A stretch of DNA of 64,000 nt from an uncultured virus (IMG/VR IMGVR_UViG_3300033808_000111) (IMGVR_UViG_3300033808_000111), one strand, 5' to 3'; positions 1-64,000 are shown, counted from the first letter of the stretch. The notes: generated by a model not told the origin, from the sequence alone. Made by a program: numbers and translations.

Positions 1-19
1 CCCCTCCGGCACGCCCCTC

Positions 20-901
20 TTGAACACGCCCGAGGAGCTTTGGTCCTTGTGTCAAGCGATGCCTGGCACCTCGGTCGCGGGGTTCGACTCGGCCGCGCAT
101 GACGTCTTCGGGTCGTGGAAGAAGTTCGTCACGATGTTCCATGGCAAGCCTAAGAAATGGGGCGGCTACGAGTGGAGCAAGGCCGGCGACGTGGATGACG
201 AGGCACGTGTGCGTTTGGGCTCGATCATGCTCAGGCGCATGCGCTCGGACGTCCTGCCCGAGCTTCCGAAGAAGCGCCGGCGGTTTTTGAGCGTCGACGT
301 CGACGAGCGTGGGCTGCCGCCGGTTTCGCTTGGAGCAGGAGATCTCGCTCGCATGACCGACGACGAGGTGCTCGCGGCGTGCGGTCCCGAGAAACCGCTC
401 TCGTCGATCAGGCGCGAGCTTGCGCTCCGACGGATGACCTCTTTGCTCGAGATCGTGGAAGAACACGAAGAAGAAGAGCAGCCGATGGTCGCGTTTTCCT
501 ACCACCGCGAGCCGGTCGAGCAGCTCGGCGCGCGCAAGGGCTGGGGGTGCATCACGGGCGGGATGCCGGGTCCCGAGCGAACCCGAATCGTGGCGGAGTT
601 TCAAGCTGGCAAACTCAAAGGAATAGCAGGCACGATCGGGGCGATGGGCGTCGGCGTCACGCTCACGGCGGCCGCGAGCGTCGTCTTTCTGGACCGCGAT
701 TACGTGCCGGCGAACAACCTCCAGGCCGAGGACCGCTGCGTCCGCGTCGGGCAGACCCGCGGCGTGCTCGTCACGATCTTCCAGAGCAACCACGCCGTCG
801 ACCTGCGTGTGCGCGACGCGCTCGCGCGCAAGATGCGTCTGCTCGAGTCGCTCGACCTGGGCGAGGACGAGGTGCCGAGCGAGGTCAGTTTCAGGAAGTG
901 A
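20..901 (+). CDS. SNF2/SMARCAL1-like helicase, C-terminal part (probably 5'-truncated by window edge)
   Basis: MLRRMRSDVLPELP, motif V GAMGVGVTLTAA and motif VI QAEDRCVRVGQ typical of SNF2 HelicC. Confidence 0.9.
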   Translation: MNTPEELWSLCQAMPGTSVAGFDSAAHDVFGSWKKFVTMFHGKPKKWGGYEWSKAGDVDDEARVRLGSIMLRRMRSDVLPELPKKRRRFLSVDVDERGLPPVSLGAGDLARMTDDEVLAACGPEKPLSSIRRELALRRMTSLLEIVEEHEEEEQPMVAFSYHREPVEQLGARKGWGCITGGMPGPERTRIVAEFQAGKLKGIAGTIGAMGVGVTLTAAASVVFLDRDYVPANNLQAEDRCVRVGQTRGVLVTIFQSNHAVDLRVRDALARKMRLLESLDLGEDEVPSEVSFRK

Positions 902-1183
902 GTGGAGATGGAAGACCGAACACAACAAGGAAGGGTCTGCACGCAGTGTCGTCTCGGAGCGCACGATCATTGCGTCTGTACCGATTGCGAAGTGTGTGCG
1001 CATCGGTTCGACCACGAGGTGCGGAGGAAAATCCTCGAAGAAGTCGAGAGGGCGCTCGAGGCTCTTCTCATGAAGCCAATCCGACTCATCCCGATGACGC
1101 CAACCAAGGAGAAAGAGACTCGGGATGACATTCACGATGGCATGTCGAGAGCGCTCAGGGTTGTCCGGGAGATGAAGCGATGA
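902..1183 (+). CDS. hypothetical protein, Cys/His-rich N-terminus
   Basis: CTQC..HDHC.CTDC..C; directly follows helicase. Confidence 0.6.
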   Translation: MEMEDRTQQGRVCTQCRLGAHDHCVCTDCEVCAHRFDHEVRRKILEEVERALEALLMKPIRLIPMTPTKEKETRDDIHDGMSRALRVVREMKR

Positions 1184-1207
1184 ATCAGTTGAGAAAGGAA
1201 GAAGGTC

Positions 1208-1504
1208 ATGGGTGAAAACGAGCACGAGGACGCAGTAGAGAGCGAAGGGATGCCAGGTCTGGACGAGGAGGAAGATCCCCCGCCGTTCATCCAGATCGTG
1301 TCGTCGGCCGCGCACGCCTTCGGGCGTGGCGACGGCGAGTACGCCGGGACCGAGGTGCTCTACGGCCTCGGCAAGGACGGCAGCGTCTGGGAGTACTGCG
1401 TGTCGGACCCCGATCGGGCCGGCGCGCGCGACGGCTGGGAGCGGCTTCCGCACGTCGCTTACCGCGACGGGGAGGAGCCCAAGGGACCGAGGAAGACGCG
1501 ATGA
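1208..1504 (+). CDS. hypothetical protein
   Basis: RBS-like GAAGG upstream; ATGA overlap with next gene. Confidence 0.65.
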   Translation: MGENEHEDAVESEGMPGLDEEEDPPPFIQIVSSAAHAFGRGDGEYAGTEVLYGLGKDGSVWEYCVSDPDRAGARDGWERLPHVAYRDGEEPKGPRKTR

Positions 1505-1767
1505 CGTCTTCGAGAATGTTGAAGCCGGGCGGAGAGCTGCCGCCCGAGATCGTCTGGCTCGCGCGCAAGAAGCCCTTGCAGGGCAAGGCGGTCGTCGCGG
1601 CCTTCAAGCGCCTCGGGCGCGGCAAGAGGGGCGAGCTTGGCGTCTCGGCGAGCTACTTCATCTCGCTCCTCGAGCTTGCGCTCAAAGAGGAGAGCAAGAA
1701 GAAGCGGTCCAAGAAGCGGTCCAAGGCAGCGCGTAAAGCGGTGAAGAAGACGGCGAAGCGAAAGTGA
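1501..1767 (+). CDS. basic hypothetical protein with Lys-rich tail
   Basis: ATGA/GTGA overlaps on both sides. Confidence 0.6.
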   Translation: MTSSRMLKPGGELPPEIVWLARKKPLQGKAVVAAFKRLGRGKRGELGVSASYFISLLELALKEESKKKRSKKRSKAARKAVKKTAKRK

Positions 1768-1865
1768 AGCTTTTGCTGGTTCAGGCGCTCGTCGCGCTTT
1801 TTGCGGGTTTCTTGGCTGCCGCGGTGGCGTACATTATTGTGTGGGCGCCACGATTCGAGTGGTGA
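1764..1865 (+). CDS. small membrane protein (33 aa, not in ORF track)
   Basis: GTG overlaps previous stop; MKLLLVQALVALFAGFLAAAVAYIIVWAPRFEW is one hydrophobic helix. Confidence 0.55.
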   Translation: MKLLLVQALVALFAGFLAAAVAYIIVWAPRFEW

Positions 1866-1882
1866 GGCTCCAAGGTGAGGGA

Positions 1883-2443
1883 ATGGACATCAAGAAGCTG
1901 CAAGAGGAAGTGAACGCTCGGTGGGGCAGTCAGGAGAACAACCCCTGTCACGGCTCGGACCCGAACCACGCGCTCGTCCACATGGTCAAGGCCCTCGGCA
2001 AGGTTGCTTCGGCCCTGAACGACGCTGAGCACGAAGAGCGTGCTCCGCGTGCAGAGGAGATCGACAAGTACCTCGCGGACCTCGTCATCTGCGCCGCGAG
2101 GTTCGGCTACGGGATCGTCGACCTCGACGCGGTGTGTGTCGCGCGTCTCGAGGAGAAGTTCCCCGAATCGGGAGGCGGTTTCCGCTATGACGCTCTTTTC
2201 GCGTGGCGGGATGAGCTGACTGATCGCTGGGGCGAGGAACTCGTCGACCTGCTCTCGACGCTCGGCGATGAAAAAATCGATCATCGCTTGCCTGCGGCTC
2301 TTCGATCCTTGTGGGATTCTTTCGGCAAGCTCGACGAAGAAATGCGCTTCAAGCTCGCAGAGGCTTGGGTCGAGCGTACCGAGCAGCGCTTTCGCGACAA
2401 TCAATCGAGGAAGAAGATGGAGAAGGTGGAGCGGAGCTTCTGA
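1883..2443 (+). CDS. MazG-like nucleotide pyrophosphohydrolase family protein (degenerate first motif)
   Basis: MDIKKLQEEV..ALVHMVKALGKVA..EEIDKYLADLVI..VDLDAVCVARLEEK helical pattern; RBS GGTGAGG. Confidence 0.6.
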   Translation: MDIKKLQEEVNARWGSQENNPCHGSDPNHALVHMVKALGKVASALNDAEHEERAPRAEEIDKYLADLVICAARFGYGIVDLDAVCVARLEEKFPESGGGFRYDALFAWRDELTDRWGEELVDLLSTLGDEKIDHRLPAALRSLWDSFGKLDEEMRFKLAEAWVERTEQRFRDNQSRKKMEKVERSF

Positions 2444-2706
2444 TGGGCAGCTCGCACACACCCACGGGACGCGTGCTCGTGCCGCCCGACGTGCTCGCGG
2501 CGCTCCGGGCGCTCATCTCGGTGTACGGCAAGGGCCGCGCGTCCGAGGCGCTCGGCTGTTCGAAGCTCACGCTCGACGACGCGACGTGCGAGGGTGCGCG
2601 TCTTCGCCCCGAGATGCTCGGCAAGCTCAGGATCGCCATCGAGGTGGCGAAGAAGAAGCTCGAGGCGACAGTGACGCCACCGATGAAGACGGCGAAATTG
2701 GCCTGA
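2443..2706 (+). CDS. putative HTH protein
   Basis: GKGRASEALGCSKLTLDDA; TGATG coupling. Confidence 0.5.
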   Translation: MGSSHTPTGRVLVPPDVLAALRALISVYGKGRASEALGCSKLTLDDATCEGARLRPEMLGKLRIAIEVAKKKLEATVTPPMKTAKLA

Positions 2707-3140
2707 TGGGAGAGCCGCACACGTGTCATGGTGTGGTCGTGTCATCGTTCGATCCGCGATGCCCGGCTTGTCAGGCTAGGGGTGCGGCTAGAGATGTGAT
2801 GAAGAACGAGTCGATCGAGACGAAGTTCAATGCCGTTGCTCGCGAGATGCTCGCCTTCCGCGACGCCATTCGCAAGCTCACGGACAACATGACCGACGAC
2901 GAGATCCTCGAGCTTGCGCGGGTCTGCGAGCAAGCCTCTAAGCCCGGTCCTCATCCGTTCGGTGGCGGGAGCAAGAATTTCGACTCGCCCGAGTGGCAAG
3001 AGGTCGCGGACATCTTGTTGGCGGAGGTCGGCTACCGCCATGCGGTCGCCGACATGAGAGAGAAGAAGCTTTCGTACTACTGCATCCACTGCCGCGGCGA
3101 GCACACGCCCGAGCACCTCGCGGAGCTTCGGAAGGGATGA
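2706..3140 (+). CDS. hypothetical protein with CxxC motifs
   Basis: TGATG coupling; CPAC, CIHC. Confidence 0.6.
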   Translation: MGEPHTCHGVVVSSFDPRCPACQARGAARDVMKNESIETKFNAVAREMLAFRDAIRKLTDNMTDDEILELARVCEQASKPGPHPFGGGSKNFDSPEWQEVADILLAEVGYRHAVADMREKKLSYYCIHCRGEHTPEHLAELRKG

Positions 3141-3322
3141 TCGAGATCGCCTCCTCTTGCGGGCACCACAAGAGCGGCTTGAACGTCGTCTTGATGCTCG
3201 TGCTCGCTCGGAACATTTCGTCTGACTTGGCCATCGTGTGTCCGACTTGTCGCAAAGTGCTTTTTCGCGTGTCGGGGTTCAGTGAGGTCGGAGTGAGTCG
3301 AAAGCTGAAGAGGGTGAAGTAG
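3137..3322 (+). CDS. small zinc-ribbon-like protein
   Basis: CGH..CPTC; ATGA overlap. Confidence 0.5.
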   Translation: MIEIASSCGHHKSGLNVVLMLVLARNISSDLAIVCPTCRKVLFRVSGFSEVGVSRKLKRVK

Positions 3323-3547
3323 ATGGCTCGCCCCGAGCATCTTCATCCGTACGACGTGCCTGCTAGAAGATGCGCGATGACGCCCAAATGCCAAGATCGA
3401 GATGCCATGGAAAAATCTCACGGCTCTCCGTTCGAGTATCGTGCCAAGGTGTACCAGGCCTTCGTGGACGGTTTCATCAACTCCGAGGAGTCGGAAATGA
3501 CGTACCAGCGTTATCTTGTCGACTGGAACAAAGGGCGGTGCTCGTGA
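3323..3547 (+). CDS. MARxEHL-tag protein 1
   Basis: N-terminus MARPEHLHPY shared with 30839, 31550, 41496, 41918. Confidence 0.8.
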   Translation: MARPEHLHPYDVPARRCAMTPKCQDRDAMEKSHGSPFEYRAKVYQAFVDGFINSEESEMTYQRYLVDWNKGRCS

Positions 3548-3741
3548 GTCTTCCTGGCAATCGTTCACCTTGGCACGTGTCGCTCGACACGACTGCCGTC
3601 GATTCCAAGCTCGTGGAGGCAATTCGTACGGCCGTCGGCAAACCTCCGACCGAAGAGGAGATGCGTCGCGCGCTCCTTGGGACCGCAGGTGAATCTTTTG
3701 CTGCTCGTCACGCCGAGCTGCTCACGCGGCTCGCATCATGA
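3544..3741 (+). CDS. hypothetical protein
   Basis: GTGA overlap with previous stop. Confidence 0.5.
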   Translation: MSLPGNRSPWHVSLDTTAVDSKLVEAIRTAVGKPPTEEEMRRALLGTAGESFAARHAELLTRLAS

Positions 3742-3796
3742 AGCGCGAAGCGGTTCATGGTTCTCTTGCTGCGAAGGCGCCGAAGGGGCCGTTCGC

Positions 3797-4435
3797 ATGA
3801 GGCTCGCTCCTGCTGTCCCCTTCGAGCCGTGCGTCGACACCGACGAGATCCTCGATGGTGCGAAGTGCGCCGCGCTCTGGGCCGCCGGCATCAAGGGCGT
3901 GTGGCGCTACCTCGAGGACCTCACGCCCGGCGAGGTCGCCGCGATCTTGGGCTCGGGACTTAAGCTTTTCTTCGTCAATCATTCGCGTCTTCCCGGCTGG
4001 ATTCCTTCTGCGGGCGACGGCGCGATGGACGCGGCGCGCGACGTCCTCAATTTGAAGAAGCTCGGCATCCCGAAGGGCGTTCACGTGGCCTTCGATCTCG
4101 AGGGAGTCGGGGGAGGCATCACGAGCGTGTCTCTAGTCGAAGCACACGTGATCAGCTGGTCGCGCGGAGTCCAGAGTTCCAGCAACCTCGCCGCGCTTTA
4201 CGTGGGCGAGGGCGCGCTCCTCACGTCGCGGCAGCTCTTCGCGCTCCCGCCGACCCTGTATTGGGCCTCATGCAGTCTCATCGTCGATGTCGCGGGCAAC
4301 GCGGCGGTGCCCGAGTGCGACTGGTCGGTCCTCCAGGGGCGGCCGTTCGACGTCATCATCGGTGGCGTCAAGGTCGACTTCGACGTCGTTTTCGCAGACA
4401 ATCGTGGGCGCGTTCCGATCGGTGTGGCAGCGTGA
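3797..4435 (+). CDS. DUF1906 / Rv2525c-like glycoside hydrolase (putative peptidoglycan hydrolase)
   Basis: VD..AALWAAGIKGVWRYL..LTPGEVAAILGSGLKL..G..DA..LGIPKG..VAFDLE..VDFD. Confidence 0.8.
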   Translation: MRLAPAVPFEPCVDTDEILDGAKCAALWAAGIKGVWRYLEDLTPGEVAAILGSGLKLFFVNHSRLPGWIPSAGDGAMDAARDVLNLKKLGIPKGVHVAFDLEGVGGGITSVSLVEAHVISWSRGVQSSSNLAALYVGEGALLTSRQLFALPPTLYWASCSLIVDVAGNAAVPECDWSVLQGRPFDVIIGGVKVDFDVVFADNRGRVPIGVAA

Positions 4436-4473
4436 TCGTGTAGTAGAGCAGAACAAGCAGAAGAGGTGAGGCG

Positions 4474-5166
4474 ATGGCTGAAAGTGTGATCTTTTCGTGC
4501 GACTTGTGCGGCACGCGTTCCGAGGAAGAGATCTCGGACTCGCGTACACAAAGATGCGGGGTCGAGTTCGTCTTTCGCGGCGGAAGGTTCGCGGTGCATG
4601 GAGCAGCGGCGCAAGCTCCGCTGCCGCCAGTCGCCGCTGCGCCGTCCCTGCCGGGCTTTCTGTTTCCGTTTCCAATACCGCCGCAGCAGCAGTCGCAACA
4701 GCAATCGGAATCTCCGCCGTCCGACGAGCTTCGCGTCCACTACGCGCTCTGCGACGGATGCGTGAGGCGCATCGCAGGGCTGTTCGATCTCCGCGTCGAG
4801 CAAGTCGCGGAGGTCGGAGCGCCCGGACCGTGGGAACCGCTCGATCGCGGAGCCTTCAGCCCATTCGCTCCTCAGTCCGGTTCTTCGCCGTTCGGCGCTG
4901 CCGCTCGCGTCTCTTCGCGGCCGCTCTCGGAAGCAGAGGAGATGGAGAGGAGAAGGGCCGAATCATCTCGGGGCGAGATGATCGCCCAATTCCCGAATCG
5001 TCCCGGCGCCGGAATGCCTTTGGATCCCGTGGTGCAGTTCCCCGACGTGCCGAACAACGGTGCTGGCGCTGCGGCCGACGACGCCGGCGCGGCTGCTGCG
5101 GCTGCTGGACAAGGAGCCGAGAAAAATGCCGAGAAAGAGAAGAGCGGTCCCCCGGCCAGCAGTTGA
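4474..5166 (+). CDS. hypothetical protein with split CxxC..CxxC zinc finger and low-complexity tail
   Basis: FSCDLCG and ALCDGC; RBS GAGGTGAGG. Confidence 0.7.
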   Translation: MAESVIFSCDLCGTRSEEEISDSRTQRCGVEFVFRGGRFAVHGAAAQAPLPPVAAAPSLPGFLFPFPIPPQQQSQQQSESPPSDELRVHYALCDGCVRRIAGLFDLRVEQVAEVGAPGPWEPLDRGAFSPFAPQSGSSPFGAAARVSSRPLSEAEEMERRRAESSRGEMIAQFPNRPGAGMPLDPVVQFPDVPNNGAGAAADDAGAAAAAAGQGAEKNAEKEKSGPPASS

Positions 5167-5356
5167 GGGGTTCGTCGCTCCAGTCTCGCCTCCTTATCGT
5201 GCCCAACTGCGAAAGGAAGCCCGTCCCTGGCGAGACAACATCGAGGACGCCATGCAGGACGGCCGCGAGCTTGGGGCTCCGGCGAGGGTCGTGTCATTCG
5301 CCGGTGTTCTTCTCGCGAAGTTTGAGCGTACCGTGAAGGCGGGTTAAGCTCGGGGC

Positions 5357-5602
5357 GTGGATCGAGTCTCGACTCCCGCGGCGCTTCTCCTCTCGGTGCT
5401 CGTCGTCTGCACGACGGCCCTCGTCTACAAGGGCCTCTTGCCGACGCACGCGTTCTTCACGCTCGCGGGCGTCGTGATCGGCTATGCGGTGCCACGCGCG
5501 GCGCAGGCCGCGCTCGGTCGCAGGAGTTCATCGTCGTTTCCACCCGCAGAGGTGCCGACGCGTCCGGACATCAAGATCACCGAAAAGAAAGACGGCAAGT
5601 GA
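5357..5602 (+). CDS. two-TM small membrane protein (holin-like topology)
   Basis: two hydrophobic helices and a charged C-tail. Confidence 0.55.
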   Translation: MDRVSTPAALLLSVLVVCTTALVYKGLLPTHAFFTLAGVVIGYAVPRAAQAALGRRSSSSFPPAEVPTRPDIKITEKKDGK

Positions 5603-5898
5603 GCGGTCTCAATCTGCCGAAGCTCTTTCAGAACCCGCAGTATCTCGCGCAGGTTGGGCACTTTCTCGGCGGAGCGTGGGTCATCGGCTTAACAGTCATC
5701 TTTGCGGGTTTCGCGAGCTTCTGGATCGCCTGGATCGCGCTCGTCGTGCTCGCGGCGATCAAGGAGGGCTGGTACGACATCAAGTACGAGAAGGACAGCT
5801 GGCCTGATTCAGTGATGGACTTCGCGTTCTACCAAGTCGGAGCTGCCGTCGCGTCGGCGGTCTTTTGGCTTGCTCACCACTTGCACCGGATACAGTAG
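5599..5898 (+). CDS. membrane protein
   Basis: three hydrophobic segments; GHF..KE.WYD..DS..D motif. Confidence 0.7.
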   Translation: MSGLNLPKLFQNPQYLAQVGHFLGGAWVIGLTVIFAGFASFWIAWIALVVLAAIKEGWYDIKYEKDSWPDSVMDFAFYQVGAAVASAVFWLAHHLHRIQ

Positions 5899-5909
5899 GG
5901 AGGAAGCTC

Positions 5910-7061
5910 ATGCCGAAGTGTCACCATTATCACCGCATCCACCCGCGCCTTCGCGGTGTTCGTTTGTCCCGCGCCGAGGGGTTCCCCTCGGGGACGCTCT
6001 CGCCCGCGCAGATCTTGGCCGCGTACGGCTTCAAACAAAATCAGTTCGCGGGCGCGGCTCCAGTGAAGATCGGCGTGGGCTCGCTCGGCGGAGCGGTCGT
6101 CCAGTCGGACATCGACAACTCCGTCGCGGCGTGGGGCATGCTCGCGCCGAACATCACGGCGCGCACTGTGGGCGGAGCAGCGCAGGACCCGACGGATGCT
6201 GACAGCTCGGTCGAGAACATGCTCGATCTTCTGCCCACCATCGCGTTCACCTGGTGGTGGCTCACGGGGACTGCCGCTGATATCACCATCACGTTCGGCC
6301 CGAACGCGTCCGGCGGGATGAAGCTCGTGACGGACGACCTCGTCGCGGCAGGCGTCAAGGTTGCGAGCTGGTCGTGGGGCTCGTCGGAGTCTTCGTGGGA
6401 CCCGGCGGAGCAAGATGCGCTCGCGGCTTCCTTCAAGGCGGCCGCGGACGCGGGCGTGACGTTCTGCGCGGCGTCGGGTGACAACTCAGTCGACGACGGC
6501 ACCGGCGCGCCGAGCCCCGATTACCCGGCTGGAGATCCGTGCGTCTGGGGTATCGGAGGCACGAAGCTCCAGATAGCGGCCGACGGCTCGCGCGCGAACG
6601 AGAGTGCGTGGGGCGACGGCGCTCCCGGTGACGAAGGGGGCGGTGGGGGCTTCGACCAGGTCTGGGCGATGCCCGGTTTTCAAGTGGGCATAGTACCCAC
6701 GATCCCGCAAGGAGCCTTCAGAGGCGTTCCTGATACTGCGGCCAACGCTGACCCCAATTCCGGATGGCAGATGTCAGCGAATGGCGGCTGGACGGTCGTC
6801 GGAGGAACGAGTGCAAGCTCGCCGTTCACCGCCGCGCTCATCGCGGTCGCGAAGGGCGTGGCGGCTGTCGCTGGCGGCAACCGAGCGCTCGCGGGTCTCT
6901 TGACGCCCGTCATCTACGCGGCGCGCGAGACCGCCTGCAACGACATCACGACTGGTTCGAACGGTGATCCCGCGACGGTCGGCTGGGACCCTGCGACGGG
7001 TCTTGGTTCTCCCGCGGGCGGCGCTTTCATCGCTGCGCTCACGTCTTCGTCGTCATCGTGA
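5910..7061 (+). CDS. S53 (sedolisin/kumamolisin-type) serine peptidase lacking the usual prodomain
   Basis: ENMLD (Glu/Asp of triad), ASGD (oxyanion Asp), GGTSASSP (Ser), RGVPD, DITTGSNG..WDPATGLGSP; RBS GGGAGG. Confidence 0.92.
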   Translation: MPKCHHYHRIHPRLRGVRLSRAEGFPSGTLSPAQILAAYGFKQNQFAGAAPVKIGVGSLGGAVVQSDIDNSVAAWGMLAPNITARTVGGAAQDPTDADSSVENMLDLLPTIAFTWWWLTGTAADITITFGPNASGGMKLVTDDLVAAGVKVASWSWGSSESSWDPAEQDALAASFKAAADAGVTFCAASGDNSVDDGTGAPSPDYPAGDPCVWGIGGTKLQIAADGSRANESAWGDGAPGDEGGGGGFDQVWAMPGFQVGIVPTIPQGAFRGVPDTAANADPNSGWQMSANGGWTVVGGTSASSPFTAALIAVAKGVAAVAGGNRALAGLLTPVIYAARETACNDITTGSNGDPATVGWDPATGLGSPAGGAFIAALTSSSSS

Positions 7062-7360
7062 GTGCCGCGCGTGAGCGAGCCGAGGTTCTCGCCGATCTTC
7101 TGATGGAGAAGCTCGGCGCAAAAATTGGATCAGGGAGACTTAGTGATCGTTTTCAAGAAGCAGGCGATCTTGTTTGGTTTGCTGCGTACGCTCCTGCTCC
7201 GATTGGTTGGGTTGATCCCGCTTTGGCCATTATCAACGTGAAGAAAGATGGTCAGATTTACATGGAGCGTACTCATCGTTCGGATGATCGAGCTTGGGCA
7301 GAGACAGTCGCCGCGGTCATTTCGGACGCAGGTCTCGGGAAGTGGCTCGAGATGCGCTGA
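7058..7360 (+). CDS. AEVLAD-domain family paralog
   Basis: RERAEVLADLLMEKLG..KDGQI..AGLGKWL. Confidence 0.8.
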   Translation: MSAARERAEVLADLLMEKLGAKIGSGRLSDRFQEAGDLVWFAAYAPAPIGWVDPALAIINVKKDGQIYMERTHRSDDRAWAETVAAVISDAGLGKWLEMR

Positions 7361-7482
7361 CCCATGTGGCCGCCCTGTCGTGCCCCTGGCACAACGTGGG
7401 CCCAGGCCCACATCGCCGCTGGTGCGGCGATAGGGCGTAGCGGACATATGCAAGGGCACCGAGCGAAGGAGCGAAGGTGATG
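7358..7482 (+). repeat. repeat family B, long copy with internal 3-hairpin insert; mini-ORF 7364-7480
   Basis: TGACCCATGTGG..CGTAGCGG.CA.ATGCAAGGGCACCGAG..GAAGGAGCGAAGGTGATG shared with 26991-27055. Confidence 0.85.
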
Positions 7483-8334
7483 CCGCGCGGTGATTTCAAA
7501 GACGCCGAGGAGGTGCTGCGCGAGGTCGGCGCCGAGCTGGGCCTCCGGCTCGATCGCCTCTGCATCTTTCCGCTCGACTCCATCACCGTCCAAGGGGCCG
7601 GCGGCTCGATCGAGTACGTCCCTGGCCTCGTGTACGTGGTCGAGGATCTCAAGGCCACGACGGACGACACGTGGGTCGTTGTTCGAGATGCGCGCCGCGC
7701 CCGCGAGATCGCGGTCGAAACGGCGCAGGTCGACATCTACGACGTGCCCGGCGATTACCCGTTCGATCTTCTTGCGGCACATGTGGATATGGCGCGGCTC
7801 CGTCGCGACGTTTACGAAGAAGCATACTCGTCGAACCTCGACGCGCTTGACGCTCCGCGAAATCGGCCCGAGGTGTTCTGGTCGTACTGGGAAGGAGAGG
7901 GTCTCAAGCTTCCCAAGTTTCCACTCGCTGGGGCAGAGCGGATGTTTCCGACTCAAGAAGAAGTCGAGGGTCTCGCTTCGGTGATGGCACGAAACCAAAC
8001 GCTCGATCCGCTCTCGTATCTTGTCGCGAACCACGGGCGCGCGGCCCAGCAGATGCTCGTGAACTCTCACGCTCTCAATACGAAGGACGCCGCCGAAGAA
8101 GCGGTTCGGCATTTCGGCGTCGAGTACTACCTCACGCGTGGTCGGGGGCATGTTCGCGAGACGCCCTCTGGTTATCAGTACTGGCTCTCCGGGCTGCCAA
8201 AGTTGAAACAAAGGCAGCCGCCTATTTCGAGGAAGTCTCCTCCTTCGGGGCGTCCGCTCGAGTACCACGAGTGGTGCGCGATCTGCGGTGGCTTGCACGG
8301 CACTTCCGAGTGTCCGCGGCAGTGGGAGCGCTGA
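7480..8334 (+). CDS. RETPSG family paralog
   Basis: DF..EEVLREVGAELG..WVVVRD..RETPSGYQYW. Confidence 0.8.
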   Translation: MPRGDFKDAEEVLREVGAELGLRLDRLCIFPLDSITVQGAGGSIEYVPGLVYVVEDLKATTDDTWVVVRDARRAREIAVETAQVDIYDVPGDYPFDLLAAHVDMARLRRDVYEEAYSSNLDALDAPRNRPEVFWSYWEGEGLKLPKFPLAGAERMFPTQEEVEGLASVMARNQTLDPLSYLVANHGRAAQQMLVNSHALNTKDAAEEAVRHFGVEYYLTRGRGHVRETPSGYQYWLSGLPKLKQRQPPISRKSPPSGRPLEYHEWCAICGGLHGTSECPRQWER

Positions 8335-8335
8335 G

Positions 8336-9160
8336 ATGGCTGTCTTTTCTACGGTGCCGTTGATAGAGCGTGACTTCTCGAACTCTGCGTGGGTGAAGCT
8401 CGAGGTCGCGGCTGAGATCGGTATTCGCCCCGAACAGCTCGAGATTCGCCGCATCGCTTTTGTCGAGCCCTCGATGTACTCAGGCACCGTTTACGGGGTA
8501 AGCACTATCAGTGGTTACAGCGACTGGGTCTGGAACGTCGTCCGCGATCACGACGAGCTTCGAAAGCTCGGCCTCGGATGGGCCACGTATTTGTTCCGGA
8601 AGGAGCCTCGGGATGCCATCGGGCGCCTTTCGAAGTTGCGCGCGTTCAACTCGAGCGCTTTCAGGGAGGCTTTCGTCAGGTTCGCCGTCGATCAAGACGC
8701 CCTGCGCGACGGTCTCGAAGGTTTTCTCACTCAAGAATCGGCGTGGCTCGCGCGCGGCCTCGCACGTTCGGATCCCGAGGAGTTCTGGAACGTATGGGAC
8801 CGCGTCGCAGAGCAAGCGACGTGGTTTCCGCGCGGCATGGAGGCGTCGTTTCGCGCACGCCGAACCCCGAATGCCGACGAGCGCGATGCGCTCGCCGATG
8901 CCCTCGCGGAGGACGCGATGCTTGACCCTGTCGGCTATCTAAAGGGGACCGCGCCGCGCCGAGAGCTTGCGGCGCGCCGGCAGCGGCAAGAGATTCCTTT
9001 CAGCGACGCGATGAGCGAGGTCGCGAGGTTCGGGGGCATCGATGCGGGCGGCGCCGCGGCGCTCGTGGTCGAGCGCCTCGGGCCACTCGCCTTGATGTCC
9101 GTTGGAGAGAAGCATGCGCGCGAGACTCCGAGCGGCTACGTCTATTGGCAGGAGACCTGA
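8336..9160 (+). CDS. RETPSG family paralog
   Basis: RDFSNSAWVKLEVAAEIGIRP..RETPSGYVYW. Confidence 0.85.
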   Translation: MAVFSTVPLIERDFSNSAWVKLEVAAEIGIRPEQLEIRRIAFVEPSMYSGTVYGVSTISGYSDWVWNVVRDHDELRKLGLGWATYLFRKEPRDAIGRLSKLRAFNSSAFREAFVRFAVDQDALRDGLEGFLTQESAWLARGLARSDPEEFWNVWDRVAEQATWFPRGMEASFRARRTPNADERDALADALAEDAMLDPVGYLKGTAPRRELAARRQRQEIPFSDAMSEVARFGGIDAGGAAALVVERLGPLALMSVGEKHARETPSGYVYWQET

Positions 9161-9163
9161 GGA

Positions 9164-9538
9164 ATGAATCCGCTCGCCATCATCTTTGCGTTTGTCTTCG
9201 GCGTCGTCGTCGGTGCCTTTGGCGCGTATCGCGCTCTTCTCTTTATGATTGGCGAGTTGCGCCTCGTGTCCTGCATGACGTGTGAAGAGCAAGCGCGCCT
9301 TCACTTGGAAGCCGGTGGTCAAAATCACTGCGACGTCGAGCTGCCGCACGTCCACGGCATACTCGACACGCGGTTCAGCCGCGGTCAGCTCATGCCGCTG
9401 CTCGTCTCGGACGAGGTGCTCGAGATGCTCAAGCCTTTTCCAGAGGCGCGCTTCCAGACGATCCTCGAAGGCATGAAGAAGCTCAAGGACAAAAGACCGA
9501 GCGGCAAGGTCGGCGGCAAGGTCGGCGGCAAGGGCTGA
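9164..9538 (+). CDS. hypothetical protein with N-terminal TM helix
   Basis: hydrophobic N-terminus; RBS GAGG. Confidence 0.6.
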   Translation: MNPLAIIFAFVFGVVVGAFGAYRALLFMIGELRLVSCMTCEEQARLHLEAGGQNHCDVELPHVHGILDTRFSRGQLMPLLVSDEVLEMLKPFPEARFQTILEGMKKLKDKRPSGKVGGKVGGKG

Positions 9539-9543
9539 CGCGA

Positions 9544-10217
9544 GTGGTCTGTCACCGCGATGCTTCAGACTGGGTGAGACCTGAGTGCGTGCTCGAGGAG
9601 GTCGGCGCCGAGCTTGGGATCCATCGGGACGATCTCTCCATTCGGCGCGTGCCCGAGGCCAGCAAGACGATCGCTCAAGAAGTCTACGAGGTGTCGGCTC
9701 TGGGCGGTCAGTGGTGGGTTGTTCTCCGCGACAGGCAGGCCGAGCTGGAAGGCACTGTGCCGAGCTGGAAGGTGCCCTTGTTTTTTGTCGGGAGCGCTGG
9801 AAGGATGCGTACCCCGATCACCTCTTCAAGCGGCTCGCGAAGACGGGCGCCTTCAAGGACAAGAGGTTTATTAGCGAGTTCATGGCCGCGATCGGATCAG
9901 CGCAGCTCCGGTACGCACTCGGATACGCTGAGAACGTCGACGGGCGGCGGTTGCCTCTTGATTGGAACGAAGAGCCTCTCAAGTACTTGCCCGAGATCAA
10001 GCGTTTCTTGAGCGAGGGGCGTCGCGCTTTGACGTACGCGGACCTCGCATGGGAGGCCGTCGGCGGTCGCGCGGCCCGCAGCGAGGTGCTCGATTGGGAT
10101 CGGATCGCGGAGCTGACGGTCGAGCGCCTCGGGCCTGCGGACATCTTCTCTGCCGGTCGCCAGCAGCTCTCGCGCGACACGCCGTCGGGGTTCGTCTATT
10201 TCTTCTGGGAGCCGTGA
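9544..10217 (+). pseudogene. RETPSG family paralog frameshifted by a 20-bp insertion/duplication
   Basis: N-half (VLEEVGAELG) in the frame of 9544, C-half (RDTPSGFVYF) in the frame of 9585; 14-bp direct repeat at 9739-9752 and 9759-9772. Confidence 0.8.
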
Positions 10218-10852
10218 TGGTACGAGACTTCTCGGACCGCGAGTGGGTGAAGCTCGAGATCGCGGCCGAGCTTGGGATTCGGCCAGACGTGCTCGAGATC
10301 ACGCCGAGCTTCGTCGCCGCTGCCAGAGGAGGCGAGATCCGTCGCTTTTACATCGTCGACGTTCGCCCCCGTGGCAGCCGCGCCTTTTCCATTTACGTGG
10401 TGGCCAACGCGTCGGAAGCTCGTGGTATCGCCAAGGACGCCGCTATGGACGATGTCCTGGGCTCACCGAGTCACTTCAGTCCGAAGTTCTGGCAGAAGCT
10501 TGCGCCAGGCAGCCCGAGCGCTGTGACCTTCAAAGAGGCGATGCGCCGCGAGCTTCAGCATCAGAACTACACGCGCACGCCTGCGCATCTCGTGGCGCGC
10601 GGGGAAGTTGCGGATTGGGTCGAGCGGGAGACCAAGCGACAGCTCTCGTCCCTCTCTGACGCTGTCGAGTGGATCGAGAGCGTGGGCGGCGCGCGCCGCT
10701 GGCGGACGGTGCTCGAGGATGCGGGCATCGGCTGGAACACGGCGGCCGATGCTGCGCTCGAGCAGAATGGCGTCGAGCACTACCTTCCGCGTATCATCGG
10801 GAGCGTGCGCGAGACTCCGTCGGGTTTCGCGTACTGGGAAGTCGAGCGATGA
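10217..10852 (+). CDS. RETPSG family paralog
   Basis: MVRDFSDREWVKLEIAAELGIRP..RETPSGFAYW; TGATG coupling. Confidence 0.85.
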   Translation: MVRDFSDREWVKLEIAAELGIRPDVLEITPSFVAAARGGEIRRFYIVDVRPRGSRAFSIYVVANASEARGIAKDAAMDDVLGSPSHFSPKFWQKLAPGSPSAVTFKEAMRRELQHQNYTRTPAHLVARGEVADWVERETKRQLSSLSDAVEWIESVGGARRWRTVLEDAGIGWNTAADAALEQNGVEHYLPRIIGSVRETPSGFAYWEVER

Positions 10853-11091
10853 CCTCTTTGGACGATCAAGCTGTGTCGGTCGAGGTGACGGAGAAGCACT
10901 GCGTGTCCTGCGATGTGCTCCTGCCGCTCGATGAGTTCGGGTTAAAGCAAACCTCGACCGACGGTCACAAGTCGACGTGTAAGGCGTGTGACAAGACGCT
11001 CAAGGAGGGCGGCGAGATCGAGAGCGCTCGCAAGCCGTACGTCTACAAGGGCGTGCGCGGTGGGCCGCTCATCGCGGGGTACATTCGATGA
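10849..11091 (+). CDS. zinc-finger protein (CxxC..F..DG..CKxC, like HNH/EndoVII N-terminal fingers)
   Basis: CVSCDVLLPLDEF..DGHKSTCKAC. Confidence 0.65.
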   Translation: MTSLDDQAVSVEVTEKHCVSCDVLLPLDEFGLKQTSTDGHKSTCKACDKTLKEGGEIESARKPYVYKGVRGGPLIAGYIR

Positions 11092-11450
11092 CGCCCGAAG
11101 AGTTCAGCGAGGAGTTCGTCGACGACAAGAGGCGGGCGAGGGAGCACGCCGAGGTACTGAGCGACCTCTTGAAAGAAGCCGGCTTCGAGGTTTTCATTCG
11201 CGACATCGCTGGTCATCGTACCGTTTCTCTCTACGTGGCTGGCGGCGGCGGCGACGAGGTGTTCGTGCATCCTGATGCTTCGATCTTCTTTTCGCTTGGA
11301 CAGCGTGGCCTCGTGCGCGGTGTAGACAAGGTCCTCGTGAAGGCGGGCCTCGGGGACTACATCCACTACGAGCGTTTCCCGTGGCACGCGCGGGCGTTCG
11401 GTGTCGGTGGTCGTCGTTCCAAAGAGAAGGGGAAAATTGAAGAAGGATGA
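11088..11450 (+). CDS. AEVLAD-domain family paralog
   Basis: REHAEVLSDLLKEAGF..KAGLGDYI. Confidence 0.8.
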   Translation: MTPEEFSEEFVDDKRRAREHAEVLSDLLKEAGFEVFIRDIAGHRTVSLYVAGGGGDEVFVHPDASIFFSLGQRGLVRGVDKVLVKAGLGDYIHYERFPWHARAFGVGGRRSKEKGKIEEG

Positions 11451-11784
11451 GGAGCTTGCCCGTGTTCTCGAGGACCTCTTCCTCGAACGCGGATGGTCCG
11501 TGAGGCGCTTGCGCGTCGCAGGTGAGCCTCGGCTATATTGGGCTCTCGACGTCTTTCCTCCTCTCAGCACAGTCACTTCAGGTGGTGCGTGGATCTCTGT
11601 CTATGAAGACGGAGTCGTAATCGATGGTTTCGACAAAGCGAGGGTCGCGAAGCTCCTCGACGAGGTCTTCGGTTCAGAGTCGAAGATACGTCGGCCGTCT
11701 TTAGCCGAGCAGCGCTTGGCTTCTGGTAAGACTAGGACGCTGACCGAGGCGCTCAGCGTTGAAGGCCGCGCGAGGCGAAGGTAA
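11437..11784 (+). CDS. AEVLAD-domain family paralog
   Basis: ELARVLEDLFLERGW..EDGVVI; start uncertain (TTG). Confidence 0.7.
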   Translation: MKKDEELARVLEDLFLERGWSVRRLRVAGEPRLYWALDVFPPLSTVTSGGAWISVYEDGVVIDGFDKARVAKLLDEVFGSESKIRRPSLAEQRLASGKTRTLTEALSVEGRARRR

Positions 11785-11787
11785 GGT

Positions 11788-12042
11788 GTGAGGGTGCTGC
11801 GCGTTTCGATCGAGCTGATCCCGAAGGGCAACCCGGCGAAGAAGAAGACCATCGCCGTGCTCGAGATCGAGAACGTGACGAACCTAACGGACATTTCGGA
11901 CTACAAGGTCGCGGCCTTCGGCGAGAGCCCGCGGGTCCGCCGTAAGGCTACAGTGCGCGGGCACGAGAGAAGAAGATGGGGGCCCTGGAAGCTCGTGGAC
12001 CGGGCGATCCGCGCGCTCAACCTCGACTTGGAGAGCGAGTGA
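11788..12042 (+). CDS. hypothetical protein
   Basis: LRVSIELIP.G..IEN..SDY..WKLV.RAI. Confidence 0.65.
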   Translation: MRVLRVSIELIPKGNPAKKKTIAVLEIENVTNLTDISDYKVAAFGESPRVRRKATVRGHERRRWGPWKLVDRAIRALNLDLESE

Positions 12043-12320
12043 TGACGAAGTCGACGGTCCTCGAGGTCATGTGCGAGGCTTGTGGTCGGCGGCAGCTACG
12101 GTTCTCGCAGCGGATGCCGCAAGGGCTCACGTCCGGCGAGCTACGGATGATCGGCTGGGAGGAGCTTTCGGAAGACGGCGACCGGCCCGAGGGCGCGCGT
12201 CGGTGGCTCTGCCCGATGCATTCGGCGGGCGGCCGGAAGAAGCTCGCTGCGGTCGCCTCTGCGGCGAGACAAGACGTATTTAGTGGCGCGAGCATAGGAC
12301 GTAAGAAGCAGAGAGCATGA
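12042..12320 (+). CDS. hypothetical zinc-ribbon protein
   Basis: CEACG..GW..WLCPMH. Confidence 0.6.
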   Translation: MTKSTVLEVMCEACGRRQLRFSQRMPQGLTSGELRMIGWEELSEDGDRPEGARRWLCPMHSAGGRKKLAAVASAARQDVFSGASIGRKKQRA

Positions 12321-12580
12321 CCCCGCACAAGGTTTGCCGCGCGCTCCAGCAGCGCTTGAACTTATTCTTCGAGGACGACCCGAGCGTCGAGGTCGGCAAG
12401 GTCCGGCGAAGTTCGCTCGTGCAGGACGGGTTCTTCTTCCACGTGATCGTACTCGGTCACGACGGTGACGCGAATGGAGCGCGCCGTACGACTGTGCACT
12501 GCTCGCCAGGGCGCACAGTGGTCGAGGGGCCCGACGAGCAATCGATCGGCGCGGTGCTTCGCTCGGGTGCACTCGTGTAG
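12317..12580 (+). CDS. hypothetical protein
   Basis: ATGA overlap with previous gene. Confidence 0.55.
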   Translation: MTPHKVCRALQQRLNLFFEDDPSVEVGKVRRSSLVQDGFFFHVIVLGHDGDANGARRTTVHCSPGRTVVEGPDEQSIGAVLRSGALV

Positions 12581-12592
12581 TAGCCTTGGGTC

Positions 12593-12961
12593 ATGGGACT
12601 CATACCGGACGATCCGGCGTTCGACGCCGAGCTTGCTCACGCGACTGACTCAGCCCGCGCGGAACTTGCTCAGACGACGCTGCCGGACGTGCAGAGGCAG
12701 ACGGCGATCACGTGGCTCGGGCGCTGCCTCGTGGCTTACGAGAATTTTTCTCACACACGCAGCATTGACGTGCTTCTCGACGCCGAGGAGTACGGGTCGG
12801 AGGCCTGCGAGCACGCTGCCCTCTCGTTCGACGCGACGCTCTGCTCGCGCGTAGGGAACATCTTTCTGTCGACGAGACAGAGGGCGCTCGTGAGCGCGGG
12901 GCTCGTCACTTCGCCTCGCCTCAATCCTCGCACCGGCTTCGTTCCACGATCGCGGTGGTGA
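12593..12961 (+). CDS. hypothetical protein
   Basis: TAGCCT box 6 nt upstream of ATG. Confidence 0.6.
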   Translation: MGLIPDDPAFDAELAHATDSARAELAQTTLPDVQRQTAITWLGRCLVAYENFSHTRSIDVLLDAEEYGSEACEHAALSFDATLCSRVGNIFLSTRQRALVSAGLVTSPRLNPRTGFVPRSRW

Positions 12962-12965
12962 GGAC

Positions 12966-13610
12966 GTGTCGCGAGCAAAGGAGCTGGCGGCTGTCTTGGA
13001 GGACGCGCTCCTCGAGGCGGGGTTCCGGATTCAGATCGCGCGGGCGCCCGATGGCTACTTGATCCGGCTGTTCGAGCCGGAGACGCGCGACCAGATCGCC
13101 GCGCTGCGTACGTTCGATGACGGGGGCGTGCAGCTCGACAGCTACAGGGACTCGGGCGAAGCATTTCGGATCTTGAAGAGGCTTGGGCTCGATAAGCTCA
13201 TCGAGGAGCGTTCGGCGCCGCGCACCGTTCCGGGGATGGCTGCGGGGCGCGTTCCTTATTCTCCCGAGGCGTCGCGCGCGAAGTACTATCTTCGGAATCT
13301 GCCGAACTGGAAGAGAGGCGATCCCACGACCGACTATCCGGGGCGCTTTATCGTCTACGTGAACGGCAAGCACGTCGATGATTTCACGGATCAAGCCGAT
13401 GCCATCCGGGCGGCGAAGAAGATCTGGGACGACCCAGCGACCGTTCGTCTCAAGCCTCCGCCTTGGAGGGAACACGAAGGGCCGCTAGAGCCCGAGGTCT
13501 CGGTGTGCTGGTTCGCGTCCGACGACGATCCGCGAGTCGGTTCGTTTTGGTTCACGGGTTTCTACCAGCTCGGCAAGATCGACCATTTTGGTCGGTTCGT
13601 TGGGTCGTGA
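12966..13610 (+). CDS. AEVLAD-domain paralog plus C-terminal cargo domain
   Basis: ELAAVLEDALLEAGF..DDGGV..KRLGLDKLI then unrelated C-half. Confidence 0.8.
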   Translation: MSRAKELAAVLEDALLEAGFRIQIARAPDGYLIRLFEPETRDQIAALRTFDDGGVQLDSYRDSGEAFRILKRLGLDKLIEERSAPRTVPGMAAGRVPYSPEASRAKYYLRNLPNWKRGDPTTDYPGRFIVYVNGKHVDDFTDQADAIRAAKKIWDDPATVRLKPPPWREHEGPLEPEVSVCWFASDDDPRVGSFWFTGFYQLGKIDHFGRFVGS

Positions 13611-13639
13611 TGATGTAGAGGAGGGAGAAGCGAAGGGCG

Positions 13640-14599
13640 ATGGCGAGTGTTGTAGAGGAGACGAGGGACGCTGAGCAGTGGTGCCACGTCATCGCTGACG
13701 CGCTCATGGATGAGCACTTCGAAGTAATCTCGCGTGGGATGCGAATGGGGCACTGCTTTCTTCAGGTCGAGGAGCGTGAGACGCCTCGCGGTCGCGCGAC
13801 GCTCATCGTCGACGACGACGGTTTCATCGAGATCACCGAGGTGGGCGGCGGGGGTGCCGAGAAGGTCAGGGCTGCCCTCGAGCGGCGCGGGCTCGGTGAG
13901 AACCTCATGGCCGGCGAGCCTCGCGGGTTCGACTTCGAAGAAGAGGAAGCCGTTCTGCTCGAGATGTCGAAGGAACTGGAGGTTTCGATGGACGATCTCG
14001 AGATCGCCCACTCGAGCCTCGAGCGCATGAGCGGCGGCACGCTTTGGGAGGTCACGCTCGGCAACCAGGAGTGGGAAGTCGCGCGCGATTACGACCAGGC
14101 ACGCGACTTGGCCATCGCTATGGTCGAGCAGGACCTCGAGACCGATCCCGAGATCTTCAGCCGCGATTTCCTCGCGAGGCACATCGACGAAGATCGTCTG
14201 CGTCGCGAGCTTTATTCCGACGTCCTCAACATGAGGGAAGAGGACCTCAGGGACGAAGCAGAACGTCGTCCTGACGATTTCTGGCGCCACTACGAACGCG
14301 CGGGCTTCGATGCTCCCGAAGAAGACGAAGAAGGCAACCGGCGCGACCCCGAAGACAGCGAGATCGAGGAGCTTGCCGAGCACGAGACAGACGAAGAGCT
14401 GCGCGACCCGATGCAATACCTCGAGAACATCTACGGCCGAGAAGATGCCGTGGCGCAGGCGCTCGAGATCGCTCCCATCAACACGCGTGAAGCTGCCGAA
14501 GACGTCGTGCGAGGCGACGGGCCCGGGCAACGTCTCTCGGGTTACGACGGTGAGCTTCACGAGACGCCGGTGGGGTGGCAGTACTGGAGAACGAATTGA
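13640..14599 (+). CDS. fusion of AEVLAD domain and acidic RETPSG-family domain
   Basis: WCHVIADALMDEHF..DDGFI..RRGLGENL then DFEEEEAVLLEMSKEL..HETPVGWQYW. Confidence 0.85.
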   Translation: MASVVEETRDAEQWCHVIADALMDEHFEVISRGMRMGHCFLQVEERETPRGRATLIVDDDGFIEITEVGGGGAEKVRAALERRGLGENLMAGEPRGFDFEEEEAVLLEMSKELEVSMDDLEIAHSSLERMSGGTLWEVTLGNQEWEVARDYDQARDLAIAMVEQDLETDPEIFSRDFLARHIDEDRLRRELYSDVLNMREEDLRDEAERRPDDFWRHYERAGFDAPEEDEEGNRRDPEDSEIEELAEHETDEELRDPMQYLENIYGREDAVAQALEIAPINTREAAEDVVRGDGPGQRLSGYDGELHETPVGWQYWRTN

Positions 14600-14970
14600 C
14601 CATCGAGGCTACTGTCATCAAAGTCCTGGACTTTCGCACTTATGAGCGCGTCACGATGGGCATTCTGCGCGTGTCGGAGAGCGGCGTGATCGCGGACCTC
14701 GTTCGGGCGGAGAACCCAGACCCGCGGATAACGGCGCGCGACTGGATGGCTGCGCGCGCCCTCATGCACCGGCTGCAAGACGCGGTGATGTCCCATGAGA
14801 GCGCGCAGCGCGCTCAATGTTCCTTCGGCGGAGCGGCTCCGGCGCAAAGTGCCGGGGCTGGGCCCCACGGAGGGAATCCGACGAGGGCGTCAGCCGCGGA
14901 TGGCCGAGCAGGTTTCAGCCTCAAGGCGTTCAACGGCTTGGGAGCCAACGAGGTTCGGCTCGATGTCTGA
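14596..14970 (+). CDS. hypothetical protein containing an in-frame family C repeat
   Basis: TTGA overlap; SAGAGPHGGNPTRA insert. Confidence 0.5.
   Translation: MTIEATVIKVLDFRTYERVTMGILRVSESGVIADLVRAENPDPRITARDWMAARALMHRLQDAVMSHESAQRAQCSFGGAAPAQSAGAGPHGGNPTRASAADGRAGFSLKAFNGLGANEVRLDV
14842..14889 (+). repeat. repeat family C (GCTGGGCCCCACGGAGGGAATCCGACGAGGGCG)
   Basis: also at 28768-28817 and tandem at 45642-45744. Confidence 0.85.
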
Positions 14971-15113
14971 AGTCTCGTATCGGCATCGTTACGTTTTGCG
15001 TCGACTCGTGCAGCTGCCAGGTCGGCTGCTGCTTGGGCCTGTTTGGCGCTGGATTCTGACTCGCTGACTGACGCAGTTGCGCGAAGTTGCGCGAAGTTGT
15101 AGTTTGCCTGGAT

Positions 15114-15154
15114 GCCCTCCTCGCTCCTCACGTCGCTCACTGGGGCCCAGCCCG
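15114..15154 (-). repeat. repeat family D variant (minus strand)
   Basis: reverse complement CGGGCTGGGCCCCAGTGAGCG..GAGCGAGGAGGGC. Confidence 0.6.
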
Positions 15155-15178
15155 TCACCTCGCCGGAGGCTCGGTAAC

Positions 15179-15940
15179 ATGCGTCCGATCGCCTCTGGCA
15201 CCATCTCCTTCGGTCTCGTCGCGCTCCCGTTCCGGCTCTACGTCGCCGCGCTCGCGGAGGACCTCGAGTTCAACCTAGTCCACGACGCGTGCGGCTCGCG
15301 CCTGCGGCAGAAGTACGTCTGTCCCGAGTGCGGAGCTGAAGTCCCGCGCGAGCACCAGTGCAGGGGGCTCGAGGTCGAGCGCGGAGGCTACGTGAAGTTC
15401 ACGGAGGAAGAGCTTTCGAAGCTCGACTCGCCGCGCACCGGGATGATCGAGGTCTCGGAGTTCGTACTCGACAGCGCGCTCTCGCCCGAGATCGTCGAAA
15501 AGACGTACTACATCGGGCCGGACAAGGGCGGCGACAAGGCGCAGCACCTCTTGGCGACCGCGATGCGCAATCGCCGGAGGGTCGCGATAGGACGATACTT
15601 CACCCGCGGTCGAACGCAGCTCGTCGCGCTCGAGCCGCACCCGGTGGAGGATCTCATCTACTGCCACTATCTTTTTTTCGGGACCGAGATCCGGTCGTAC
15701 GAAGAGGCGCTGCCCGCGAAGACCTCGCTCAAGACCGTCGAGGTCGAGCTGGCCGAGAAGCTCGTCGACAAACTCTCCGTCCCGAATCTGCGCCTGTCCA
15801 AATACAAGGACGACCGGAAGGAGCGCATCGCGCGCGCTGCCGCCGAGAAGGCTGCTGGGCGCGAGCTTGTGGTCGAGACGTCGGCGCCCGAGCCCACGAT
15901 CCTCGACGTCTTCGAGGCGCTCAAGCGGAGCCTCCAGTGA
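15179..15940 (+). CDS. ku: Ku DNA end-binding protein
   Basis: MRPIASGTISFGLVALP..LY.A..RG.E....YV..TEEEL..IEVSEFV..KTYY.GP; RBS GGAGG. Confidence 0.93.
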   Translation: MRPIASGTISFGLVALPFRLYVAALAEDLEFNLVHDACGSRLRQKYVCPECGAEVPREHQCRGLEVERGGYVKFTEEELSKLDSPRTGMIEVSEFVLDSALSPEIVEKTYYIGPDKGGDKAQHLLATAMRNRRRVAIGRYFTRGRTQLVALEPHPVEDLIYCHYLFFGTEIRSYEEALPAKTSLKTVEVELAEKLVDKLSVPNLRLSKYKDDRKERIARAAAEKAAGRELVVETSAPEPTILDVFEALKRSLQ

Positions 15941-16428
15941 CGCCTGAGAAGATGAAACGCCTCCTCGAGCTGCGGAAGAAAGAGGAGACCGATGACGGGC
16001 TCTCGAGCGAAGAAGACCGCGCGTACGGCAACCTTCTCGACGAGCGCCGCACCGAGCAGATCCTCAGCATCCCGCACCCGACGTGCTGCGAAGCGATCCA
16101 GAAGTACCCGGCGGTCGCTTTCTGGATCGACTCCTATTTCAGCGGGCTCGCCTACAGCGAAGCTCCGGGCCGTTGGCGCGCGGCGCTTCATGAAGAGCGC
16201 GCGGAGTACCTGAGGCTCAGACATGGCGCCGAGCCCGCGCCCGACGCAAAGTTCTGCCCGTTCTGCGCGGCGGCGCTGCCCGCGATGCGTCGCAAGGTCC
16301 CCGCGCCCGAGGGCATCTGCCGCCCAGACGACGGCGGCGACCACTGTCTTCGGTGCGGAGAGAGGCTCATCAACTGCTTGTGCGACCGGCCGGAGACGGC
16401 GTTCGAGTCCTCATCATTGGTGTCATGA
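15937..16428 (+). CDS. Cys-rich hypothetical protein
   Basis: CCEA..FCPFC..CLRCGERL..CLC; GTGA overlap. Confidence 0.65.
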   Translation: MTPEKMKRLLELRKKEETDDGLSSEEDRAYGNLLDERRTEQILSIPHPTCCEAIQKYPAVAFWIDSYFSGLAYSEAPGRWRAALHEERAEYLRLRHGAEPAPDAKFCPFCAAALPAMRRKVPAPEGICRPDDGGDHCLRCGERLINCLCDRPETAFESSSLVS

Positions 16429-16621
16429 GCCCGCCGCACATCCCTTGCATCCTCTGCGCCGCGAAGGTGTACCACGCCGAGCCGGTGGCACTCGCGATGG
16501 CTGTCATGCTCCGCACCCACGAGGACGGCCGCGACAACGTCATCGCGAAGATGTGCCCGAAGCACCGCGAACTCACCGAGAAGACCATCGCTCTCGGCGT
16601 GAAGGAGGGAGCAGTAGCATC

Positions 16622-16936
16622 ATGACGTTCGGGTTCATCGTTTTCGGATTCGTCTCGCTCTCGATCTGCATGATGGCGCTGGCGGCTTCGGCGCGTGGCG
16701 TATTCAAGTCGCAGAGCGAGGCGCTCGCGGCCCAGAGCAAGGCGCTCGAGGCGCAAGTGAAGGCCATCAATGCTTCCAATGATCTCGTTCTTGCGCTTAA
16801 GCGCGAGATCCGTCTCCAGGGCGACGAGATAGCGGCGCTCGGCAAGTACATGGAGACCGTCGACGCGCTCGCGGTTTCCTCGGCTGATCTCGCGAAGGCC
16901 ATCGACGAGCGCCTGCGCGCGAAGGAGCGGAACTGA
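16622..16936 (+). CDS. TM plus coiled-coil protein
   Basis: MTFGFIVFGFVSL.. followed by heptad-rich helix. Confidence 0.55.
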   Translation: MTFGFIVFGFVSLSICMMALAASARGVFKSQSEALAAQSKALEAQVKAINASNDLVLALKREIRLQGDEIAALGKYMETVDALAVSSADLAKAIDERLRAKERN

Positions 16937-17493
16937 TGCGACCTCTCACGATCATCGTTGCGATGACCCCGAAGGGCGTCATCGGCAAGGGCGGCAAAAT
17001 TCCTTGGCACTACTCCGAGGATCTCAAACGCTTCAAGGCGCTCACGACGGGGCACGCCATCATCATGGGCCGCAGAACCTTCGAGTCGATCGGCAAGCCG
17101 CTCCCGAATCGGCAGAACATAGTCGTGTCGCGCCAAGCGAGCGGGTCGCTCGAGCTGCCGCAGTCGGTCATCACCGGGACGGGCTTCGCGGTGAAGAACA
17201 CGTTCGAGGCGGCGCTAGCCACTGCCTACGACAACGACGCTTCGCCGTTCGTCATCGGCGGTGCCGAGATCTACAAGCTCGCGCTGCCGCTCGCTACGCG
17301 CGCCGAAGTGACGCTCATCCACGAGCAGGACGTTTCCGGCGATGACGTTGTCTATTTTCCGGAAGGCGACGCGGTCTCTCCGGAGGGCGCGCCTCTCTCG
17401 CCGAGGACCTGGGGCCAGTGGCGTCTCGCGAAGTGTCAGGCCGGAGAGGCTTGGGAAGTCGAGTACCTCACCTTCGAGAGAAGGGAGAGGTGA
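16936..17493 (+). CDS. folA: dihydrofolate reductase
   Basis: IVA..VIGK.GKIPW..EDLKRFK..T.GH.IIMGRRTFESIGKPLPNRQNIVVSR..VIGGAEIY. Confidence 0.96.
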   Translation: MRPLTIIVAMTPKGVIGKGGKIPWHYSEDLKRFKALTTGHAIIMGRRTFESIGKPLPNRQNIVVSRQASGSLELPQSVITGTGFAVKNTFEAALATAYDNDASPFVIGGAEIYKLALPLATRAEVTLIHEQDVSGDDVVYFPEGDAVSPEGAPLSPRTWGQWRLAKCQAGEAWEVEYLTFERRER

Positions 17494-17528
17494 TGACGAT
17501 GACAATGATGCCAAAGGACGCAGTCCGT

Positions 17529-17563
17529 AGGCCGGGCCCCGGCGAGCGTGAGCGAGCAGGGTC
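17529..17563 (+). repeat. repeat family D (GGCCGGGYCCCRGCGAGCGTGAGCGAGCAGGG), in frame in ORF 17493-17735
   Basis: also at 28220, 29463 and 52694 (x2). Confidence 0.85.
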
Positions 17564-18161
17564 GAAGAAAAAGAAGTCCAAGGCGGCGCCACCCGTAGAG
17601 CGCGTGCGACCGCTGTCCGACGCCGAGAAGGCTGAGATGCAAGCGCTGCTCGAACGCGACCGGCGTTTCGAGGAGCACGAAAAGAAGTTCGGAGACACTG
17701 CGCGGATGAAGCAGCGCATGGGGATCTCGACGTGATCGCGCTCAAGATCGATCCGAAACGCACGTCGCTGGCCGAGAGCGGCATCTACGTGAGAGCGCAA
17801 GATCAGACAGGTGAGTGGGGGAGCCACGACATCGCGCACCTCGATCGAGAGAGTCTGCTCCTGTGGATGAGGCTTCGTGGGTGTGAGCAAGACACGGTAC
17901 TCGCGTTGCTGGGTCACGAAAGCTCGCGAGTCGTACGTCTGCGGGGCGTTGGTCCGTGGGCGTTTCCGGTACAAGAACAAGAGGAGCAAGAGTGATGAGT
18001 CAGTGCGGAGACTTGTACCGACCAAAGAAGAAGAGCCGCGGCGCATTCAGCTACGTCTTTTGCCTCAAGGAGAAGGACCACGAGGGCGATCACCGTGGCA
18101 CCGGCAAACAGTGGAAGCGAGACGGGACGCGCGTCGTTCCGCCGACCGAGCCTTTGCCGCG

Positions 18162-18740
18162 ATGACTCTCGTGGAACACCGCGCGTGTCCGTGCCTGCAC
18201 ACGACGCCGTGTGACCCGCGCTGCACGTGCGTGAACGGTTTCAGCAGCAGCGGGTGTCGTCGATGTTGCTCCTACGGCTCTCCCGAACAGCAGCTGAAGG
18301 CGGCCGAGCACCTCGCGTCGCTCATAGATCGTCCTCTAGTTCGCGTCGGCGTTGCAGTGCTCCTCCGCCAGGGCAGCGCCGTGCTCATGGGCTTGCGCAA
18401 GGGGAGCCACGGCGCTGGCACGTGGTCCTTTCCGGGTGGGCACCTCGAGCCTGGCGAGACCGTCATCGAGTGCGCAGCGCGCGAGCTTCGTGAGGAGACG
18501 GGCATCGCGCTCGATCCGCACGACTTTCGGAAGGTCACGTTCACGAACGATGTCTTTGAGGCCGAGGGGCGTCATTACGTGACGCTCTACATGGAGACTT
18601 CGAGAGGAGCCGGGCTCGCAAAGCCAAAGGTCCTCGAACCCGACAAGTGTGCCGAGTGGCGCTGGTGGAGCGAGCCGCCCAGCGATCTTTTCTTGCCCAT
18701 CCGGAATCTGCTTGCTGACGGCTTCGAGATTTGGCGATGA
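18162..18740 (+). CDS. NUDIX hydrolase (NUDT15-like) with Cys-rich N-terminal extension
   Basis: RVGV..LMG.RKGSHGAGTW.FPGGHLE.GE...ECA.REL.EETG..HYVT..EPDKC..W.W. Confidence 0.92.
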   Translation: MTLVEHRACPCLHTTPCDPRCTCVNGFSSSGCRRCCSYGSPEQQLKAAEHLASLIDRPLVRVGVAVLLRQGSAVLMGLRKGSHGAGTWSFPGGHLEPGETVIECAARELREETGIALDPHDFRKVTFTNDVFEAEGRHYVTLYMETSRGAGLAKPKVLEPDKCAEWRWWSEPPSDLFLPIRNLLADGFEIWR

Positions 18741-19063
18741 TTGCGACTGCTCCGGAACCGAAGACCGAGAAGGTCAGAGCTATCGACGTCAAGCCGTACC
18801 GCTGGGCGCTCTGGTGCACCGTTGAAGGTTCGAGCAAGCCGTTCGCGAACGAGATCTGCATCCGGAAGTGGAGCGACGACGGCGAGAAGATCATTTTCAT
18901 GCTCGACAGCCACAACTTTCTCTTCGCTCGTCCCGACGAGGAGCTTGAGCTGATCCCGATTCCCAATCCAAGCTTCACGAAGGACGAGGAGGACGAAAAG
19001 AGGATGGCCGAGAGACCTCATCACCAGAGGTGCCAACACTGCGGCGAGTGGGTGAAGAAGTGA
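18737..19063 (+). CDS. hypothetical protein
   Basis: ATGA coupling; C-terminal CQHCG. Confidence 0.6.
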   Translation: MIATAPEPKTEKVRAIDVKPYRWALWCTVEGSSKPFANEICIRKWSDDGEKIIFMLDSHNFLFARPDEELELIPIPNPSFTKDEEDEKRMAERPHHQRCQHCGEWVKK

Positions 19064-19080
19064 GGAGTGAGGAGGGCCGG

Positions 19081-19395
19081 ATGATGCTGACGAAGACGCA
19101 GAAGATCTGTAAGAAGATGCTCGAGGACAATTTCATCGGCGAAGACTCGTACGATGCAGCGCTCGTGGTCATGAGCGCTTGCCACGTCGGCGCGAGCACG
19201 AAGAAGGTCAGCAAGGACACCGGCTTGTCTATGGCCGCAATCGCTCCATACCGGGACAACCTCAAGAAGAGCGGCGTGTGGCGCAGGGACGGGAAGATCT
19301 CCATCGAGAAGTGCGAGACGGACGAGGACTGGGCAGTCGAGATTCTGCTCCTCGTCAACGTGGCGATGGGCTACGTCCAGCGATCTCGAGGCTGA
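19081..19395 (+). CDS. putative winged-HTH protein
   Basis: TKKVSKDTGLS..NLKKSGVW..DGKI; RBS GGAGG. Confidence 0.55.
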   Translation: MMLTKTQKICKKMLEDNFIGEDSYDAALVVMSACHVGASTKKVSKDTGLSMAAIAPYRDNLKKSGVWRRDGKISIEKCETDEDWAVEILLLVNVAMGYVQRSRG

Positions 19396-19419
19396 TTTCT
19401 GCGGGTTTCGTCGTGGAGC

Positions 19420-19447
19420 TTGCGCGTGGGCCAGGTGTTGCTACACT
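19420..19447 (+). promoter_or_regulatory. sigma70-type promoter (TTGCGC-16-TACACT, extended -10 TG)
   Basis: motif in the intergenic region, followed by a hairpin-rich leader. Confidence 0.5.
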
Positions 19448-19535
19448 GACCAAGTACCCGATGTGGGTACTTGATGGAAAGGTCGTGATCGGACCCGCCG
19501 CAGGCGGGACGACACAATGAGAGGAAGGCGAAGCG

Positions 19536-20891
19536 ATGCGATTGGAACTGACGATCAAGACGACGTACTTGCCCAAGTGGGCGGTGTTCGAGGGTCTGCG
19601 CGAACTCTTTCAGAACGCGCGCGACGCCGAGATCGAGTTCAACTCTCCGATGACCGTGTGGCATCGCAAGGAGACCGATACGCTCTGCATCGAGAACGAC
19701 GGCTGCACGATCCCGCACGAGGCGCTCCTCTTCGGGCACACGAGCAAGCTCGGGCGCTCGGACCTCGCGGGCCGCTTCGGCGAAGGGCTCAAGCTCGCGA
19801 TGCTCGTGCTCACGCGCGAAGGGATTGCGGTCAAGATCCGCTCGGGCTCCGAGGTCTGGACGCCGAAGATCGAGCGCTCGGATAAGTTCGACGCCGACGT
19901 GCTCGTGGTCCACGTCGAGCGGGGCCGGCAGGACAAGAACCGCGTCCAGATCGAGGTCACGGGCGTGAGCGCCGAGAGCTTCGACAAGCTCAAGGATCTC
20001 TTTCTTTTCCTCGGCAAGGTGAAGGACGACGAGAAGATCAAGACGTCGTCTGGCACGCTGCTTCTTGGGCCGCGCTTCGAGCACCGGCTCTTCGTCAAAG
20101 GGATCTTCGTCCAGAACGTTCCGGACATGTCGTTCGGCTACGATCTGCCCGACGTCGAGATCGATCGTGACAGGCGGATGGTGGACGGCTGGGACAAGAA
20201 CTGGCGCCTCGCGCAGATCTGGAGGGAGGCCACGCGGACGCGTCCCGATCTCACGAGTTCGTTCTTGAAGCTCCTCGAGTCCGAGGCCTCGGACGTCGCT
20301 GGCTTCGGCGACTCGGAGTGGAACGCCGGAGAGCTTTCTCAGGCGGTCAAAGAGCACGTCATGCAGGAGTTCCAGAAGCTCCACGGCGAGAGCGCCATTC
20401 CAGTCCAGACGCTCGCCGAGTCGCACGAGGTCGAGCACCTTGGTAAGCGCGGCGTGATCGTCCCCAAGGCGATGCGCTCGGTCCTCGAGCAGACCCTCGG
20501 GTCGGTCAGCAAGAACAAGGAGAAGCTCTCGAAGGAGACGCAGAAGCTCTACGGCTGGCACGAGCTTTCGAACGTCGAGAAGGCATCGCTCGAGCGCGCG
20601 CTCTTCCTGGTCGCGGGTGTCGAGCCGGTCGCTCTCGCCGACGTGGACGTCGCGGATTTCCGCGACCCGAAGATCCGTGGGATGTTCGTTCCGGACGGCG
20701 ATTCGGGATCGCGTGTGCAGCTCAAGAAGGAGATTCTCTCCGACCCCGTCCTCACGCTCCGCGTGCTCGTGCACGAGGTCGCGCACAAGGCCGGCGGCGG
20801 GGACGGCGAGAAGGATCATGTCTCGAACATCGAGAGGATCTGGTCGGGGATCGTCAGCAAGCTGATGAAGCTGGGGAGCGACGAGTCATGA
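19536..20891 (+). CDS. GHKL-type ATPase with C-terminal HExxH motif
   Basis: LRELFQNARDA, IENDG, GRFGEGLKLA; VHEVAH..H near C-terminus. Confidence 0.82.
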   Translation: MRLELTIKTTYLPKWAVFEGLRELFQNARDAEIEFNSPMTVWHRKETDTLCIENDGCTIPHEALLFGHTSKLGRSDLAGRFGEGLKLAMLVLTREGIAVKIRSGSEVWTPKIERSDKFDADVLVVHVERGRQDKNRVQIEVTGVSAESFDKLKDLFLFLGKVKDDEKIKTSSGTLLLGPRFEHRLFVKGIFVQNVPDMSFGYDLPDVEIDRDRRMVDGWDKNWRLAQIWREATRTRPDLTSSFLKLLESEASDVAGFGDSEWNAGELSQAVKEHVMQEFQKLHGESAIPVQTLAESHEVEHLGKRGVIVPKAMRSVLEQTLGSVSKNKEKLSKETQKLYGWHELSNVEKASLERALFLVAGVEPVALADVDVADFRDPKIRGMFVPDGDSGSRVQLKKEILSDPVLTLRVLVHEVAHKAGGGDGEKDHVSNIERIWSGIVSKLMKLGSDES

Positions 20892-21087
20892 TGATCACGT
20901 TCTTGCTGCTCGCAGATTTCACGCTGACCATCTCATCGCTCCAGCCCGAGGCCGCGACGCCACCTCCGCTCGCGCCATCGAGCCTCCATGCTCAAAGCGT
21001 GGTGACGGAAGTCATCGCTCCATCGTCGTTCGATAAGGAGATTCCTCCGCTCGCGGAGACGCCATCGAGTCTCAAGGGTGGTGGCTT

Positions 21088-21423
21088 GTGAGCATCGAGC
21101 GCACTCCCGAGGACGCGACGAAAGGGATCGTGGATGTGAGCGATCTCTTCGCGTTCTGGAGGTATGACCTTTTTCCTTTTTGGCTCGGCGGCACTGTCGT
21201 GCGGATGAGCGAGAACGGGAGCGTCGAGACCAAGGAGTTCGGCAAAGGCTATTGGTTCAAGCCGTATTTCATCGTCCCTGTGTCGAAGGGGCGGATGCTC
21301 AAAGAAAAGCTCGACGCGCTTCGCGCGGAGCATCACGCGGCAACGAAGACTTTCAACGACGAGTGGGCGGCAAAGGTGCGGGCCACGATGGAGAGTGTCG
21401 CTCTGCTCAAAGAGGAGAAATGA
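21088..21423 (+). CDS. hypothetical protein
   Basis: AFWRYDLFPF.LGG motif; coupled gene. Confidence 0.65.
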   Translation: MSIERTPEDATKGIVDVSDLFAFWRYDLFPFWLGGTVVRMSENGSVETKEFGKGYWFKPYFIVPVSKGRMLKEKLDALRAEHHAATKTFNDEWAAKVRATMESVALLKEEK

Positions 21424-21833
21424 CCGACTACTTCGACCAAGCCGAGCGTGAGGTTCGCGAGCGGATCGCGGGCATAGGCGACGATGAAGCCGTGATCGAG
21501 AGCGCCGCGGCGGTGGAGGGGCGCGTCGTCAAAGATGTGCTCCTCTGCACGGGCGACCGCGAGTTCCCGGTCGATCTGCGCGATAAGATCTTGGGGCTCG
21601 TCGCGCGCCGCGGGCTCGTAGACTACGCCGGCAAGCTACGAGAGCCCAAGGACAGATCGGCGGAGGCCGTCTTCGCGATCACGGCGACGCGGCGGAGCGA
21701 GCTTCTTTCGGACCTTCACTCGGCGTTCCACGAGCTTGCCTCCCGGCGCGCCCTTGCGAGGTTCGGGTGGTGGTCGGACTCGCCGTCGGGGAATCTCCGG
21801 CGGCGCGAGACCCACGATACGGAGGGAACGTGA
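21420..21833 (+). CDS. hypothetical protein
   Basis: RBS GAGGAG; ATGA overlap. Confidence 0.6.
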   Translation: MTDYFDQAEREVRERIAGIGDDEAVIESAAAVEGRVVKDVLLCTGDREFPVDLRDKILGLVARRGLVDYAGKLREPKDRSAEAVFAITATRRSELLSDLHSAFHELASRRALARFGWWSDSPSGNLRRRETHDTEGT

Positions 21834-22234
21834 AGAAGAGCGCGAAGAAGAAGGAACCGATGACCGGCTCGGACGCCTGCGTCTACATGCACACGGCTTT
21901 GCGCAAGGCATGCGACAGCAAAATCACGTCCTCCGTCTACAACATGGTTCACCTCGTGAAGGTCGAGCCTCACAAGTACGATCCGTGGCGCTTCTTCGGG
22001 CAGCTCGTCGCTGACCGCTTGAACAATGGCGAGAAGCCCTGGTCGGCGGTCGTCGGCGCGCACGCCGAGCTGGAAAACAAGTTCCTCGACCTGCTCTATC
22101 CCGACGTCGGGAGGAAGCCCGACGACGTGCCGAGGGAGGCCACGACCTGGCTCTACGCATTCTCGTGCGCGATGTGCTGCTTCAGCAAGCGCGACTGGGA
22201 AGGCATGGCGGCGTACCTGAAAGAGGAGGAATGA
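21830..22234 (+). CDS. hypothetical protein
   Basis: GTGA/ATGA overlaps. Confidence 0.6.
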   Translation: MKKSAKKKEPMTGSDACVYMHTALRKACDSKITSSVYNMVHLVKVEPHKYDPWRFFGQLVADRLNNGEKPWSAVVGAHAELENKFLDLLYPDVGRKPDDVPREATTWLYAFSCAMCCFSKRDWEGMAAYLKEEE

Positions 22235-22521
22235 AAGTGAGCTTCAGCAATCCTGGAAAGGTGCTCGGGATCCTTCGGACGCGCGAGGCGTTGCGGCATT
22301 CGGCTCAGACCTCGGACCTCTCGCGAGAGATCGCGACGCTCAAGCAGGAGACTTCGGATCTGGTGGGCGAGATCCGCAAGCTCAAAGTCGCGAATGCCGC
22401 GATGAAAGAGCTTCTCTCCGAAGTGGTGCAGCAGGCAGAGATCACCACGCGCCCGGTCTCTCCCGCGTGGCTCGAGCGGGCGAGGGCAATCTTGTCGAGT
22501 TCGAAGAGGAAAAAGTCATGA
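22231..22521 (+). CDS. coiled-coil hypothetical protein
   Basis: RBS GAGGAGG; ATGA overlap. Confidence 0.6.
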   Translation: MKVSFSNPGKVLGILRTREALRHSAQTSDLSREIATLKQETSDLVGEIRKLKVANAAMKELLSEVVQQAEITTRPVSPAWLERARAILSSSKRKKS

Positions 22522-22613
22522 ATCCGAGACCGAGCCGGAGGCGAGGGCGAACGACGAGAACGACCGAGCAGGGTCCTATCGAGCAAAGCGAGATGGGAGA
22601 GGGAAGGTCATGA
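22515..22613 (+). repeat. repeat family A, 92-bp form; mini-ORF 22518-22613
   Basis: GTCATGA-ATCCGAG..GGGAAGGTCATGA. Confidence 0.9.
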
Positions 22614-22858
22614 GTGGTTCTCCCAAGGATTGGAAGAGCTTCTCGCTCGGCGAGATGCTCACGGACGCCGAGATCCAGCGGGCGATCAACATCTGGCAGG
22701 ACGGCGGCCCGCGGGTCGCGCGCCGACTCTGCGACGAGGTCGTGCGCCCGGCGCTCGTGGAGATCAACCGCAAGACCGGGCAGGAGAACGACCCGATGTA
22801 CCTCGCCTACATGCTCGAGTACGTCTTCGAGCAGCAATCGCGTCGGAGCTTGAGTTGA
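22610..22858 (+). CDS. hypothetical protein
   Basis: EINRKTGQENDPMYLAYMLEY; start and RBS supplied by repeat A. Confidence 0.7.
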   Translation: MSGSPKDWKSFSLGEMLTDAEIQRAINIWQDGGPRVARRLCDEVVRPALVEINRKTGQENDPMYLAYMLEYVFEQQSRRSLS

Positions 22859-23190
22859 TGGGCCGCCGAATTGTTGCTCGGACCATCCGTCACATGGCGC
22901 GGTCCTCGAAGCTGAAGACTGACGCCGAGCGTCTCGGGGCGTACGTCGCCGGCTTCTTCGAGCGCCGCAAAAAGTGGCCCACAGTTCGTCAGTGCGCGCG
23001 CGCACTTCGCTGGACGCAGGCGCGCGTCGAAGAAGCGACCGGAGACGAGTCGTACGGCGGCAGGCTCTTCCTCTCGTCGCTCCTCTCGATGGTCGATTCG
23101 CCGCTCGGCGATCACTTCGTCGAGCACCTCGAGCTGATGAACCCGTGGAAGCAGCGCCAGCTCCGAAGAAACGGACCGGAGGGGTCATGA
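22858..23190 (+). CDS. putative HTH protein
   Basis: WPTVRQCARALRWTQARVEE. Confidence 0.55.
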   Translation: MGRRIVARTIRHMARSSKLKTDAERLGAYVAGFFERRKKWPTVRQCARALRWTQARVEEATGDESYGGRLFLSSLLSMVDSPLGDHFVEHLELMNPWKQRQLRRNGPEGS

Positions 23191-23258
23191 ATCCGAGGTC
23201 GGGCTGGAAGCCCGAGCGAACGACGAGAACGACCGAGCGAAGCGAGGGAAGGTCATGA
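23184..23258 (+). repeat. repeat family A, 68-bp form; mini-ORF 23187-23258
   Basis: near-identical to 36978-37052. Confidence 0.9.
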
Positions 23259-23839
23259 GCCACGAGCTTGATCCTGTCATCGATGAGCTGAAGAAGCAGG
23301 GCTTCATTCTCACGAAGACCTCTAACGGGCACTTCAGTGCCAAGAGCAAGACTGGCACGGGCGGGATCGTCCACTTCTCGTACTCGGGAGACATCTACGC
23401 GTTCCGGAACACCATTCGCGACCTCAAGAAGATCGGGTTCATCTGGCCTCCGCCGGACGCGCCGAAGAACGGCGCGGGTCCGTCGAGCAAGGCCGAGCCC
23501 TGCTGCACGCTCTGCTACAATAAGAACGGGTGCAAGGATGGAAGCTGCGCGTGCCATCTGCCGGCGAGCGCGTTCCAGCCGAAGTCCGCGCCGGCGGCGA
23601 AGCCGACGAGCGAGGAGCTTTTCACGGAGCTGACGGAGGCGCGTGTGATCCTCCAGGCTGCCGACGAGGCGCTCGCCCACGCGCGGAGCAAGCTCGAAGA
23701 GGCGAAAGACTCGCTCGCGCAAGCGGAGAAGGTGAGGGCCGACGCCGTCGCGACGTTCGCGGCGAGCAAGAAGAAGTTCGACGATGACATGCTCGCGGGG
23801 ATCGACCTCGGCGTGTCGAAAGAAGGAGGTCCATCGTGA
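23255..23839 (+). CDS. HicA-like N-terminal domain plus Cys cluster and coiled coil
   Basis: ELKKQGF.L.KT.NGH..D..AFRN..RDLKKIGF. Confidence 0.5.
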   Translation: MSHELDPVIDELKKQGFILTKTSNGHFSAKSKTGTGGIVHFSYSGDIYAFRNTIRDLKKIGFIWPPPDAPKNGAGPSSKAEPCCTLCYNKNGCKDGSCACHLPASAFQPKSAPAAKPTSEELFTELTEARVILQAADEALAHARSKLEEAKDSLAQAEKVRADAVATFAASKKKFDDDMLAGIDLGVSKEGGPS

Positions 23840-24975
23840 GGCGGAAAGCATTGCAGCTCGAGAGGCAGTGATGGTTCGAGAGAAGAAATCCCATGCGTCC
23901 CACACCTTCGAGGCTCACGCTTTGACCTTCGGTACTCTCGCCTCGGTCTTCGACGCGCATGCCGTGACCTTCGACGCACTCGCCTCGATGAACCCCCTCG
24001 AGCGGCTCGCGATTGCGACATGGCTAGAGGAACGCGTGGGCGATATGAGGGTTGATCGATCTTCGATCAGCGAAGAATACGGCGTCGATCTCGTCATGAT
24101 CCTTGACTTACTCACCAAGTCCATTCGTCTCGACTTGAGGAAAAGGACGAAGAAGTGATGAAGCGTTCGAAGCTGTTCAGTCGCGGGTTTTCTTATGGCA
24201 TGTGGACCGGTGGCCTCGCCACCAGCGCCTGCTTCTCGATCATCCAGGATGTCGCGGGTCCCGACGTGTACGCCGGTTGGGTGCTGCGCTACTCGACGTC
24301 GGGCGCGCGGGCGTGGTTCTTCGATGCGGTACTTCTTTTGCTCGCTTTGTGGCTCATCGTTGCGTCGTACCGCGAGTCGTTCCGCGTGGGTGCAGCTGGG
24401 AATGATGAAGGAGGGGAGTGATGCTCTTGGACGAGAGAAACAAGATTCATGCAGCGATCGAGGAGGCGTGTGAGAGCGCTGGTCTCGAGGTCGAGACGGG
24501 CGGCGGGTGGCAGAAGATGATCGGCGACGTAGTCGACGCCGGCGACGTTTGGGAGGTTCCCGTCGTCAGGATCAGTAAGCGGCGCGTAACGGGAGAAGGA
24601 CGATGAATCTCGAGTTTGGCTGGGTGAAGTACACAGTCGCTGCGCCCAAGAAGCCGGGCGAGCTTTACCTCGCGAAGCTCACCGATCATCCGATCCGCGC
24701 TTCCGCTCCGAGCGCCGCCGAGGCGCTCTCGCTCTGCTTTCAGGCGCTCGCTGCGAAGTTGAGCAACCCTTCTTTGGGTGAGATGGAAGAGAGGAGTCTG
24801 TGAAGAACGTTCGCGAAGGAAGAGTTCGTAGGTGTCGTCACAACGAGTGCATCTCTGCGAGGGCCGCGGAGCTTGCCAAGATGGGTCTTGTTCGACTTGC
24901 TGCCGAGCTTCACGCGCTCGGCTTGCCGGTCGAATGTCGACTTGCGGCTCCAGTGGTTGCGACAAAGAAGGTTGC

Positions 24976-25650
24976 ATGAGGGAGATCCACGTTATCTGGA
25001 CCTGCGGGCATGGCAGACAAACTCCGGAGGGTCTGCGTCGCATGTCTATGAGGGACAAGGGGTACGGCAAGGCGCTCCGCGTGGCGCTCAACTACGAGCG
25101 GACGTACGTGCTCGTCTTCGACGAGACTGCTCTCGATCGGATGATAAAGAAGACGCAGGAGGCGTTCGACAAGGGTCTCTCGATCACTGGCGCTGCTCTC
25201 GGTGTGCGCGCGTACCTATCCGTTCGCACTTCGATTGTGGATGTCTCCATTGGAGAACTGGGCGACTCCGTTGGAGAATCAAAATCAGAGCCGGCGGTTT
25301 TTCGCTTTGATGGTGTTTCGAGCGCGCACCACAACTGGCGAGGTATGAGCTATTTCCTGGACCCCGAGCTTGCTCCCGACGAGATCCGCGTCTTGACGGG
25401 CGACAGCGCCATCGAGTGGGCCCTCAGGCGTTCGTGCGCGGAGCATCCGGATTGTCTGCTCGAGCCGAAGCTTGCCAAGAGGTGTGCGGAGGAGCGCGAG
25501 CGCGCTTGGTCAGAGAAGAAGAAAGAGAAAGAGAGGAGTGCAGAAGAATCTATGAGCCCCGAGGAGATTTGCTGTCACGGCACGCCCGGTTGCGTCGGAC
25601 GCGGAGAGAAACATTGGTGCTCTCCGATTCACGGATTTCCCGTCACATGA
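24976..25650 (+). CDS. hypothetical protein with CxxHxDC motif
   Basis: CAEHPDCLLEPKLAKRC. Confidence 0.65.
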   Translation: MREIHVIWTCGHGRQTPEGLRRMSMRDKGYGKALRVALNYERTYVLVFDETALDRMIKKTQEAFDKGLSITGAALGVRAYLSVRTSIVDVSIGELGDSVGESKSEPAVFRFDGVSSAHHNWRGMSYFLDPELAPDEIRVLTGDSAIEWALRRSCAEHPDCLLEPKLAKRCAEERERAWSEKKKEKERSAEESMSPEEICCHGTPGCVGRGEKHWCSPIHGFPVT

Positions 25651-25919
25651 GCTGGCTCGATCCCGGACGCTGCTCGTCCTGCAAGCACTGCTCGATGGAC
25701 ATGGACATGGCGCCTTTCTGCTCTTACCCCGAGGTGCTCAAGATCCATCCTTGGGGCGTGAACCTGAACAAGGCGATCTCTGCGTTCTGCGGCGAGGACT
25801 TGAAGCTTCGAGAGCCGATGGATCCGCAGCGAAGCTGCGGAGCCGACTCTTGCCGGGAAGGGCTCGGAGAGCCCGTTATCGAGGAAGAGAAGCCGAAAGA
25901 AGAGAAGCCGTGCGGGTAG
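25647..25919 (+). CDS. Cys-rich hypothetical protein
   Basis: CSSCKHC..C..P..C; ATGA overlap. Confidence 0.55.
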   Translation: MSWLDPGRCSSCKHCSMDMDMAPFCSYPEVLKIHPWGVNLNKAISAFCGEDLKLREPMDPQRSCGADSCREGLGEPVIEEEKPKEEKPCG

Positions 25920-26464
25920 TGTTCCTCGACTTCGACGGCGTGCTCAACTCCTCGCGCTTCGCGCGCGAGAACCCCACGACGGGCACCTGGGGGCTCGACC
26001 CGAGCGCCGTCCGGATCGTGAGCGAGATCTGCGAGCGCGGCGCTGCTGAGGTCGTGATCTCGTCGTCATGGCGGATCGGTCGATCGCTTGGGCAGCTCAA
26101 GGACGCCCTGCTCGAGGTCGGGTTCCGCGGCACGGTGCGAGGCGCGACGCCGCTTCCCGAAGAGATGTGCAACGAGCAGCTCGCGACGCTCTTCGAGGAG
26201 AAGGGCTTCCACGCGAGCCCTCAAGAGATCAGGAAGATCGTCGTCGGCTACACGCGTGGTCGCGAGATCGATGCGTGGCTCAAGGCATGTCCGTGGGACA
26301 TCGAGTCGTTCGTCATCCTCGACGACGACAGCGACACTGAGCCTCATGTCGGTAGGCACGTCAAGACTACCCTCGCTGAGGGCATTCTCTCCGAGCACGT
26401 GGAAGAAGCGCTTCGGATTCTCGAGACGCCGTTGAAAGGAGACTGGTTGGGAGATGAGCCGTAA
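25910..26464 (+). CDS. HAD-superfamily domain protein (HAD_SAK_2-like)
   Basis: VFLDFDGVLNS, VISSSWR, RG.EI..WL, FVILDD. Confidence 0.9.
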   Translation: MRVVFLDFDGVLNSSRFARENPTTGTWGLDPSAVRIVSEICERGAAEVVISSSWRIGRSLGQLKDALLEVGFRGTVRGATPLPEEMCNEQLATLFEEKGFHASPQEIRKIVVGYTRGREIDAWLKACPWDIESFVILDDDSDTEPHVGRHVKTTLAEGILSEHVEEALRILETPLKGDWLGDEP

Positions 26465-26993
26465 TCTCTGCAAGCGCGACTGCTACTTCTGCGGCGGCGA
26501 GGTCAAGCTCACAGAGCCCGAGAGGCTCATCACGGAGGAAGACTGCGGGTCGATCTACTACCGATCCGACCGCTACGCTTACAGGGGTGCCGTCGTGGCG
26601 TTCGCCGAGTGCTCGGACTGCTGCGCCAAGTACCTCGCGTGGATCGATTTTTCGGCTTGTCCCGGGTACGGCGAGCACCCGTATTTTAATCGGAGCGAAC
26701 CGTTCTTCGACCTGTCGTTCCGCTCGACGTTCAACGATGAGCCCGGCGAGGCGGACCTGCCTGAGCACGAGATCGAGGTCGTGAGAGCCCGAAAGCCGTG
26801 GCCAGTGTGCGGTGCGTGCGGGAAGAAGATTTATCACTGTTACGGCTGCCAGTGTCCACGGTGCGAGGAGCACGAGGACTGCAAGGCACACCCCGAGATC
26901 GGTCGGACATGCGCGGAAAAGAAACACGAAGAAAGGATTACGTCTGCCGTGCGCGCCGCGGAGAGCGCCGCGGTGACGGAGGAGCGAAGGTGA
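26454..26993 (+). CDS. Cys-rich protein with CxxHxDC motif
   Basis: CEEHEDCKAHPEIGRTC. Confidence 0.75.
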   Translation: MSRNLCKRDCYFCGGEVKLTEPERLITEEDCGSIYYRSDRYAYRGAVVAFAECSDCCAKYLAWIDFSACPGYGEHPYFNRSEPFFDLSFRSTFNDEPGEADLPEHEIEVVRARKPWPVCGACGKKIYHCYGCQCPRCEEHEDCKAHPEIGRTCAEKKHEERITSAVRAAESAAVTEERR

Positions 26994-27055
26994 CCCATGT
27001 GGACGCGTAGCGGGCACATGCAAGGGCACCGAGTGACGAAGGAGCGAAGGTGATG
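26991..27055 (+). repeat. repeat family B, short copy; mini-ORF 26997-27053
   Basis: matches 7358-7482; GTGACGRAGGAGCGAAGGTGA repeated at 26973 and 27033. Confidence 0.85.
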
Positions 27056-27310
27056 GCGACGACGAAGGAAGATCTCGGCAGGTGGTTCGATGTGGGTGTG
27101 CAAGAAGGCGCGACGCACATGATCGTGGTCTGCGACTCGTTTAGCTACGACGACTATCCGGTTTACGTGAAGCCGTCCGAAAACGTTCGCGCGAAGTACC
27201 AGGAGTATCTCGACGGCAAGCACTCGATGCAGCGGGTGATGGAGATCTACTCGCTCAAAAAGCCCAAAGGGCCTCAGTTCGAGCAGCGCCGTGCATTCGA
27301 GTTCGACTGA
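27053..27310 (+). CDS. hypothetical protein
   Basis: W...G...GATHMIVVCDSF.YDDYPVYV..MQRVMEIY. Confidence 0.75.
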   Translation: MATTKEDLGRWFDVGVQEGATHMIVVCDSFSYDDYPVYVKPSENVRAKYQEYLDGKHSMQRVMEIYSLKKPKGPQFEQRRAFEFD

Positions 27311-27315
27311 TCCAC

Positions 27316-27540
27316 ATGTACGACGACTACGACGACCTGCTGGAAGAGCGCTACGCCGACATGATCGTCCGGTGCAGCAAGCACGCGGACTGCCGCGAGC
27401 ACCCGGCGCTGGGGCTCGAGTGCGCGAAGCGTTCAGGACAGACGGTTGATCGTCTCGCGGATCGCGCTTGTCCCTCGACCGACTTCGGCGACTACGACGA
27501 CTGGCGCAAGGCTTTTCCAGAGCTGCCGTGGGATGAATGA
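27316..27540 (+). CDS. small protein with CxxHxDC motif
   Basis: CSKHADCREHPALGLEC. Confidence 0.7.
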   Translation: MYDDYDDLLEERYADMIVRCSKHADCREHPALGLECAKRSGQTVDRLADRACPSTDFGDYDDWRKAFPELPWDE

Positions 27541-28184
27541 GGTTCGTTCTCATCAGCGACACGCACTCGCTCCACCGCCTCATCGAGGTGCCGGACGGCG
27601 ACGTCTTGATCCACGCGGGCGACATCACGCGCGAGGGCGAGGTCGACACCGTCTACGACTTCTCGATCTGGTTCGCGGGTCTGCCGCACAAGGAGAAGGT
27701 GGTCATCCCTGGCAATCACGACTTCTGTTTCGACATCTCGCACAACCGCTACGACGAGCTGGCGCGCAAGATGCTCGAGGATCGCAGGCCGAACATCCAC
27801 TTCCTCTTAGATTCGGCGCGTACCATCGCCGGGCTCCGCTTCTATGGCTCGCCGTGGGTCCCGAACCTCGGCGGCTGGGCTTTCTACGACCGTGGGCGCG
27901 ACATGTTCGACCGCGCTCCCACGGACATCGACGTGCTCGTGACGCACGCCCCGCAGTGGCTCGTCATGGACCGCGAGAAGAAGCGCGGCGAACACTGCGG
28001 GTCGACAGCCGTCGGGCGCTACGTGGGCCGCTGCCCGCGCCTCAAGCTTCATGTCTTCGGGCACGTGCACGAGGGCTACGGGACTTCGCCAGTCGGGCAG
28101 GAGCCGGTGAGGGTGAACGCTTGCTCGCTCAATCGGGAGTACGAGCCGGTGAACAAGCCCATCGTCCTCGACCTCGATTTCTAG
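27537..28184 (+). CDS. calcineurin-like metallophosphoesterase (MPPED-like)
   Basis: ISDTH, IHAGD, GNHD, VTH, GHVHE. Confidence 0.93.
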   Translation: MRFVLISDTHSLHRLIEVPDGDVLIHAGDITREGEVDTVYDFSIWFAGLPHKEKVVIPGNHDFCFDISHNRYDELARKMLEDRRPNIHFLLDSARTIAGLRFYGSPWVPNLGGWAFYDRGRDMFDRAPTDIDVLVTHAPQWLVMDREKKRGEHCGSTAVGRYVGRCPRLKLHVFGHVHEGYGTSPVGQEPVRVNACSLNREYEPVNKPIVLDLDF

Positions 28185-28219
28185 TTTCAGTTGCAAGGAC
28201 GCATGTTCCCGGAGGGAAC

Positions 28220-28253
28220 AGGCCGGGTCCCAGCGAGCGTGAGCGAGCAGGGC
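28220..28253 (+). repeat. repeat family D
   Basis: AGGCCGGGTCCCAGCGAGCGTGAGCGAGCAGGGC. Confidence 0.85.
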
Positions 28254-28314
28254 TTCGTTGTTAGCGAATCGCTAACGTTTTGCTGCGTCAGCAACCGTGC
28301 CAAGAGATAGGATG

Positions 28315-28352
28315 TGGATCGCGTTCGCCGAAGGCGGCGCGACCAAGTAAAG
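28315..28352 (+). repeat. repeat family E (TGGATCGCGTTCGCCG..GGCG.CGCG.CC hairpin)
   Basis: also at 29623-29698 (x2) and 33571-33610. Confidence 0.8.
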
Positions 28353-28359
28353 GGTTCCC

Positions 28360-28857
28360 ATGGAAGACGAGCAGAAGAAGCAGATTGCGGACCTCATGGC
28401 CTCGGCGGAGCAGGCGGGCGAGCGCGTCAAGAGCGCGCGCCGCGACTTCGAGGCCCTGCGCGAATCGATGATCGGTCTCTTGGGCTTCGAGCCCGGGAGC
28501 CAGCATGCGCACCTGCTCTCGGTGCAGCTCGAGGCGGCCTACGCGCACGGCCTCACGGCGGGCGAGGCCTCCCAGACGTCCGTGGCGTTCCAAGAACAGC
28601 AGCAAGTCCTCGAGCGCATGGTCCGGCACACCGAGGAGCGCGACGCGCGGGACCGCGAGCGCGCCGACGCTTCCCTCGCGCTCGACAAGCGCCGCGTCGC
28701 GGCCATCGAGCAGCAGGCACGCGACATCGGCAAGCTCGTCGTGTTGCTCTCCGCGAGAACGGCAACAGCGCGAAGCGCTGGGGCTGGGCCCCACGGAACG
28801 AATGTGATAAGGGCGGGCGCGTCCAAGGCATCTGCGGGAAAGCGAAAGAAGAAGTGA
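28360..28857 (+). CDS. coiled-coil protein with in-frame family C repeat at C-terminus
   Basis: ARSAGAGPHGTNVIRAG. Confidence 0.65.
   Translation: MEDEQKKQIADLMASAEQAGERVKSARRDFEALRESMIGLLGFEPGSQHAHLLSVQLEAAYAHGLTAGEASQTSVAFQEQQQVLERMVRHTEERDARDRERADASLALDKRRVAAIEQQARDIGKLVVLLSARTATARSAGAGPHGTNVIRAGASKASAGKRKKK
28768..28817 (+). repeat. repeat family C
   Basis: GCGCGAAGCGCTGGGGCTGGGCCCCACGGA..AGGGCGGG. Confidence 0.75.
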
Positions 28858-28858
28858 G

Positions 28859-29248
28859 GTGGGCGGAGGGGCGGACAGCATCACGTACGGCACCCACGAG
28901 GTCGGCGATTTCGCGGTCAGCGTCGCGCCGGCGGCTGGCCATGAAGCTGCGGATCCGGACGACTGCGACTTCTTCGAAGTGCTCGTCCACGAGGTGAAGT
29001 TTCGGGGGTCCGAGGTCCCGGGAGCGATGCCTTTTTACGTCAATATCGCCGCAGACGGTCGCTTCGATTGGTTCGGGCACTTCGGCAAGTTCGAGCGGAG
29101 GCTCACGCATGACGACCTCGTCGAGTACAACGCATGCTATTCGGCGCTCTTCCACAAGATCGCGATGCCGACGTGGAAGCTTTCGAGGCACTCGATGAAG
29201 CGTCTCTTCGACTTGTGTCGGAAGGCGAGCAAGAAGGCAAAGAAATGA
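28859..29248 (+). CDS. hypothetical protein
   Basis: fills gene chain; ATGA overlap. Confidence 0.6.
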   Translation: MGGGADSITYGTHEVGDFAVSVAPAAGHEAADPDDCDFFEVLVHEVKFRGSEVPGAMPFYVNIAADGRFDWFGHFGKFERRLTHDDLVEYNACYSALFHKIAMPTWKLSRHSMKRLFDLCRKASKKAKK

Positions 29249-29622
29249 CTCTGTACAGTGACGAGTTCAAGGTGCCTGCGGGCGTCGCGCGCTGGCCGGA
29301 CGGCGAGGCGATCCTCGTCCTTCGGCCCCAAAACGCACCCCTCGTTCTTGCTCTCGGGAAGATCGCCGTCGAGCACGACTCGCTCGAGGCGCTCCGCGAG
29401 GCCTGCACGTCTGGTCCCATGACCTTCATGGGGTTCCTGAAACGCATGACTCCGGAGGAGGCAGGCTGGGTCCCGGCGAGCGGGAGCGAGCAGGGCACGA
29501 AGAAGAAGGGGAAAAAGGAGTACGCCATCGTGGACGAGAACGGCGAGAACCCGCAGCCGCTCAAGGCGGGCGACACGTTCGCGTCGCGCCACGAGCTGAG
29601 CACCCATCCGCCGGAATCATAA
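29245..29622 (+). CDS. hypothetical protein containing an in-frame family D repeat (29463-29499)
   Basis: ATGA overlap. Confidence 0.6.
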   Translation: MTLYSDEFKVPAGVARWPDGEAILVLRPQNAPLVLALGKIAVEHDSLEALREACTSGPMTFMGFLKRMTPEEAGWVPASGSEQGTKKKGKKEYAIVDENGENPQPLKAGDTFASRHELSTHPPES

Positions 29623-29698
29623 TGGATCGCGTTCGCCGTTAGGCGACGCGGCCGAAAGAGTGGATCGCGTTCGCCGTTAGGCGACGCGGCCGAAAGAG
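29623..29698 (+). repeat. repeat family E, perfect 38-bp tandem x2
   Basis: TGGATCGCGTTCGCCGTTAGGCGACGCGGCCGAAAGAG twice. Confidence 0.95.
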
Positions 29699-29741
29699 AG
29701 GAGGGTGGACGGCTGAGGCCCGGCGTGAGATGATCTCTGCC

Positions 29742-29978
29742 ATGGCGACGAGACACGAGCCGGCGAGCGTTCTCGCGTACAGAAGGCGCGTTGGGCGTGG
29801 CAAGATCATGCGCCCCTCGACCTTTGAGAGCATCGTTCGAAAGACGATGCAACGTTACGGGTTTTCACGCTCACGCGCCGAGCGAGTCGCTGGTCGTGCG
29901 TATTGGCAAGCGGCAGAATCGAAGGCGCGCCGCGCCCGCGCTCGCCACCGCCGCACGCATCATTGGGAGGTACGTTAG
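29742..29978 (+). CDS. Arg-rich small basic protein
   Basis: composition; fills + strand gene chain. Confidence 0.6.
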   Translation: MATRHEPASVLAYRRRVGRGKIMRPSTFESIVRKTMQRYGFSRSRAERVAGRAYWQAAESKARRARARHRRTHHWEVR

Positions 29979-29980
29979 TC

Positions 29981-30247
29981 ATGGCAGGTTTCCTCGGAAA
30001 ACTCTTCGGTGGTGGTCCCGTCTCTGAGCGCACGCGTAGCCGCGAAGAAGCGGCGTGGCGCGAGCGGACGCGGCGCGAGCGCACCATGCGCGAGCAAGCT
30101 CGTCGGCGCGCGCACTTCCTCGGCGGCAAAAAGCACCGCGCGACGCACTGGCGCAGGCTCTACGAGATGGCCGGCAACGGCGGTCCCCTGTCCGAGCGCC
30201 TCCGCATGCGCGAGCGCCGTCACGCGCTCCATCGCTTCGGGCGATAA
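29981..30247 (+). CDS. Arg-rich small basic protein
   Basis: RBS GGGAGG; internal GGP[VL]SER repeat. Confidence 0.65.
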   Translation: MAGFLGKLFGGGPVSERTRSREEAAWRERTRRERTMREQARRRAHFLGGKKHRATHWRRLYEMAGNGGPLSERLRMRERRHALHRFGR

Positions 30248-30250
30248 GCC

Positions 30251-30565
30251 GTGGCCGGGCGCAAGAGGTACAAGCCTCGAGAGGAGCCGACCTGGGAGTC
30301 GCTCCGGGAGGGACTTGAGTTTCTCCCGCGGTCGTCTCGGCGCGGTCGGAGCCTTTGGCGGCGCGATCCCGAGCTTGCCGAGATCCGCCGGCGCGAGCTT
30401 GCGGCGCGCGCCAGAGAACAGAAAGCCACCCAGCACCGGAAAGCGGTGCTCAAGAAGAGGCAAGCTGTCGAGGAGTATCGCCGCACGCACGGCGGCGAGC
30501 TGCCCGGATGGTTCAGGAGATCGAGGGCACGCAGGCGTGCGCTTCATCTCGGGAGACGCCGATGA
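30251..30565 (+). CDS. Arg-rich small basic protein
   Basis: ATGA overlap with next gene. Confidence 0.6.
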   Translation: MAGRKRYKPREEPTWESLREGLEFLPRSSRRGRSLWRRDPELAEIRRRELAARAREQKATQHRKAVLKKRQAVEEYRRTHGGELPGWFRRSRARRRALHLGRRR

Positions 30566-30831
30566 TCCTCCTTCCGATCGCTTTCGCCGGTACTGGCCTC
30601 GGCTACTACGCGTTCGAGTCGTTTCGCAAGCCTGATCTCCGCGACGCGCAGGCCATGGTCCTGTGGGAGAAGCACATGAAGGGCGCGCGGTTCGCGGCCG
30701 TCGCGGGCGTGGGCGCGGGGCTCCTGCTCTGGCTCTTGACCCAAGACTCTGAGGAGAGCGTGCCGGAGTCGCTGCCGCCGTCTTGGCGAGCGTCCTCGGT
30801 GGCTTCCGCTCGATCCGCGAATTCGGAGTGA
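30562..30831 (+). CDS. two-TM membrane protein
   Basis: MILLPIAFAGTGLGYYAF..AAVAGVGAGLLLWLL. Confidence 0.6.
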   Translation: MILLPIAFAGTGLGYYAFESFRKPDLRDAQAMVLWEKHMKGARFAAVAGVGAGLLLWLLTQDSEESVPESLPPSWRASSVASARSANSE

Positions 30832-30838
30832 GGTCGTC

Positions 30839-31237
30839 GTGGCTAGGCCCGAGCACCTCCATCCCTACGGTCCGCGGCCCTCGAACTACGGTGAGATGCT
30901 CGCGAGGTTCAAGGAGCGGCAGAACCGTGACATCTCGAGGTGGACCCGCGACAATACCGACGCCGACATCGAGGACATGGCGCGCGGCGGCGACGGAGGT
31001 CCCGTGGGGGGCGGCGAGACCATCCGCTCGCGGTTCTACGGTCCGGACTGGTCGGATCGGGACTTCAAGGACCTGCTCGGCGAGCTTGCTGAGAACGAAG
31101 TGCGCCTGCGGATCGAAAATCTCGTACGCGAGACCGAGGAGCAGATCCGCTACATCGGCCACCAGGGGCGCCCGGCCGGGATCACGGAAGCCGAGGTGCG
31201 CGCGGCGGTCGTGGCAGCGCTGGGACGTGCACGATGA
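30839..31237 (+). CDS. MARxEHL-tag protein 2
   Basis: MARPEHLHPY; RBS GAGG. Confidence 0.85.
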   Translation: MARPEHLHPYGPRPSNYGEMLARFKERQNRDISRWTRDNTDADIEDMARGGDGGPVGGGETIRSRFYGPDWSDRDFKDLLGELAENEVRLRIENLVRETEEQIRYIGHQGRPAGITEAEVRAAVVAALGRAR

Positions 31238-31539
31238 GCGCGAGCGTGAAGCTTCGCGACAAGGCTTTCGAGAGGGCTCAAGTCGTGGCCGATGTCCTCG
31301 AGGAGGCAGGTTTCTACATCGTCACGCGGCCGTTGAGGCAAACGCGTGGTGCGCACACAAATGAGGTGTGGACTCGTGCGGCGTCTTCGTCTGCGATGCT
31401 GGATGAGGCGCTCATCGTGGTCAACGACGACGGGCGCATCGGTGTGTTTTCGGATTACTATCCGAGTCTCGAGATTCGTACGCGTGCAGCTTTCAAGAAA
31501 GCTGGCCTCGGCGAGTGGTTCGACGAGATGATGCAATGA
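31234..31539 (+). CDS. AEVLAD-domain family paralog
   Basis: ERAQVVADVLEEAGF..DDGRI..KKAGLGEWF. Confidence 0.85.
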   Translation: MSASVKLRDKAFERAQVVADVLEEAGFYIVTRPLRQTRGAHTNEVWTRAASSSAMLDEALIVVNDDGRIGVFSDYYPSLEIRTRAAFKKAGLGEWFDEMMQ

Positions 31540-31549
31540 GGAATCGCTG

Positions 31550-31969
31550 ATGGCCCGCCGAGAGCACCTCCATCCTTACGAGCGAGGCGTGCTCGTCGTC
31601 ACGAGCATCGAGTGGATGAACACCGAGGACAGCTACGAGCGCGGCGAGATCGGCCAGACGTTCACGGTCCTCGCCGAGGAGAACGTCGGCCGCTACCGGA
31701 CGCCCGCGGAGATGCGCCAGGACCTTATCGGAAGATTCGGTTTGCCAGAGGACCGGGACGCGTGGCTCGCGTTCGACGACGGTCGGATCGATGTTCAGTT
31801 TCAGGTGGACGTGGACAACAATCCGCCGACTGCGCGCGAGCGCGAGCGCTGGATGCGCGGAGAGACGCAGCTCTGGGCCGCGTACGTCACCATCCATTTC
31901 GTTGAAGCCTTCGAGGCTACGCCCTCTCGGGAGCGGATCGCCGAGATGTTCGGGATCGCGGAGGAGTGA
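31550..31969 (+). CDS. MARxEHL-tag protein 3
   Basis: MARREHLHPY; RBS GAGG. Confidence 0.85.
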   Translation: MARREHLHPYERGVLVVTSIEWMNTEDSYERGEIGQTFTVLAEENVGRYRTPAEMRQDLIGRFGLPEDRDAWLAFDDGRIDVQFQVDVDNNPPTARERERWMRGETQLWAAYVTIHFVEAFEATPSRERIAEMFGIAEE

Positions 31970-32229
31970 CGCGGCGCTTTCTTTCTGCTAGATGCCGGCG
32001 TTCTTTCGATGACCACGCCCATCTACGAGCCCGAGTTGACGTTTCTCCCGTTTGGTTGCCGCTGCGGCGCGCGATTCGTCCGAGAAGGAGATCTCATGCT
32101 TCATGAACGTGAGACTTGTCCTCGTCGTGGCGAGTGGAAGATAGGTCGCACGTCTTTCGTCTTCGAGATTCCCGGCGGTCGCGGCATCCACGATGGCGGG
32201 CGTCGGACTTGATGATGTAGACTCTTGCC

Positions 32230-32484
32230 ATGGGTGCGGATGGACCGGAGTCGGGGCGCTTTCCTTCTCGGCTCTGTCCTCAATGCCGCGGTCTCGATAT
32301 CCCCTGTTCGCTTTGCAGCGGCCACCGACGAGTGTCTCACTTTAAGGCGGCTGAGTATTTCGCGAATCACCCAGAGGTCAGGGCGACACCTGACCCGATG
32401 CCCGCGGTCACTTCGTCATCGCCCACGCTTCCGCCTGACACTGAACCCGAACCAAAGCCTGGTTCTGATCCCGAACCGAAGTAG
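32230..32484 (+). CDS. small CxxC zinc-finger protein
   Basis: CPQCRG..CSLCSG. Confidence 0.55.
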   Translation: MGADGPESGRFPSRLCPQCRGLDIPCSLCSGHRRVSHFKAAEYFANHPEVRATPDPMPAVTSSSPTLPPDTEPEPKPGSDPEPK

Positions 32485-32531
32485 GGTACGTCGAGTGGAG
32501 TGTCGCAGGTTCCGACGTCTGCTGTACCGAG

Positions 32532-32807
32532 TTAATTCGGCGCTGTGTTCAGGCGCATGTTTGCGGCTTTGAGGATCCACCTGGCGTTGCCCTTGCGACC
32601 GAGCGCGTCTTTGAAACGAATGCACCAGGGCTCGGGGTGGGCGATCTCGACGTCTTTCGTGTTGATGTCGAGTCTGCCAGACTCGAAGATCTTGACCGAT
32701 TCGGAGAGCTTGTCTTTAGGGCAAATGAGGTGAACGTCTTGCCGGCAAAACGGGCATCTTCCGCTCGCGACGATGATGAGGTTCGGGTCCGAATCGACTG
32801 TTCTCAT
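32532..32807 (-). CDS. hypothetical protein
   Basis: CPFC..H.EP.C; occupies gap between + genes. Confidence 0.55.
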   Translation of the reverse strand: MRTVDSDPNLIIVASGRCPFCRQDVHLICPKDKLSESVKIFESGRLDINTKDVEIAHPEPWCIRFKDALGRKGNARWILKAANMRLNTAPN

Positions 32808-32878
32808 GCCGATTGCAACTTCGCTTGTTCAGTCGTAACTTCGTTGAAGTTGCCGCACAAGGTGGTGCGAAGAAAACC

Positions 32879-33682
32879 ATGAACTACCCCCCGCAAAGAC
32901 CCCCGCCCCGTCAACCCGCTCAGCGTCCTTTCGGCGCTCCTGCGCGTCCATCTGCACCATTCGGTGCGCGTTCGCAGCAGCAGCCCCAGCGCGACCCGCC
33001 CGCGATTCCCCAGAGCGTCCTCCGCGCGCTGATTTCGCAGTCTCGCAAGAGGTGCGAGGCGTACGTCGCGATGATGCGAAACCTCGGTCAGGGCATCGCG
33101 CAGCTCGAGCAGGACAGCCGGCAGATGGCGGCCCACTACCGGAACCAACCCGAGGTCGCGGGCGCCATCGAGCAGAACTACGGCGCCGTGCGTGCGCTCG
33201 CCGAGTGGAACGAGCGCCACGTCGCCGCGCTCATCGAGTACGAGGGCAACCTCCAGGCGGCCCTCGGGGAGTGGCTCCAGGGGCGCGTGGTGACGCTTCC
33301 GGGTGTGGGGCCGGAGCGTCAAGAGCGTCCCGTGGAGAGGCGTCCCGAGCCTCGACAGGTCGAGCAGCAGCCGCGAGGGCGAGAGATGTTCGGACCGCCG
33401 CCTTCGAGGGGTGAGCCGATGCCTCGGCAGGCGGCGCCTCGCGCCCGCCCGCACCACCCGCCAGAGGAGCGCGTGCTCCCGCCCGAGGAGGTCCTCTCGG
33501 GCTACGTCGCGCGCGCCGCTGCGCCAGCGGCACCCGTCGCCCGGAAAGAGGTTCCCAAGGTCCCGCCGTCTGGATCGCGTTCGCCGGAGGCGGCGCGGCC
33601 ACATGAGAGGCCGGCCAATGGTTCACCAGAGAAAGAAAACACCGCGGCGAGCGCGGACAAGAAAGAGGCAGAGCAGTCATGA
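32879..33682 (+). CDS. Pro/Gln-rich hypothetical protein with central helical domain
   Basis: ATGA overlap; contains family E copy at 33571. Confidence 0.65.
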   Translation: MNYPPQRPPPRQPAQRPFGAPARPSAPFGARSQQQPQRDPPAIPQSVLRALISQSRKRCEAYVAMMRNLGQGIAQLEQDSRQMAAHYRNQPEVAGAIEQNYGAVRALAEWNERHVAALIEYEGNLQAALGEWLQGRVVTLPGVGPERQERPVERRPEPRQVEQQPRGREMFGPPPSRGEPMPRQAAPRARPHHPPEERVLPPEEVLSGYVARAAAPAAPVARKEVPKVPPSGSRSPEAARPHERPANGSPEKENTAASADKKEAEQS

Positions 33683-34053
33683 CCGAAGAAAGCCAGCAGC
33701 CCCAAGGCCCCCAAGGTCCCAGCAAGCCGAGCGACGTCGACGTCTTCCTCGGCCTCCTCCCCGCCATCGTCGGGAGCTTCGCGCAGAAGCACCAAGAGGC
33801 GCCGACGGCCGCGGGCCTCGCGATCAACCTCGCGCGCGAGGCGACCGGCCAGCTCGCGTCGCTCGGAGTGTGCGACGTGACGACGCGCTGCCGCGACGGC
33901 TTCGCGCTCGCGCTCATCGGCGGCGCGCCCGCGGCGTCTCCGAGCGAGATCCCCCAGAACTTCGGGCAGACGCTCGGCAACGGGCAGTCGCGGATGGGAG
34001 CCATGGTGGCCCAGTTCAAGTCCGAAGACGTGAGGCGAATCCAAGGCCTGTAA
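33679..34053 (+). CDS. hypothetical protein
   Basis: RBS GAGG; coupled gene. Confidence 0.65.
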   Translation: MTEESQQPQGPQGPSKPSDVDVFLGLLPAIVGSFAQKHQEAPTAAGLAINLAREATGQLASLGVCDVTTRCRDGFALALIGGAPAASPSEIPQNFGQTLGNGQSRMGAMVAQFKSEDVRRIQGL

Positions 34054-34182
34054 AAACAGATTCGCCGTGATGGCGAAGCGCGGAGTGAGGCTCTCTGCCC
34101 GCCCGTTGCCAAAACCTCCCTTGCTCGATTCGTCGGCAGGGTCGACGCCTCGCACTCCTCCCCGAGCGCGGGGCGTCTGTTT
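34054..34182 (+). other. multi-stem structured intergenic element (candidate ncRNA or MITE)
   Basis: AAACAGA/TCTGTTT closing stem; TTCGCC/GGCGAA; GGAGTG-AGGC/GCCT-CACTCC; CTGCC/GGCAG. Confidence 0.45.
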
Positions 34183-34203
34183 ATTTGGTGGTAGCATCGA
34201 GTG

Positions 34204-34872
34204 GTGAAAAACTCGCTCGACAGCGAGCTGCCGGCGCTTCCTCCTGCGCCAGTCGAGCCCATCGAGGGCTCGATGAGCGCGCTCCGGGTCTCGTGCACGC
34301 TCTCGGCTGGCGATCAGAGGATCGTCGAGATGACCTCGTCGATGCTGCTCATGCTTCGCGCTCCTCGGATCGAAGAGCAGACCGTCACAGGCGTGCGCTG
34401 GAACCCGGGCTGGTGCCGCGTCGCTTGGATCAAGGTCGGAAGCAAACCGCCACTCGCGTGGTCAGACGCTCAATCTTACTTGCACTTGAGCAATGGGCTT
34501 GGAACGATCTTCCCTGAAGAGACGCTCTCGCTCCTGCTCGTGAACACCTCGACCGAGATCCGGAACGTGACGTTCGTCGTCGAGGGCGACGTTGCCAAAG
34601 AGATGCACTGGGGAGCGACGTGCGGCGAGGACTGTCCCGACTGCCGGTGGCGCACGGAGTGCCACCACACCGACTGCGAGCACTCTCCCGAGATGGCCAA
34701 GCTGTGCGCGAAAGAACGCCAAAAGAAGCAGCGCGAACGAGAGAAGAAGGAGTTCGAGATCAACGGTTTTACATGGGGTACAGGGGGCCCACGCGCGGCA
34801 CCTGGCGGAATGGTGGGTCTCACGTTGCTCAATCCTCTCGGCGACGTTGCTCGGTGGAGAAGCCGTAGATGA
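34204..34872 (+). CDS. hypothetical protein with CxHxDC motif
   Basis: CHHTDCEHSPEMAKLC. Confidence 0.7.
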   Translation: MKNSLDSELPALPPAPVEPIEGSMSALRVSCTLSAGDQRIVEMTSSMLLMLRAPRIEEQTVTGVRWNPGWCRVAWIKVGSKPPLAWSDAQSYLHLSNGLGTIFPEETLSLLLVNTSTEIRNVTFVVEGDVAKEMHWGATCGEDCPDCRWRTECHHTDCEHSPEMAKLCAKERQKKQREREKKEFEINGFTWGTGGPRAAPGGMVGLTLLNPLGDVARWRSRR

Positions 34873-34887
34873 GGTAAGCTGAGCTTC

Positions 34888-35226
34888 ATGGCCGAGAGTA
34901 AAGCCAAGCCGAAGGTCCCGCAGATGATCCGCAACTTCGAGGACGCGCTCAAGCGCGACCTCAAGCCGGCCGCGCGCTTCGTCGGGAGGATCTTCGTCAA
35001 CACGTGGCTCGGCGACCAGAGCTTCGTGCGCGACGTGGTCCGGACCGCGGAGACCCAGCGAAAGCGGGCCGCTGAGAGAACGGCGGGCGCGGTCGCGAAC
35101 GCGAAGGCCAAGGAATCGATCGCCGACGCCGAGATCGTCGAAGAACCCGACTGCAAGACGTGCGGCAACAAGCGCCGCGTCGGCGCCGCGGGGCACGAGG
35201 TGCCTTGTCCGGTGTGCAGGGCCTAA
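34888..35226 (+). CDS. hypothetical protein with C-terminal CxxC..CPxC
   Basis: CKTCG..CPVC. Confidence 0.65.
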   Translation: MAESKAKPKVPQMIRNFEDALKRDLKPAARFVGRIFVNTWLGDQSFVRDVVRTAETQRKRAAERTAGAVANAKAKESIADAEIVEEPDCKTCGNKRRVGAAGHEVPCPVCRA

Positions 35227-35259
35227 GAAATCGAGAGAAATCGAGAGAAATCGAGAGAA
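35226..35259 (+). repeat. 10-bp tandem repeat AGAAATCGAG x3
   Basis: direct reading. Confidence 0.9.
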
Positions 35260-35273
35260 GGAGGAGACGAGAG

Positions 35274-35498
35274 ATGCCGCTTCCGCAAGGGTACAGCCGC
35301 AAAGCCGTCGGCAAGTCCATCAAGATGCTCAAGGCCGAGGGTCGCCCGCATGGGCAGGCGATCGCCATCGCACTGTCGCACGCGCGCCGGCAGGCGAAGA
35401 AACGCGGCGTTCGGCCGCACCATCTCTTCGGCACCCGGAGCGCCCGGAGGTACTTGCGCGGCCAGAAGAGGCGCGCGGGCCACTCGCGCGAGCGCTGA
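35274..35498 (+). CDS. small basic phage-type protein (MPL..G.S.K....I.....EG.P..QA.AIAL motif)
   Basis: motif; RBS AGGAGG. Confidence 0.75.
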   Translation: MPLPQGYSRKAVGKSIKMLKAEGRPHGQAIAIALSHARRQAKKRGVRPHHLFGTRSARRYLRGQKRRAGHSRER

Positions 35499-35513
35499 GA
35501 GGCGGGCTGGACT

Positions 35514-36098
35514 GTGGCATCCGGTTCAGCAGTCGAGCGTGGCGAGGTCCTCGCGGACGCTTTCAGGGATTTGGGGTATGGTGGCGCGATCGGCCACGAG
35601 AGCGCGGGCGGCTACGAGGTCGAGGCTTGGGACCCGGAGGACCTCGAGTACCAGTACGCCAAGTACGAGAAGATGTCCGACAGGATGCGCCGCACCGGAA
35701 AGGATGCTGTGGCCTACGTCCTCGTGCGCGATGACGCGAGCGTCAAGGTTCTGAGGGAGCGTCAGCCAGGGTTCGTGGAAGCGCTCTTGAAGCGCATCCG
35801 CTGGTCGCAGCCGAGTCAGATCAAGCGCATCGACATCTTGGGACGACGATGGTTCCAACGGACATACGGGAACACGTACCACTCGGTCGAGATCTGGATC
35901 GACGACAATCTCGTACACAAGGTCCCCTTCGCGTACGGCTACGACCGCATGTACGAGCAGACCGCCATCGATTGGCTTGCCAAGTTCGGTTACTTGCCCA
36001 AAGAGGCTGCTCGCTGGCCGACGAGGCGCGTCGCGGAGGACCTCGGAATCGAGATCGAGTCGACTGCGGTCGACGTCGACCGCAAGAGAGATCTCTGA
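35514..36098 (+). CDS. AEVLAD-domain paralog plus cargo (RRWF..GNTYHS..YGY)
   Basis: ERGEVLADAFRDLGY. Confidence 0.85.
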   Translation: MASGSAVERGEVLADAFRDLGYGGAIGHESAGGYEVEAWDPEDLEYQYAKYEKMSDRMRRTGKDAVAYVLVRDDASVKVLRERQPGFVEALLKRIRWSQPSQIKRIDILGRRWFQRTYGNTYHSVEIWIDDNLVHKVPFAYGYDRMYEQTAIDWLAKFGYLPKEAARWPTRRVAEDLGIEIESTAVDVDRKRDL

Positions 36099-36400
36099 TG
36101 GCGAAGCGAGAGAAGCGCGAACGCGACATCGCGAGAGAGCGCGCCGAGGTGCTCGCGGACGCTTTCAGAGATTTGGACTTCATGGTTGACGTTGAGCCCG
36201 TGGAGGGCTGGCCGGAGCTTTGGTCGCTCTGGATCTACGGCGGTAGGCCCGCTCCTTGGTACATGGCGTTCAGGCTCGATGTCGGCGCTCGCGGCGCTGT
36301 CGCTATCCGCTACGAGCGCGACAACGAACACGGAAAGCTGCTCAAAGAATGGCTTCTCAAGATGGACGTGGACAGCTACCTCGCCGAGCGTCAGTGGTAG
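36098..36400 (+). CDS. AEVLAD-domain family paralog
   Basis: RERAEVLADAFRDLDF. Confidence 0.85.
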   Translation: MAKREKRERDIARERAEVLADAFRDLDFMVDVEPVEGWPELWSLWIYGGRPAPWYMAFRLDVGARGAVAIRYERDNEHGKLLKEWLLKMDVDSYLAERQW

Positions 36401-36427
36401 TAGTCTTTTGGAGAAGAGGAGTGACAG

Positions 36428-36652
36428 ATGGCGCGCAAGAAGAAGACCGGGGAGATGATCGCGGTGCCCGAGCACGAGTACACGTCCGAGCGGACGTTCT
36501 TCGTGTGCCGCGACTATGACAGCGCTTACGCCGTCGCGTCGAATCTCGATGACGCCAAGACGATCGCGCGAGCGATGGAGGGCGAGGGCAAGCACGTCGA
36601 GTTCATCGACGAGGTGTATGGCTACGAGCACACGCTTCACATGGGCTGGTAG
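36428..36652 (+). CDS. hypothetical protein
   Basis: RBS GAGGAG. Confidence 0.65.
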   Translation: MARKKKTGEMIAVPEHEYTSERTFFVCRDYDSAYAVASNLDDAKTIARAMEGEGKHVEFIDEVYGYEHTLHMGW

Positions 36653-36984
36653 TGGGCGCAGCGGAGGAGAAAGCTTCGGTCCTCGGTGACGCTTTCCAAG
36701 AGCGCGGGTTTCAGACCCACGTGACGGAGCGTTACATCATCATGGGGCTGGGAGCGTCGAGCGAGACGGTCCCGACCGAAGATGCGCTCCTTTGGCTGAG
36801 AATGTCTGGCGAAGATCAAGCGATCGTGCTCGTCGTGAAGCCGAACGGGTCGCTCTCGTTCGTCCAAGGCTTTGAGCAGCAAAAGGAGCTGGTGACGAAG
36901 TTTCTCGTTGAGATGGGTCTTGCCAAGTACCTCGGTCCGCACGATCGAACCACTTGGATTCATCGTGCGATGAGAAGGTCATGA
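36652..36984 (+). CDS. AEVLAD-domain family paralog
   Basis: EKASVLGDAFQERGF..PNGSL..EMGLAKYL. Confidence 0.85.
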   Translation: MGAAEEKASVLGDAFQERGFQTHVTERYIIMGLGASSETVPTEDALLWLRMSGEDQAIVLVVKPNGSLSFVQGFEQQKELVTKFLVEMGLAKYLGPHDRTTWIHRAMRRS

Positions 36985-37144
36985 ATCCGAGGTCGGGCTG
37001 GAAGCCCGAGCGAACGACGAGACCGATCGAGCGAAGCGAGGGAAGGTCATGAATCCGAGGTCTGGCTGGAAGCCCGAGCGAACGACGAGACCGACCGAGC
37101 AGGGTCCTATCGAGCAAAGCGAGATGGGAGAGGGAAGGTCATGA
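36978..37144 (+). repeat. repeat family A tandem (68-bp + 92-bp); mini-ORFs 36981-37052 and 37049-37144
   Basis: three GTCATGA junctions. Confidence 0.92.
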
Positions 37145-37497
37145 AGCTACCCGTTGAAATCGCCTTCGAGCGCGCGTCGGTGATCGCTGATGCGTTTCGA
37201 GATCGCGGCTGCTGGGTGCCGGCACGAAGCTTCGAGGACAATAGTCCCGAAGAGGAGAAGTACGGAGCCAAGATGATGGCGGTCTACAGCCCTCGTGATT
37301 GGGTTGGGACGCTCGTCGTATTCGCGAGCGGCAAGATCCGTATCTGGGGTGAAGCGAAAGCGATGCCGCTCAAGAAGACGATGCGCGAGCTTCTGACCGA
37401 GATGGGCCTCGAGCAGTGGATCGAGCCAGGCGGCCCCACGAGTACGCTCGAGCCCCTTTTTCGCGGTGATCCGCGCCGCACATCGGTGAATGATTGA
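37141..37497 (+). CDS. AEVLAD-domain family paralog
   Basis: ERASVIADAFRDRGC..SGKI..EMGLEQWI. Confidence 0.85.
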   Translation: MKLPVEIAFERASVIADAFRDRGCWVPARSFEDNSPEEEKYGAKMMAVYSPRDWVGTLVVFASGKIRIWGEAKAMPLKKTMRELLTEMGLEQWIEPGGPTSTLEPLFRGDPRRTSVND

Positions 37498-37503
37498 CTT
37501 TGA

Positions 37504-37716
37504 CTAGCGCCAGCGCGACGGGTCTTTGAGGAGCGCCTGGTGCACGGGAGGCGGCGCGCTCGGTATGGCGCGCAGGCCCGCGAGGTTGAAGCCCGCGGCT
37601 TCCCACACCGGGCGCGACCACGCTACGATGTTTCCTTGATTGTCTTCGCGCAGCTCGAGGAACAAGAGGACCTCGATGCCGCGGTCGAAGTACCAGCCCG
37701 TCTTGATCGGTTCCAT
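37504..37716 (-). CDS. hypothetical protein
   Basis: pair of minus-strand genes. Confidence 0.55.
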   Translation of the reverse strand: MEPIKTGWYFDRGIEVLLFLELREDNQGNIVAWSRPVWEAAGFNLAGLRAIPSAPPPVHQALLKDPSRWR

Positions 37717-37718
37717 AT

Positions 37719-38063
37719 TCAGTCCGCTTCGCCGAGGTTCGTTGAGACGGTCCAGCTCTGGAACTGTTTGCGGAGATCTTCGGCGAGAGTCTCCGGCGTC
37801 TCTCGAGCCGGGTCAAACGCTCCGCCCCACTTGTTCTGGCAGAACAGCTTTCCTTCTTTGACGTCGGGTGGGAGATCCTTGGTCACGCTCTTTACGTGAC
37901 CGTTTTTGATGATCACGCAGCCCTCGGGCCCGATGATCGCGCCGTCGCGGTAGTAGCGGCCGACGTCGTCGCCGACCTTGTAGTCGTCCATCGTGCACGG
38001 GCCGCACTTGACTTGAACCGAGACCTGCTCGTCCTCGTCCGTGAACGTGTCGTAGGTTCCCAT
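37719..38063 (-). CDS. hypothetical protein
   Basis: MGTYD..QVKCG.C....YKVGD.V..DG. Confidence 0.7.
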   Translation of the reverse strand: MGTYDTFTDEDEQVSVQVKCGPCTMDDYKVGDDVGRYYRDGAIIGPEGCVIIKNGHVKSVTKDLPPDVKEGKLFCQNKWGGAFDPARETPETLAEDLRKQFQSWTVSTNLGEAD

Positions 38064-38259
38064 GATCTGCCGGACGAACGTACCGTGACAGAGAGTTCTG
38101 GGCAACGTGTAACGTGCAAGTCGAGCGATTGCACGCTCTTGCGCGCGCTCTTTCGAGTTCAGGATTCAACGGGATGCAGTAAAGTCTCGAAGATGCTCCG
38201 CTTGTGCAGCGAGCTTCTTTTGCTTGATGCTTGCGCGTGACGCGTACTAGGGTCGCCAG

Positions 38260-38913
38260 ATGCTAGAAGCCATCACCATCTACATCTTGGGCGCGATGAC
38301 CTCTTGGATCCCCATCGGGAACCTGACTTATTGGGGTGAGACAGAAGAGCAAGCCCGCGCAAGACTCGAGTCGATCGCGAGCGATGTCGCGACGGTCGCG
38401 ACGGACGGCGGCGAGAAGTCCGCGTTCGCGGGACCGCTCGGGCGCGTCAAGTCGGCGCTCCTGCTCTCGTCGGTCGCGAGCATGGAGTCGGGTTTCCAGA
38501 AGTTCGTGGACGACGGGACGTGCAACAAGCCGGACTACCAGGCCGATCGGCGCGGCGGGTGCGACGGGCACCATGCTTTCTCCATCTGGCAGATCCACGT
38601 CGCGGGCGAGGGCTTCGTGCTGCTCGAGGACGGCTCGCTCTCGAGCAAGATGTACTCGAGCAAGGAGACCATCGAGCGCCTGGGCGTCGTGACCGGCAAG
38701 GAGCTGATCGCGGACCGCAAGGTCGCCGCGCGCGTCGCGCTCCGGATCATGCGCGATTCGCTCAAGAACTACGGCTCGCTCTGCGCCTACTCGGGCGAGG
38801 ACTGCGCGCCGGGAAGGCATCCCAAAGCCGACGCGCGCCTTGACCGCGCCAAGGCTTACCTCGCGCGGCATCCTTTCGAGATGCCAAAGGAAGAGGTTGC
38901 TTCGGCGCTTTGA
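38260..38913 (+). CDS. putative lysozyme-like / lytic transglycosylase-fold protein
   Basis: VASMESGF..D...A..IWQI motifs; hydrophobic N-terminus. Confidence 0.5.
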   Translation: MLEAITIYILGAMTSWIPIGNLTYWGETEEQARARLESIASDVATVATDGGEKSAFAGPLGRVKSALLLSSVASMESGFQKFVDDGTCNKPDYQADRRGGCDGHHAFSIWQIHVAGEGFVLLEDGSLSSKMYSSKETIERLGVVTGKELIADRKVAARVALRIMRDSLKNYGSLCAYSGEDCAPGRHPKADARLDRAKAYLARHPFEMPKEEVASAL

Positions 38914-38934
38914 CGTGAGCTAATTTGTAGCTCA
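38910..38934 (+). promoter_or_regulatory. inverted repeat TGAGCTA-N5-TAGCTCA (putative operator) over -10-like TAATTT
   Basis: immediately upstream of RHH gene. Confidence 0.55.
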
Positions 38935-39137
38935 TGGCTCGTCGCGCTGCTGAAAAGCTCACCGAGGTCATCTCGATGCGCCTCTCGGAGCGGGACAAAA
39001 AGCTGCTCGACTCCGCGGCCGCGTCGGCGCCGTTCATCCCTCGCTTGACGCTCGCACGCTTCGCCATGCGCATCGGACTCGAGAAACTCAAGAAGAAGCG
39101 TTCGATGCTCAAGGCCATCGCGGGATTGGAGAGCTAG
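38934..39137 (+). CDS. ribbon-helix-helix DNA-binding protein
   Basis: EVISMRLSERDKKLLD..TLARFAMRIGL. Confidence 0.7.
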   Translation: MARRAAEKLTEVISMRLSERDKKLLDSAAASAPFIPRLTLARFAMRIGLEKLKKKRSMLKAIAGLES

Positions 39138-39138
39138 C

Positions 39139-39366
39139 GTGATCACCTGGTGGCAGCTCTGCGCGTTCATGTACATGGCCGGCTTTTCGGTCACGTGCCT
39201 GCGCCTCTACCACGACATCAACGTCGATCGCCAGACATGGAGCAAGTGGTTCTCCGGTCGCCACGAGCCTGGTGTGGTCGTGGTCGTCGTCATGCTGGCG
39301 TGGTGGTTGATGCTCTTCTGGGAGATTCGTGATTGGCTCTCAGGAGAAGGCGACGAGGAAGACTGA
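39139..39366 (+). CDS. small membrane protein
   Basis: two hydrophobic segments. Confidence 0.55.
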   Translation: MITWWQLCAFMYMAGFSVTCLRLYHDINVDRQTWSKWFSGRHEPGVVVVVVMLAWWLMLFWEIRDWLSGEGDEED

Positions 39367-39393
39367 ATCAGAAAAAGAAAGGCATGGTGAGGC

Positions 39394-40095
39394 TTGCCGT
39401 TCGACAACTCCCGATCTCCGGACTTGAAGCACTTTGGAACCGTCACGCTCTCGCCGCGCGGAGGCGGCGAGATGGTGATCAGGGCCGAGGGCGCGTGCAG
39501 CCACCAGGACTGTTTCTTTTCTCCCGGCATGATGGCCGCGTGCATCAAGAAAGATGAAGCCCCCGCGCGCCTCCTCCCGACCCACTTCTCGTTCGCGACG
39601 TCGCCCGAGATCTTCGGCGACCAAAGTGATGAGGCTAGAAGGACTCGGGGGAATCTTGTTAGCCAGTTTCCGACGGATGCCAATCCGCAACGTTGGCGAG
39701 AACAGAATGAACAGGAGATGCGCGCGCTCGGTGCGCACCGGGATTCGTTCGCGTCGCCGGCGGACGTCTTCGTGCTCGACATCGAGGTCGACGGCGTCTC
39801 GATGTGTCAGGCGGCGCCCGCGCGGGCGCGGGCCGAAGGCGTCGAGATGCCGGATTACGAGCCGATGCACCTGTTCGATCTCCAGTGGATGCCTCTCGGA
39901 CAGGCTTACCGGCTGCCGGCCTTCTACTCGCTGCGCCTCCTGCTCGAGAACCGCTCGAAGAAGAAGGCGATCATCATGGGCACGGTCACGTGCAACGTCT
40001 GGACCCGGTGGTGGCTCGACGACGGCCCGGGGTTCCAGATGATGCGCTGGGACGTCGAGCAGCTGAAGAAGGACGTTGGTGAAAGCGTTGGGTAG
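39394..40095 (+). CDS. hypothetical protein
   Basis: fills gene chain; start uncertain. Confidence 0.6.
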   Translation: MPFDNSRSPDLKHFGTVTLSPRGGGEMVIRAEGACSHQDCFFSPGMMAACIKKDEAPARLLPTHFSFATSPEIFGDQSDEARRTRGNLVSQFPTDANPQRWREQNEQEMRALGAHRDSFASPADVFVLDIEVDGVSMCQAAPARARAEGVEMPDYEPMHLFDLQWMPLGQAYRLPAFYSLRLLLENRSKKKAIIMGTVTCNVWTRWWLDDGPGFQMMRWDVEQLKKDVGESVG

Positions 40096-40576
40096 GAGAG
40101 CTGCGAAGCGAGAAGTCATCACCAAAGAGACGTGTCTCGAGTGCGGCGCGTGCTGCGTCAGCCTGACCGAGGCCGACGCTTACTGCGACGTCACGCCCGA
40201 GGACGAGAAGAAGCTCGGCAAAAAGTTCGTCCGGCTCAACGTCCTCCATCCCCGACCATTCGACATGGCCTACTCGATGATTCACGGGGTAAAGATGAGT
40301 GCGCACGGCGCCATCAAGACGTCGTGGAAGGTCGCGAAGTCTGGGCCCTTCAAGGGCATCTCCGCTTGCCAGTGCGTGGCGCTTACCGGGGCTCTCTTCG
40401 ATAAGGTGCGCTGCTCCGTCTACGAGAAGCGCCCCCGCGTGTGCCGCGAGGCGGTCGTGCCCGGAGATCGCGCATGCCGAGAGATCAGGACACTGATGAA
40501 GAAAGCGATCATCGATGCGATCGAGGCTTCGGCGTCAGCAGATCACTCTCGCGTCCAGTCCCGAGGAAACTCGTAG
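40076..40576 (+). CDS. YkgJ family CxxCxxCC cysteine-cluster protein
   Basis: CLECGACC..CVAL.G....CSVYEKRP.VCR. Confidence 0.88.
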   Translation: MVKALGRRAAKREVITKETCLECGACCVSLTEADAYCDVTPEDEKKLGKKFVRLNVLHPRPFDMAYSMIHGVKMSAHGAIKTSWKVAKSGPFKGISACQCVALTGALFDKVRCSVYEKRPRVCREAVVPGDRACREIRTLMKKAIIDAIEASASADHSRVQSRGNS

Positions 40577-41001
40577 AAGGGATGAAGGTCGAGGTACTGC
40601 GCGACAGCCTTGAGCGCTTTGTATCCGTCATCGTAGACCTGATCAGAGGTGCCTTGTGCTTCCACGGCCGCCGCGATCCCGATCGGCACGTCGCGCGCGA
40701 CGAAGAGCGCGTGGGGCTCGCGAGCGTCGCGCAGGGCTCGCCAGCCCGAGTACCTCGGGTTGTCGGCGCTCGGCATGCTCGACGCGGCGTATAGGGCACC
40801 GTTTCGTTTCCAGTCCGGCCACCTGGTCTCTCCCGTGCCGTAGACTGCAACGACGAGCCTCGGGATGCGTTCGCGAGACCCTAGAAACGCCGGATAGACG
40901 GCGAGTTCGCCGAGGCTTGCGTCGCGTAGGAGACCCTCGGTGACGTGGGGTTTTATTTCGTCGTTCACGAGGACGTGCGTGCCTTCTTTGGTCTTTTGCA
41001 C
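40543..41001 (-). CDS. hypothetical protein
   Basis: protein-like composition; RBS GAGAGG on minus strand. Confidence 0.55.
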   Translation of the reverse strand: MQKTKEGTHVLVNDEIKPHVTEGLLRDASLGELAVYPAFLGSRERIPRLVVAVYGTGETRWPDWKRNGALYAASSMPSADNPRYSGWRALRDAREPHALFVARDVPIGIAAAVEAQGTSDQVYDDGYKALKAVAQYLDLHPFYEFPRDWTRE

Positions 41002-41495
41002 GGCGATCTGGGAGATGAACCTCTCGTCGCTCCTTCTTACCGTGATGATGTAGGCCGACGGGCGCGACTCTCGAGCACCTCTTCGAACCTGGTACTCGGC
41101 GACGCCGGAGACCTTGTATGCCCGTCCATGATCGCGTCAGCGATCACTTGTCCAAGCTCCACGGGGTCGATTTCCCTCTTCGTCACCTTCGTCACAGCGA
41201 GATGATACCAGTTGGTGCCTGCGACTTGCAGCTTGGCAGCGGGTGCGCGAAGATCCCTCTCATGATAGGCCGGAAGACTCGAACGACTACGATTCACTGC
41301 CCCTCAACCGGCTCGGCGCACGCGCTTCGCCACGAGCTGGACAAGGTGGGCGCGCTCTCTCGACGCCGGGGACGCGCGGTTTTCACGACCGCGCGGAGCA
41401 AAACGATTGAGCGCGCAAAGAGGCGCGCGCGTGGAAGTCAGCACCGAGGCGGTGTTTTGTCGAGGCGAGCATCGTACAGGATGACGCGGTGAGGC

Positions 41496-41918
41496 GTGGC
41501 CCGCCGTGAACACCTTCTGCCTTACCGGGGGCTCCTCGACAGCTACGTGGGCCGCGCCCGCGAGCTTTACCACTCAGAAGGCATCATCGAGGTCGATCCG
41601 CCGAAAAGTTCTCTGGCCGACTTGTCCAGCCAGGTCTCTTTCAGCGAAGGCGGAGCGTGGGTCGAGGCGTGGTTCTGGATGTCGTATCCGCAAGAAGTGG
41701 ACGACGACATGAACGACGAAGAGATCGTTGGCAACGCGCAAGATTCCGCGCGCGGTTACCGGTCTTATTTCGGTTCTGAAATCGAAATCGACCCGGGCGC
41801 CGTCGTGAGCCGGCACGACGTCGAGAGCATCGAGAACATGGGCGGCGTCTACGTGCAGGCGTGGGTCTGGGTTCCGGAGGATGAGGTGGAGGTTGTGAGG
41901 GTGGAGGTTGTGAGGTAA
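41496..41918 (+). CDS. MARxEHL-tag protein 4 (acidic; duplicated E[IV]DP..GG.[WY]V.AW.W domain)
   Basis: MARREHLLPY. Confidence 0.85.
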   Translation: MARREHLLPYRGLLDSYVGRARELYHSEGIIEVDPPKSSLADLSSQVSFSEGGAWVEAWFWMSYPQEVDDDMNDEEIVGNAQDSARGYRSYFGSEIEIDPGAVVSRHDVESIENMGGVYVQAWVWVPEDEVEVVRVEVVR

Positions 41919-42286
41919 TGGCTCGCCGCGAACACCTTCAGCCGTATTTGCGGAAACGTCCGGACCGCATCGAGTTCGACGACAATGAGATCGAAGCAGC
42001 TTCTCATTGGTACGGGGGGATGGATCTGCTCTACGCGGTCGCTTCTACTGGGAGCCTGAGTCGAGGGACCAATCGTCCTCGAAACGAGGACGGCAGTGCG
42101 ATGACCGACGAAGAATGGATGAACGATTTGGCCGCGGAACTCGTGGTGCTCGCTACCCAGTGCGCGCAAGATGCTCGCGTCCAAAGGCGTGAGACCCGCA
42201 GCACGCGCGATCGCCAGGAGCTTCTCGACGACGAGCAGGGGCTCTACAGCATCGCGTACAAAGCGCGGCGGTACTTGGAGCAGTGA
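41918..42286 (+). CDS. MARxEHL-tag protein 5
   Basis: MARREHLQPY; TAATG coupling. Confidence 0.85.
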   Translation: MARREHLQPYLRKRPDRIEFDDNEIEAASHWYGGMDLLYAVASTGSLSRGTNRPRNEDGSAMTDEEWMNDLAAELVVLATQCAQDARVQRRETRSTRDRQELLDDEQGLYSIAYKARRYLEQ

Positions 42287-42501
42287 TGCGTCGCAAGCTG
42301 ACGATGGAAGAGCGTGAAGCGTTGCCAGAGAGCGATCCGAGGAAGTACCAGATGACGTGTGATTGCGGATGGGAGAGACCTCACTTCGCAGACATTCTGG
42401 GCGAAAAGAAGAAGCCGCTCGCGATCCGAGAGTTTTGGCTCGTCTTCGACTGCCCGAAGTGCGGCGCTCGGTGGGAAGCTCACTATGGAGCCGTGTCATG
42501 A
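42283..42501 (+). CDS. small zinc-ribbon protein
   Basis: CDCG..CPKCG. Confidence 0.6.
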   Translation: MMRRKLTMEEREALPESDPRKYQMTCDCGWERPHFADILGEKKKPLAIREFWLVFDCPKCGARWEAHYGAVS

Positions 42502-42518
42502 GACGCGGAGGCGTGGGC

Positions 42519-43115
42519 ATGGCGAGTGGCGGTCAGGCCGCAGTCGTTGGCGACGCGCTCATGGATCTCGGTTTCCGCGTCACTTTTCATTCGCGTCCAA
42601 GCGGCGAGCACCTCTGGGTCACCAAAGGCAAGCGCACTCCTTGGCAGGGCGGGGATTACGACTTGCGCGTAGCTGGGGCAATGATCGAAGTGATCTCCGG
42701 CGACAAAGAGGCGTTCGATCTCCTCGTACGTGCTGGTCTTGGAGGACATTCGCGTCAGGCGTTCATCAATAACGAGACACCGCTCTACTTCGTGCTCGTT
42801 CGCTCTCCCGGTCTCATTCCCGAGAACCTCATCGTCGCTACCTCGCGCGCTCGCGCTGGCAAGGCAGCGCGTGGTCAAGCACGGTGGTGGGCCAATGACG
42901 TTGCCATTGGAGCAGCTGCTGTGGATGACATGTTCGAACAGATCCGGCGAGACTCGGATGATTTTACTCCGATCTGGCGCGACCGCCTCTCGAGCTTGGA
43001 AATTTCATTTGGTACGCTCGATGAGGTGATTCAAGAGCTAGAACAGCACGGAGTCTCGCAAGCGCTTGAAGGAAGAATAGAACGAAGCGGTGAAGGAAGA
43101 GGTGGTGAGAGATGA
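42519..43115 (+). CDS. AEVLAD-domain paralog plus cargo
   Basis: QAAVVGDALMDLGF..RAGLG; alternative start 42498. Confidence 0.8.
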   Translation: MASGGQAAVVGDALMDLGFRVTFHSRPSGEHLWVTKGKRTPWQGGDYDLRVAGAMIEVISGDKEAFDLLVRAGLGGHSRQAFINNETPLYFVLVRSPGLIPENLIVATSRARAGKAARGQARWWANDVAIGAAAVDDMFEQIRRDSDDFTPIWRDRLSSLEISFGTLDEVIQELEQHGVSQALEGRIERSGEGRGGER

Positions 43116-43585
43116 CGATGTTCCCGTTCGATCCCCGCGTCTCCTCGTCGCTCGCGCTCGCGGAGGCTCAGGGGAACAAACCTTGCGGTTGCCGTTGGCG
43201 CTTGTATGGCGGGCGTCCTCTCCGCGAAGTCTCCGATCCCGAGCGCGCCACGCACGCTGACCTCGCCCAGGTCTGCGTCATGCACCGGCGTTGGCTTGGG
43301 GCGATCTTCATCGACCAGAAAAAGCCCCCGAACTTCAGCCACCCTCCGCCCGGGGGCCTTCCGCTCGTGGGACCCGCCTACCAGAGCGCGATCGGCGTGC
43401 CGGGCGGTGGTGGAGGCGTGACGATGCAGCCGTCCATCGCGGGCGCCGCTGTGCCCGAGCAGGTGGGCAACGTGGCGCAGGTCGATGGGCCACTCCATCA
43501 AGCGTCGCGCGACGTCGCGAGGATCGAAGAGGCCCACGAGAACCTGCTCCCGAAGGGTGCCGGTGGCAAGCCGGAGAAGAAATGA
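43112..43585 (+). CDS. hypothetical protein
   Basis: ATGA overlaps on both sides. Confidence 0.6.
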   Translation: MTMFPFDPRVSSSLALAEAQGNKPCGCRWRLYGGRPLREVSDPERATHADLAQVCVMHRRWLGAIFIDQKKPPNFSHPPPGGLPLVGPAYQSAIGVPGGGGGVTMQPSIAGAAVPEQVGNVAQVDGPLHQASRDVARIEEAHENLLPKGAGGKPEKK

Positions 43586-43953
43586 AGAAGCGAGCCGCTG
43601 AAACTCGACTCGAGGAGTCGCGGATGGAACGAGCCGGGGAGCAGGCGGAAGTGCTGGCCGACATGCTTCACGAACTCGGTTTCGGCGTGAGCCAAGTCCG
43701 ACGTTCGTGGGGTGCCGTCTACGCGGCGAGCTTCGGCGTCATCAATTCCGGTTCTCTCGGTCAGAAACATCCTGATACCACTGCGCGAGTCTTGGTTTAC
43801 TCGGGCGGCAGCGTCATGGTCAGCTCGGCCTCACAGCGGTTTCTTCTGAAGCTGCGCGCCTTGTTCGACGTGTTCGAGTCGTACAGGGTTGAGCCTGGTC
43901 TCAGTTACGACTACGAGGTGGGCGGTCAGGCTTTCTCGGCGGAGCTTCGGTGA
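43582..43953 (+). CDS. AEVLAD-domain family paralog
   Basis: EQAEVLADMLHELGF..SGGSV. Confidence 0.82.
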   Translation: MKKRAAETRLEESRMERAGEQAEVLADMLHELGFGVSQVRRSWGAVYAASFGVINSGSLGQKHPDTTARVLVYSGGSVMVSSASQRFLLKLRALFDVFESYRVEPGLSYDYEVGGQAFSAELR

Positions 43954-43957
43954 AGTG

Positions 43958-44509
43958 ATGGGACGCCGCGCCGACGAGCTTGGTCAGGTGCTCATGGATC
44001 TCCTTCGAGAGGCGGGTTTCGACGTTCACGAATGGGATCCCGTGACGGCGGCCGGAGGACGCGTCGTGCGCTTCATCAGCGTGAAGTGGCCTCATGAGGC
44101 CCCGACCTTGGCGTGGCTCGCGCCGGTCGACGAGGGAAAGATCGTGATCGACTGGAAGGGACCGGGCAAGCGCGGACAAGAGGTCATCGACGCGATCGAG
44201 CGCGCGGGCTGGGGCGATCGGCTCGTATCGAGCTTTCAGGTGCTCGACGAGCCAAGTGTAGAGGTGATGACTCGAGTCGTGCGCGATACTTATCCTTCGG
44301 AGAGCTTCGAGTTCACAGAGTTCAAGGACGGGACAGTGCGCGTCGGACCGATGTCGCCATCGATGGGCCAGCGCATCGAAAAGCGTCTGCGCGAGCTTGG
44401 AGTGCTCGAACGCAAAGGGATCTACTTCGCGTTCGAGAGCGTCGGCCGGTTCGTGCAGCCCAACGTGGGCTACCTTTTCTGGGGCGACCCGGGATGGATT
44501 CAGCGCTGA
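43958..44509 (+). CDS. AEVLAD-domain paralog plus cargo
   Basis: ELGQVLMDLLREAGF..EGKI..ERAGWG. Confidence 0.82.
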   Translation: MGRRADELGQVLMDLLREAGFDVHEWDPVTAAGGRVVRFISVKWPHEAPTLAWLAPVDEGKIVIDWKGPGKRGQEVIDAIERAGWGDRLVSSFQVLDEPSVEVMTRVVRDTYPSESFEFTEFKDGTVRVGPMSPSMGQRIEKRLRELGVLERKGIYFAFESVGRFVQPNVGYLFWGDPGWIQR

Positions 44510-44534
44510 GCTGAAGCCTGGTAAGCTTCGGAAC

Positions 44535-44930
44535 ATGGCAGCGGAAGCGAGCAAGGCGGAAAAGAGCGCGCTCGTGCTCGCGGACGCGATCCAGGAGCAG
44601 GATCCGGAGAGGTTCTCTTACTTTCCCCAGGCTTTCAGTCGTTTCGAGACCGAAGCCCATTCAGTTCCTCCCGCCTATCGCGTGACCTACCTCAAGTCGA
44701 GCGGATTCCCGCCGGCACCCGACTCGTACCTTCTGACCGTGTGGGGGATCAGGAGCGAGGTCGCCCGCCGTTTCCCGGTGGCAAGCGCTGCGGGGGCCCG
44801 CGCGCACGGCGACAGAGTCTGGCTTGTCGACTTTTTTGTTGACCCGCGCGGCCGCGTCCTCGTCGACTCGGAGCGCGAGAACGGGTTTTCAGACGAGCTT
44901 CTTCGATCGGTTGGGTGGGTCGAGAGATGA
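44535..44930 (+). CDS. AEVLAD-domain family paralog
   Basis: SALVLADAIQEQ..RGRV...ERENGFSDELLRSVG. Confidence 0.78.
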   Translation: MAAEASKAEKSALVLADAIQEQDPERFSYFPQAFSRFETEAHSVPPAYRVTYLKSSGFPPAPDSYLLTVWGIRSEVARRFPVASAAGARAHGDRVWLVDFFVDPRGRVLVDSERENGFSDELLRSVGWVER

Positions 44931-45754
44931 CTTCCTCGAGCGCGGCTTCTTTGGGCAAGCAGGCCGGACAGTGGGCCCAGGTGTTCTCGGACGCTCTTTT
45001 GGAGCTGGGTTATGCCCCCGAGCTGAGGGAGCATCTGGGCGCTCGGCAAGTGCCCGGGGACCGAGTCTGGTGGGAGATCGCGATCTACGACCCGCAAGAG
45101 AGATGGGGCAGGGAGTTCGTCGGGGAGATCCGCGTCTTCGGCCACGGCGAGATCGTCATCTCGGACGAAGGGCAGCGGCCCGGCATCGCGCGCAAGGTCC
45201 TCGATGAGACCCGGCTCGGGTTCGAAGACGTCTCACCGGCGCTCGCGCAGGAAGCCGGCGCCGAGTTCGCGCAGGACAGCGCTGATGAGGTCGACTTCCA
45301 GTACAACCTGCGCGAGCAGCTCGCGGAAGGTGCGGAGATGGAAGCACGCGACCCGAAGAGCGTCGTCCCGGAGTTCACGACAGAGAATCTAGCGAGCAGC
45401 AAGCGCAGTCGAGAGCGGCTCGCACGCGAGATGCTCGAGGACTTCGGACGCGACGTCGCGCGCGATCTGGACACCGACACGGTCGAACGCTACTTCGAGC
45501 GTGTAGGACTTCCTTCGCGTGCCGCGCTCGATTTTTCGGCAGCATTTCTTTCTGGCATGCGTCGCGAGCTTGCCAGCAAGAACATGCGGGAGTGGCTCGC
45601 CGAGATGCACATACTGCCGGTCGTCGAGGCGATCCTCGCGAGTGCGCGAAGCGCGTCCGCTGGGCCCCGCGGAGGGAATCCGACGAGGGCGGGTGCGCGA
45701 AGCGCGCCCGCTAGGCCCCGCGGAGGGAATCCGACGAGGGCGGGGACGAGATGA
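44927..45754 (+). CDS. AEVLAD-domain paralog plus cargo shared with 46065; ends in family C tandem
   Basis: WAQVFSDALLELGY; LA.EAG...A..F..G.R..L. Confidence 0.82.
   Translation: MTSSSAASLGKQAGQWAQVFSDALLELGYAPELREHLGARQVPGDRVWWEIAIYDPQERWGREFVGEIRVFGHGEIVISDEGQRPGIARKVLDETRLGFEDVSPALAQEAGAEFAQDSADEVDFQYNLREQLAEGAEMEARDPKSVVPEFTTENLASSKRSRERLAREMLEDFGRDVARDLDTDTVERYFERVGLPSRAALDFSAAFLSGMRRELASKNMREWLAEMHILPVVEAILASARSASAGPRGGNPTRAGARSAPARPRGGNPTRAGTR
45642..45744 (+). repeat. repeat family C, 51-bp tandem x2 in frame
   Basis: encodes ARSAxAxPRGGNPTRAG twice. Confidence 0.92.
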
Positions 45755-46068
45755 CCAAGAAAACCAAGAAGACCAAGAAGACGACTACGACCGAGGCCCG
45801 CGCCCTCGTGCTCGCCGACGCGCTGATGGATCAGGGGTTCGAGGTCTCGGCCCACGAGTACGAACCGCGCGATGGAGGTCCCTTCTTTTACTTGAACGTT
45901 CGCCGACGGGGAGAAGGATGGATGGGCGGCGACTACGTCGAGCTTCTCGTGGGACGTTCGGGCTCGATCTACGTCACGCACCCGCGCCGCGACACGAGCA
46001 CGCTCAGAGAAGTGCTCGACGCGGTCGAGAGCGCCGGGTTCGGTAGACTCTTGGAGAAGAACGCGTGA
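45751..46068 (+). CDS. AEVLAD-domain family paralog
   Basis: RALVLADALMDQGF..SGSI..ESAGFG. Confidence 0.85.
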   Translation: MTKKTKKTKKTTTTEARALVLADALMDQGFEVSAHEYEPRDGGPFFYLNVRRRGEGWMGGDYVELLVGRSGSIYVTHPRRDTSTLREVLDAVESAGFGRLLEKNA

Positions 46069-46760
46069 TAAATCGTCGCGGATATGAGCAGGCCGCGGTG
46101 CTCTCGGACGTGATCGAAGAGCAAGGGTACGTCGCAATCGTTCAACAGACGCACAGCGGAGACTTTTTCGTGCTGGCCAAGCACAAGAAGTCAGGCGCTC
46201 CAGCAGCGGCGTTCTGGGTCTACGGCCCCGGCGACGTTAGCCTCGGCCTCTACGGTCGTGAGGAGGACATCCTTGGCAAGGCTGGTCTGTCACGCCTCGG
46301 CAAGGAGCGAGATCAAACGCCGCTGACAGTCGCGGAAAAGGAGAATCTGGCGTTCGAAGCGGGCAAGATCTATGCGAGTCAGGAGGTTGAGTCGGCAGCA
46401 TTTCTACGTCGCGTGACCAATGAAATCGAGATTTCTACGACAGAACTCTGGTCGCGCGCGAACGAACTCTGGAACAGATCAGAGCTTCGCGATCAGTTCG
46501 CGCGAGGCTTGATCACTGGGCTCGGGCAGCAGATGGAGCAAGCCGGAGTAGCGCCGCGAGCTTCGCAGGATCTCAAGCGAGCAGGTCTTTCTCTCGAGGA
46601 TCTGCGAGGGACTTCCATCGGTGCGGAGTTCTGGCGCGGAGTTCGCGATCGTCTTGGACAAAAGAGCACGCAGTCCTTCGTCGCAGATGATCTCGTCATG
46701 CCGGCTTTGGAGGAGATCCTTCTGCGACGACGAGCGAGCAGTCGCGGAGGAGTACGATGA
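46065..46760 (+). CDS. AEVLAD-domain paralog plus cargo shared with 44927
   Basis: QAAVLSDVIEEQGY..KAGLS; LAFEAGKIYA..FWRGVRDRL. Confidence 0.82.
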   Translation: MINRRGYEQAAVLSDVIEEQGYVAIVQQTHSGDFFVLAKHKKSGAPAAAFWVYGPGDVSLGLYGREEDILGKAGLSRLGKERDQTPLTVAEKENLAFEAGKIYASQEVESAAFLRRVTNEIEISTTELWSRANELWNRSELRDQFARGLITGLGQQMEQAGVAPRASQDLKRAGLSLEDLRGTSIGAEFWRGVRDRLGQKSTQSFVADDLVMPALEEILLRRRASSRGGVR

Positions 46761-47518
46761 CCGCCGCACTCGAGGCGCCGGGTTTCCACGGAAGCCGGAG
46801 CTTCGACAACCCCGAGTGGGTGAAACTCGAGCTTGGGGCGGAGCTTGGCGTGCGTCCCGAGCTTCTCGAGGCGCGAGCAGACGAGGGTTTTGTCGCGCCC
46901 GCGTGGGATATCTCGCGTCGCGACTGGGAAGACGTCGTCGGGCCCACGGGTTGGCGCGTCGTTCGGTCGCATGAGGACGAGCGGCAAATCGCGCGCGATC
47001 TCCTCGCGTGGGTCTTCAAGAACGAGCCGGACTTCTTCAAGGAAGAGGTCATCGAGATGCTCGTCGATCAAGACGCGCTCCGGGACGTGCTCCGCTCGAG
47101 GCTCTTGCCGGAGGTTCGCAACCAGATGCGCGCGGCTGCCAGAAACGACATTGAATGGTTCTGGGAGTACTTCGATCAAGCCAAGCTCGGGAAGAAGGTG
47201 CGCACAAAAGAATGGTTGCCGGAGCCGGATCTCGACGACATCGAGCGCGCTTCCCGCCATGAGGTCGAAAAGCAGATCCGTCATCCTGTGAGCGCCGTCG
47301 TGGATCGCTACGGTCGTTCCGACCCTGACGGCATCCGGGAGGCGGCGAGGCTCGGGCGCCTCGATCCGAAGAAAGCGGCCGAAGCCGTACTTGCTGGCAA
47401 GACAGGCTTGCCGACTCGTCCCGGCTACTGGCTCTACCAGCTCAGGGAGTCGAGCGACCCGCACGGAAGGACCTACGAGACGCCGTCGCTCTACGTCTTC
47501 TGGGAGTGGTGGGGGTGA
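46757..47518 (+). CDS. RETPSG family paralog
   Basis: SFDNPEWVKLELGAELGVRP..VDQDALRD..YETPSLYVFW. Confidence 0.85.
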   Translation: MTAALEAPGFHGSRSFDNPEWVKLELGAELGVRPELLEARADEGFVAPAWDISRRDWEDVVGPTGWRVVRSHEDERQIARDLLAWVFKNEPDFFKEEVIEMLVDQDALRDVLRSRLLPEVRNQMRAAARNDIEWFWEYFDQAKLGKKVRTKEWLPEPDLDDIERASRHEVEKQIRHPVSAVVDRYGRSDPDGIREAARLGRLDPKKAAEAVLAGKTGLPTRPGYWLYQLRESSDPHGRTYETPSLYVFWEWWG

Positions 47519-47850
47519 TGACCTCTTCGGCGGCAGCGATTCGCGGCTGGACGGACCGGGAGGCCGAGGAGGCGGGCGACGCTGACGGTCGTGCCTGGGC
47601 GCTCCGGACGATGCTCGCCGGTTCGGACGCGCTCGCGCGCTACGCCTCGGGTGCGGGCGAGAGGCGGCAGATGGCGCAGAAGATGGAGACCCTGATGCAG
47701 ATCGTCGCGCGGCAGAACGTCCGGCGTTTCGGGGCGAAGGACAACGCTCGGCGCGAGAGCAAGGTGCACCTCTACGTCGAGGCCTATGTCGCCGGCGCGA
47801 TGGAGGAGCTTGGTCGCGAGGCTTCGAGGCGCGGGGTGGAAGTTCGATGA
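47518..47850 (+). CDS. hypothetical protein
   Basis: coupled on both sides. Confidence 0.6.
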   Translation: MTSSAAAIRGWTDREAEEAGDADGRAWALRTMLAGSDALARYASGAGERRQMAQKMETLMQIVARQNVRRFGAKDNARRESKVHLYVEAYVAGAMEELGREASRRGVEVR

Positions 47851-48431
47851 CTCCTTCAGCGCGCGCCTCGGTCCTTTCGGACGCGATGGAGGAGCTTGGC
47901 CTCGAAGCCTATGTCCACGCGGCCTCGTATCCGAAGAACGCCAAGTACGTGATCGTAGACGAGCCTGCAAACGTTCCGCAGGGCAGAACACGGATGCACT
48001 TGTTTATGGCCCTTCTCACCGAGGACGACTCGATCGTGACGTGGGACGCCGAGCCGATGCGACCGGGACTTGCGCGGGAGCTTTTGTCGCGCGCGGGTCT
48101 CTGGAAGTTCTTCGAGCCCAAGAAAGTCACGTACGATGTTCACCTGGTCGAGTGGGACCTCGGCGGCAATCCTCGTCCGAGCAGAGATTCCATCGGACAA
48201 GTTGAGATCTGGACCGGACGCCGCTGGAACTCTCTCGAGACTGAGCTGCTCTTGTCTCTCGAAAAGTCTCTCCCGGGAGTGACTCGTGATCTCGAGGCTG
48301 TTGATCCTGGTGATCTGGGCGGCGTGCCGCTTGCGCAAGCAGATGCGTTCGACTTGCCGAGACGCATCGAGCTGAGAGAGCGCAGGGGAGAAGGCATTTG
48401 GCGTTTCGAGCTTCGAAGGGTGTTGAAGTGA
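47847..48431 (+). CDS. AEVLAD-domain paralog plus cargo shared with 48559
   Basis: RASVLSDAMEELGL..RAGLWKF; GN..SIG..PR....R......FEL. Confidence 0.82.
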   Translation: MTPSARASVLSDAMEELGLEAYVHAASYPKNAKYVIVDEPANVPQGRTRMHLFMALLTEDDSIVTWDAEPMRPGLARELLSRAGLWKFFEPKKVTYDVHLVEWDLGGNPRPSRDSIGQVEIWTGRRWNSLETELLLSLEKSLPGVTRDLEAVDPGDLGGVPLAQADAFDLPRRIELRERRGEGIWRFELRRVLK

Positions 48432-48562
48432 ATCCGAGATCGAGCTGGAAGCTCGAGCGCCTTTGCGGCGAAGCCGCGACGGCGTCTCCTGCTGCGAAGA
48501 CGCCGGAGGCGTCGTTAGCAAGAACGACGCGATGGACTGACCGTAGGGACGGAACGTCGTGA
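48428..48562 (+). repeat. repeat family A, expanded 131-bp variant with extra hairpins; mini-ORF 48428-48562
   Basis: GTGAATCCGAGATCGAGCTGGAAGCTCGAGCG..AACGACG..GGAACGTCGTGA. Confidence 0.75.
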
Positions 48563-49107
48563 AGCTCGATGCGAAGGCCATCGACGAGCGCACGGCCGTG
48601 CTCTCGGACTCGATCCAGGACCTCGGGTTCGGAACGCAGATCTACTATTGGAATGGTCTCGGGTATCTAGTGGGAGTGAGCGATCCTTCGAGGCCACCGA
48701 ACGAAGACTGGATGACCGAGATTTCCATCAATGAGGACGGCAGCGTGAGCGTCAGCGGCGAGCGCGAGCGCGGTTTCTCCGAGCAGCTCTTGAGGCGCGC
48801 CGCGCCCAGTTGGCGACTCTTGATCCACTACGACAACGGTTGGGAGGTTCACCCGATCGCCGCCGTGATGAACGAAGAAGGCAACTGGGAAGTCGAGAAG
48901 ATTCGCCCATCCATTGGTCGGATCGTGACCCAAGGTTGGTTCAAAGAGCGCATCGTCAGAGCGCTCCACGAGAAGCGCTACTTGCTGCGCTCGTTCGGTC
49001 CCGAAGACGTCGTTCTTGATACCGTTTCCGGCCACGGTCCGAGGACGCTTTGGGTGCGGGACGTAACGACCGATGAACCGCTCTTCGAGCTTAAGGAGAT
49101 CTGGTGA
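48559..49107 (+). CDS. AEVLAD-domain paralog plus cargo shared with 47847
   Basis: ERTAVLSDSIQDLGF..EDGSV..ERERGFSEQLL. Confidence 0.85.
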   Translation: MKLDAKAIDERTAVLSDSIQDLGFGTQIYYWNGLGYLVGVSDPSRPPNEDWMTEISINEDGSVSVSGERERGFSEQLLRRAAPSWRLLIHYDNGWEVHPIAAVMNEEGNWEVEKIRPSIGRIVTQGWFKERIVRALHEKRYLLRSFGPEDVVLDTVSGHGPRTLWVRDVTTDEPLFELKEIW

Positions 49108-49781
49108 AAGCCGCCGCAAGTGAATGGTCCGCGGTACTCGCCGACGGCCTCATGCAGCTCGGTCACGAGGTCCAATTCGAAGAGGAGCGTCACGGCATAG
49201 GTGGTCGCGCCGGAGAGGGCGTCCACATGCGCGTGCTCCATGCGACCGAGGGAGGTGCTGGTGAGCTGGCTCTCGTCTTCGTGCGAAACGACGGAGCGAT
49301 CGAGGTCCAGAGAGAATGGCGTCCTGGTTTCATCTCGGACGAGATGAAGAAGCTGGGCCTCTCAGGAGCGAAGCTCGCGCCGTCGCCCATCTCGAAGAGC
49401 GAGCTGATGGGTCTCGCTTCGCGCTTGAGCTTTCGCACTGGCGGCTCGCCGCCAAAGATCCTCAGCGGCGGATACCGCTGGTCGGACGCCAACGAGAGCG
49501 CGACGTTCGATACGACGACCGAGGACACGAACGTGCCCATGACGACGCTCGTCTCGCTCTTCGACGACGGGAGCTGGGCGCTCACTTTCTTCGAGGCGGA
49601 AGAGGCGCGTGGTGGCGACCTCCGCGATTCTCTCTGGAACCGGCTTTACGGGTCGAGCGATTCTCTCACGCCTTTGCTCGACGAGATGGAGGGCGACGTC
49701 GACGAAGCCCTCGACTACATCGACGATCTCGAAGCGCGGAGGCAGGAGCAGCGGTTTCGGGAAGAAGAGGACGAGGATTGA
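49104..49781 (+). CDS. AEVLAD-domain paralog plus acidic cargo
   Basis: WSAVLADGLMQLGH..NDGAIEVQREWRPGFI..KLGL. Confidence 0.85.
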   Translation: MKAAASEWSAVLADGLMQLGHEVQFEEERHGIGGRAGEGVHMRVLHATEGGAGELALVFVRNDGAIEVQREWRPGFISDEMKKLGLSGAKLAPSPISKSELMGLASRLSFRTGGSPPKILSGGYRWSDANESATFDTTTEDTNVPMTTLVSLFDDGSWALTFFEAEEARGGDLRDSLWNRLYGSSDSLTPLLDEMEGDVDEALDYIDDLEARRQEQRFREEEDED

Positions 49782-49782
49782 G

Positions 49783-50136
49783 CTACTGCAAGTGTGCGCC
49801 GAGCCCAGCGCGCTCGATGACGGCCCTGGCAGAAGCGACGGCCTCTTTCCCGTGGGCGGCGATGTGCCCCCACGAGGCGCGGAGCGAGATCCGCTCGTCT
49901 TCGTCGAGGCCGACCGTCACCCATTCGGCGTCGGGATTCCCGGATTCCCTCGTGTCGAAGTAGTGTGCCTTTGCTCGTGCGAAGGCCAGCTCTATCGCCC
50001 ATTCTGACGAAATCGCGACCGGCGTCGCTCTCCACCCGGCGTCGAGAAACAAGTCCCGAAGGACCTCGAGTCGCATCTTCTCCCGCGCGAGCTGGGCCTC
50101 GGTCCTTCCGACGGTGTGGTTGCGACTCGCAGCCAT
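49783..50136 (-). CDS. AEVLAD-domain family paralog (inverted pair, 2)
   Basis: LEVLRDLFLDAGW..IERAGLG. Confidence 0.82.
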   Translation of the reverse strand: MAASRNHTVGRTEAQLAREKMRLEVLRDLFLDAGWRATPVAISSEWAIELAFARAKAHYFDTRESGNPDAEWVTVGLDEDERISLRASWGHIAAHGKEAVASARAVIERAGLGAHLQ

Positions 50137-50138
50137 GG

Positions 50139-50501
50139 CTATTCCCACCTCCGAGGAGCCAGATGACTGCCGAGCCCGGCGCGCTCGATGACGGCGCGCG
50201 CAGCTTCGATGGCTGCCTCTCCTGCCTTGCCAGCGATGTCGCCCCACGAAGCTGAGAGCGTGATCCGGTCGCTCTCGTCGAGGGCGACGGAAACCCATTC
50301 GAAGTCGATTTCGGGAAGAGGCTCCCGCGGCTCGGTTTGCTTCACCTCGAACATGTATCGATCAAGAGCCACCGGTCGTCTCATAAAGCCGTGCACGTTG
50401 ATGACGCTCTGCTCGACGCGCGTGACTTTCCATCCGACGTCGAGAAAGAGATCGCGGAGCACTTCGAGGCTCTCTTTGGCTCGCTCGAATCGGTTAGCCA
50501 T
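50139..50501 (-). CDS. AEVLAD-domain family paralog (inverted pair, 1)
   Basis: LEVLRDLFLDVGW..IERAGLG. Confidence 0.82.
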   Translation of the reverse strand: MANRFERAKESLEVLRDLFLDVGWKVTRVEQSVINVHGFMRRPVALDRYMFEVKQTEPREPLPEIDFEWVSVALDESDRITLSASWGDIAGKAGEAAIEAARAVIERAGLGSHLAPRRWE

Positions 50502-50544
50502 GCTGCGTCTTGTGATCGTAGCCGAGCGCGGCGAGAATGTAGAG

Positions 50545-50997
50545 ATGACAGCTGCTCGACCTTCGCGGCTTACGCCGCTGCGCCGAACGAACCGTCAGGA
50601 CGCTCACGCGTCCTTCGGTGACCTCGCAGAGCGCGCGCTCCTCTTCGGCGTGGGCGGCTATGTGCTCGAGAACATGCTCTTCGGAGAGCGCAAGTCGGCA
50701 GTGTTCGGCGGTCGCGACATTCCCTTTCTCCCCGTCTACGCCGTCGGTGGATCGCTCGTCACGGTCCTCGGGCCGAGCTTGAAGGCGGCCGGACTGCCCT
50801 CCTGGTGGCGGGCCGTCGTTTACGCGGTGAGCTTGTCGGGAATCGAGTGGGTGGGGTGCAAGATCGACAGAGACTTGGGGGCGTGCTCTTGGGATTACTC
50901 GGGGCGTTCGTGTGCGGCTGTTGGGGAGGGGTGCGTGGATGCGGCGCACGCGGTGATGTGGGGAGCATTGGGGCTCTTGGCCGAGAGGCTCGCTTGA
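50545..50997 (+). CDS. ABC_trans_CmpB-like membrane protein ('putative ABC transporter permease')
   Basis: G..GY..E..PFLPVY..G..IE...G..WDYS..G......WG. Confidence 0.75.
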   Translation: MTAARPSRLTPLRRTNRQDAHASFGDLAERALLFGVGGYVLENMLFGERKSAVFGGRDIPFLPVYAVGGSLVTVLGPSLKAAGLPSWWRAVVYAVSLSGIEWVGCKIDRDLGACSWDYSGRSCAAVGEGCVDAAHAVMWGALGLLAERLA

Positions 50998-51272
50998 AAT
51001 CGGCACGCGACGCGGCCCGAGATCGCGCGGCGGTCATTTCTGATGGCCTTCAGGAGCTGGGGTACAAGACTCAGTTTTCTCGAGCACCGAGCGGTGGCTT
51101 TGAGGTCGTTTGGGTGGATCGGTTTGACGGTATTCCGCTCGGCGAGTTCTGGGTCAAAGATGATGGGATGATCGAGATCTCTTATCTCGGCGAAGAAGAG
51201 ATCTCGAGGGCCATCGAGAAGCTTGGTCTCGGCAAATGGATTTGGCGCGAGTCGGGAGTCGGTGAGCGCTGA
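50994..51272 (+). CDS. AEVLAD-domain family paralog
   Basis: DRAAVISDGLQELGY..DDGMIEI..EKLGLGKWI; TTGA overlap. Confidence 0.85.
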   Translation: MKSARDAARDRAAVISDGLQELGYKTQFSRAPSGGFEVVWVDRFDGIPLGEFWVKDDGMIEISYLGEEEISRAIEKLGLGKWIWRESGVGER

Positions 51273-51547
51273 TGACTTCTAATAAGCGCGAGGAGCGAGC
51301 GGAAGTCATCGCCGATGGTCTTCGAGACCTCGGTTACGACGTGTCGTGGTTCTCGATACTTCAAGACTTGATGATCGTAGATCGAGAACACTTTGCGATC
51401 GGCGATTATCTTGTGCACGACGATGGGATGATCGAGATTGTTCACGAGTATCAGAGCGAGTATCATCGCGAACGCGGTGAGCTGACTGCTGCGCTCGAGA
51501 AGCTTGGTCTTGGAAAATGGATTCTGCGCGAGCCGGTGAGGCGCTGA
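51272..51547 (+). CDS. AEVLAD-domain family paralog
   Basis: ERAEVIADGLRDLGY..DDGMIEI..EKLGLGKWI. Confidence 0.88.
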   Translation: MTSNKREERAEVIADGLRDLGYDVSWFSILQDLMIVDREHFAIGDYLVHDDGMIEIVHEYQSEYHRERGELTAALEKLGLGKWILREPVRR

Positions 51548-51859
51548 TGATTTCGAAGGCCGCGCGAGAAAGCCGAGGTCGTCGCCGATGGTCTCCAGGA
51601 ATTGGGTTACTTAGTCGAGTGGTGGTCGAAGGTCATCGGACGCCGTTCGAAGGATTTGATGTGCGTGGATCGTCGGCTCGGACCGACTGGTCACATCGTC
51701 GCGATCGGCGATTACGTCGTCTCGGACGACGGGATGATCGAGATCCTCCACGAGTACGAGCGGGGCGAGCTTACAGGTGCGCTCGAGAAGCTTGGTCTCG
51801 GCAAGTTCATCGCGCGACCAGTGCCGGAGCGCGCGCTCGTCGAGACTAGAAGGCGTTGA
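51547..51859 (+). pseudogene. AEVLAD-domain paralog with frameshift in first ~8 codons
   Basis: ATG 51547 gives MISKAARE; REKAEVVADGLQELGY..EKLGLGKF lies in the +1 frame with no start codon before the motif. Confidence 0.72.
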
Positions 51860-51862
51860 CCG

Positions 51863-52225
51863 ATGGCCTCTTCCCGCTCTCATCTGACCACGTCTCGCGT
51901 CCGGGACATGGAACGCGAGCGGCAGCAGCGCGCCGAGTGGGCTGCGGTCCTCGAGGATGCGATACAGGACATCGGGTATCTAACGCGCAGATCTTGGGAA
52001 GAACCAGGCCGCATCGTGATCTACGAACCTCTTTCACCGGACGCCAAGATTCTGGAATGGCATGGCACTCCTGTCCTTGTCGACAGCAAACTCGTCGGCG
52101 AGTTTTCCGTGCTCAGTCACCATCACATCTACATCATGAGTGGCGGCAGTGACCGTCGCGCGGTGAGAGAGATCATCAATCGCGCCGGCTTCCCGGACCT
52201 CGAGGACTTCTCGGAGATCTTCTGA
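51863..52225 (+). CDS. AEVLAD-domain family paralog (alternative start 51908)
   Basis: WAAVLEDAIQDIGY..NRAGF. Confidence 0.8.
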   Translation: MASSRSHLTTSRVRDMERERQQRAEWAAVLEDAIQDIGYLTRRSWEEPGRIVIYEPLSPDAKILEWHGTPVLVDSKLVGEFSVLSHHHIYIMSGGSDRRAVREIINRAGFPDLEDFSEIF

Positions 52226-52725
52226 TGGCCACCAAGTCTCTCCGCGAAGCCATCGAGACGGCGAACCAGTGGGGAGCCGTGATCGGCGACTCGCTGATGG
52301 ACCGCGGCTACGAGTGCAAGATCGTCCAGAGCACCAACCAGGGAAAAGACACGCCGGCAGTCGTGCTCGTCGTGCACAGAAGGCGCCATCGCGGCTGGGT
52401 CGGGGACTTGGTCGTCAGGTTTCACCGCGGAAAGATCCGGATCGAGGTCTTGTGGATCCCGAACGCCGAGTCGAGGAATGAGCTTGTCCGGGCGGTCGAG
52501 GATGTCGGGTTCGAGGTTTCCGGGGAGGAACGAAGACTGGTGGATGTGGATATTCCAATCGCATTGGCGGAGTTGCTGGAAGGTTGGGAAGATGAAAATG
52601 CACGGTTCGTTTACCGGGCGTGGAAGGAAGCGGGCGGTGCAGACGATGACGCTGCGGGTTTCGATGCGTTCCTCCAGGCACCTGGAGACATCAGCAGGAG
52701 ACGGGCCGGGTCCAGGCGAGCGTGA
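52225..52725 (+). CDS. AEVLAD-domain paralog plus cargo; stop supplied by family D repeat
   Basis: WGAVIGDSLMDRGY..RGKI..EDVGF. Confidence 0.8.
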   Translation: MATKSLREAIETANQWGAVIGDSLMDRGYECKIVQSTNQGKDTPAVVLVVHRRRHRGWVGDLVVRFHRGKIRIEVLWIPNAESRNELVRAVEDVGFEVSGEERRLVDVDIPIALAELLEGWEDENARFVYRAWKEAGGADDDAAGFDAFLQAPGDISRRRAGSRRA

Positions 52726-52794
52726 GCGAGCGGGGCACGTCTCCGCAGGAGACGGGCCGGGTCCGGGCGAACGTGAGCGAGTGGGGCACGTCTC
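52694..52794 (+). repeat. repeat family D, 51-bp tandem x2, each closed by GAGACG/CGTCTC stem
   Basis: direct reading. Confidence 0.92.
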
Positions 52795-52820
52795 GAGGCA
52801 GGGTTGCCGCCCTACGTGCT

Positions 52821-53183
52821 ATGACCGCTAAGCGCGCAGAAGTGAAGCGCGCGGAGGTTCTCGCGGTCCTTGGCGACCTCTTCGAGGACGAGGGGTTTCT
52901 CGTCGACCGAGAGTGGACACGTGACAGCATCAGGGTGCTGAGCGACATCGAGACCGCCTACGTCACGATGGTCCCCACCAAGTACAGCGACGAGGACCAC
53001 GCCGTCGAGGTCGAGGTCCGCACGGACGGCCGGCTCGCTGGAAGGCTCCGAGCGATCTTGAAGAGGATCGGGTACGACGTCGGAACCATGAGGGCGTTCA
53101 CGGTGAAGAGCGGGTGGTTCGCAGAGGGCAGGGGATGGAACTTCGTGGCCAGTTGGCTGAAAGTTCCCGAGGCAAGGACGTGA
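52821..53183 (+). CDS. AEVLAD-domain family paralog (in-frame upstream GTG 52722 inside repeat)
   Basis: RAEVLAVLGDLFEDEGF..KRIGY. Confidence 0.78.
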   Translation: MTAKRAEVKRAEVLAVLGDLFEDEGFLVDREWTRDSIRVLSDIETAYVTMVPTKYSDEDHAVEVEVRTDGRLAGRLRAILKRIGYDVGTMRAFTVKSGWFAEGRGWNFVASWLKVPEART

Positions 53184-53641
53184 AGATCTTCGGTATGAGC
53201 GGCGCCGCGGCGCTCAACCGCGTCGCGCATCTCTCTTGGAAGTGCGAGAAGGAAGAGCACTCCGGCGCGCTCGTCGGCTTCCTCGCGCAGCCCCCGAACG
53301 CGCCCTTCTTCATGGTCTGTAACTTCCGCCTCAAGAAGAAGGATGAGGTTTTGTCGATCGTCGAGACGGAGATCGAGTCCCATCAGGACTTTGACACCTG
53401 CAAGGGCTACAGCGTCTCGCTCGGCGAGTTCTGCGAGCACCTGAAAGAAGCAGGGGCGCTGCCCGGCTGGTGGATCGAGCCCGGCGACGTCGTCGAGATC
53501 GACCTCTACAACGTGACCGCGATGATGCAGTACTACTCGGTCTCCCTTCGAATCGAGCAGCGGTGCACGGACCACGAGGACTGCCGACGGCACCCGGCGA
53601 TCGGGCGGGAGTGTCTCAGGAAGCGCGTGTCAGAAGCGTGA
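53180..53641 (+). CDS. hypothetical protein with C-terminal CxxHxDC motif
   Basis: CTDHEDCRRHPAIGREC. Confidence 0.75.
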   Translation: MKIFGMSGAAALNRVAHLSWKCEKEEHSGALVGFLAQPPNAPFFMVCNFRLKKKDEVLSIVETEIESHQDFDTCKGYSVSLGEFCEHLKEAGALPGWWIEPGDVVEIDLYNVTAMMQYYSVSLRIEQRCTDHEDCRRHPAIGRECLRKRVSEA

Positions 53642-53744
53642 TCTCGCCCTGAACTGTCACCAAAAACCAAAAATTCAAAATCTGACCGTGCCTTAGAATC
53701 CTTCCGCGTCACGAATAACCGCAGCTCGCCTCAAAAAGTGACGG

Positions 53745-54029
53745 CTACGACTGTGCTCCGCGAAAAGCGAGGCGCAAAAACCAGCGGGCGCAGACGATCC
53801 CGGCGATGACAGCGCTAAGCGTAAAGCCTACGCCTGGCTCCCATCCTGCCCAACTCAGGATTGTCGGCACCCAAGGTAACCCGGCGCCCGTGAGAAACAC
53901 GAACATCGCAAGACCGGCGCCGATGGTCTTTGCCAAGTGCCACCCAAACTTCCGACATGCATCCGTCTCTTTGGTCTCGGTCTGCGTTGCGGCCGCTGCT
54001 TGATTCGGCGTCTGCATCAATCTGAGCAT
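53745..54029 (-). CDS. membrane protein
   Basis: two hydrophobic helices; RBS GGAG. Confidence 0.55.
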   Translation of the reverse strand: MLRLMQTPNQAAAATQTETKETDACRKFGWHLAKTIGAGLAMFVFLTGAGLPWVPTILSWAGWEPGVGFTLSAVIAGIVCARWFLRLAFRGAQS

Positions 54030-54082
54030 CGCTCCATGTCGACCTCGGGTCGATGTCCTCATGAACAGCGTTTCGGGACATG

Positions 54083-54334
54083 TCACTCGCTATGCTCGCG
54101 CAGCCAACTCCAGAACGTTTCTGGCATCCACCCATCATTCTGGTACAGCGCGGACACGAACACGTTCCCGAACGACTTTAACTGCTCAGACCAAAAGACG
54201 TGGTCGTGCTGCGAACAAACGACCCAAGCGGTCGGCGTGAGCCGATACATGCTGTGAATCGACTCTTTCATCCGCTGCTCGACCTTGTCGAACGTGACAC
54301 CGGGTTTTGGCCATACGACGACGACGTGCAGCAC
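54083..54334 (-). CDS. small ferredoxin-like/SinR-type protein
   Basis: ..RL..TAWVV.S..FVS....GWM...W.WL pattern; start uncertain. Confidence 0.5.
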   Translation of the reverse strand: MLHVVVVWPKPGVTFDKVEQRMKESIHSMYRLTPTAWVVCSQHDHVFWSEQLKSFGNVFVSALYQNDGWMPETFWSWLREHSE

Positions 54335-54345
54335 GGTCGTTCTCG

Positions 54346-54783
54346 TTATGCGCCGGGTGTGCCGGGTTGCGGCGCCGGGTTCTGATTCTCCGGTTTGCGC
54401 TCCGCCTGACCCGCCGTGATCGGTGCCTTCAATAAGTGCAGCTGACTTTCGGCGGTCAGCTCGGTTGGACTGAACAAGAGCCACGGGTCCTTGCGGACGA
54501 GAAAGGCGACCAGCGCGATGCTGGCGATGAGACCCAACAGGATGCATCCGAGGAGTACCCAGCGCAGCGCCGTAATGGTCGGTGCTGGTTCTGACTTGAG
54601 CGTGTCGAGGTAAGCGCTTGCCGACACCGTTGCCGCCAAGATCACCGTCAACGACAAGAACAAGCGGCCGGCCATTTGAAGCGGACCACCTCTCGTTTCG
54701 GGGTTCTCTCGCAAGTGAAGGGCTTCGGCAACCGTCTTTACGAGTTCGGCGGCGCCAGCGACAGAGTCTTTGCCATCGCCCAT
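54346..54783 (-). CDS. two-TM membrane protein
   Basis: two TM helices followed by P.LLFSP.EL. Confidence 0.6.
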   Translation of the reverse strand: MGDGKDSVAGAAELVKTVAEALHLRENPETRGGPLQMAGRLFLSLTVILAATVSASAYLDTLKSEPAPTITALRWVLLGCILLGLIASIALVAFLVRKDPWLLFSPTELTAESQLHLLKAPITAGQAERKPENQNPAPQPGTPGA

Positions 54784-54882
54784 AAGCTTCGTTGTACTTG
54801 GCTGGGCTTGCCTCGGCCAAGTTTGCCATCCCTCAATGGTACAGCGTTCAATGCTGATGGAAAGGGCCTGCGACATCCGCGT

Positions 54883-55194
54883 TCATCCTGGGGTGTGCGC
54901 TCCATTGCTACCCAAGAGCGAACCGCTCGCCTCTTCCCGATGTCCGCACCACGGACACGTCCCGGGCGGCGGGAACCGCCCCTCGAGGACCTCGTCCACC
55001 CCCACGCCCGCGAACCGCGCGACGCGGACCGCGAGCCCAGCGCTCGCGGCCTTCTTGCCAGTGGAGACGTGGCAGAGCGTGAGCGCCTTCGCGTGGAGCG
55101 CCTTGGCGAGGATCGCCCACGTCTGGGAGCGCGCATGGAGGAAGCGCAAGGCCGCGCGCACGTGCTCTTGCTGCTCGCTCGAGAGGTCACTCAT
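54883..55194 (-). CDS. XRE-like HTH protein with C-terminal CPxCG
   Basis: W..LAKAL..TL..V..G...S..LA.RVA.FAGV.VD..L. Confidence 0.75.
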   Translation of the reverse strand: MSDLSSEQQEHVRAALRFLHARSQTWAILAKALHAKALTLCHVSTGKKAASAGLAVRVARFAGVGVDEVLEGRFPPPGTCPWCGHREEASGSLLGSNGAHTPG

Positions 55195-55201
55195 GCTCTT
55201 C

Positions 55202-56473
55202 TTACGCAGCGCGCTCCGGGAGCACGAGCATGTCGCCGAAGTTCGCTTCGATCCCCAACTCATGCGTCGCTAGAACGATCATCGCAAGGTTGTGGCAGAC
55301 GACTTTGCACAGAAGCTCGTTGTATTGGGAGAGCGGCCGCTTCGCGCGCAAGTAGTGACCGAAGCGGTTCTTCATCGCTCCGAACGCCGACTCGACGTTG
55401 CTCCGATTGTGGTACTCGCGCATGTAAGCCTCGCGATCGGCCATGTACTTGTAGAAGAGGCGGCCGAGCACGGGGCTCGAGCTGCCGGTCGTGTTCTCCT
55501 TGAAGTCGATGTAGGCGTCGGCCCCGACGCTCTCGATGGCGTTGATGTTGACGGCGCTCAAGTACGCCGCATCGGCGGTAACCTTGCGCGGAATGAAGCC
55601 GGCTTCGATCGTTCGCTGGACGAGCACCGGGAGCATGGGCGAGTCGCCCACGGTGTTTTCGGTGACTTGAACGGCGGTGAAAGCATGCCACTTGGTGCCG
55701 ACGCACCCATGGACCTTGAGCCAGTGTGCCTTGCTGCTCTTCTCGACCGGACCCCACTTCACCTCGTTCCACGGAGCTGTGCGCGAAGTGGCGAAACACG
55801 TCGAGTCGATCGCGAAGTTCCGCTCGATGGCGCGGAGCGGCATCGCAGAGGCCCCGACGAGCTGCTGGAGCACGGGCGTCACCGTGTCGTCCCGCTGCAT
55901 TTCGCGGAGCAGCGTGTTGTAGTGCACGAGGTTTCGGTCGCCCCAAAGGCCCTTGCCTTTCTGGCGCTCCATGGCTTCGACGGTCTCGCGCGCCGTGCGC
56001 TCCTCGAACACCTTGATGAGCATGCCGTGCACGGCGTCGCGCGTCTCGACTTGTGGTCGACCGCGCGAGCGCGGCCCCTCGCGCATCGGGATCAGCGTCA
56101 CGAGGTCCGAGATGAGCGCCGGCATGATGCGCGGCATGTCCACGAGCGAGGCGTTCACCACAGGCCAGTTGCGTGGTGGGTAGACGCGGACTTCCTGCTC
56201 GATGGTGACCACGCCATCCGGTGTCTCGATCTCGCGGCTCACGATGAGCACCGCGTAGACGTGCTTGCAGTTGTGCAGCCGACCGGGGCCGCCGTGGTCG
56301 GCCCAATCGGGGCAGGTGCACGAACGTTCGACGGCGTCCACGACGTAGCCGCCGGAGTGAGACGCACTCGGCACGAGGTACTTGCTCCCGGCGATGAGCT
56401 TGATCGCCGAGGCCTTTGCTCGAACGAGGGCGGCTCCGCGCTGAAGCCGTGGATCGACGAACTTCGCTTCCAT
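55202..56473 (-). CDS. DDE transposase (IS5/IS4-like, DDE_Tnp_1) with N-terminal SWIM zinc finger
   Basis: CTCPD..CKH; FAIDST; WLKVH; TADAAY; YH.RSNVES.F...K; RBS GGGAGG. Confidence 0.9.
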   Translation of the reverse strand: MEAKFVDPRLQRGAALVRAKASAIKLIAGSKYLVPSASHSGGYVVDAVERSCTCPDWADHGGPGRLHNCKHVYAVLIVSREIETPDGVVTIEQEVRVYPPRNWPVVNASLVDMPRIMPALISDLVTLIPMREGPRSRGRPQVETRDAVHGMLIKVFEERTARETVEAMERQKGKGLWGDRNLVHYNTLLREMQRDDTVTPVLQQLVGASAMPLRAIERNFAIDSTCFATSRTAPWNEVKWGPVEKSSKAHWLKVHGCVGTKWHAFTAVQVTENTVGDSPMLPVLVQRTIEAGFIPRKVTADAAYLSAVNINAIESVGADAYIDFKENTTGSSSPVLGRLFYKYMADREAYMREYHNRSNVESAFGAMKNRFGHYLRAKRPLSQYNELLCKVVCHNLAMIVLATHELGIEANFGDMLVLPERAA

Positions 56474-56553
56474 CCTCCCGAATGTGTACACGTTTGGCAG
56501 CCAGCGCAAGGACAGCATTGACCGATCTTCCCAAAGGTGCGACGAATGGGAAC

Positions 56554-56796
56554 GTGGCGAAGGGAAAGGGGAAATCGGCATCGAAAGAGGTGAAACACCG
56601 AAAGCCCATCCAGAAGAGCGAGGACCTGCACTTCCGCGTGACGGCTGGGCAGAAGGCAGCCATGGAGAGGGGCGCGGCGCGCGTGGGGCTCACGGTCTCG
56701 AGCTGGATCATCACGACCATGATCCACGCGCTCAGCGAGCAGGGCATCGAGGTCGAGGAACCGGACGAAGAACAGCGCGGCGCGAAGAAAAAATGA
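56554..56796 (+). CDS. ribbon-helix-helix (DUF1778-like) protein divergent from transposase
   Basis: KSEDLHFRVTAGQKAAMERGAARVGLTVSSW. Confidence 0.7.
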   Translation: MAKGKGKSASKEVKHRKPIQKSEDLHFRVTAGQKAAMERGAARVGLTVSSWIITTMIHALSEQGIEVEEPDEEQRGAKKK

Positions 56797-56983
56797 GCTG
56801 ACCAACCAGGCGACATGGAACGACTTTTTGTCCATCGGCATCTCGGCACGCGAAAGAGTGCTCGTGCCGGCGACGTCGCGTGATATCGTCCAGTTGCTCG
56901 ACAACTCGGAGAGCAGCTGGGCGATTCGTCATCCGGCACGACGCCTTCACCGCTGAACACGGTGGAGGCGTTGTTCTATGGGC

Positions 56984-57904
56984 TCAATGAATCGGCGGTT
57001 CGGCCCTCCCTTCCACGAGCGCGTAGTGCGGTCCCCGCTCGGAGGCGCCCACGTGCGTCACGAAGCCTTTCTGGATGAGCTGATTGATGGCCTGCGACAC
57101 GCACCCGTCATCGATACGGCCCAGCTCGCGAGCGACGAACGCAACGCCGACTCTGTCGCCGATGCCGCTCTTGTCGAGCGCCTTGCCGTCGCCGAGCGCG
57201 ATCACGACGGCGTTCATCACGGCGTCGAACGAAGGAGTTGGCCAAGCTTTGATTGGCGCCCAGAGCCAATGCCTTCGGCGGCCGCGGCGCGAGATCCGGT
57301 GGTGGCCCCAGAGGGTCGCGAGAGCGGTGAGAGCCTCGACGTTGGTGAACCCGAGCGCGCTCGCGACCTCCTCGAACTTCACGCCCTCGGGTCTCGAGAG
57401 GACGAACTGAAGGACCAACTCGAGCGTGGTTGTTGGCTTCGTACCGATGACGGGCGTTTTCGGCTCCGAGAAAGACGTCGGTGCCTCAGCTTTGGGCTCA
57501 CATTCTTCGGCTTTCGTGGGCGCTCGCGGCTCTTGCGGAGGAGCAGGCGGAGGCGTGAACGCGAGGCGGGCTTGAGCACTCAAAAGCTGCGTGTACGCGT
57601 GACTTCTGACCTGAGCTTCTTTTGACGGGCTGAACTCGGGAGCACGAGCAACCGAGGCGCGCTGCATGATCTCATCGACGACTGCGTCCCACATGACGCC
57701 GCGTTCGGCCGCGGCTGCCGGCGTGACCGTCATCTCGAGTAGCTCGAATCCGAGGGCCATCGCGGCGCGAAAAGCATCGGCTCGCGTCATCTCGTTGCCA
57801 GGTCGAGCGAAACTGTTAGCGATGCGTTGAGCCCGCTCAATCCAGGCTTTGTCGACGCGGACAGCGACCTGTTCAGTCTCAGACCGGATGTGGCGCTTCC
57901 TCAT
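56984..57904 (-). CDS. RHH N-terminus plus probable winged-HTH domains
   Basis: TEQVAVRVDKAWIERA..TRADAFRAAM; VSQAINQLIQKGFV. Confidence 0.65.
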   Translation of the reverse strand: MRKRHIRSETEQVAVRVDKAWIERAQRIANSFARPGNEMTRADAFRAAMALGFELLEMTVTPAAAAERGVMWDAVVDEIMQRASVARAPEFSPSKEAQVRSHAYTQLLSAQARLAFTPPPAPPQEPRAPTKAEECEPKAEAPTSFSEPKTPVIGTKPTTTLELVLQFVLSRPEGVKFEEVASALGFTNVEALTALATLWGHHRISRRGRRRHWLWAPIKAWPTPSFDAVMNAVVIALGDGKALDKSGIGDRVGVAFVARELGRIDDGCVSQAINQLIQKGFVTHVGASERGPHYALVEGRAEPPIH

Positions 57905-58348
57905 CGGAAGCTCCGAGACGGAATCTGGGACTGAGGTCTTGGTTCTGGATCGGTGGCTGACGGCGGCGCTGCTCCTCGCGGTCGGCGAGAGCGCGGAGAG
58001 CGTCGACGCGACGTAACACGCTGAGCGCGCAGCACACGCAGACTCGGAGAGCGCCGACGAAGGCGCCATGATGCGACCTCGCGGCCGTCGGCGTCCGTCA
58101 TCAACGTGAAGCACCGCCACGTGTGGAGGCGAGGTTTGTCTTCACCGGACGGATTCACGTGATGGACAACACCATCCATCTCTTCGCCGAGCAAACACTT
58201 TTCTTGCCTCTAAAATGATTCGGCGCGGATCTGTCACGAATAATCGCGCGCTGCTGCCCTAGAAATGCCGCGGCTGTCACCACAATCCGCGCTGTTGGAC
58301 CATTTGTGAGGCACACTCAGGCACACTCGGATCGCGGTATACAGTGAC

Positions 58349-58377
58349 TTGCACTGGTATGCATATGCATGTATGGT
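58349..58377 (+). promoter_or_regulatory. sigma70-type promoter TTGCAC-17-TATGGT with palindromic spacer ATGCATATGCAT
   Basis: exact 17-nt spacing at start of a + operon. Confidence 0.65.
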
Positions 58378-58391
58378 GATGACGTGAGAAC

Positions 58392-58571
58392 GTGAGAACC
58401 ACGGCGAAGCAGCGGGAGGATCTCCTCACGTGGTGGTGCGGCGTGCCCGTGGACCGCTACGAGCTGGTCCTCGAAGACTTCAACGCGCTCCTCGACGAGC
58501 GCGACCAGCTGGTCGAGGAGAACAAGCGCCTCCGCGAAGAGATCGAGCGCCTAGCCAAGCACATCCCCTGA
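58392..58571 (+). CDS. small coiled-coil protein (59 aa, not in ORF track)
   Basis: MRTTAKQREDLL..ENKRLREEIERL; TGATG coupling. Confidence 0.6.
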   Translation: MRTTAKQREDLLTWWCGVPVDRYELVLEDFNALLDERDQLVEENKRLREEIERLAKHIP

Positions 58572-58939
58572 TGAAGTACGACCGCACTGAGCCCTGCAAG
58601 TCTTGCCCGTACCGGCGCGACGCTCCCCGCAAGCTCTGGGCTCCGGCCGAGTTCATCAACCTCTTGCGGCAGGAAGCCGACCCGATCTACGGCTCGACGT
58701 TCGGATGCCACGAGGGCCGCAAGCTCCCGAGCGACCACGCCGACCAGCGCATGTGCGTCGGTTGGCTCGTGCACCAGAAACGGAGGAACACTCCGTCCAT
58801 CATGCTGAGGATGCGGCTCATGAAGGACGCCGATCTCGACGCGCTCTACGCGCGCATCGACGAGCGCCAGAAGGGGCTCTTTCGCACGATCGAATCGATG
58901 TGCCGCGCGAACGGCGTCGATCCTCGTCGACTCGAGTGA
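58571..58939 (+). CDS. DUF6283-like Cys-rich protein
   Basis: PCKSCPYRRD...W...EF..L..F.CH..C.GWL. Confidence 0.65.
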   Translation: MKYDRTEPCKSCPYRRDAPRKLWAPAEFINLLRQEADPIYGSTFGCHEGRKLPSDHADQRMCVGWLVHQKRRNTPSIMLRMRLMKDADLDALYARIDERQKGLFRTIESMCRANGVDPRRLE

Positions 58940-59079
58940 GTAGGCACACCCGCAAGTCCTCGAAGTCCTCGAAGTCCTCGACCGTCTTGACATTCACTGG
59001 GATGCGTCTGTACGGTGGAGGACGAAAGGTCGGACGCGCGGCGAGTAGGTGCGCTCACGCGTTCGAACGGTGAACGATC

Positions 59080-59703
59080 ATGCTCATCCAAGCCGGAGTC
59101 CCACTCCGAGATCAGCTTCCCCCAAAGCCGGGAGTCGAGCCCAAGAAGGTTTCTGCTGCACTCGTAGAAGCCATGCGCACCGAGATGGTCGCCATGATGG
59201 AGGGCGACTTGAGCGACCCCCAGGCGCTCGCGCAGATCGCCGCGGTCGCGCACAAGGCCCGCGATCTTTTCGCCGTCATCAGCGGGCAGCCGGCAGGTCA
59301 CCCGGCGATGAACGCCGGGAACACCGCGTACGGCGGCTCGGCCGCTTTCATCGGCGGCTCCGTTTACCCGAACACCGAGCAGTTCGGGGCGAAGGCTATC
59401 CGCGAGCTTGTGGGCCTCTTGCCCGAGGTGCTCGCGATGAGCAAGAAGGAGTCGCCGGCCGAGATCGCCGAGGCGATGAGGATCGCCAAAGAAGACGGCG
59501 ACGAGGAGCTGCACAAGGCGCTCCGCGACAAGCTCATGGGCAAAAAGCCCGCAGGGATCGTCGAAGCGACGGCCGAGGTCATCACCACCAAAGCCGAGCT
59601 TCTTCACTGTACTCACGAGAGCCACGAAGATCATGAAGAGCATGAGGCCTCGAACGGCGTGAACGGCGTTGCCGCTCTACTCGCCGCAGAGGTTACGCCA
59701 TGA
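59080..59703 (+). CDS. hypothetical protein
   Basis: helical; ATGA overlap. Confidence 0.65.
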   Translation: MLIQAGVPLRDQLPPKPGVEPKKVSAALVEAMRTEMVAMMEGDLSDPQALAQIAAVAHKARDLFAVISGQPAGHPAMNAGNTAYGGSAAFIGGSVYPNTEQFGAKAIRELVGLLPEVLAMSKKESPAEIAEAMRIAKEDGDEELHKALRDKLMGKKPAGIVEATAEVITTKAELLHCTHESHEDHEEHEASNGVNGVAALLAAEVTP

Positions 59704-60773
59704 GGGCCTGGTACATCCCGGCCTGGAATGGCGACTGGCGCATCGAGCCCGACAAAGATGACAAGGCGTCGGTCCTCACCATCGAGAAGCCCACGGCGAG
59801 CGAGCGCGCGATGCTCAAGAAGCTAGCGACGGCGTTCCTGAGCAAGAGATGGATCGATGACGGCCGCGCGGAGAAGATGCGCGACCCGTCCGGCTGGAGG
59901 AAGACCTCAGTGGTGCTCGACGCGTCGCTCGTGGAGGTCGGGCCGCACGTCGCGTCGATCATCAAGCCCGGCCAGAACGTCATCACGGCCGTGCGCTTCA
60001 AAGACGGGCGCATCGAGGTCTCCGAGACGTCGCGCGTCGCGACCGAGGAGGAAGAAGCCGCGGAGAGCAGCGGGCATCCATACAGGCCGGAGCCGAAGAA
60101 AGACGAGCCCGTGGCCGCCGCGCCTGCTGCGACCGCGGCGAGCGCGCCGCCGCCCCAGCCGAAAGCCGCCGACAAGCCGACCGAGGAGAGTAAGGCGCTC
60201 GCGAAAAAAGAGGGCGCGGAGGCCGCGGCGACGGTCAAAAGAGCGACGCCGTGCTGCCCAAGTTGCTACCGATCTGAAGAGGTGAACAAGCCGGCCACTG
60301 AAGTCCTCCTTTCGTTCCTCGATGAAGAGCAGCACGCAGAGTGGGCCGCGCATCGCTTTTTCCGGTTCCGCGGCGGCATGTCGGATCACGAGTACCTCGT
60401 GGCCCACCGCAACAGCGCCATCGCGGAGCGCAACTCGCGCGTCGCCTACGACCTCGACGACGACGCGGTGCTTCACTGCCATGACTGGCTCGTCCCACCC
60501 GAAGAAGAAGTGCTCGGGATCTATCTCATCTTGCGGTTCCGCGAGCACTGGCTCCGGAACGAGGCGACGACGTTTTTCCCCACCGACGTTCGGTTCAAGA
60601 ACCCGTTCGGCGACGGCATGGACGGCGTCAGGGACTCGTGGTTCACGGCGAACGTCGGAAAGTTCCTGCTCGAAGTCCTCGAACCGTCCGCTTTCCCGTC
60701 TTTGCCCAAGACCACCGTCTTCAATCCGCAGACGGGCGCGATGGAGCTGATCGACACCGCGGCCATCATCTAG
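59700..60773 (+). CDS. hypothetical protein (CCPSC; HCHD..PPEEE motifs)
   Basis: long ORF with GC3 bias; RBS GAGG. Confidence 0.75.
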   Translation: MRAWYIPAWNGDWRIEPDKDDKASVLTIEKPTASERAMLKKLATAFLSKRWIDDGRAEKMRDPSGWRKTSVVLDASLVEVGPHVASIIKPGQNVITAVRFKDGRIEVSETSRVATEEEEAAESSGHPYRPEPKKDEPVAAAPAATAASAPPPQPKAADKPTEESKALAKKEGAEAAATVKRATPCCPSCYRSEEVNKPATEVLLSFLDEEQHAEWAAHRFFRFRGGMSDHEYLVAHRNSAIAERNSRVAYDLDDDAVLHCHDWLVPPEEEVLGIYLILRFREHWLRNEATTFFPTDVRFKNPFGDGMDGVRDSWFTANVGKFLLEVLEPSAFPSLPKTTVFNPQTGAMELIDTAAII

Positions 60774-60786
60774 CGAAAGACGAGCG

Positions 60787-61020
60787 ATGGACTCGAGCGG
60801 CAAGTTCTACCGAGACGAGAGCAAGATGGCTGGCGCGGAGCGTGATCGCGCCGTCTCGAGACTCAAGACGATTTACGCGACTGCGAAGGAATCGTCGTGT
60901 TCGAGAAAACGCTGTTCGAACGCCGAGCACATCCTCGCGCGCAAGATTCTCGAGATCTTCGAAGAAGGAGAGCGTTACGATCGCGAGCACCCTGTCCGCG
61001 TTGGAGACGGTTACACATGA
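60787..61020 (+). CDS. hypothetical protein
   Basis: coupled gene. Confidence 0.55.
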   Translation: MDSSGKFYRDESKMAGAERDRAVSRLKTIYATAKESSCSRKRCSNAEHILARKILEIFEEGERYDREHPVRVGDGYT

Positions 61021-61280
61021 AAGACGAAAAGGACGTCGCGCAGGAGAAGCTAGCCGCGCTCTCGTTTCCGCTTGGCCGCTACCAGCACTACAAGGGACCG
61101 TTCTATTTCGTCTTCGCCGTCTCGATTGACGAGGAGTCGCTCGAGCCGCTCGTCCATTACGAGTCTCTCGTGCACGGGACGTTCTGGACGCGCAGGCTCT
61201 CGAACTTCACCGAGTCGGTCAGGCTCCCATCGGGCGAGACGAGTTCTCGGTTCGTGTGGATCGGCAAGGAGCGGTCATGA
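61017..61280 (+). CDS. DUF1653 family protein
   Basis: GRYQHYKG..Y.V......ES.E.LV.Y..L....W.R....F..RF. Confidence 0.85.
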   Translation: MKDEKDVAQEKLAALSFPLGRYQHYKGPFYFVFAVSIDEESLEPLVHYESLVHGTFWTRRLSNFTESVRLPSGETSSRFVWIGKERS

Positions 61281-61747
61281 AGAACATCTTTCGAACGATC
61301 ACGACGATATTTCAGAACATTTTCGGTTGGTTCAGGGCTTTCGTGTGTGGCAGCGAAGAAACGCAGCCACGAAGATCAGAAGAGCCAGGTCCCACGGAGC
61401 AAATCAGCGAGCCTTCACCACCATCGCCGCGCTCAGATCATCCATACCGCGAGCCACCAGCCTCGGTTGCCGAGGACGATGGAGATGGGGTCATCGGAGC
61501 CGAGCTGGTCTCTATCACGGGCGACGAGAAGCTCCCCGAGAGCTTCATGAACACGTGCAAGGACAAGAGCAAACGCAGAGCCATTCGGTACTTCAAAGGA
61601 AAGGAGGTCAAGCATCGGGTGACGTACAAGAGCAAGGACGAGATCGAGCTGGAGTTCAACCGCGAGGGTGATCCGGGCAAGATCGCGGGCAAGTCTGTGC
61701 GCATCCGGTGGAAAAAGACAACTACTGGTCTTGTAGTAGACGCATGA
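61277..61747 (+). CDS. hypothetical protein
   Basis: ATGA overlaps; HPYR motif. Confidence 0.6.
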   Translation: MKNIFRTITTIFQNIFGWFRAFVCGSEETQPRRSEEPGPTEQISEPSPPSPRSDHPYREPPASVAEDDGDGVIGAELVSITGDEKLPESFMNTCKDKSKRRAIRYFKGKEVKHRVTYKSKDEIELEFNREGDPGKIAGKSVRIRWKKTTTGLVVDA

Positions 61748-62040
61748 CGGCGGAAGTAAGCGAGCCGATATGGCTCAAGGTTCGAGAGGACCGAACCCAG
61801 CGCGTGACCCCGCTGGCAAATCCTGGCGCACTAGGAGAGCACGTCCCACTCATGTTGGGGACGGGCTTCGAGTGGATGGCTCCGGCGAGTGGTAGATCGC
61901 CTCCCGAGAGGGAAGACAAGCCATTGCACCAAGTGTACTTGGAAGAAGTGCAGTGCCGACAAGCAGGCAGAATGTCCGAGAGGACGAAGGTCTGGAAATT
62001 GTGGAAGTTGGGGCCGGGGCAAGAGAGGTCCCGGCCCCCT

Positions 62041-62799
62041 TCACGAGAGGCAATGAGCGCCGGTGTTGTGGTTCCAGCAGAGGACTCGGAAACCCTCGGG
62101 AAAGCCGCTCGCCAACAGCCACTTGTATATCGAGATTCCGCTGACTGTGCCCAGCGATTTACGATGGGCGCAGCCCCCTCCGCCGATGTGATCGATAGTG
62201 AGCACTCGAACGTCCGTGATATCGCACATGGCGCATTTGATGGGTCCGTTGGCGTAATGGGTCAACACTTCGCGCCGGATCTCCCGGTGTCGCTGGGCGT
62301 GGCGCGAGATGCCGATGGGTGCAGCTTCGAGTCGTTTCAAGAAGTTGCAGTTGTGACAAAGCACCTGAAAGATCGAGGGCCATCCGTTGTTTCGGGCCCA
62401 GAGAGCTGTCACCCTCATACCCGTCATGCGACGATGGTCGGCGCCATCGTCCCTCTTGTGATCCAATGCGAGAAAGGTGATGTCAGTGACTCCGCAGCGG
62501 GCACATTTAGGCTCTCCTTCGGAATAGTGACGCAAGGCTTCGAGTTTGATCGCAAGTCGCGATCTCAATCCGGACTGTTTGACCTGCTCAGGGTGTTCTC
62601 GCACATAGCGGGCCGCTGCTGCGATTGCCGGAAGGGGGTTTGCCCGATACGCTGCTCGACGGTCTCGATTCACGCGAGTCTTGTTGGTCGCGTAGTAGCG
62701 GGAAGCTCTCGCCTGATTACAGGCCTTACACCGTTTTCTCGATCCATCGACGTACCATTGACCCTCGCTCAAGGGGCCATGCGTTATGCAGGCAAACAT
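62041..62799 (-). CDS. HNH-like endonuclease with two tandem His-Me finger domains
   Basis: CARCG..LALDH..QVLCHNCN and CAMC..LTIDHI..RVLCWNHN; N-terminal C..HG..RCKAC. Confidence 0.82.
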   Translation of the reverse strand: MFACITHGPLSEGQWYVDGSRKRCKACNQARASRYYATNKTRVNRDRRAAYRANPLPAIAAAARYVREHPEQVKQSGLRSRLAIKLEALRHYSEGEPKCARCGVTDITFLALDHKRDDGADHRRMTGMRVTALWARNNGWPSIFQVLCHNCNFLKRLEAAPIGISRHAQRHREIRREVLTHYANGPIKCAMCDITDVRVLTIDHIGGGGCAHRKSLGTVSGISIYKWLLASGFPEGFRVLCWNHNTGAHCLS

Positions 62800-62816
62800 G
62801 CTCTTGGGGGCGTAGC

Positions 62817-63929
62817 ATGAGTTGGCTGAGGGATCATTTTTTCCACTTCGTGTTCCCAGCGTTCGTCGCGGCCGAGAAGAAGTCGACCGAGATCGGGGAG
62901 CCGTTTCACATCATGGTCAGCAAACACGCGCCCGAGAGGCTGCCGACCGAATTGCAGAAGCTCTGGACGCTCTGCGCCGAGCACGGCGTCCCGTGGTCGT
63001 ACGACGTCCGGATGCTCAACACGCACGGCGGGATGTCGAAGTTCAGAAAGACCGCGCGCATCCATAACCAAATCTTGCGCGAGACCGCGACCGCCGCGGC
63101 GTCGGTCATGAGGCGCGAGGGCTGCTCGAGGCTGCTCTTGCCGGGTCGCGACATCTACATGCTCGTGCCCATCCTCGCGCACCGGCGCGTGCCGTTCCTG
63201 TTCGTGCCGGAGCTGTCGCGCCCGAACTCGACCGCGCCGGCGATGCGCGGGTTCCTCGAGCACCTCGGCGTCACGGGCGCCGAGCTTGTCGTCGACACGG
63301 GGTTCGTGGGCTCGATCCCCGCGAACATGAACAAGCTCTTCCCCGGCCGCGACTTCAAGTTCCGCCTCATGAGCGAGCAGGACAAGGGCGATCCCCGTGA
63401 CCGTTTTTACTCGAGGCCGCACCAGTTTTTCCCGAACCGCAAGGGCGCGCGCGCCGAGGCGGTCGAGAGCGAGTACCTGAGCAAATACTGGAAGAGCGGC
63501 ACGACCGACGAGTCCGGGGCTATCGTGCAGTACCTCGCTGACAAGCGAAGCATCCAGCGCGCGGCGCTCCTCACGTCGATGCTCTTCCGCGGCATCCCGT
63601 ACTGGAAGGTGCAACCGTCCAAGGAAAAGCAGGCAGCTATTTTCCAGAACAGTGGCACTGGGTGGGTGCCCTTGCAGGGTATGCAAGGTGTTTTCAATCC
63701 CACTGCGCAGACCATAGTCTACGGGTCGACGGCATCCGTTCTTGTTGGCACGCCGCTTACGGCGCAGACGCTGGCTGCTCATCAAGCGCTGGTTGCTCAG
63801 CAGGCGGCCTCTCAGTCTCAGGTCGTGGGGTTACAGGCGGCTCCGTCGATCCATGCGACCCCTCCTGCTCCCGCACCAGTAGCTCAAGCTCCAGTTTCTA
63901 CTATTCTCGTGCCTGCGGGGGTGGTGTAG
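62817..63929 (+). CDS. hypothetical protein (PGRD..VDTGF.GSI motifs) with low-complexity tail
   Basis: ATGA overlap; GC3 bias. Confidence 0.7.
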   Translation: MSWLRDHFFHFVFPAFVAAEKKSTEIGEPFHIMVSKHAPERLPTELQKLWTLCAEHGVPWSYDVRMLNTHGGMSKFRKTARIHNQILRETATAAASVMRREGCSRLLLPGRDIYMLVPILAHRRVPFLFVPELSRPNSTAPAMRGFLEHLGVTGAELVVDTGFVGSIPANMNKLFPGRDFKFRLMSEQDKGDPRDRFYSRPHQFFPNRKGARAEAVESEYLSKYWKSGTTDESGAIVQYLADKRSIQRAALLTSMLFRGIPYWKVQPSKEKQAAIFQNSGTGWVPLQGMQGVFNPTAQTIVYGSTASVLVGTPLTAQTLAAHQALVAQQAASQSQVVGLQAAPSIHATPPAPAPVAQAPVSTILVPAGVV

Positions 63930-63957
63930 CTCATGGGATTCAGCACGTGCCACTCTA

Positions 63958-63984
63958 GCGAGCGAAGCGAGCGAAGCGAGCGAG
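63958..63984 (+). repeat. GCGAGCGAA 9-bp tandem, in frame in an ORF starting 63933
   Basis: same GAGCGAAGCGAG core as repeat family A. Confidence 0.7.
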
Positions 63985-64000
63985 TCGCCAAGGATTCTCG

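Follow-up and report, generated by a model that had tools for sequence, protein, structure and literature searches.

Concerning short repeats that accompany phage genes, the SAS and ESAS elements of Cluster K mycobacteriophages are found in one orientation a few bases 5' of the starts of non-structural genes and contain a ribosome-binding motif; in the sections of the report that describe them, their function is given as unknown and a part in translation initiation is suggested (PMC3203893). In those sections the SAS consensus is 13 bp, lies 3-7 bp before starts, precedes unrelated genes and at approximately half of the sites has an upstream inverted repeat, these inverted repeats being reported not to support RNA pairing (PMC3203893). 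In T4-type phages, the passages on PeSL elements present them as small repeated stem-loop regulatory cassettes between non-essential genes (PMC2839356), and recombination between PeSL copies shuffles genes (PMC2839356; also PMC4122927). Coupling of genes with overlapping stop and start codons is stated in a review to fall off rapidly with distance, and a repeated, portable spacer cistron is not described in the review's passages on coupling (PMC12548453). Given such a fall-off, a translated spacer would be useful.

The repeat analysed here, termed family A, occurs in a 64,000-nucleotide stretch of DNA from an uncultured virus (IMGVR_UViG_3300033808_000111; hereafter the window). Like SAS/ESAS, it is a short repeat in a single orientation which precedes unrelated genes at the spacing described for SAS and carries a ribosome-binding motif; in contrast to these elements, as far as they are described in the sections cited above, it has a different consensus, a hairpin that covaries, stop/start overlaps at both ends and a mini-ORF that is kept. 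PeSL elements, which are likewise small repeated stem-loop cassettes, consist in the passages cited of a sigma-70-like promoter and a terminator stem-loop, whereas a scan of positions 20000-39999 revealed neither promoter-like nor terminator-like sites at the four family A copies located there (the fifth, at 48428, lies beyond this range); the family A hairpin has neither a U tract nor, in the DNA, a T run, and would act between coupled cistrons. As outlined in part of its literature, the engineered bicistronic design shares with family A a short leader cistron with a second ribosome-binding site in its 3' coding part and a leader stop overlapping the start of the gene of interest, but it is synthetic and placed at 5' ends, whereas family A is a natural repeat located between cistrons, with a conserved hairpin and with a start of its own that overlaps the upstream stop.

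REP and REPIN sequences are repeated extragenic palindromes within operons that act on mRNA stability, and a gene can be influenced by a hairpin that follows its stop codon at a short distance; on the chromosome, REPs reach high copy numbers, frequently form inverted pairs and are linked to RAYT transposases. Family A has an extragenic palindromic hairpin, as judged by covariation and by the location of the window copies between ORFs, but it is low-copy with all copies direct, and no Y1 domain was found among the 128 predicted window proteins. The terminal inverted repeats of MITEs are likewise absent, the sole inverted symmetry being the palindromic TCATGA in four of the six known copies, and no autonomous partner sharing its ends was found near the DDE transposase gene within the 64 kb window. 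Integron attC sites occur once per cassette, have conserved R boxes and are served by an integron integrase; family A has five copies per approximately 128 genes, and the window yielded no tyrosine recombinase domain. We rate family A as a variant of phage intergenic regulatory repeats that is new in form.

Employing a core pattern, an nhmmer profile and, with filters off, a covariance model, exactly the same five copies were detected in the window, all on the + strand, with core-pattern matches at 22519, 23188, 36982, 37050 and 48429 against a chance expectation of 0.00 (100 shuffles). This bears out the five copies proposed in the first-pass annotation, and the start-to-start periods are, in order, 92, 68, 68, 92 and 131 nt. 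Neither nhmmer nor the covariance model revealed a further copy in the window, the next best match reaching 17 bits (E 0.057). The strict pattern had no match in the viral or genome contig collections and in the metagenome contigs matched only a related contig, L001, which contributes a sixth copy of 68 nt; the sample analysed is six copies from two contigs. Loci retrieved with a loose pattern (12 viral, 120 genome) were rejected as family members by nhmmer, the best score of 17 bits being due to the pattern itself, and Rfam and tRNA searches gave no match. The genes flanking the copies are unrelated to each other by BLASTP, and copies in these unrelated contexts are 89-97% identical (97% for copy 3 versus copy 2). 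The features of the five window copies are as follows.

22518..22613, + strand: copy 1, period 92 (core pattern, covariance model)
22518: copy 1, ATG start of the mini-ORF, overlapping the stop of the upstream ORF (end 22521)
22528-22548: copy 1, hairpin
22599-22607: copy 1, SD-like motif
22611-22613: copy 1, TGA stop of the mini-ORF, overlapping ATG 22610 of the downstream ORF 22610-22858
23187..23258, + strand: copy 2, period 68 (core pattern, covariance model)
23187-23190: copy 2, left ATGA containing the stop of the upstream ORF 22858-23190
23197-23217: copy 2, hairpin, stem of 7 bp with a GGA loop
23244-23252: copy 2, SD-like motif
23255-23258: copy 2, right ATGA containing the start of the downstream ORF 23255-23839
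36981..37052, + strand: copy 3, period 68 (core pattern, covariance model)
36981-36984: copy 3, left ATGA containing the stop of the upstream ORF 36652-36984
36991-37011: copy 3, hairpin; flanking direct repeat of 11 nt
37049-37052: copy 3, right ATGA, common to copy 4 (tandem)
37049..37144, + strand: copy 4, period 92, tandem to copy 3 (core pattern, covariance model)
37059-37079: copy 4, hairpin with one U-C mismatch; a second small hairpin lies within the extra 24 nt
37130-37138: copy 4, SD-like motif; ATG 37141 is the start of the downstream ORF 37141-37497
48428..48562, + strand: copy 5, period 131, diverged (core pattern, covariance model)
48428-48431: copy 5, left GTGA containing the stop of the upstream ORF 47886-48431
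48438-48458: copy 5, hairpin with one compensatory pair change; a 63-nt insert holds two more hairpins, one with a GGA loop
48546-48555: copy 5, weaker SD-like motif; GTG 48559 is the start of the downstream ORF 48559-49107

All window copies lie between ORFs and, as had been claimed, extend from an [AG]TGA stop to an [AG]TGA start: the left [AG]TGA contains the upstream stop wherever the left end is independent (four of four; the remaining one is formed by the tandem neighbour), and in four of four cases the downstream ORF has no possible start codon earlier than the right [AG]TG. GTCATGA flanks four of the five copies, in agreement with the first-pass annotation, which had taken it for a duplication; since the flanking direct repeat ranges from 4 to 15 nt rather than being a constant 7 (7, 8, 11, 15, 4 and 4 nt in the six copies, the two diverged copies having only GTGA as a common flank), it is not a fixed target-site duplication. 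The same motif is over-represented elsewhere, at the ends of 5 of the 33 other genes that finish in ATGA (P = 0.0045), and the unoccupied stop/start junctions previously reported at 20888, 33679 and 61277 are all real, with two more at 16425 and 42498.

20885..20891 (+ strand), 16422-16428, 33676-33682, 42495-42501 and 61274-61280: unoccupied GTCATGA junctions

In sequencing run X1, a DNA run which is the probable source of this DNA and the only run listed as containing it, contigs break at family A repeats and further copies with other flanks are present at loose ends, among the 6 of 58 loose ends listed; one of these extra copies has CGATGA instead of GTCATGA at its left junction. Among those same 6 of 58, no X1 contig spans an element to give an empty allele.

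These borders bear directly on the possibility of a non-autonomous transposon, MITE-like or hairpin-dependent, which an enzyme would insert at the palindrome TCATGA of gene junctions with duplication of GTCATGA. The flanking motif at four copies and its enrichment at other gene ends, the close identity of copies in unrelated contexts, the additional copies in run X1 and the presence of a DDE transposase gene at 55202-56515 would all fit such an element. The variable direct repeat, reduced to GTGA in the diverged copies, and the CGATGA junction do not, and the inner ends match as inverted repeats in just 2-8 of 20 positions. Furthermore, neither nhmmer nor the covariance model found similarity near the transposase gene, and no Y1, RAYT-type or integrase domain was detected among the 128 predicted window proteins, so that the search for a mobilising enzyme in the window yielded no matching candidate. 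We therefore regard enzyme-driven transposition as rather improbable.

The copy in L001 indicates that family A has nonetheless changed context. Compared with a relative of 78% identity (P0003), similarity ends exactly at the left border of the element, where the GTGA is out of frame and inside a sigma-factor ORF; this homology break suggests that recombination of the element at [AG]TGA is not confined to gene junctions and supports the view that it has moved between contexts. The mobility proposed in the first-pass annotation is to this extent upheld, while the lack of terminal inverted repeats and the 4-15 nt direct repeats speak against the type of mobile element envisaged; the strict stop/start junction rule is broken by this copy at its left end. 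The idea that the element arose from the C-terminal tail native to the sigma-factor family was considered and is not supported: with a profile of seven sigma homologue tails, the best family A match in six-frame translation ranks 14th (E 3.8), and tblastn matches were weak. For one sigma homologue (P0009), searches of G001, of 401 genomes of its class and of 127 genomes of its order did not recover the DNA. As regards relatives of the flanking genes, the viral contigs contained none for ORFs 23255-23836, 48559-49104 and 22858-23187, nor for the sigma alignment, and the phage collection gave no match; the protein encoded at 19536-20888 is matched only distantly, by L002 (44% GC), with one gene in common.

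The same context change would also fit family A being a passive recombination joint with no function of its own, the junction module being copied by illegitimate or homologous recombination during the shuffling of gene cassettes as in T4-type PeSL. Two direct copies bracket the two-gene block 22610-23190 and copies 3 and 4 are in tandem; the hairpin of copy 1 is chimeric, with a 5' arm like that of copy 5, a 3' arm like that of L001 and a central tandem G.A mismatch, and 10 of the 11 differences between copies 1 and 4 fall within 19 nt. In addition, the ribosome-binding module is common to another family (family E, below), the second copy of which has a flanking repeat of 14 nt. A joint devoid of function is unlikely in our view, as the compensatory stem changes, together with the constancy of the loop, speak for selection acting on the hairpin, the orientation is strictly constant and the indels keep the frame.

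The hairpin comprises eight pairs, with 90% of cells paired as opposed to 23-45% when the alignment is slid, and four of its pairs are changed at both sides. The GGA loop is invariant in six of six copies, and a second GGA lies within the SD-like motif in each of these. This covarying GGA-loop hairpin, which is absent from the first-pass annotation, is the best-supported candidate for a functional part of family A, a role which its substitution pattern suggests. Further downstream, GAGGGAAGG precedes the downstream start in four of the five window copies, as had been stated of the ribosome-binding motif, and the SD-like motif ends 2 nt 5' of the start. The orientation of all copies along the coding strand, together with the result of the promoter and terminator scan, was counted in favour of a role in sense-strand RNA.

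The two GGA sites invite comparison with CsrA targets, which have a two-site layout, and the element could be a binding cassette for a CsrA-like or phage-encoded translational regulator that grips the loop and the ribosome-binding site and controls the downstream gene. The insert of copy 5, which adds another GGA-loop hairpin, would agree with this. However, no CsrA-family protein was identified among the 128 predicted window proteins, GGA-loop hairpins are not enriched overall (48 seen versus 48 +/- 6 simulated) and the loop is one base shorter than the CsrA consensus, making such regulation quite improbable. A second candidate, the unmasking of the downstream start by a ribosome terminating at the upstream stop, was rejected. 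In isolated folds the two TCAUGA ends of the element pair, but with natural flanks no change in accessibility was predicted for the ribosome-binding site and start when the stop region was forced open (0.52/0.51, 0.42/0.41, 0.41/0.41, 0.37/0.34 and 0.36/0.36), and the pairing is absent in the two diverged copies.

The periods of all six copies are of the form 3n+2, and the inserts of 24 and 63 nt are both multiples of three, which upholds the length rule set out in the first-pass annotation. Its companion claim, the lack of an internal stop, carries less weight since among shuffled spacers of fixed length and ends the proportion with an open frame is 56% at 92 nt, 68% at 68 nt and 30% at 131 nt; the open frame is thus near chance for the 68- and 92-nt copies, and only length modulo three is informative. 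Within family A, this evidence amounts to two indels (chance 1/9), or three (chance 1/27) when family E is added, a reading made after the fact. In copy 5 the relay frame is the sole stop-free frame. By sequence, all five window copies follow the mini-ORF plan, in which the short frame has a start of its own, contains a second ribosome-binding site and ends in a stop that overlaps the following start, and relay chains bridge 10 of 40 gaps as opposed to 3.5 +/- 1.5 in shuffles. These data support the notion that the length classes preserve a putative relay mini-ORF. In L001, the upstream ORF runs past the left GTGA, through the element and for 31 more codons, indicating that the relay is not universal.

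An open frame with start, stop and upstream SD-like sequence in four of the five window copies could alternatively denote a family of very small protein-coding genes with peptides of 23-44 aa. This is scarcely credible, as the peptides are not conserved: copy 2 and L001 match in 11 of 23 residues with changes that track stem pairing, and the differences between copies 2 and 3 are non-synonymous.

Sister families, also absent from the first-pass annotation, have modules in common with family A. In family D7, 5 of 10 hairpin pairs are changed at both sides and several G.U pairs are present, a pattern that fits sense-strand RNA. Family E has a body unrelated to family A and shares its right-hand ribosome-binding module.

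7358-7482: family E, first copy
26991-27055: family E, second copy

The family E mini-ORF begins 3 nt past the upstream stop and finishes at a TGATG overlap; between the two copies there is a difference of 60 nt, and the mini-ORF frame is the sole open frame. A family D3 and a 41-nt repeat are also named alongside D7 and E.

Based on these findings, the reading that we favour, tentatively and at slightly less than an even chance, is that family A represents an intercistronic RNA cassette of the sense strand which spreads through recombination at short homologies and in which the 3n+2 length keeps a relay mini-cistron comparable to the bicistronic design. Such a cassette would be lineage-specific, residing in a GC-rich phage-like genome and acting in the sense-strand mRNA. 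Its modules would be, in order, (i) the stop/start overlap; (ii) the invariant 10-mer TGAATCCGAG; (iii) the hairpin of 7-8 bp, the stem of which drifts by compensatory change while the GGA loop is fixed; (iv) a spacer; and (v) the SD-like motif with the downstream start codon, which a stop overlaps. Given the 3n+2 start-to-start length, the entire cassette may constitute one short cistron: a ribosome finishing the upstream gene would reinitiate on this cistron, unfold the hairpin, translate across the internal ribosome-binding site and terminate at the start of the next gene. A structured spacer could thereby occupy a coupled operon without uncoupling its genes or introducing untranslated RNA. 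The hairpin would be the selected core, possibly as an mRNA stability or processing signal or as a protein-binding signal. Copies would be gained and lost by recombination at the short junction homology [AG]TGA, which reaches 7-15 nt if the adjacent ribosome-binding module also matches, and a transposase need not be involved in their spread.

A broader proposal, which at present seems doubtful, is that this intercistronic cassette typifies a new class: a portable, frame-tuned, selfish or domesticated RNA module, with several sister families in this genome built to the same plan, that could enter any stop/start overlap of a coupled operon by virtue of being a relay cistron, and would carry a hairpin signal from one gene pair to another without disturbing expression.

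Given that phage genomes contain many tightly overlapping genes, it is a puzzle how regulatory RNA structures are accommodated there while coupled translation is kept intact. If the favoured reading is true, a repeat that doubles as a small relay cistron would represent a simple natural answer and a counterpart of an engineered expression part, and may serve as a compact part for synthetic operons. It would also provide a concrete model for the manner in which sequence modules, and perhaps gene cassettes, relocate within large phage genomes through short homologies at junctions.

On sequence evidence, family A, a short hairpin repeat at stop/start overlaps, is a genuine repeat family of unusual precision with six copies on two contigs, namely one on L001, a related metagenome contig, and five in the window, all located where the first-pass annotation had placed them:

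22518, plus strand: family A copy 1, start-to-start period of 92 nt
23187, plus strand: family A copy 2, period of 68 nt
36981, plus strand: family A copy 3, period of 68 nt, in tandem with copy 4
37049, plus strand: family A copy 4, period of 92 nt
48428, plus strand: family A copy 5, period of 131 nt

A pattern built from the invariant positions yielded these five plus-strand matches and none in 100 shuffles. Searches with an nhmmer --max profile and with a covariance model (filters off) returned exactly these five copies, the next-best window match scoring 17 bits (E 0.057), so that within the window family A occurs neither inside genes nor on the other strand. The claim that all lengths are 3n+2 was confirmed by the periods, as was the description of the borders as [AG]TGA stop/start overlaps in the window: on the left, the [AG]TGA includes the stop codon of an upstream ORF whose coding signal is good; on the right, none of the four downstream ORFs has a possible start between its preceding in-frame stop and the [AG]TG. 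Upstream of the start, four copies carry GAGGGAAGG and the fifth a weaker purine-rich motif. A scan of 20000-39999 covered four of the copies (copy 5, at 48428, lies outside it) and detected neither a promoter-like nor a terminator-like site at them.

Alignment revealed the module order TGAATCCGAG, hairpin, spacer, and ribosome-binding module with start, TGAATCCGAG being invariant in all six copies, L001 included. As judged from this alignment, the hairpin is the best-supported part of family A: both sides have changed in four of its eight pairs, 90% of cells are paired, a share that falls to 23-45% once the partner is shifted by 1-3 columns, and its covariation score was attained by 5 of 500 shuffles. 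A GGA loop is common to three fully paired stem versions; copy 1 bears a fourth version, with a 5' arm like that of copy 5 and a 3' arm like that of L001, leaving a tandem G.A in the middle of the stem. Of the 11 differences between copies 1 and 4, 10 fall inside 19 nt of the hairpin; the stem is the part that changes fast, the remainder of the element being nearly identical. Since the stem sequence is altered while its pairing is kept, a single-stranded hairpin is favoured over a double-stranded operator. Across the whole window, GGA-loop hairpins were not enriched. The hairpin could serve as a signal for stability or processing, or for binding at two GGA sites.

In each family A copy a frame beginning in the left overlap stays open until its stop in the right one, in agreement with the mini-ORF first proposed, although the absence of internal stops carries little weight, since spacers shuffled with ends and length fixed were frequently open (56% at 92 nt, 68% at 68 nt, 30% at 131 nt and 15% for the tandem pair). 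Length is the informative part of the mini-ORF evidence: the three length classes are separated by two indels, of +24 and +63 nt (chance 1/9). In the 131-nt copy both other frames contain stops and the relay frame alone is open. The encoded peptide is not conserved, 11 of 23 residues matching between copy 2 and the L001 copy, and the changes track the stem. Relay chains, in which a mini-ORF joins an upstream stop to a downstream start, were present in 10 of 40 same-strand gaps of 20-300 nt versus 3.5 +/- 1.5 in shuffles (maximum 8 in 300); the ten comprise four family A loci, family E copy 2, an 11-codon bridge at 23836-23871, three others that look like unannotated small genes, and one trivial case. 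The bridge is a non-repeat ORF spanning a 31-nt gap, its start sharing an ATGA with the upstream stop and its end sharing a TGATG with the following start.

Further repeat families occur in the window:

7358-7482: family E copy 1
26991-27055: family E copy 2
14836-14886: family D7
28762-28812: family D7
45638-45739: family D7, two tandem 51-nt units at 45638 and 45689
17517-17567: family D3
28208-28258: family D3
29451-29501: family D3
52691-52792: family D3, two tandem 51-nt units

The body of family E is unlike that of family A, and its right-hand module matches family A at approximately 22 of 26 positions (by eye). In both family E copies an ATG 3 nt past the upstream stop opens a frame closing in a TGATG that overlaps the next gene; the copies differ in length by 60 nt, the mini-ORF frame alone lacks stops, and copy 2 has a 14-nt direct repeat at its flanks. 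This frame pattern supports the mini-ORF reading of family A. Taken post hoc, families A and E together would offer three indels that are all multiples of 3 (chance 1/27, the missing stops uncounted). In the sister family D7 the hairpin has 10 pairs and a GAA/AAA loop, with five pairs changed on both sides and several G.U pairs, which fits a sense-strand RNA. D7 also contains GGAGGGAATCCGA, resembling the family A tandem junction minus GGTCATGA, and the ORFs upstream of D7 read through it to stop at or near the next start. D3 is found at gene ends and in intergenic regions; its unit is in part similar to the 24-nt insert present in family A copies of 92 nt, and one D3 copy includes a GGA-loop hairpin of 7 bp (28205-28221). 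A 41-nt hairpin-bearing repeat lies twice in tandem at 29623-29704, past an ORF ending at 29622, and once at approximately 28318-28355, ahead of an ORF starting at 28360, while a 10-nt unit is repeated three times in tandem at 35229-35258, directly before the ribosome-binding site of an ORF starting at 35274.

The window has a GC content of 61-65% and approximately 128 genes in a codon-usage ORF model, mostly small, nearly all on the plus strand and many joined by ATGA, GTGA or TGATG overlaps. It was treated as a piece of a large, phage-like genome whose host is GC-rich. Phage-like matches (Pfam, PHROG) include an SNF2-type helicase, Ku, dihydrofolate reductase, NUDIX, a metallophosphatase and a phrog_6077 protein; the latter has a relative, at 49% identity, on a viral contig (411 kb, 44% GC) that has nothing else in common with the window. 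Small proteins sharing a conserved N-terminal motif are encoded by a multigene family at 35.5-52 kb, which is visible as a 46-nt repeat in nine copies (35535, 36137, 36667, 43639, 44969, 46086, 47859, 48586 and 51935); the genes either side of family A copies 3/4 and 5 contain one such copy each. A minus-strand gene island at 54083-57904, with a SWIM-finger DDE transposase (55202-56515) and an adjoining NikA-like ORF, is probably an inserted mobile element.

The 3.6-kb contig L001, the Ku gene of which has 70% DNA identity with that of the window, carries a 68-nt family A copy (88.5 bits). The GTGA at its left end does not serve as a stop: an ORF of the sigma-70 family with regions 2 and 4 (GC3 0.8-0.97 in frame) reads through the element and 31 more codons. 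A protein search retrieved seven clear homologues, all of which end 20-24 residues past an invariant Arg-Glu, encoded in L001 by bases of the left border of the element. BLASTP alignment with the closest homologue (P0003, 78% identity) runs gapless to exactly this Arg-Glu and then ends, with 22 and 52 residues remaining; the element therefore stands in place of the native tail, with its joint at an intragenic GTGA. This nearest filled-versus-unfilled comparison, at the protein level only, shows that the element changes context and that its left joint in L001 follows a 4-nt word rather than gene boundaries. The proposed rule of junction placement consequently describes the window copies and fails for the left border in L001; in the window, selection would spare insertions at true junctions and no others. 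A profile built from the tails of the homologues did not retrieve the window copies, and descent of family A from a sigma tail is thus not claimed. On the minus strand of L001, at 1141-1236 and 940-1140, a promoter-like TTGAAT...TATATC lies behind the element and ahead of the Ku gene; the region upstream of the window's Ku gene differs and contains a D7 copy.

Since the genes flanking different family A copies are mutually unrelated by BLASTP, the copies were not spread by segmental duplication. The element was originally viewed as a non-autonomous mobile element, of which the portable, frame-keeping character is retained, while a transposon is improbable: flanking direct repeats vary (7, 8, 11 and 15 nt in four young copies, 4 nt in two diverged copies), there are no inverted ends past a palindromic TCATGA, and the search for a mobilising enzyme found neither a Y1 transposase nor an integrase encoded in the window, its one DDE transposase gene having no similarity to family A at its borders (nhmmer, covariance model). 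Variable repeats reaching into a shared ribosome-binding module fit short-homology recombination better than a transposase. TCA is the last codon in 8 of 36 ATGA-ending genes versus 3.3% of A-ending codons (P = 2e-5), and in 5 of 33 once three genes beside elements are removed (P = 0.0045), all five being preceded by G. These excess GTCATGA ends could be acceptor sites or footprints of loss. CGATGA is likewise common, being the commonest overlap (10 of 36 ATGA-ending genes, with CGA at approximately 10% of A-ending codons), so that other causes may underlie a bias in junction words. In X1, a DNA run labelled peat metagenome that is probably the source and is the only public run containing the window's DNA, contigs break at repeats and loose ends carry further family A copies in different flanks, the left junction of one being CGATGA; no X1 contig joins across a family A element.

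The layout of family A matches that of engineered bicistronic designs, in which a short cistron contains a second ribosome-binding site and closes with a stop that overlaps the following start. REP elements are a further analogue. Closest in kind are the start-associated sequences of Cluster K mycobacteriophages and their extended form (PMC3203893), which share the position, orientation and unrelated neighbouring genes of family A but differ in consensus, and for the inverted repeats of which RNA pairing is reported to be unsupported. PeSL cassettes are also mobile regulatory repeats linked to gene shuffling, but are promoter-terminator units (PMC2839356). A narrow literature search returned no publication joining translational coupling, intergenic repeat and phage, from which absence from print is not claimed.

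Our tentative proposal, to which we give slightly less than an even chance, is that family A is a sense-strand intercistronic RNA cassette in which the GGA-loop hairpin core is selected and the length class keeps a relay cistron translatable. Coupling by long-range pairing of two TCAUGA words was also considered; it fails a simple accessibility test, and the pairing is absent in diverged copies. Translational coupling drops with distances under 20 nt, according to a review (PMC12548453), and a translated spacer would therefore matter. The first-pass interpretation is partly supported, in that the element is portable and keeps the frame but is probably not a transposon. Its 3n+2 length would leave the cassette open to translation as a relay cistron, coupling would thereby be maintained, and a translated cassette would presumably avoid untranslated RNA open to polarity.
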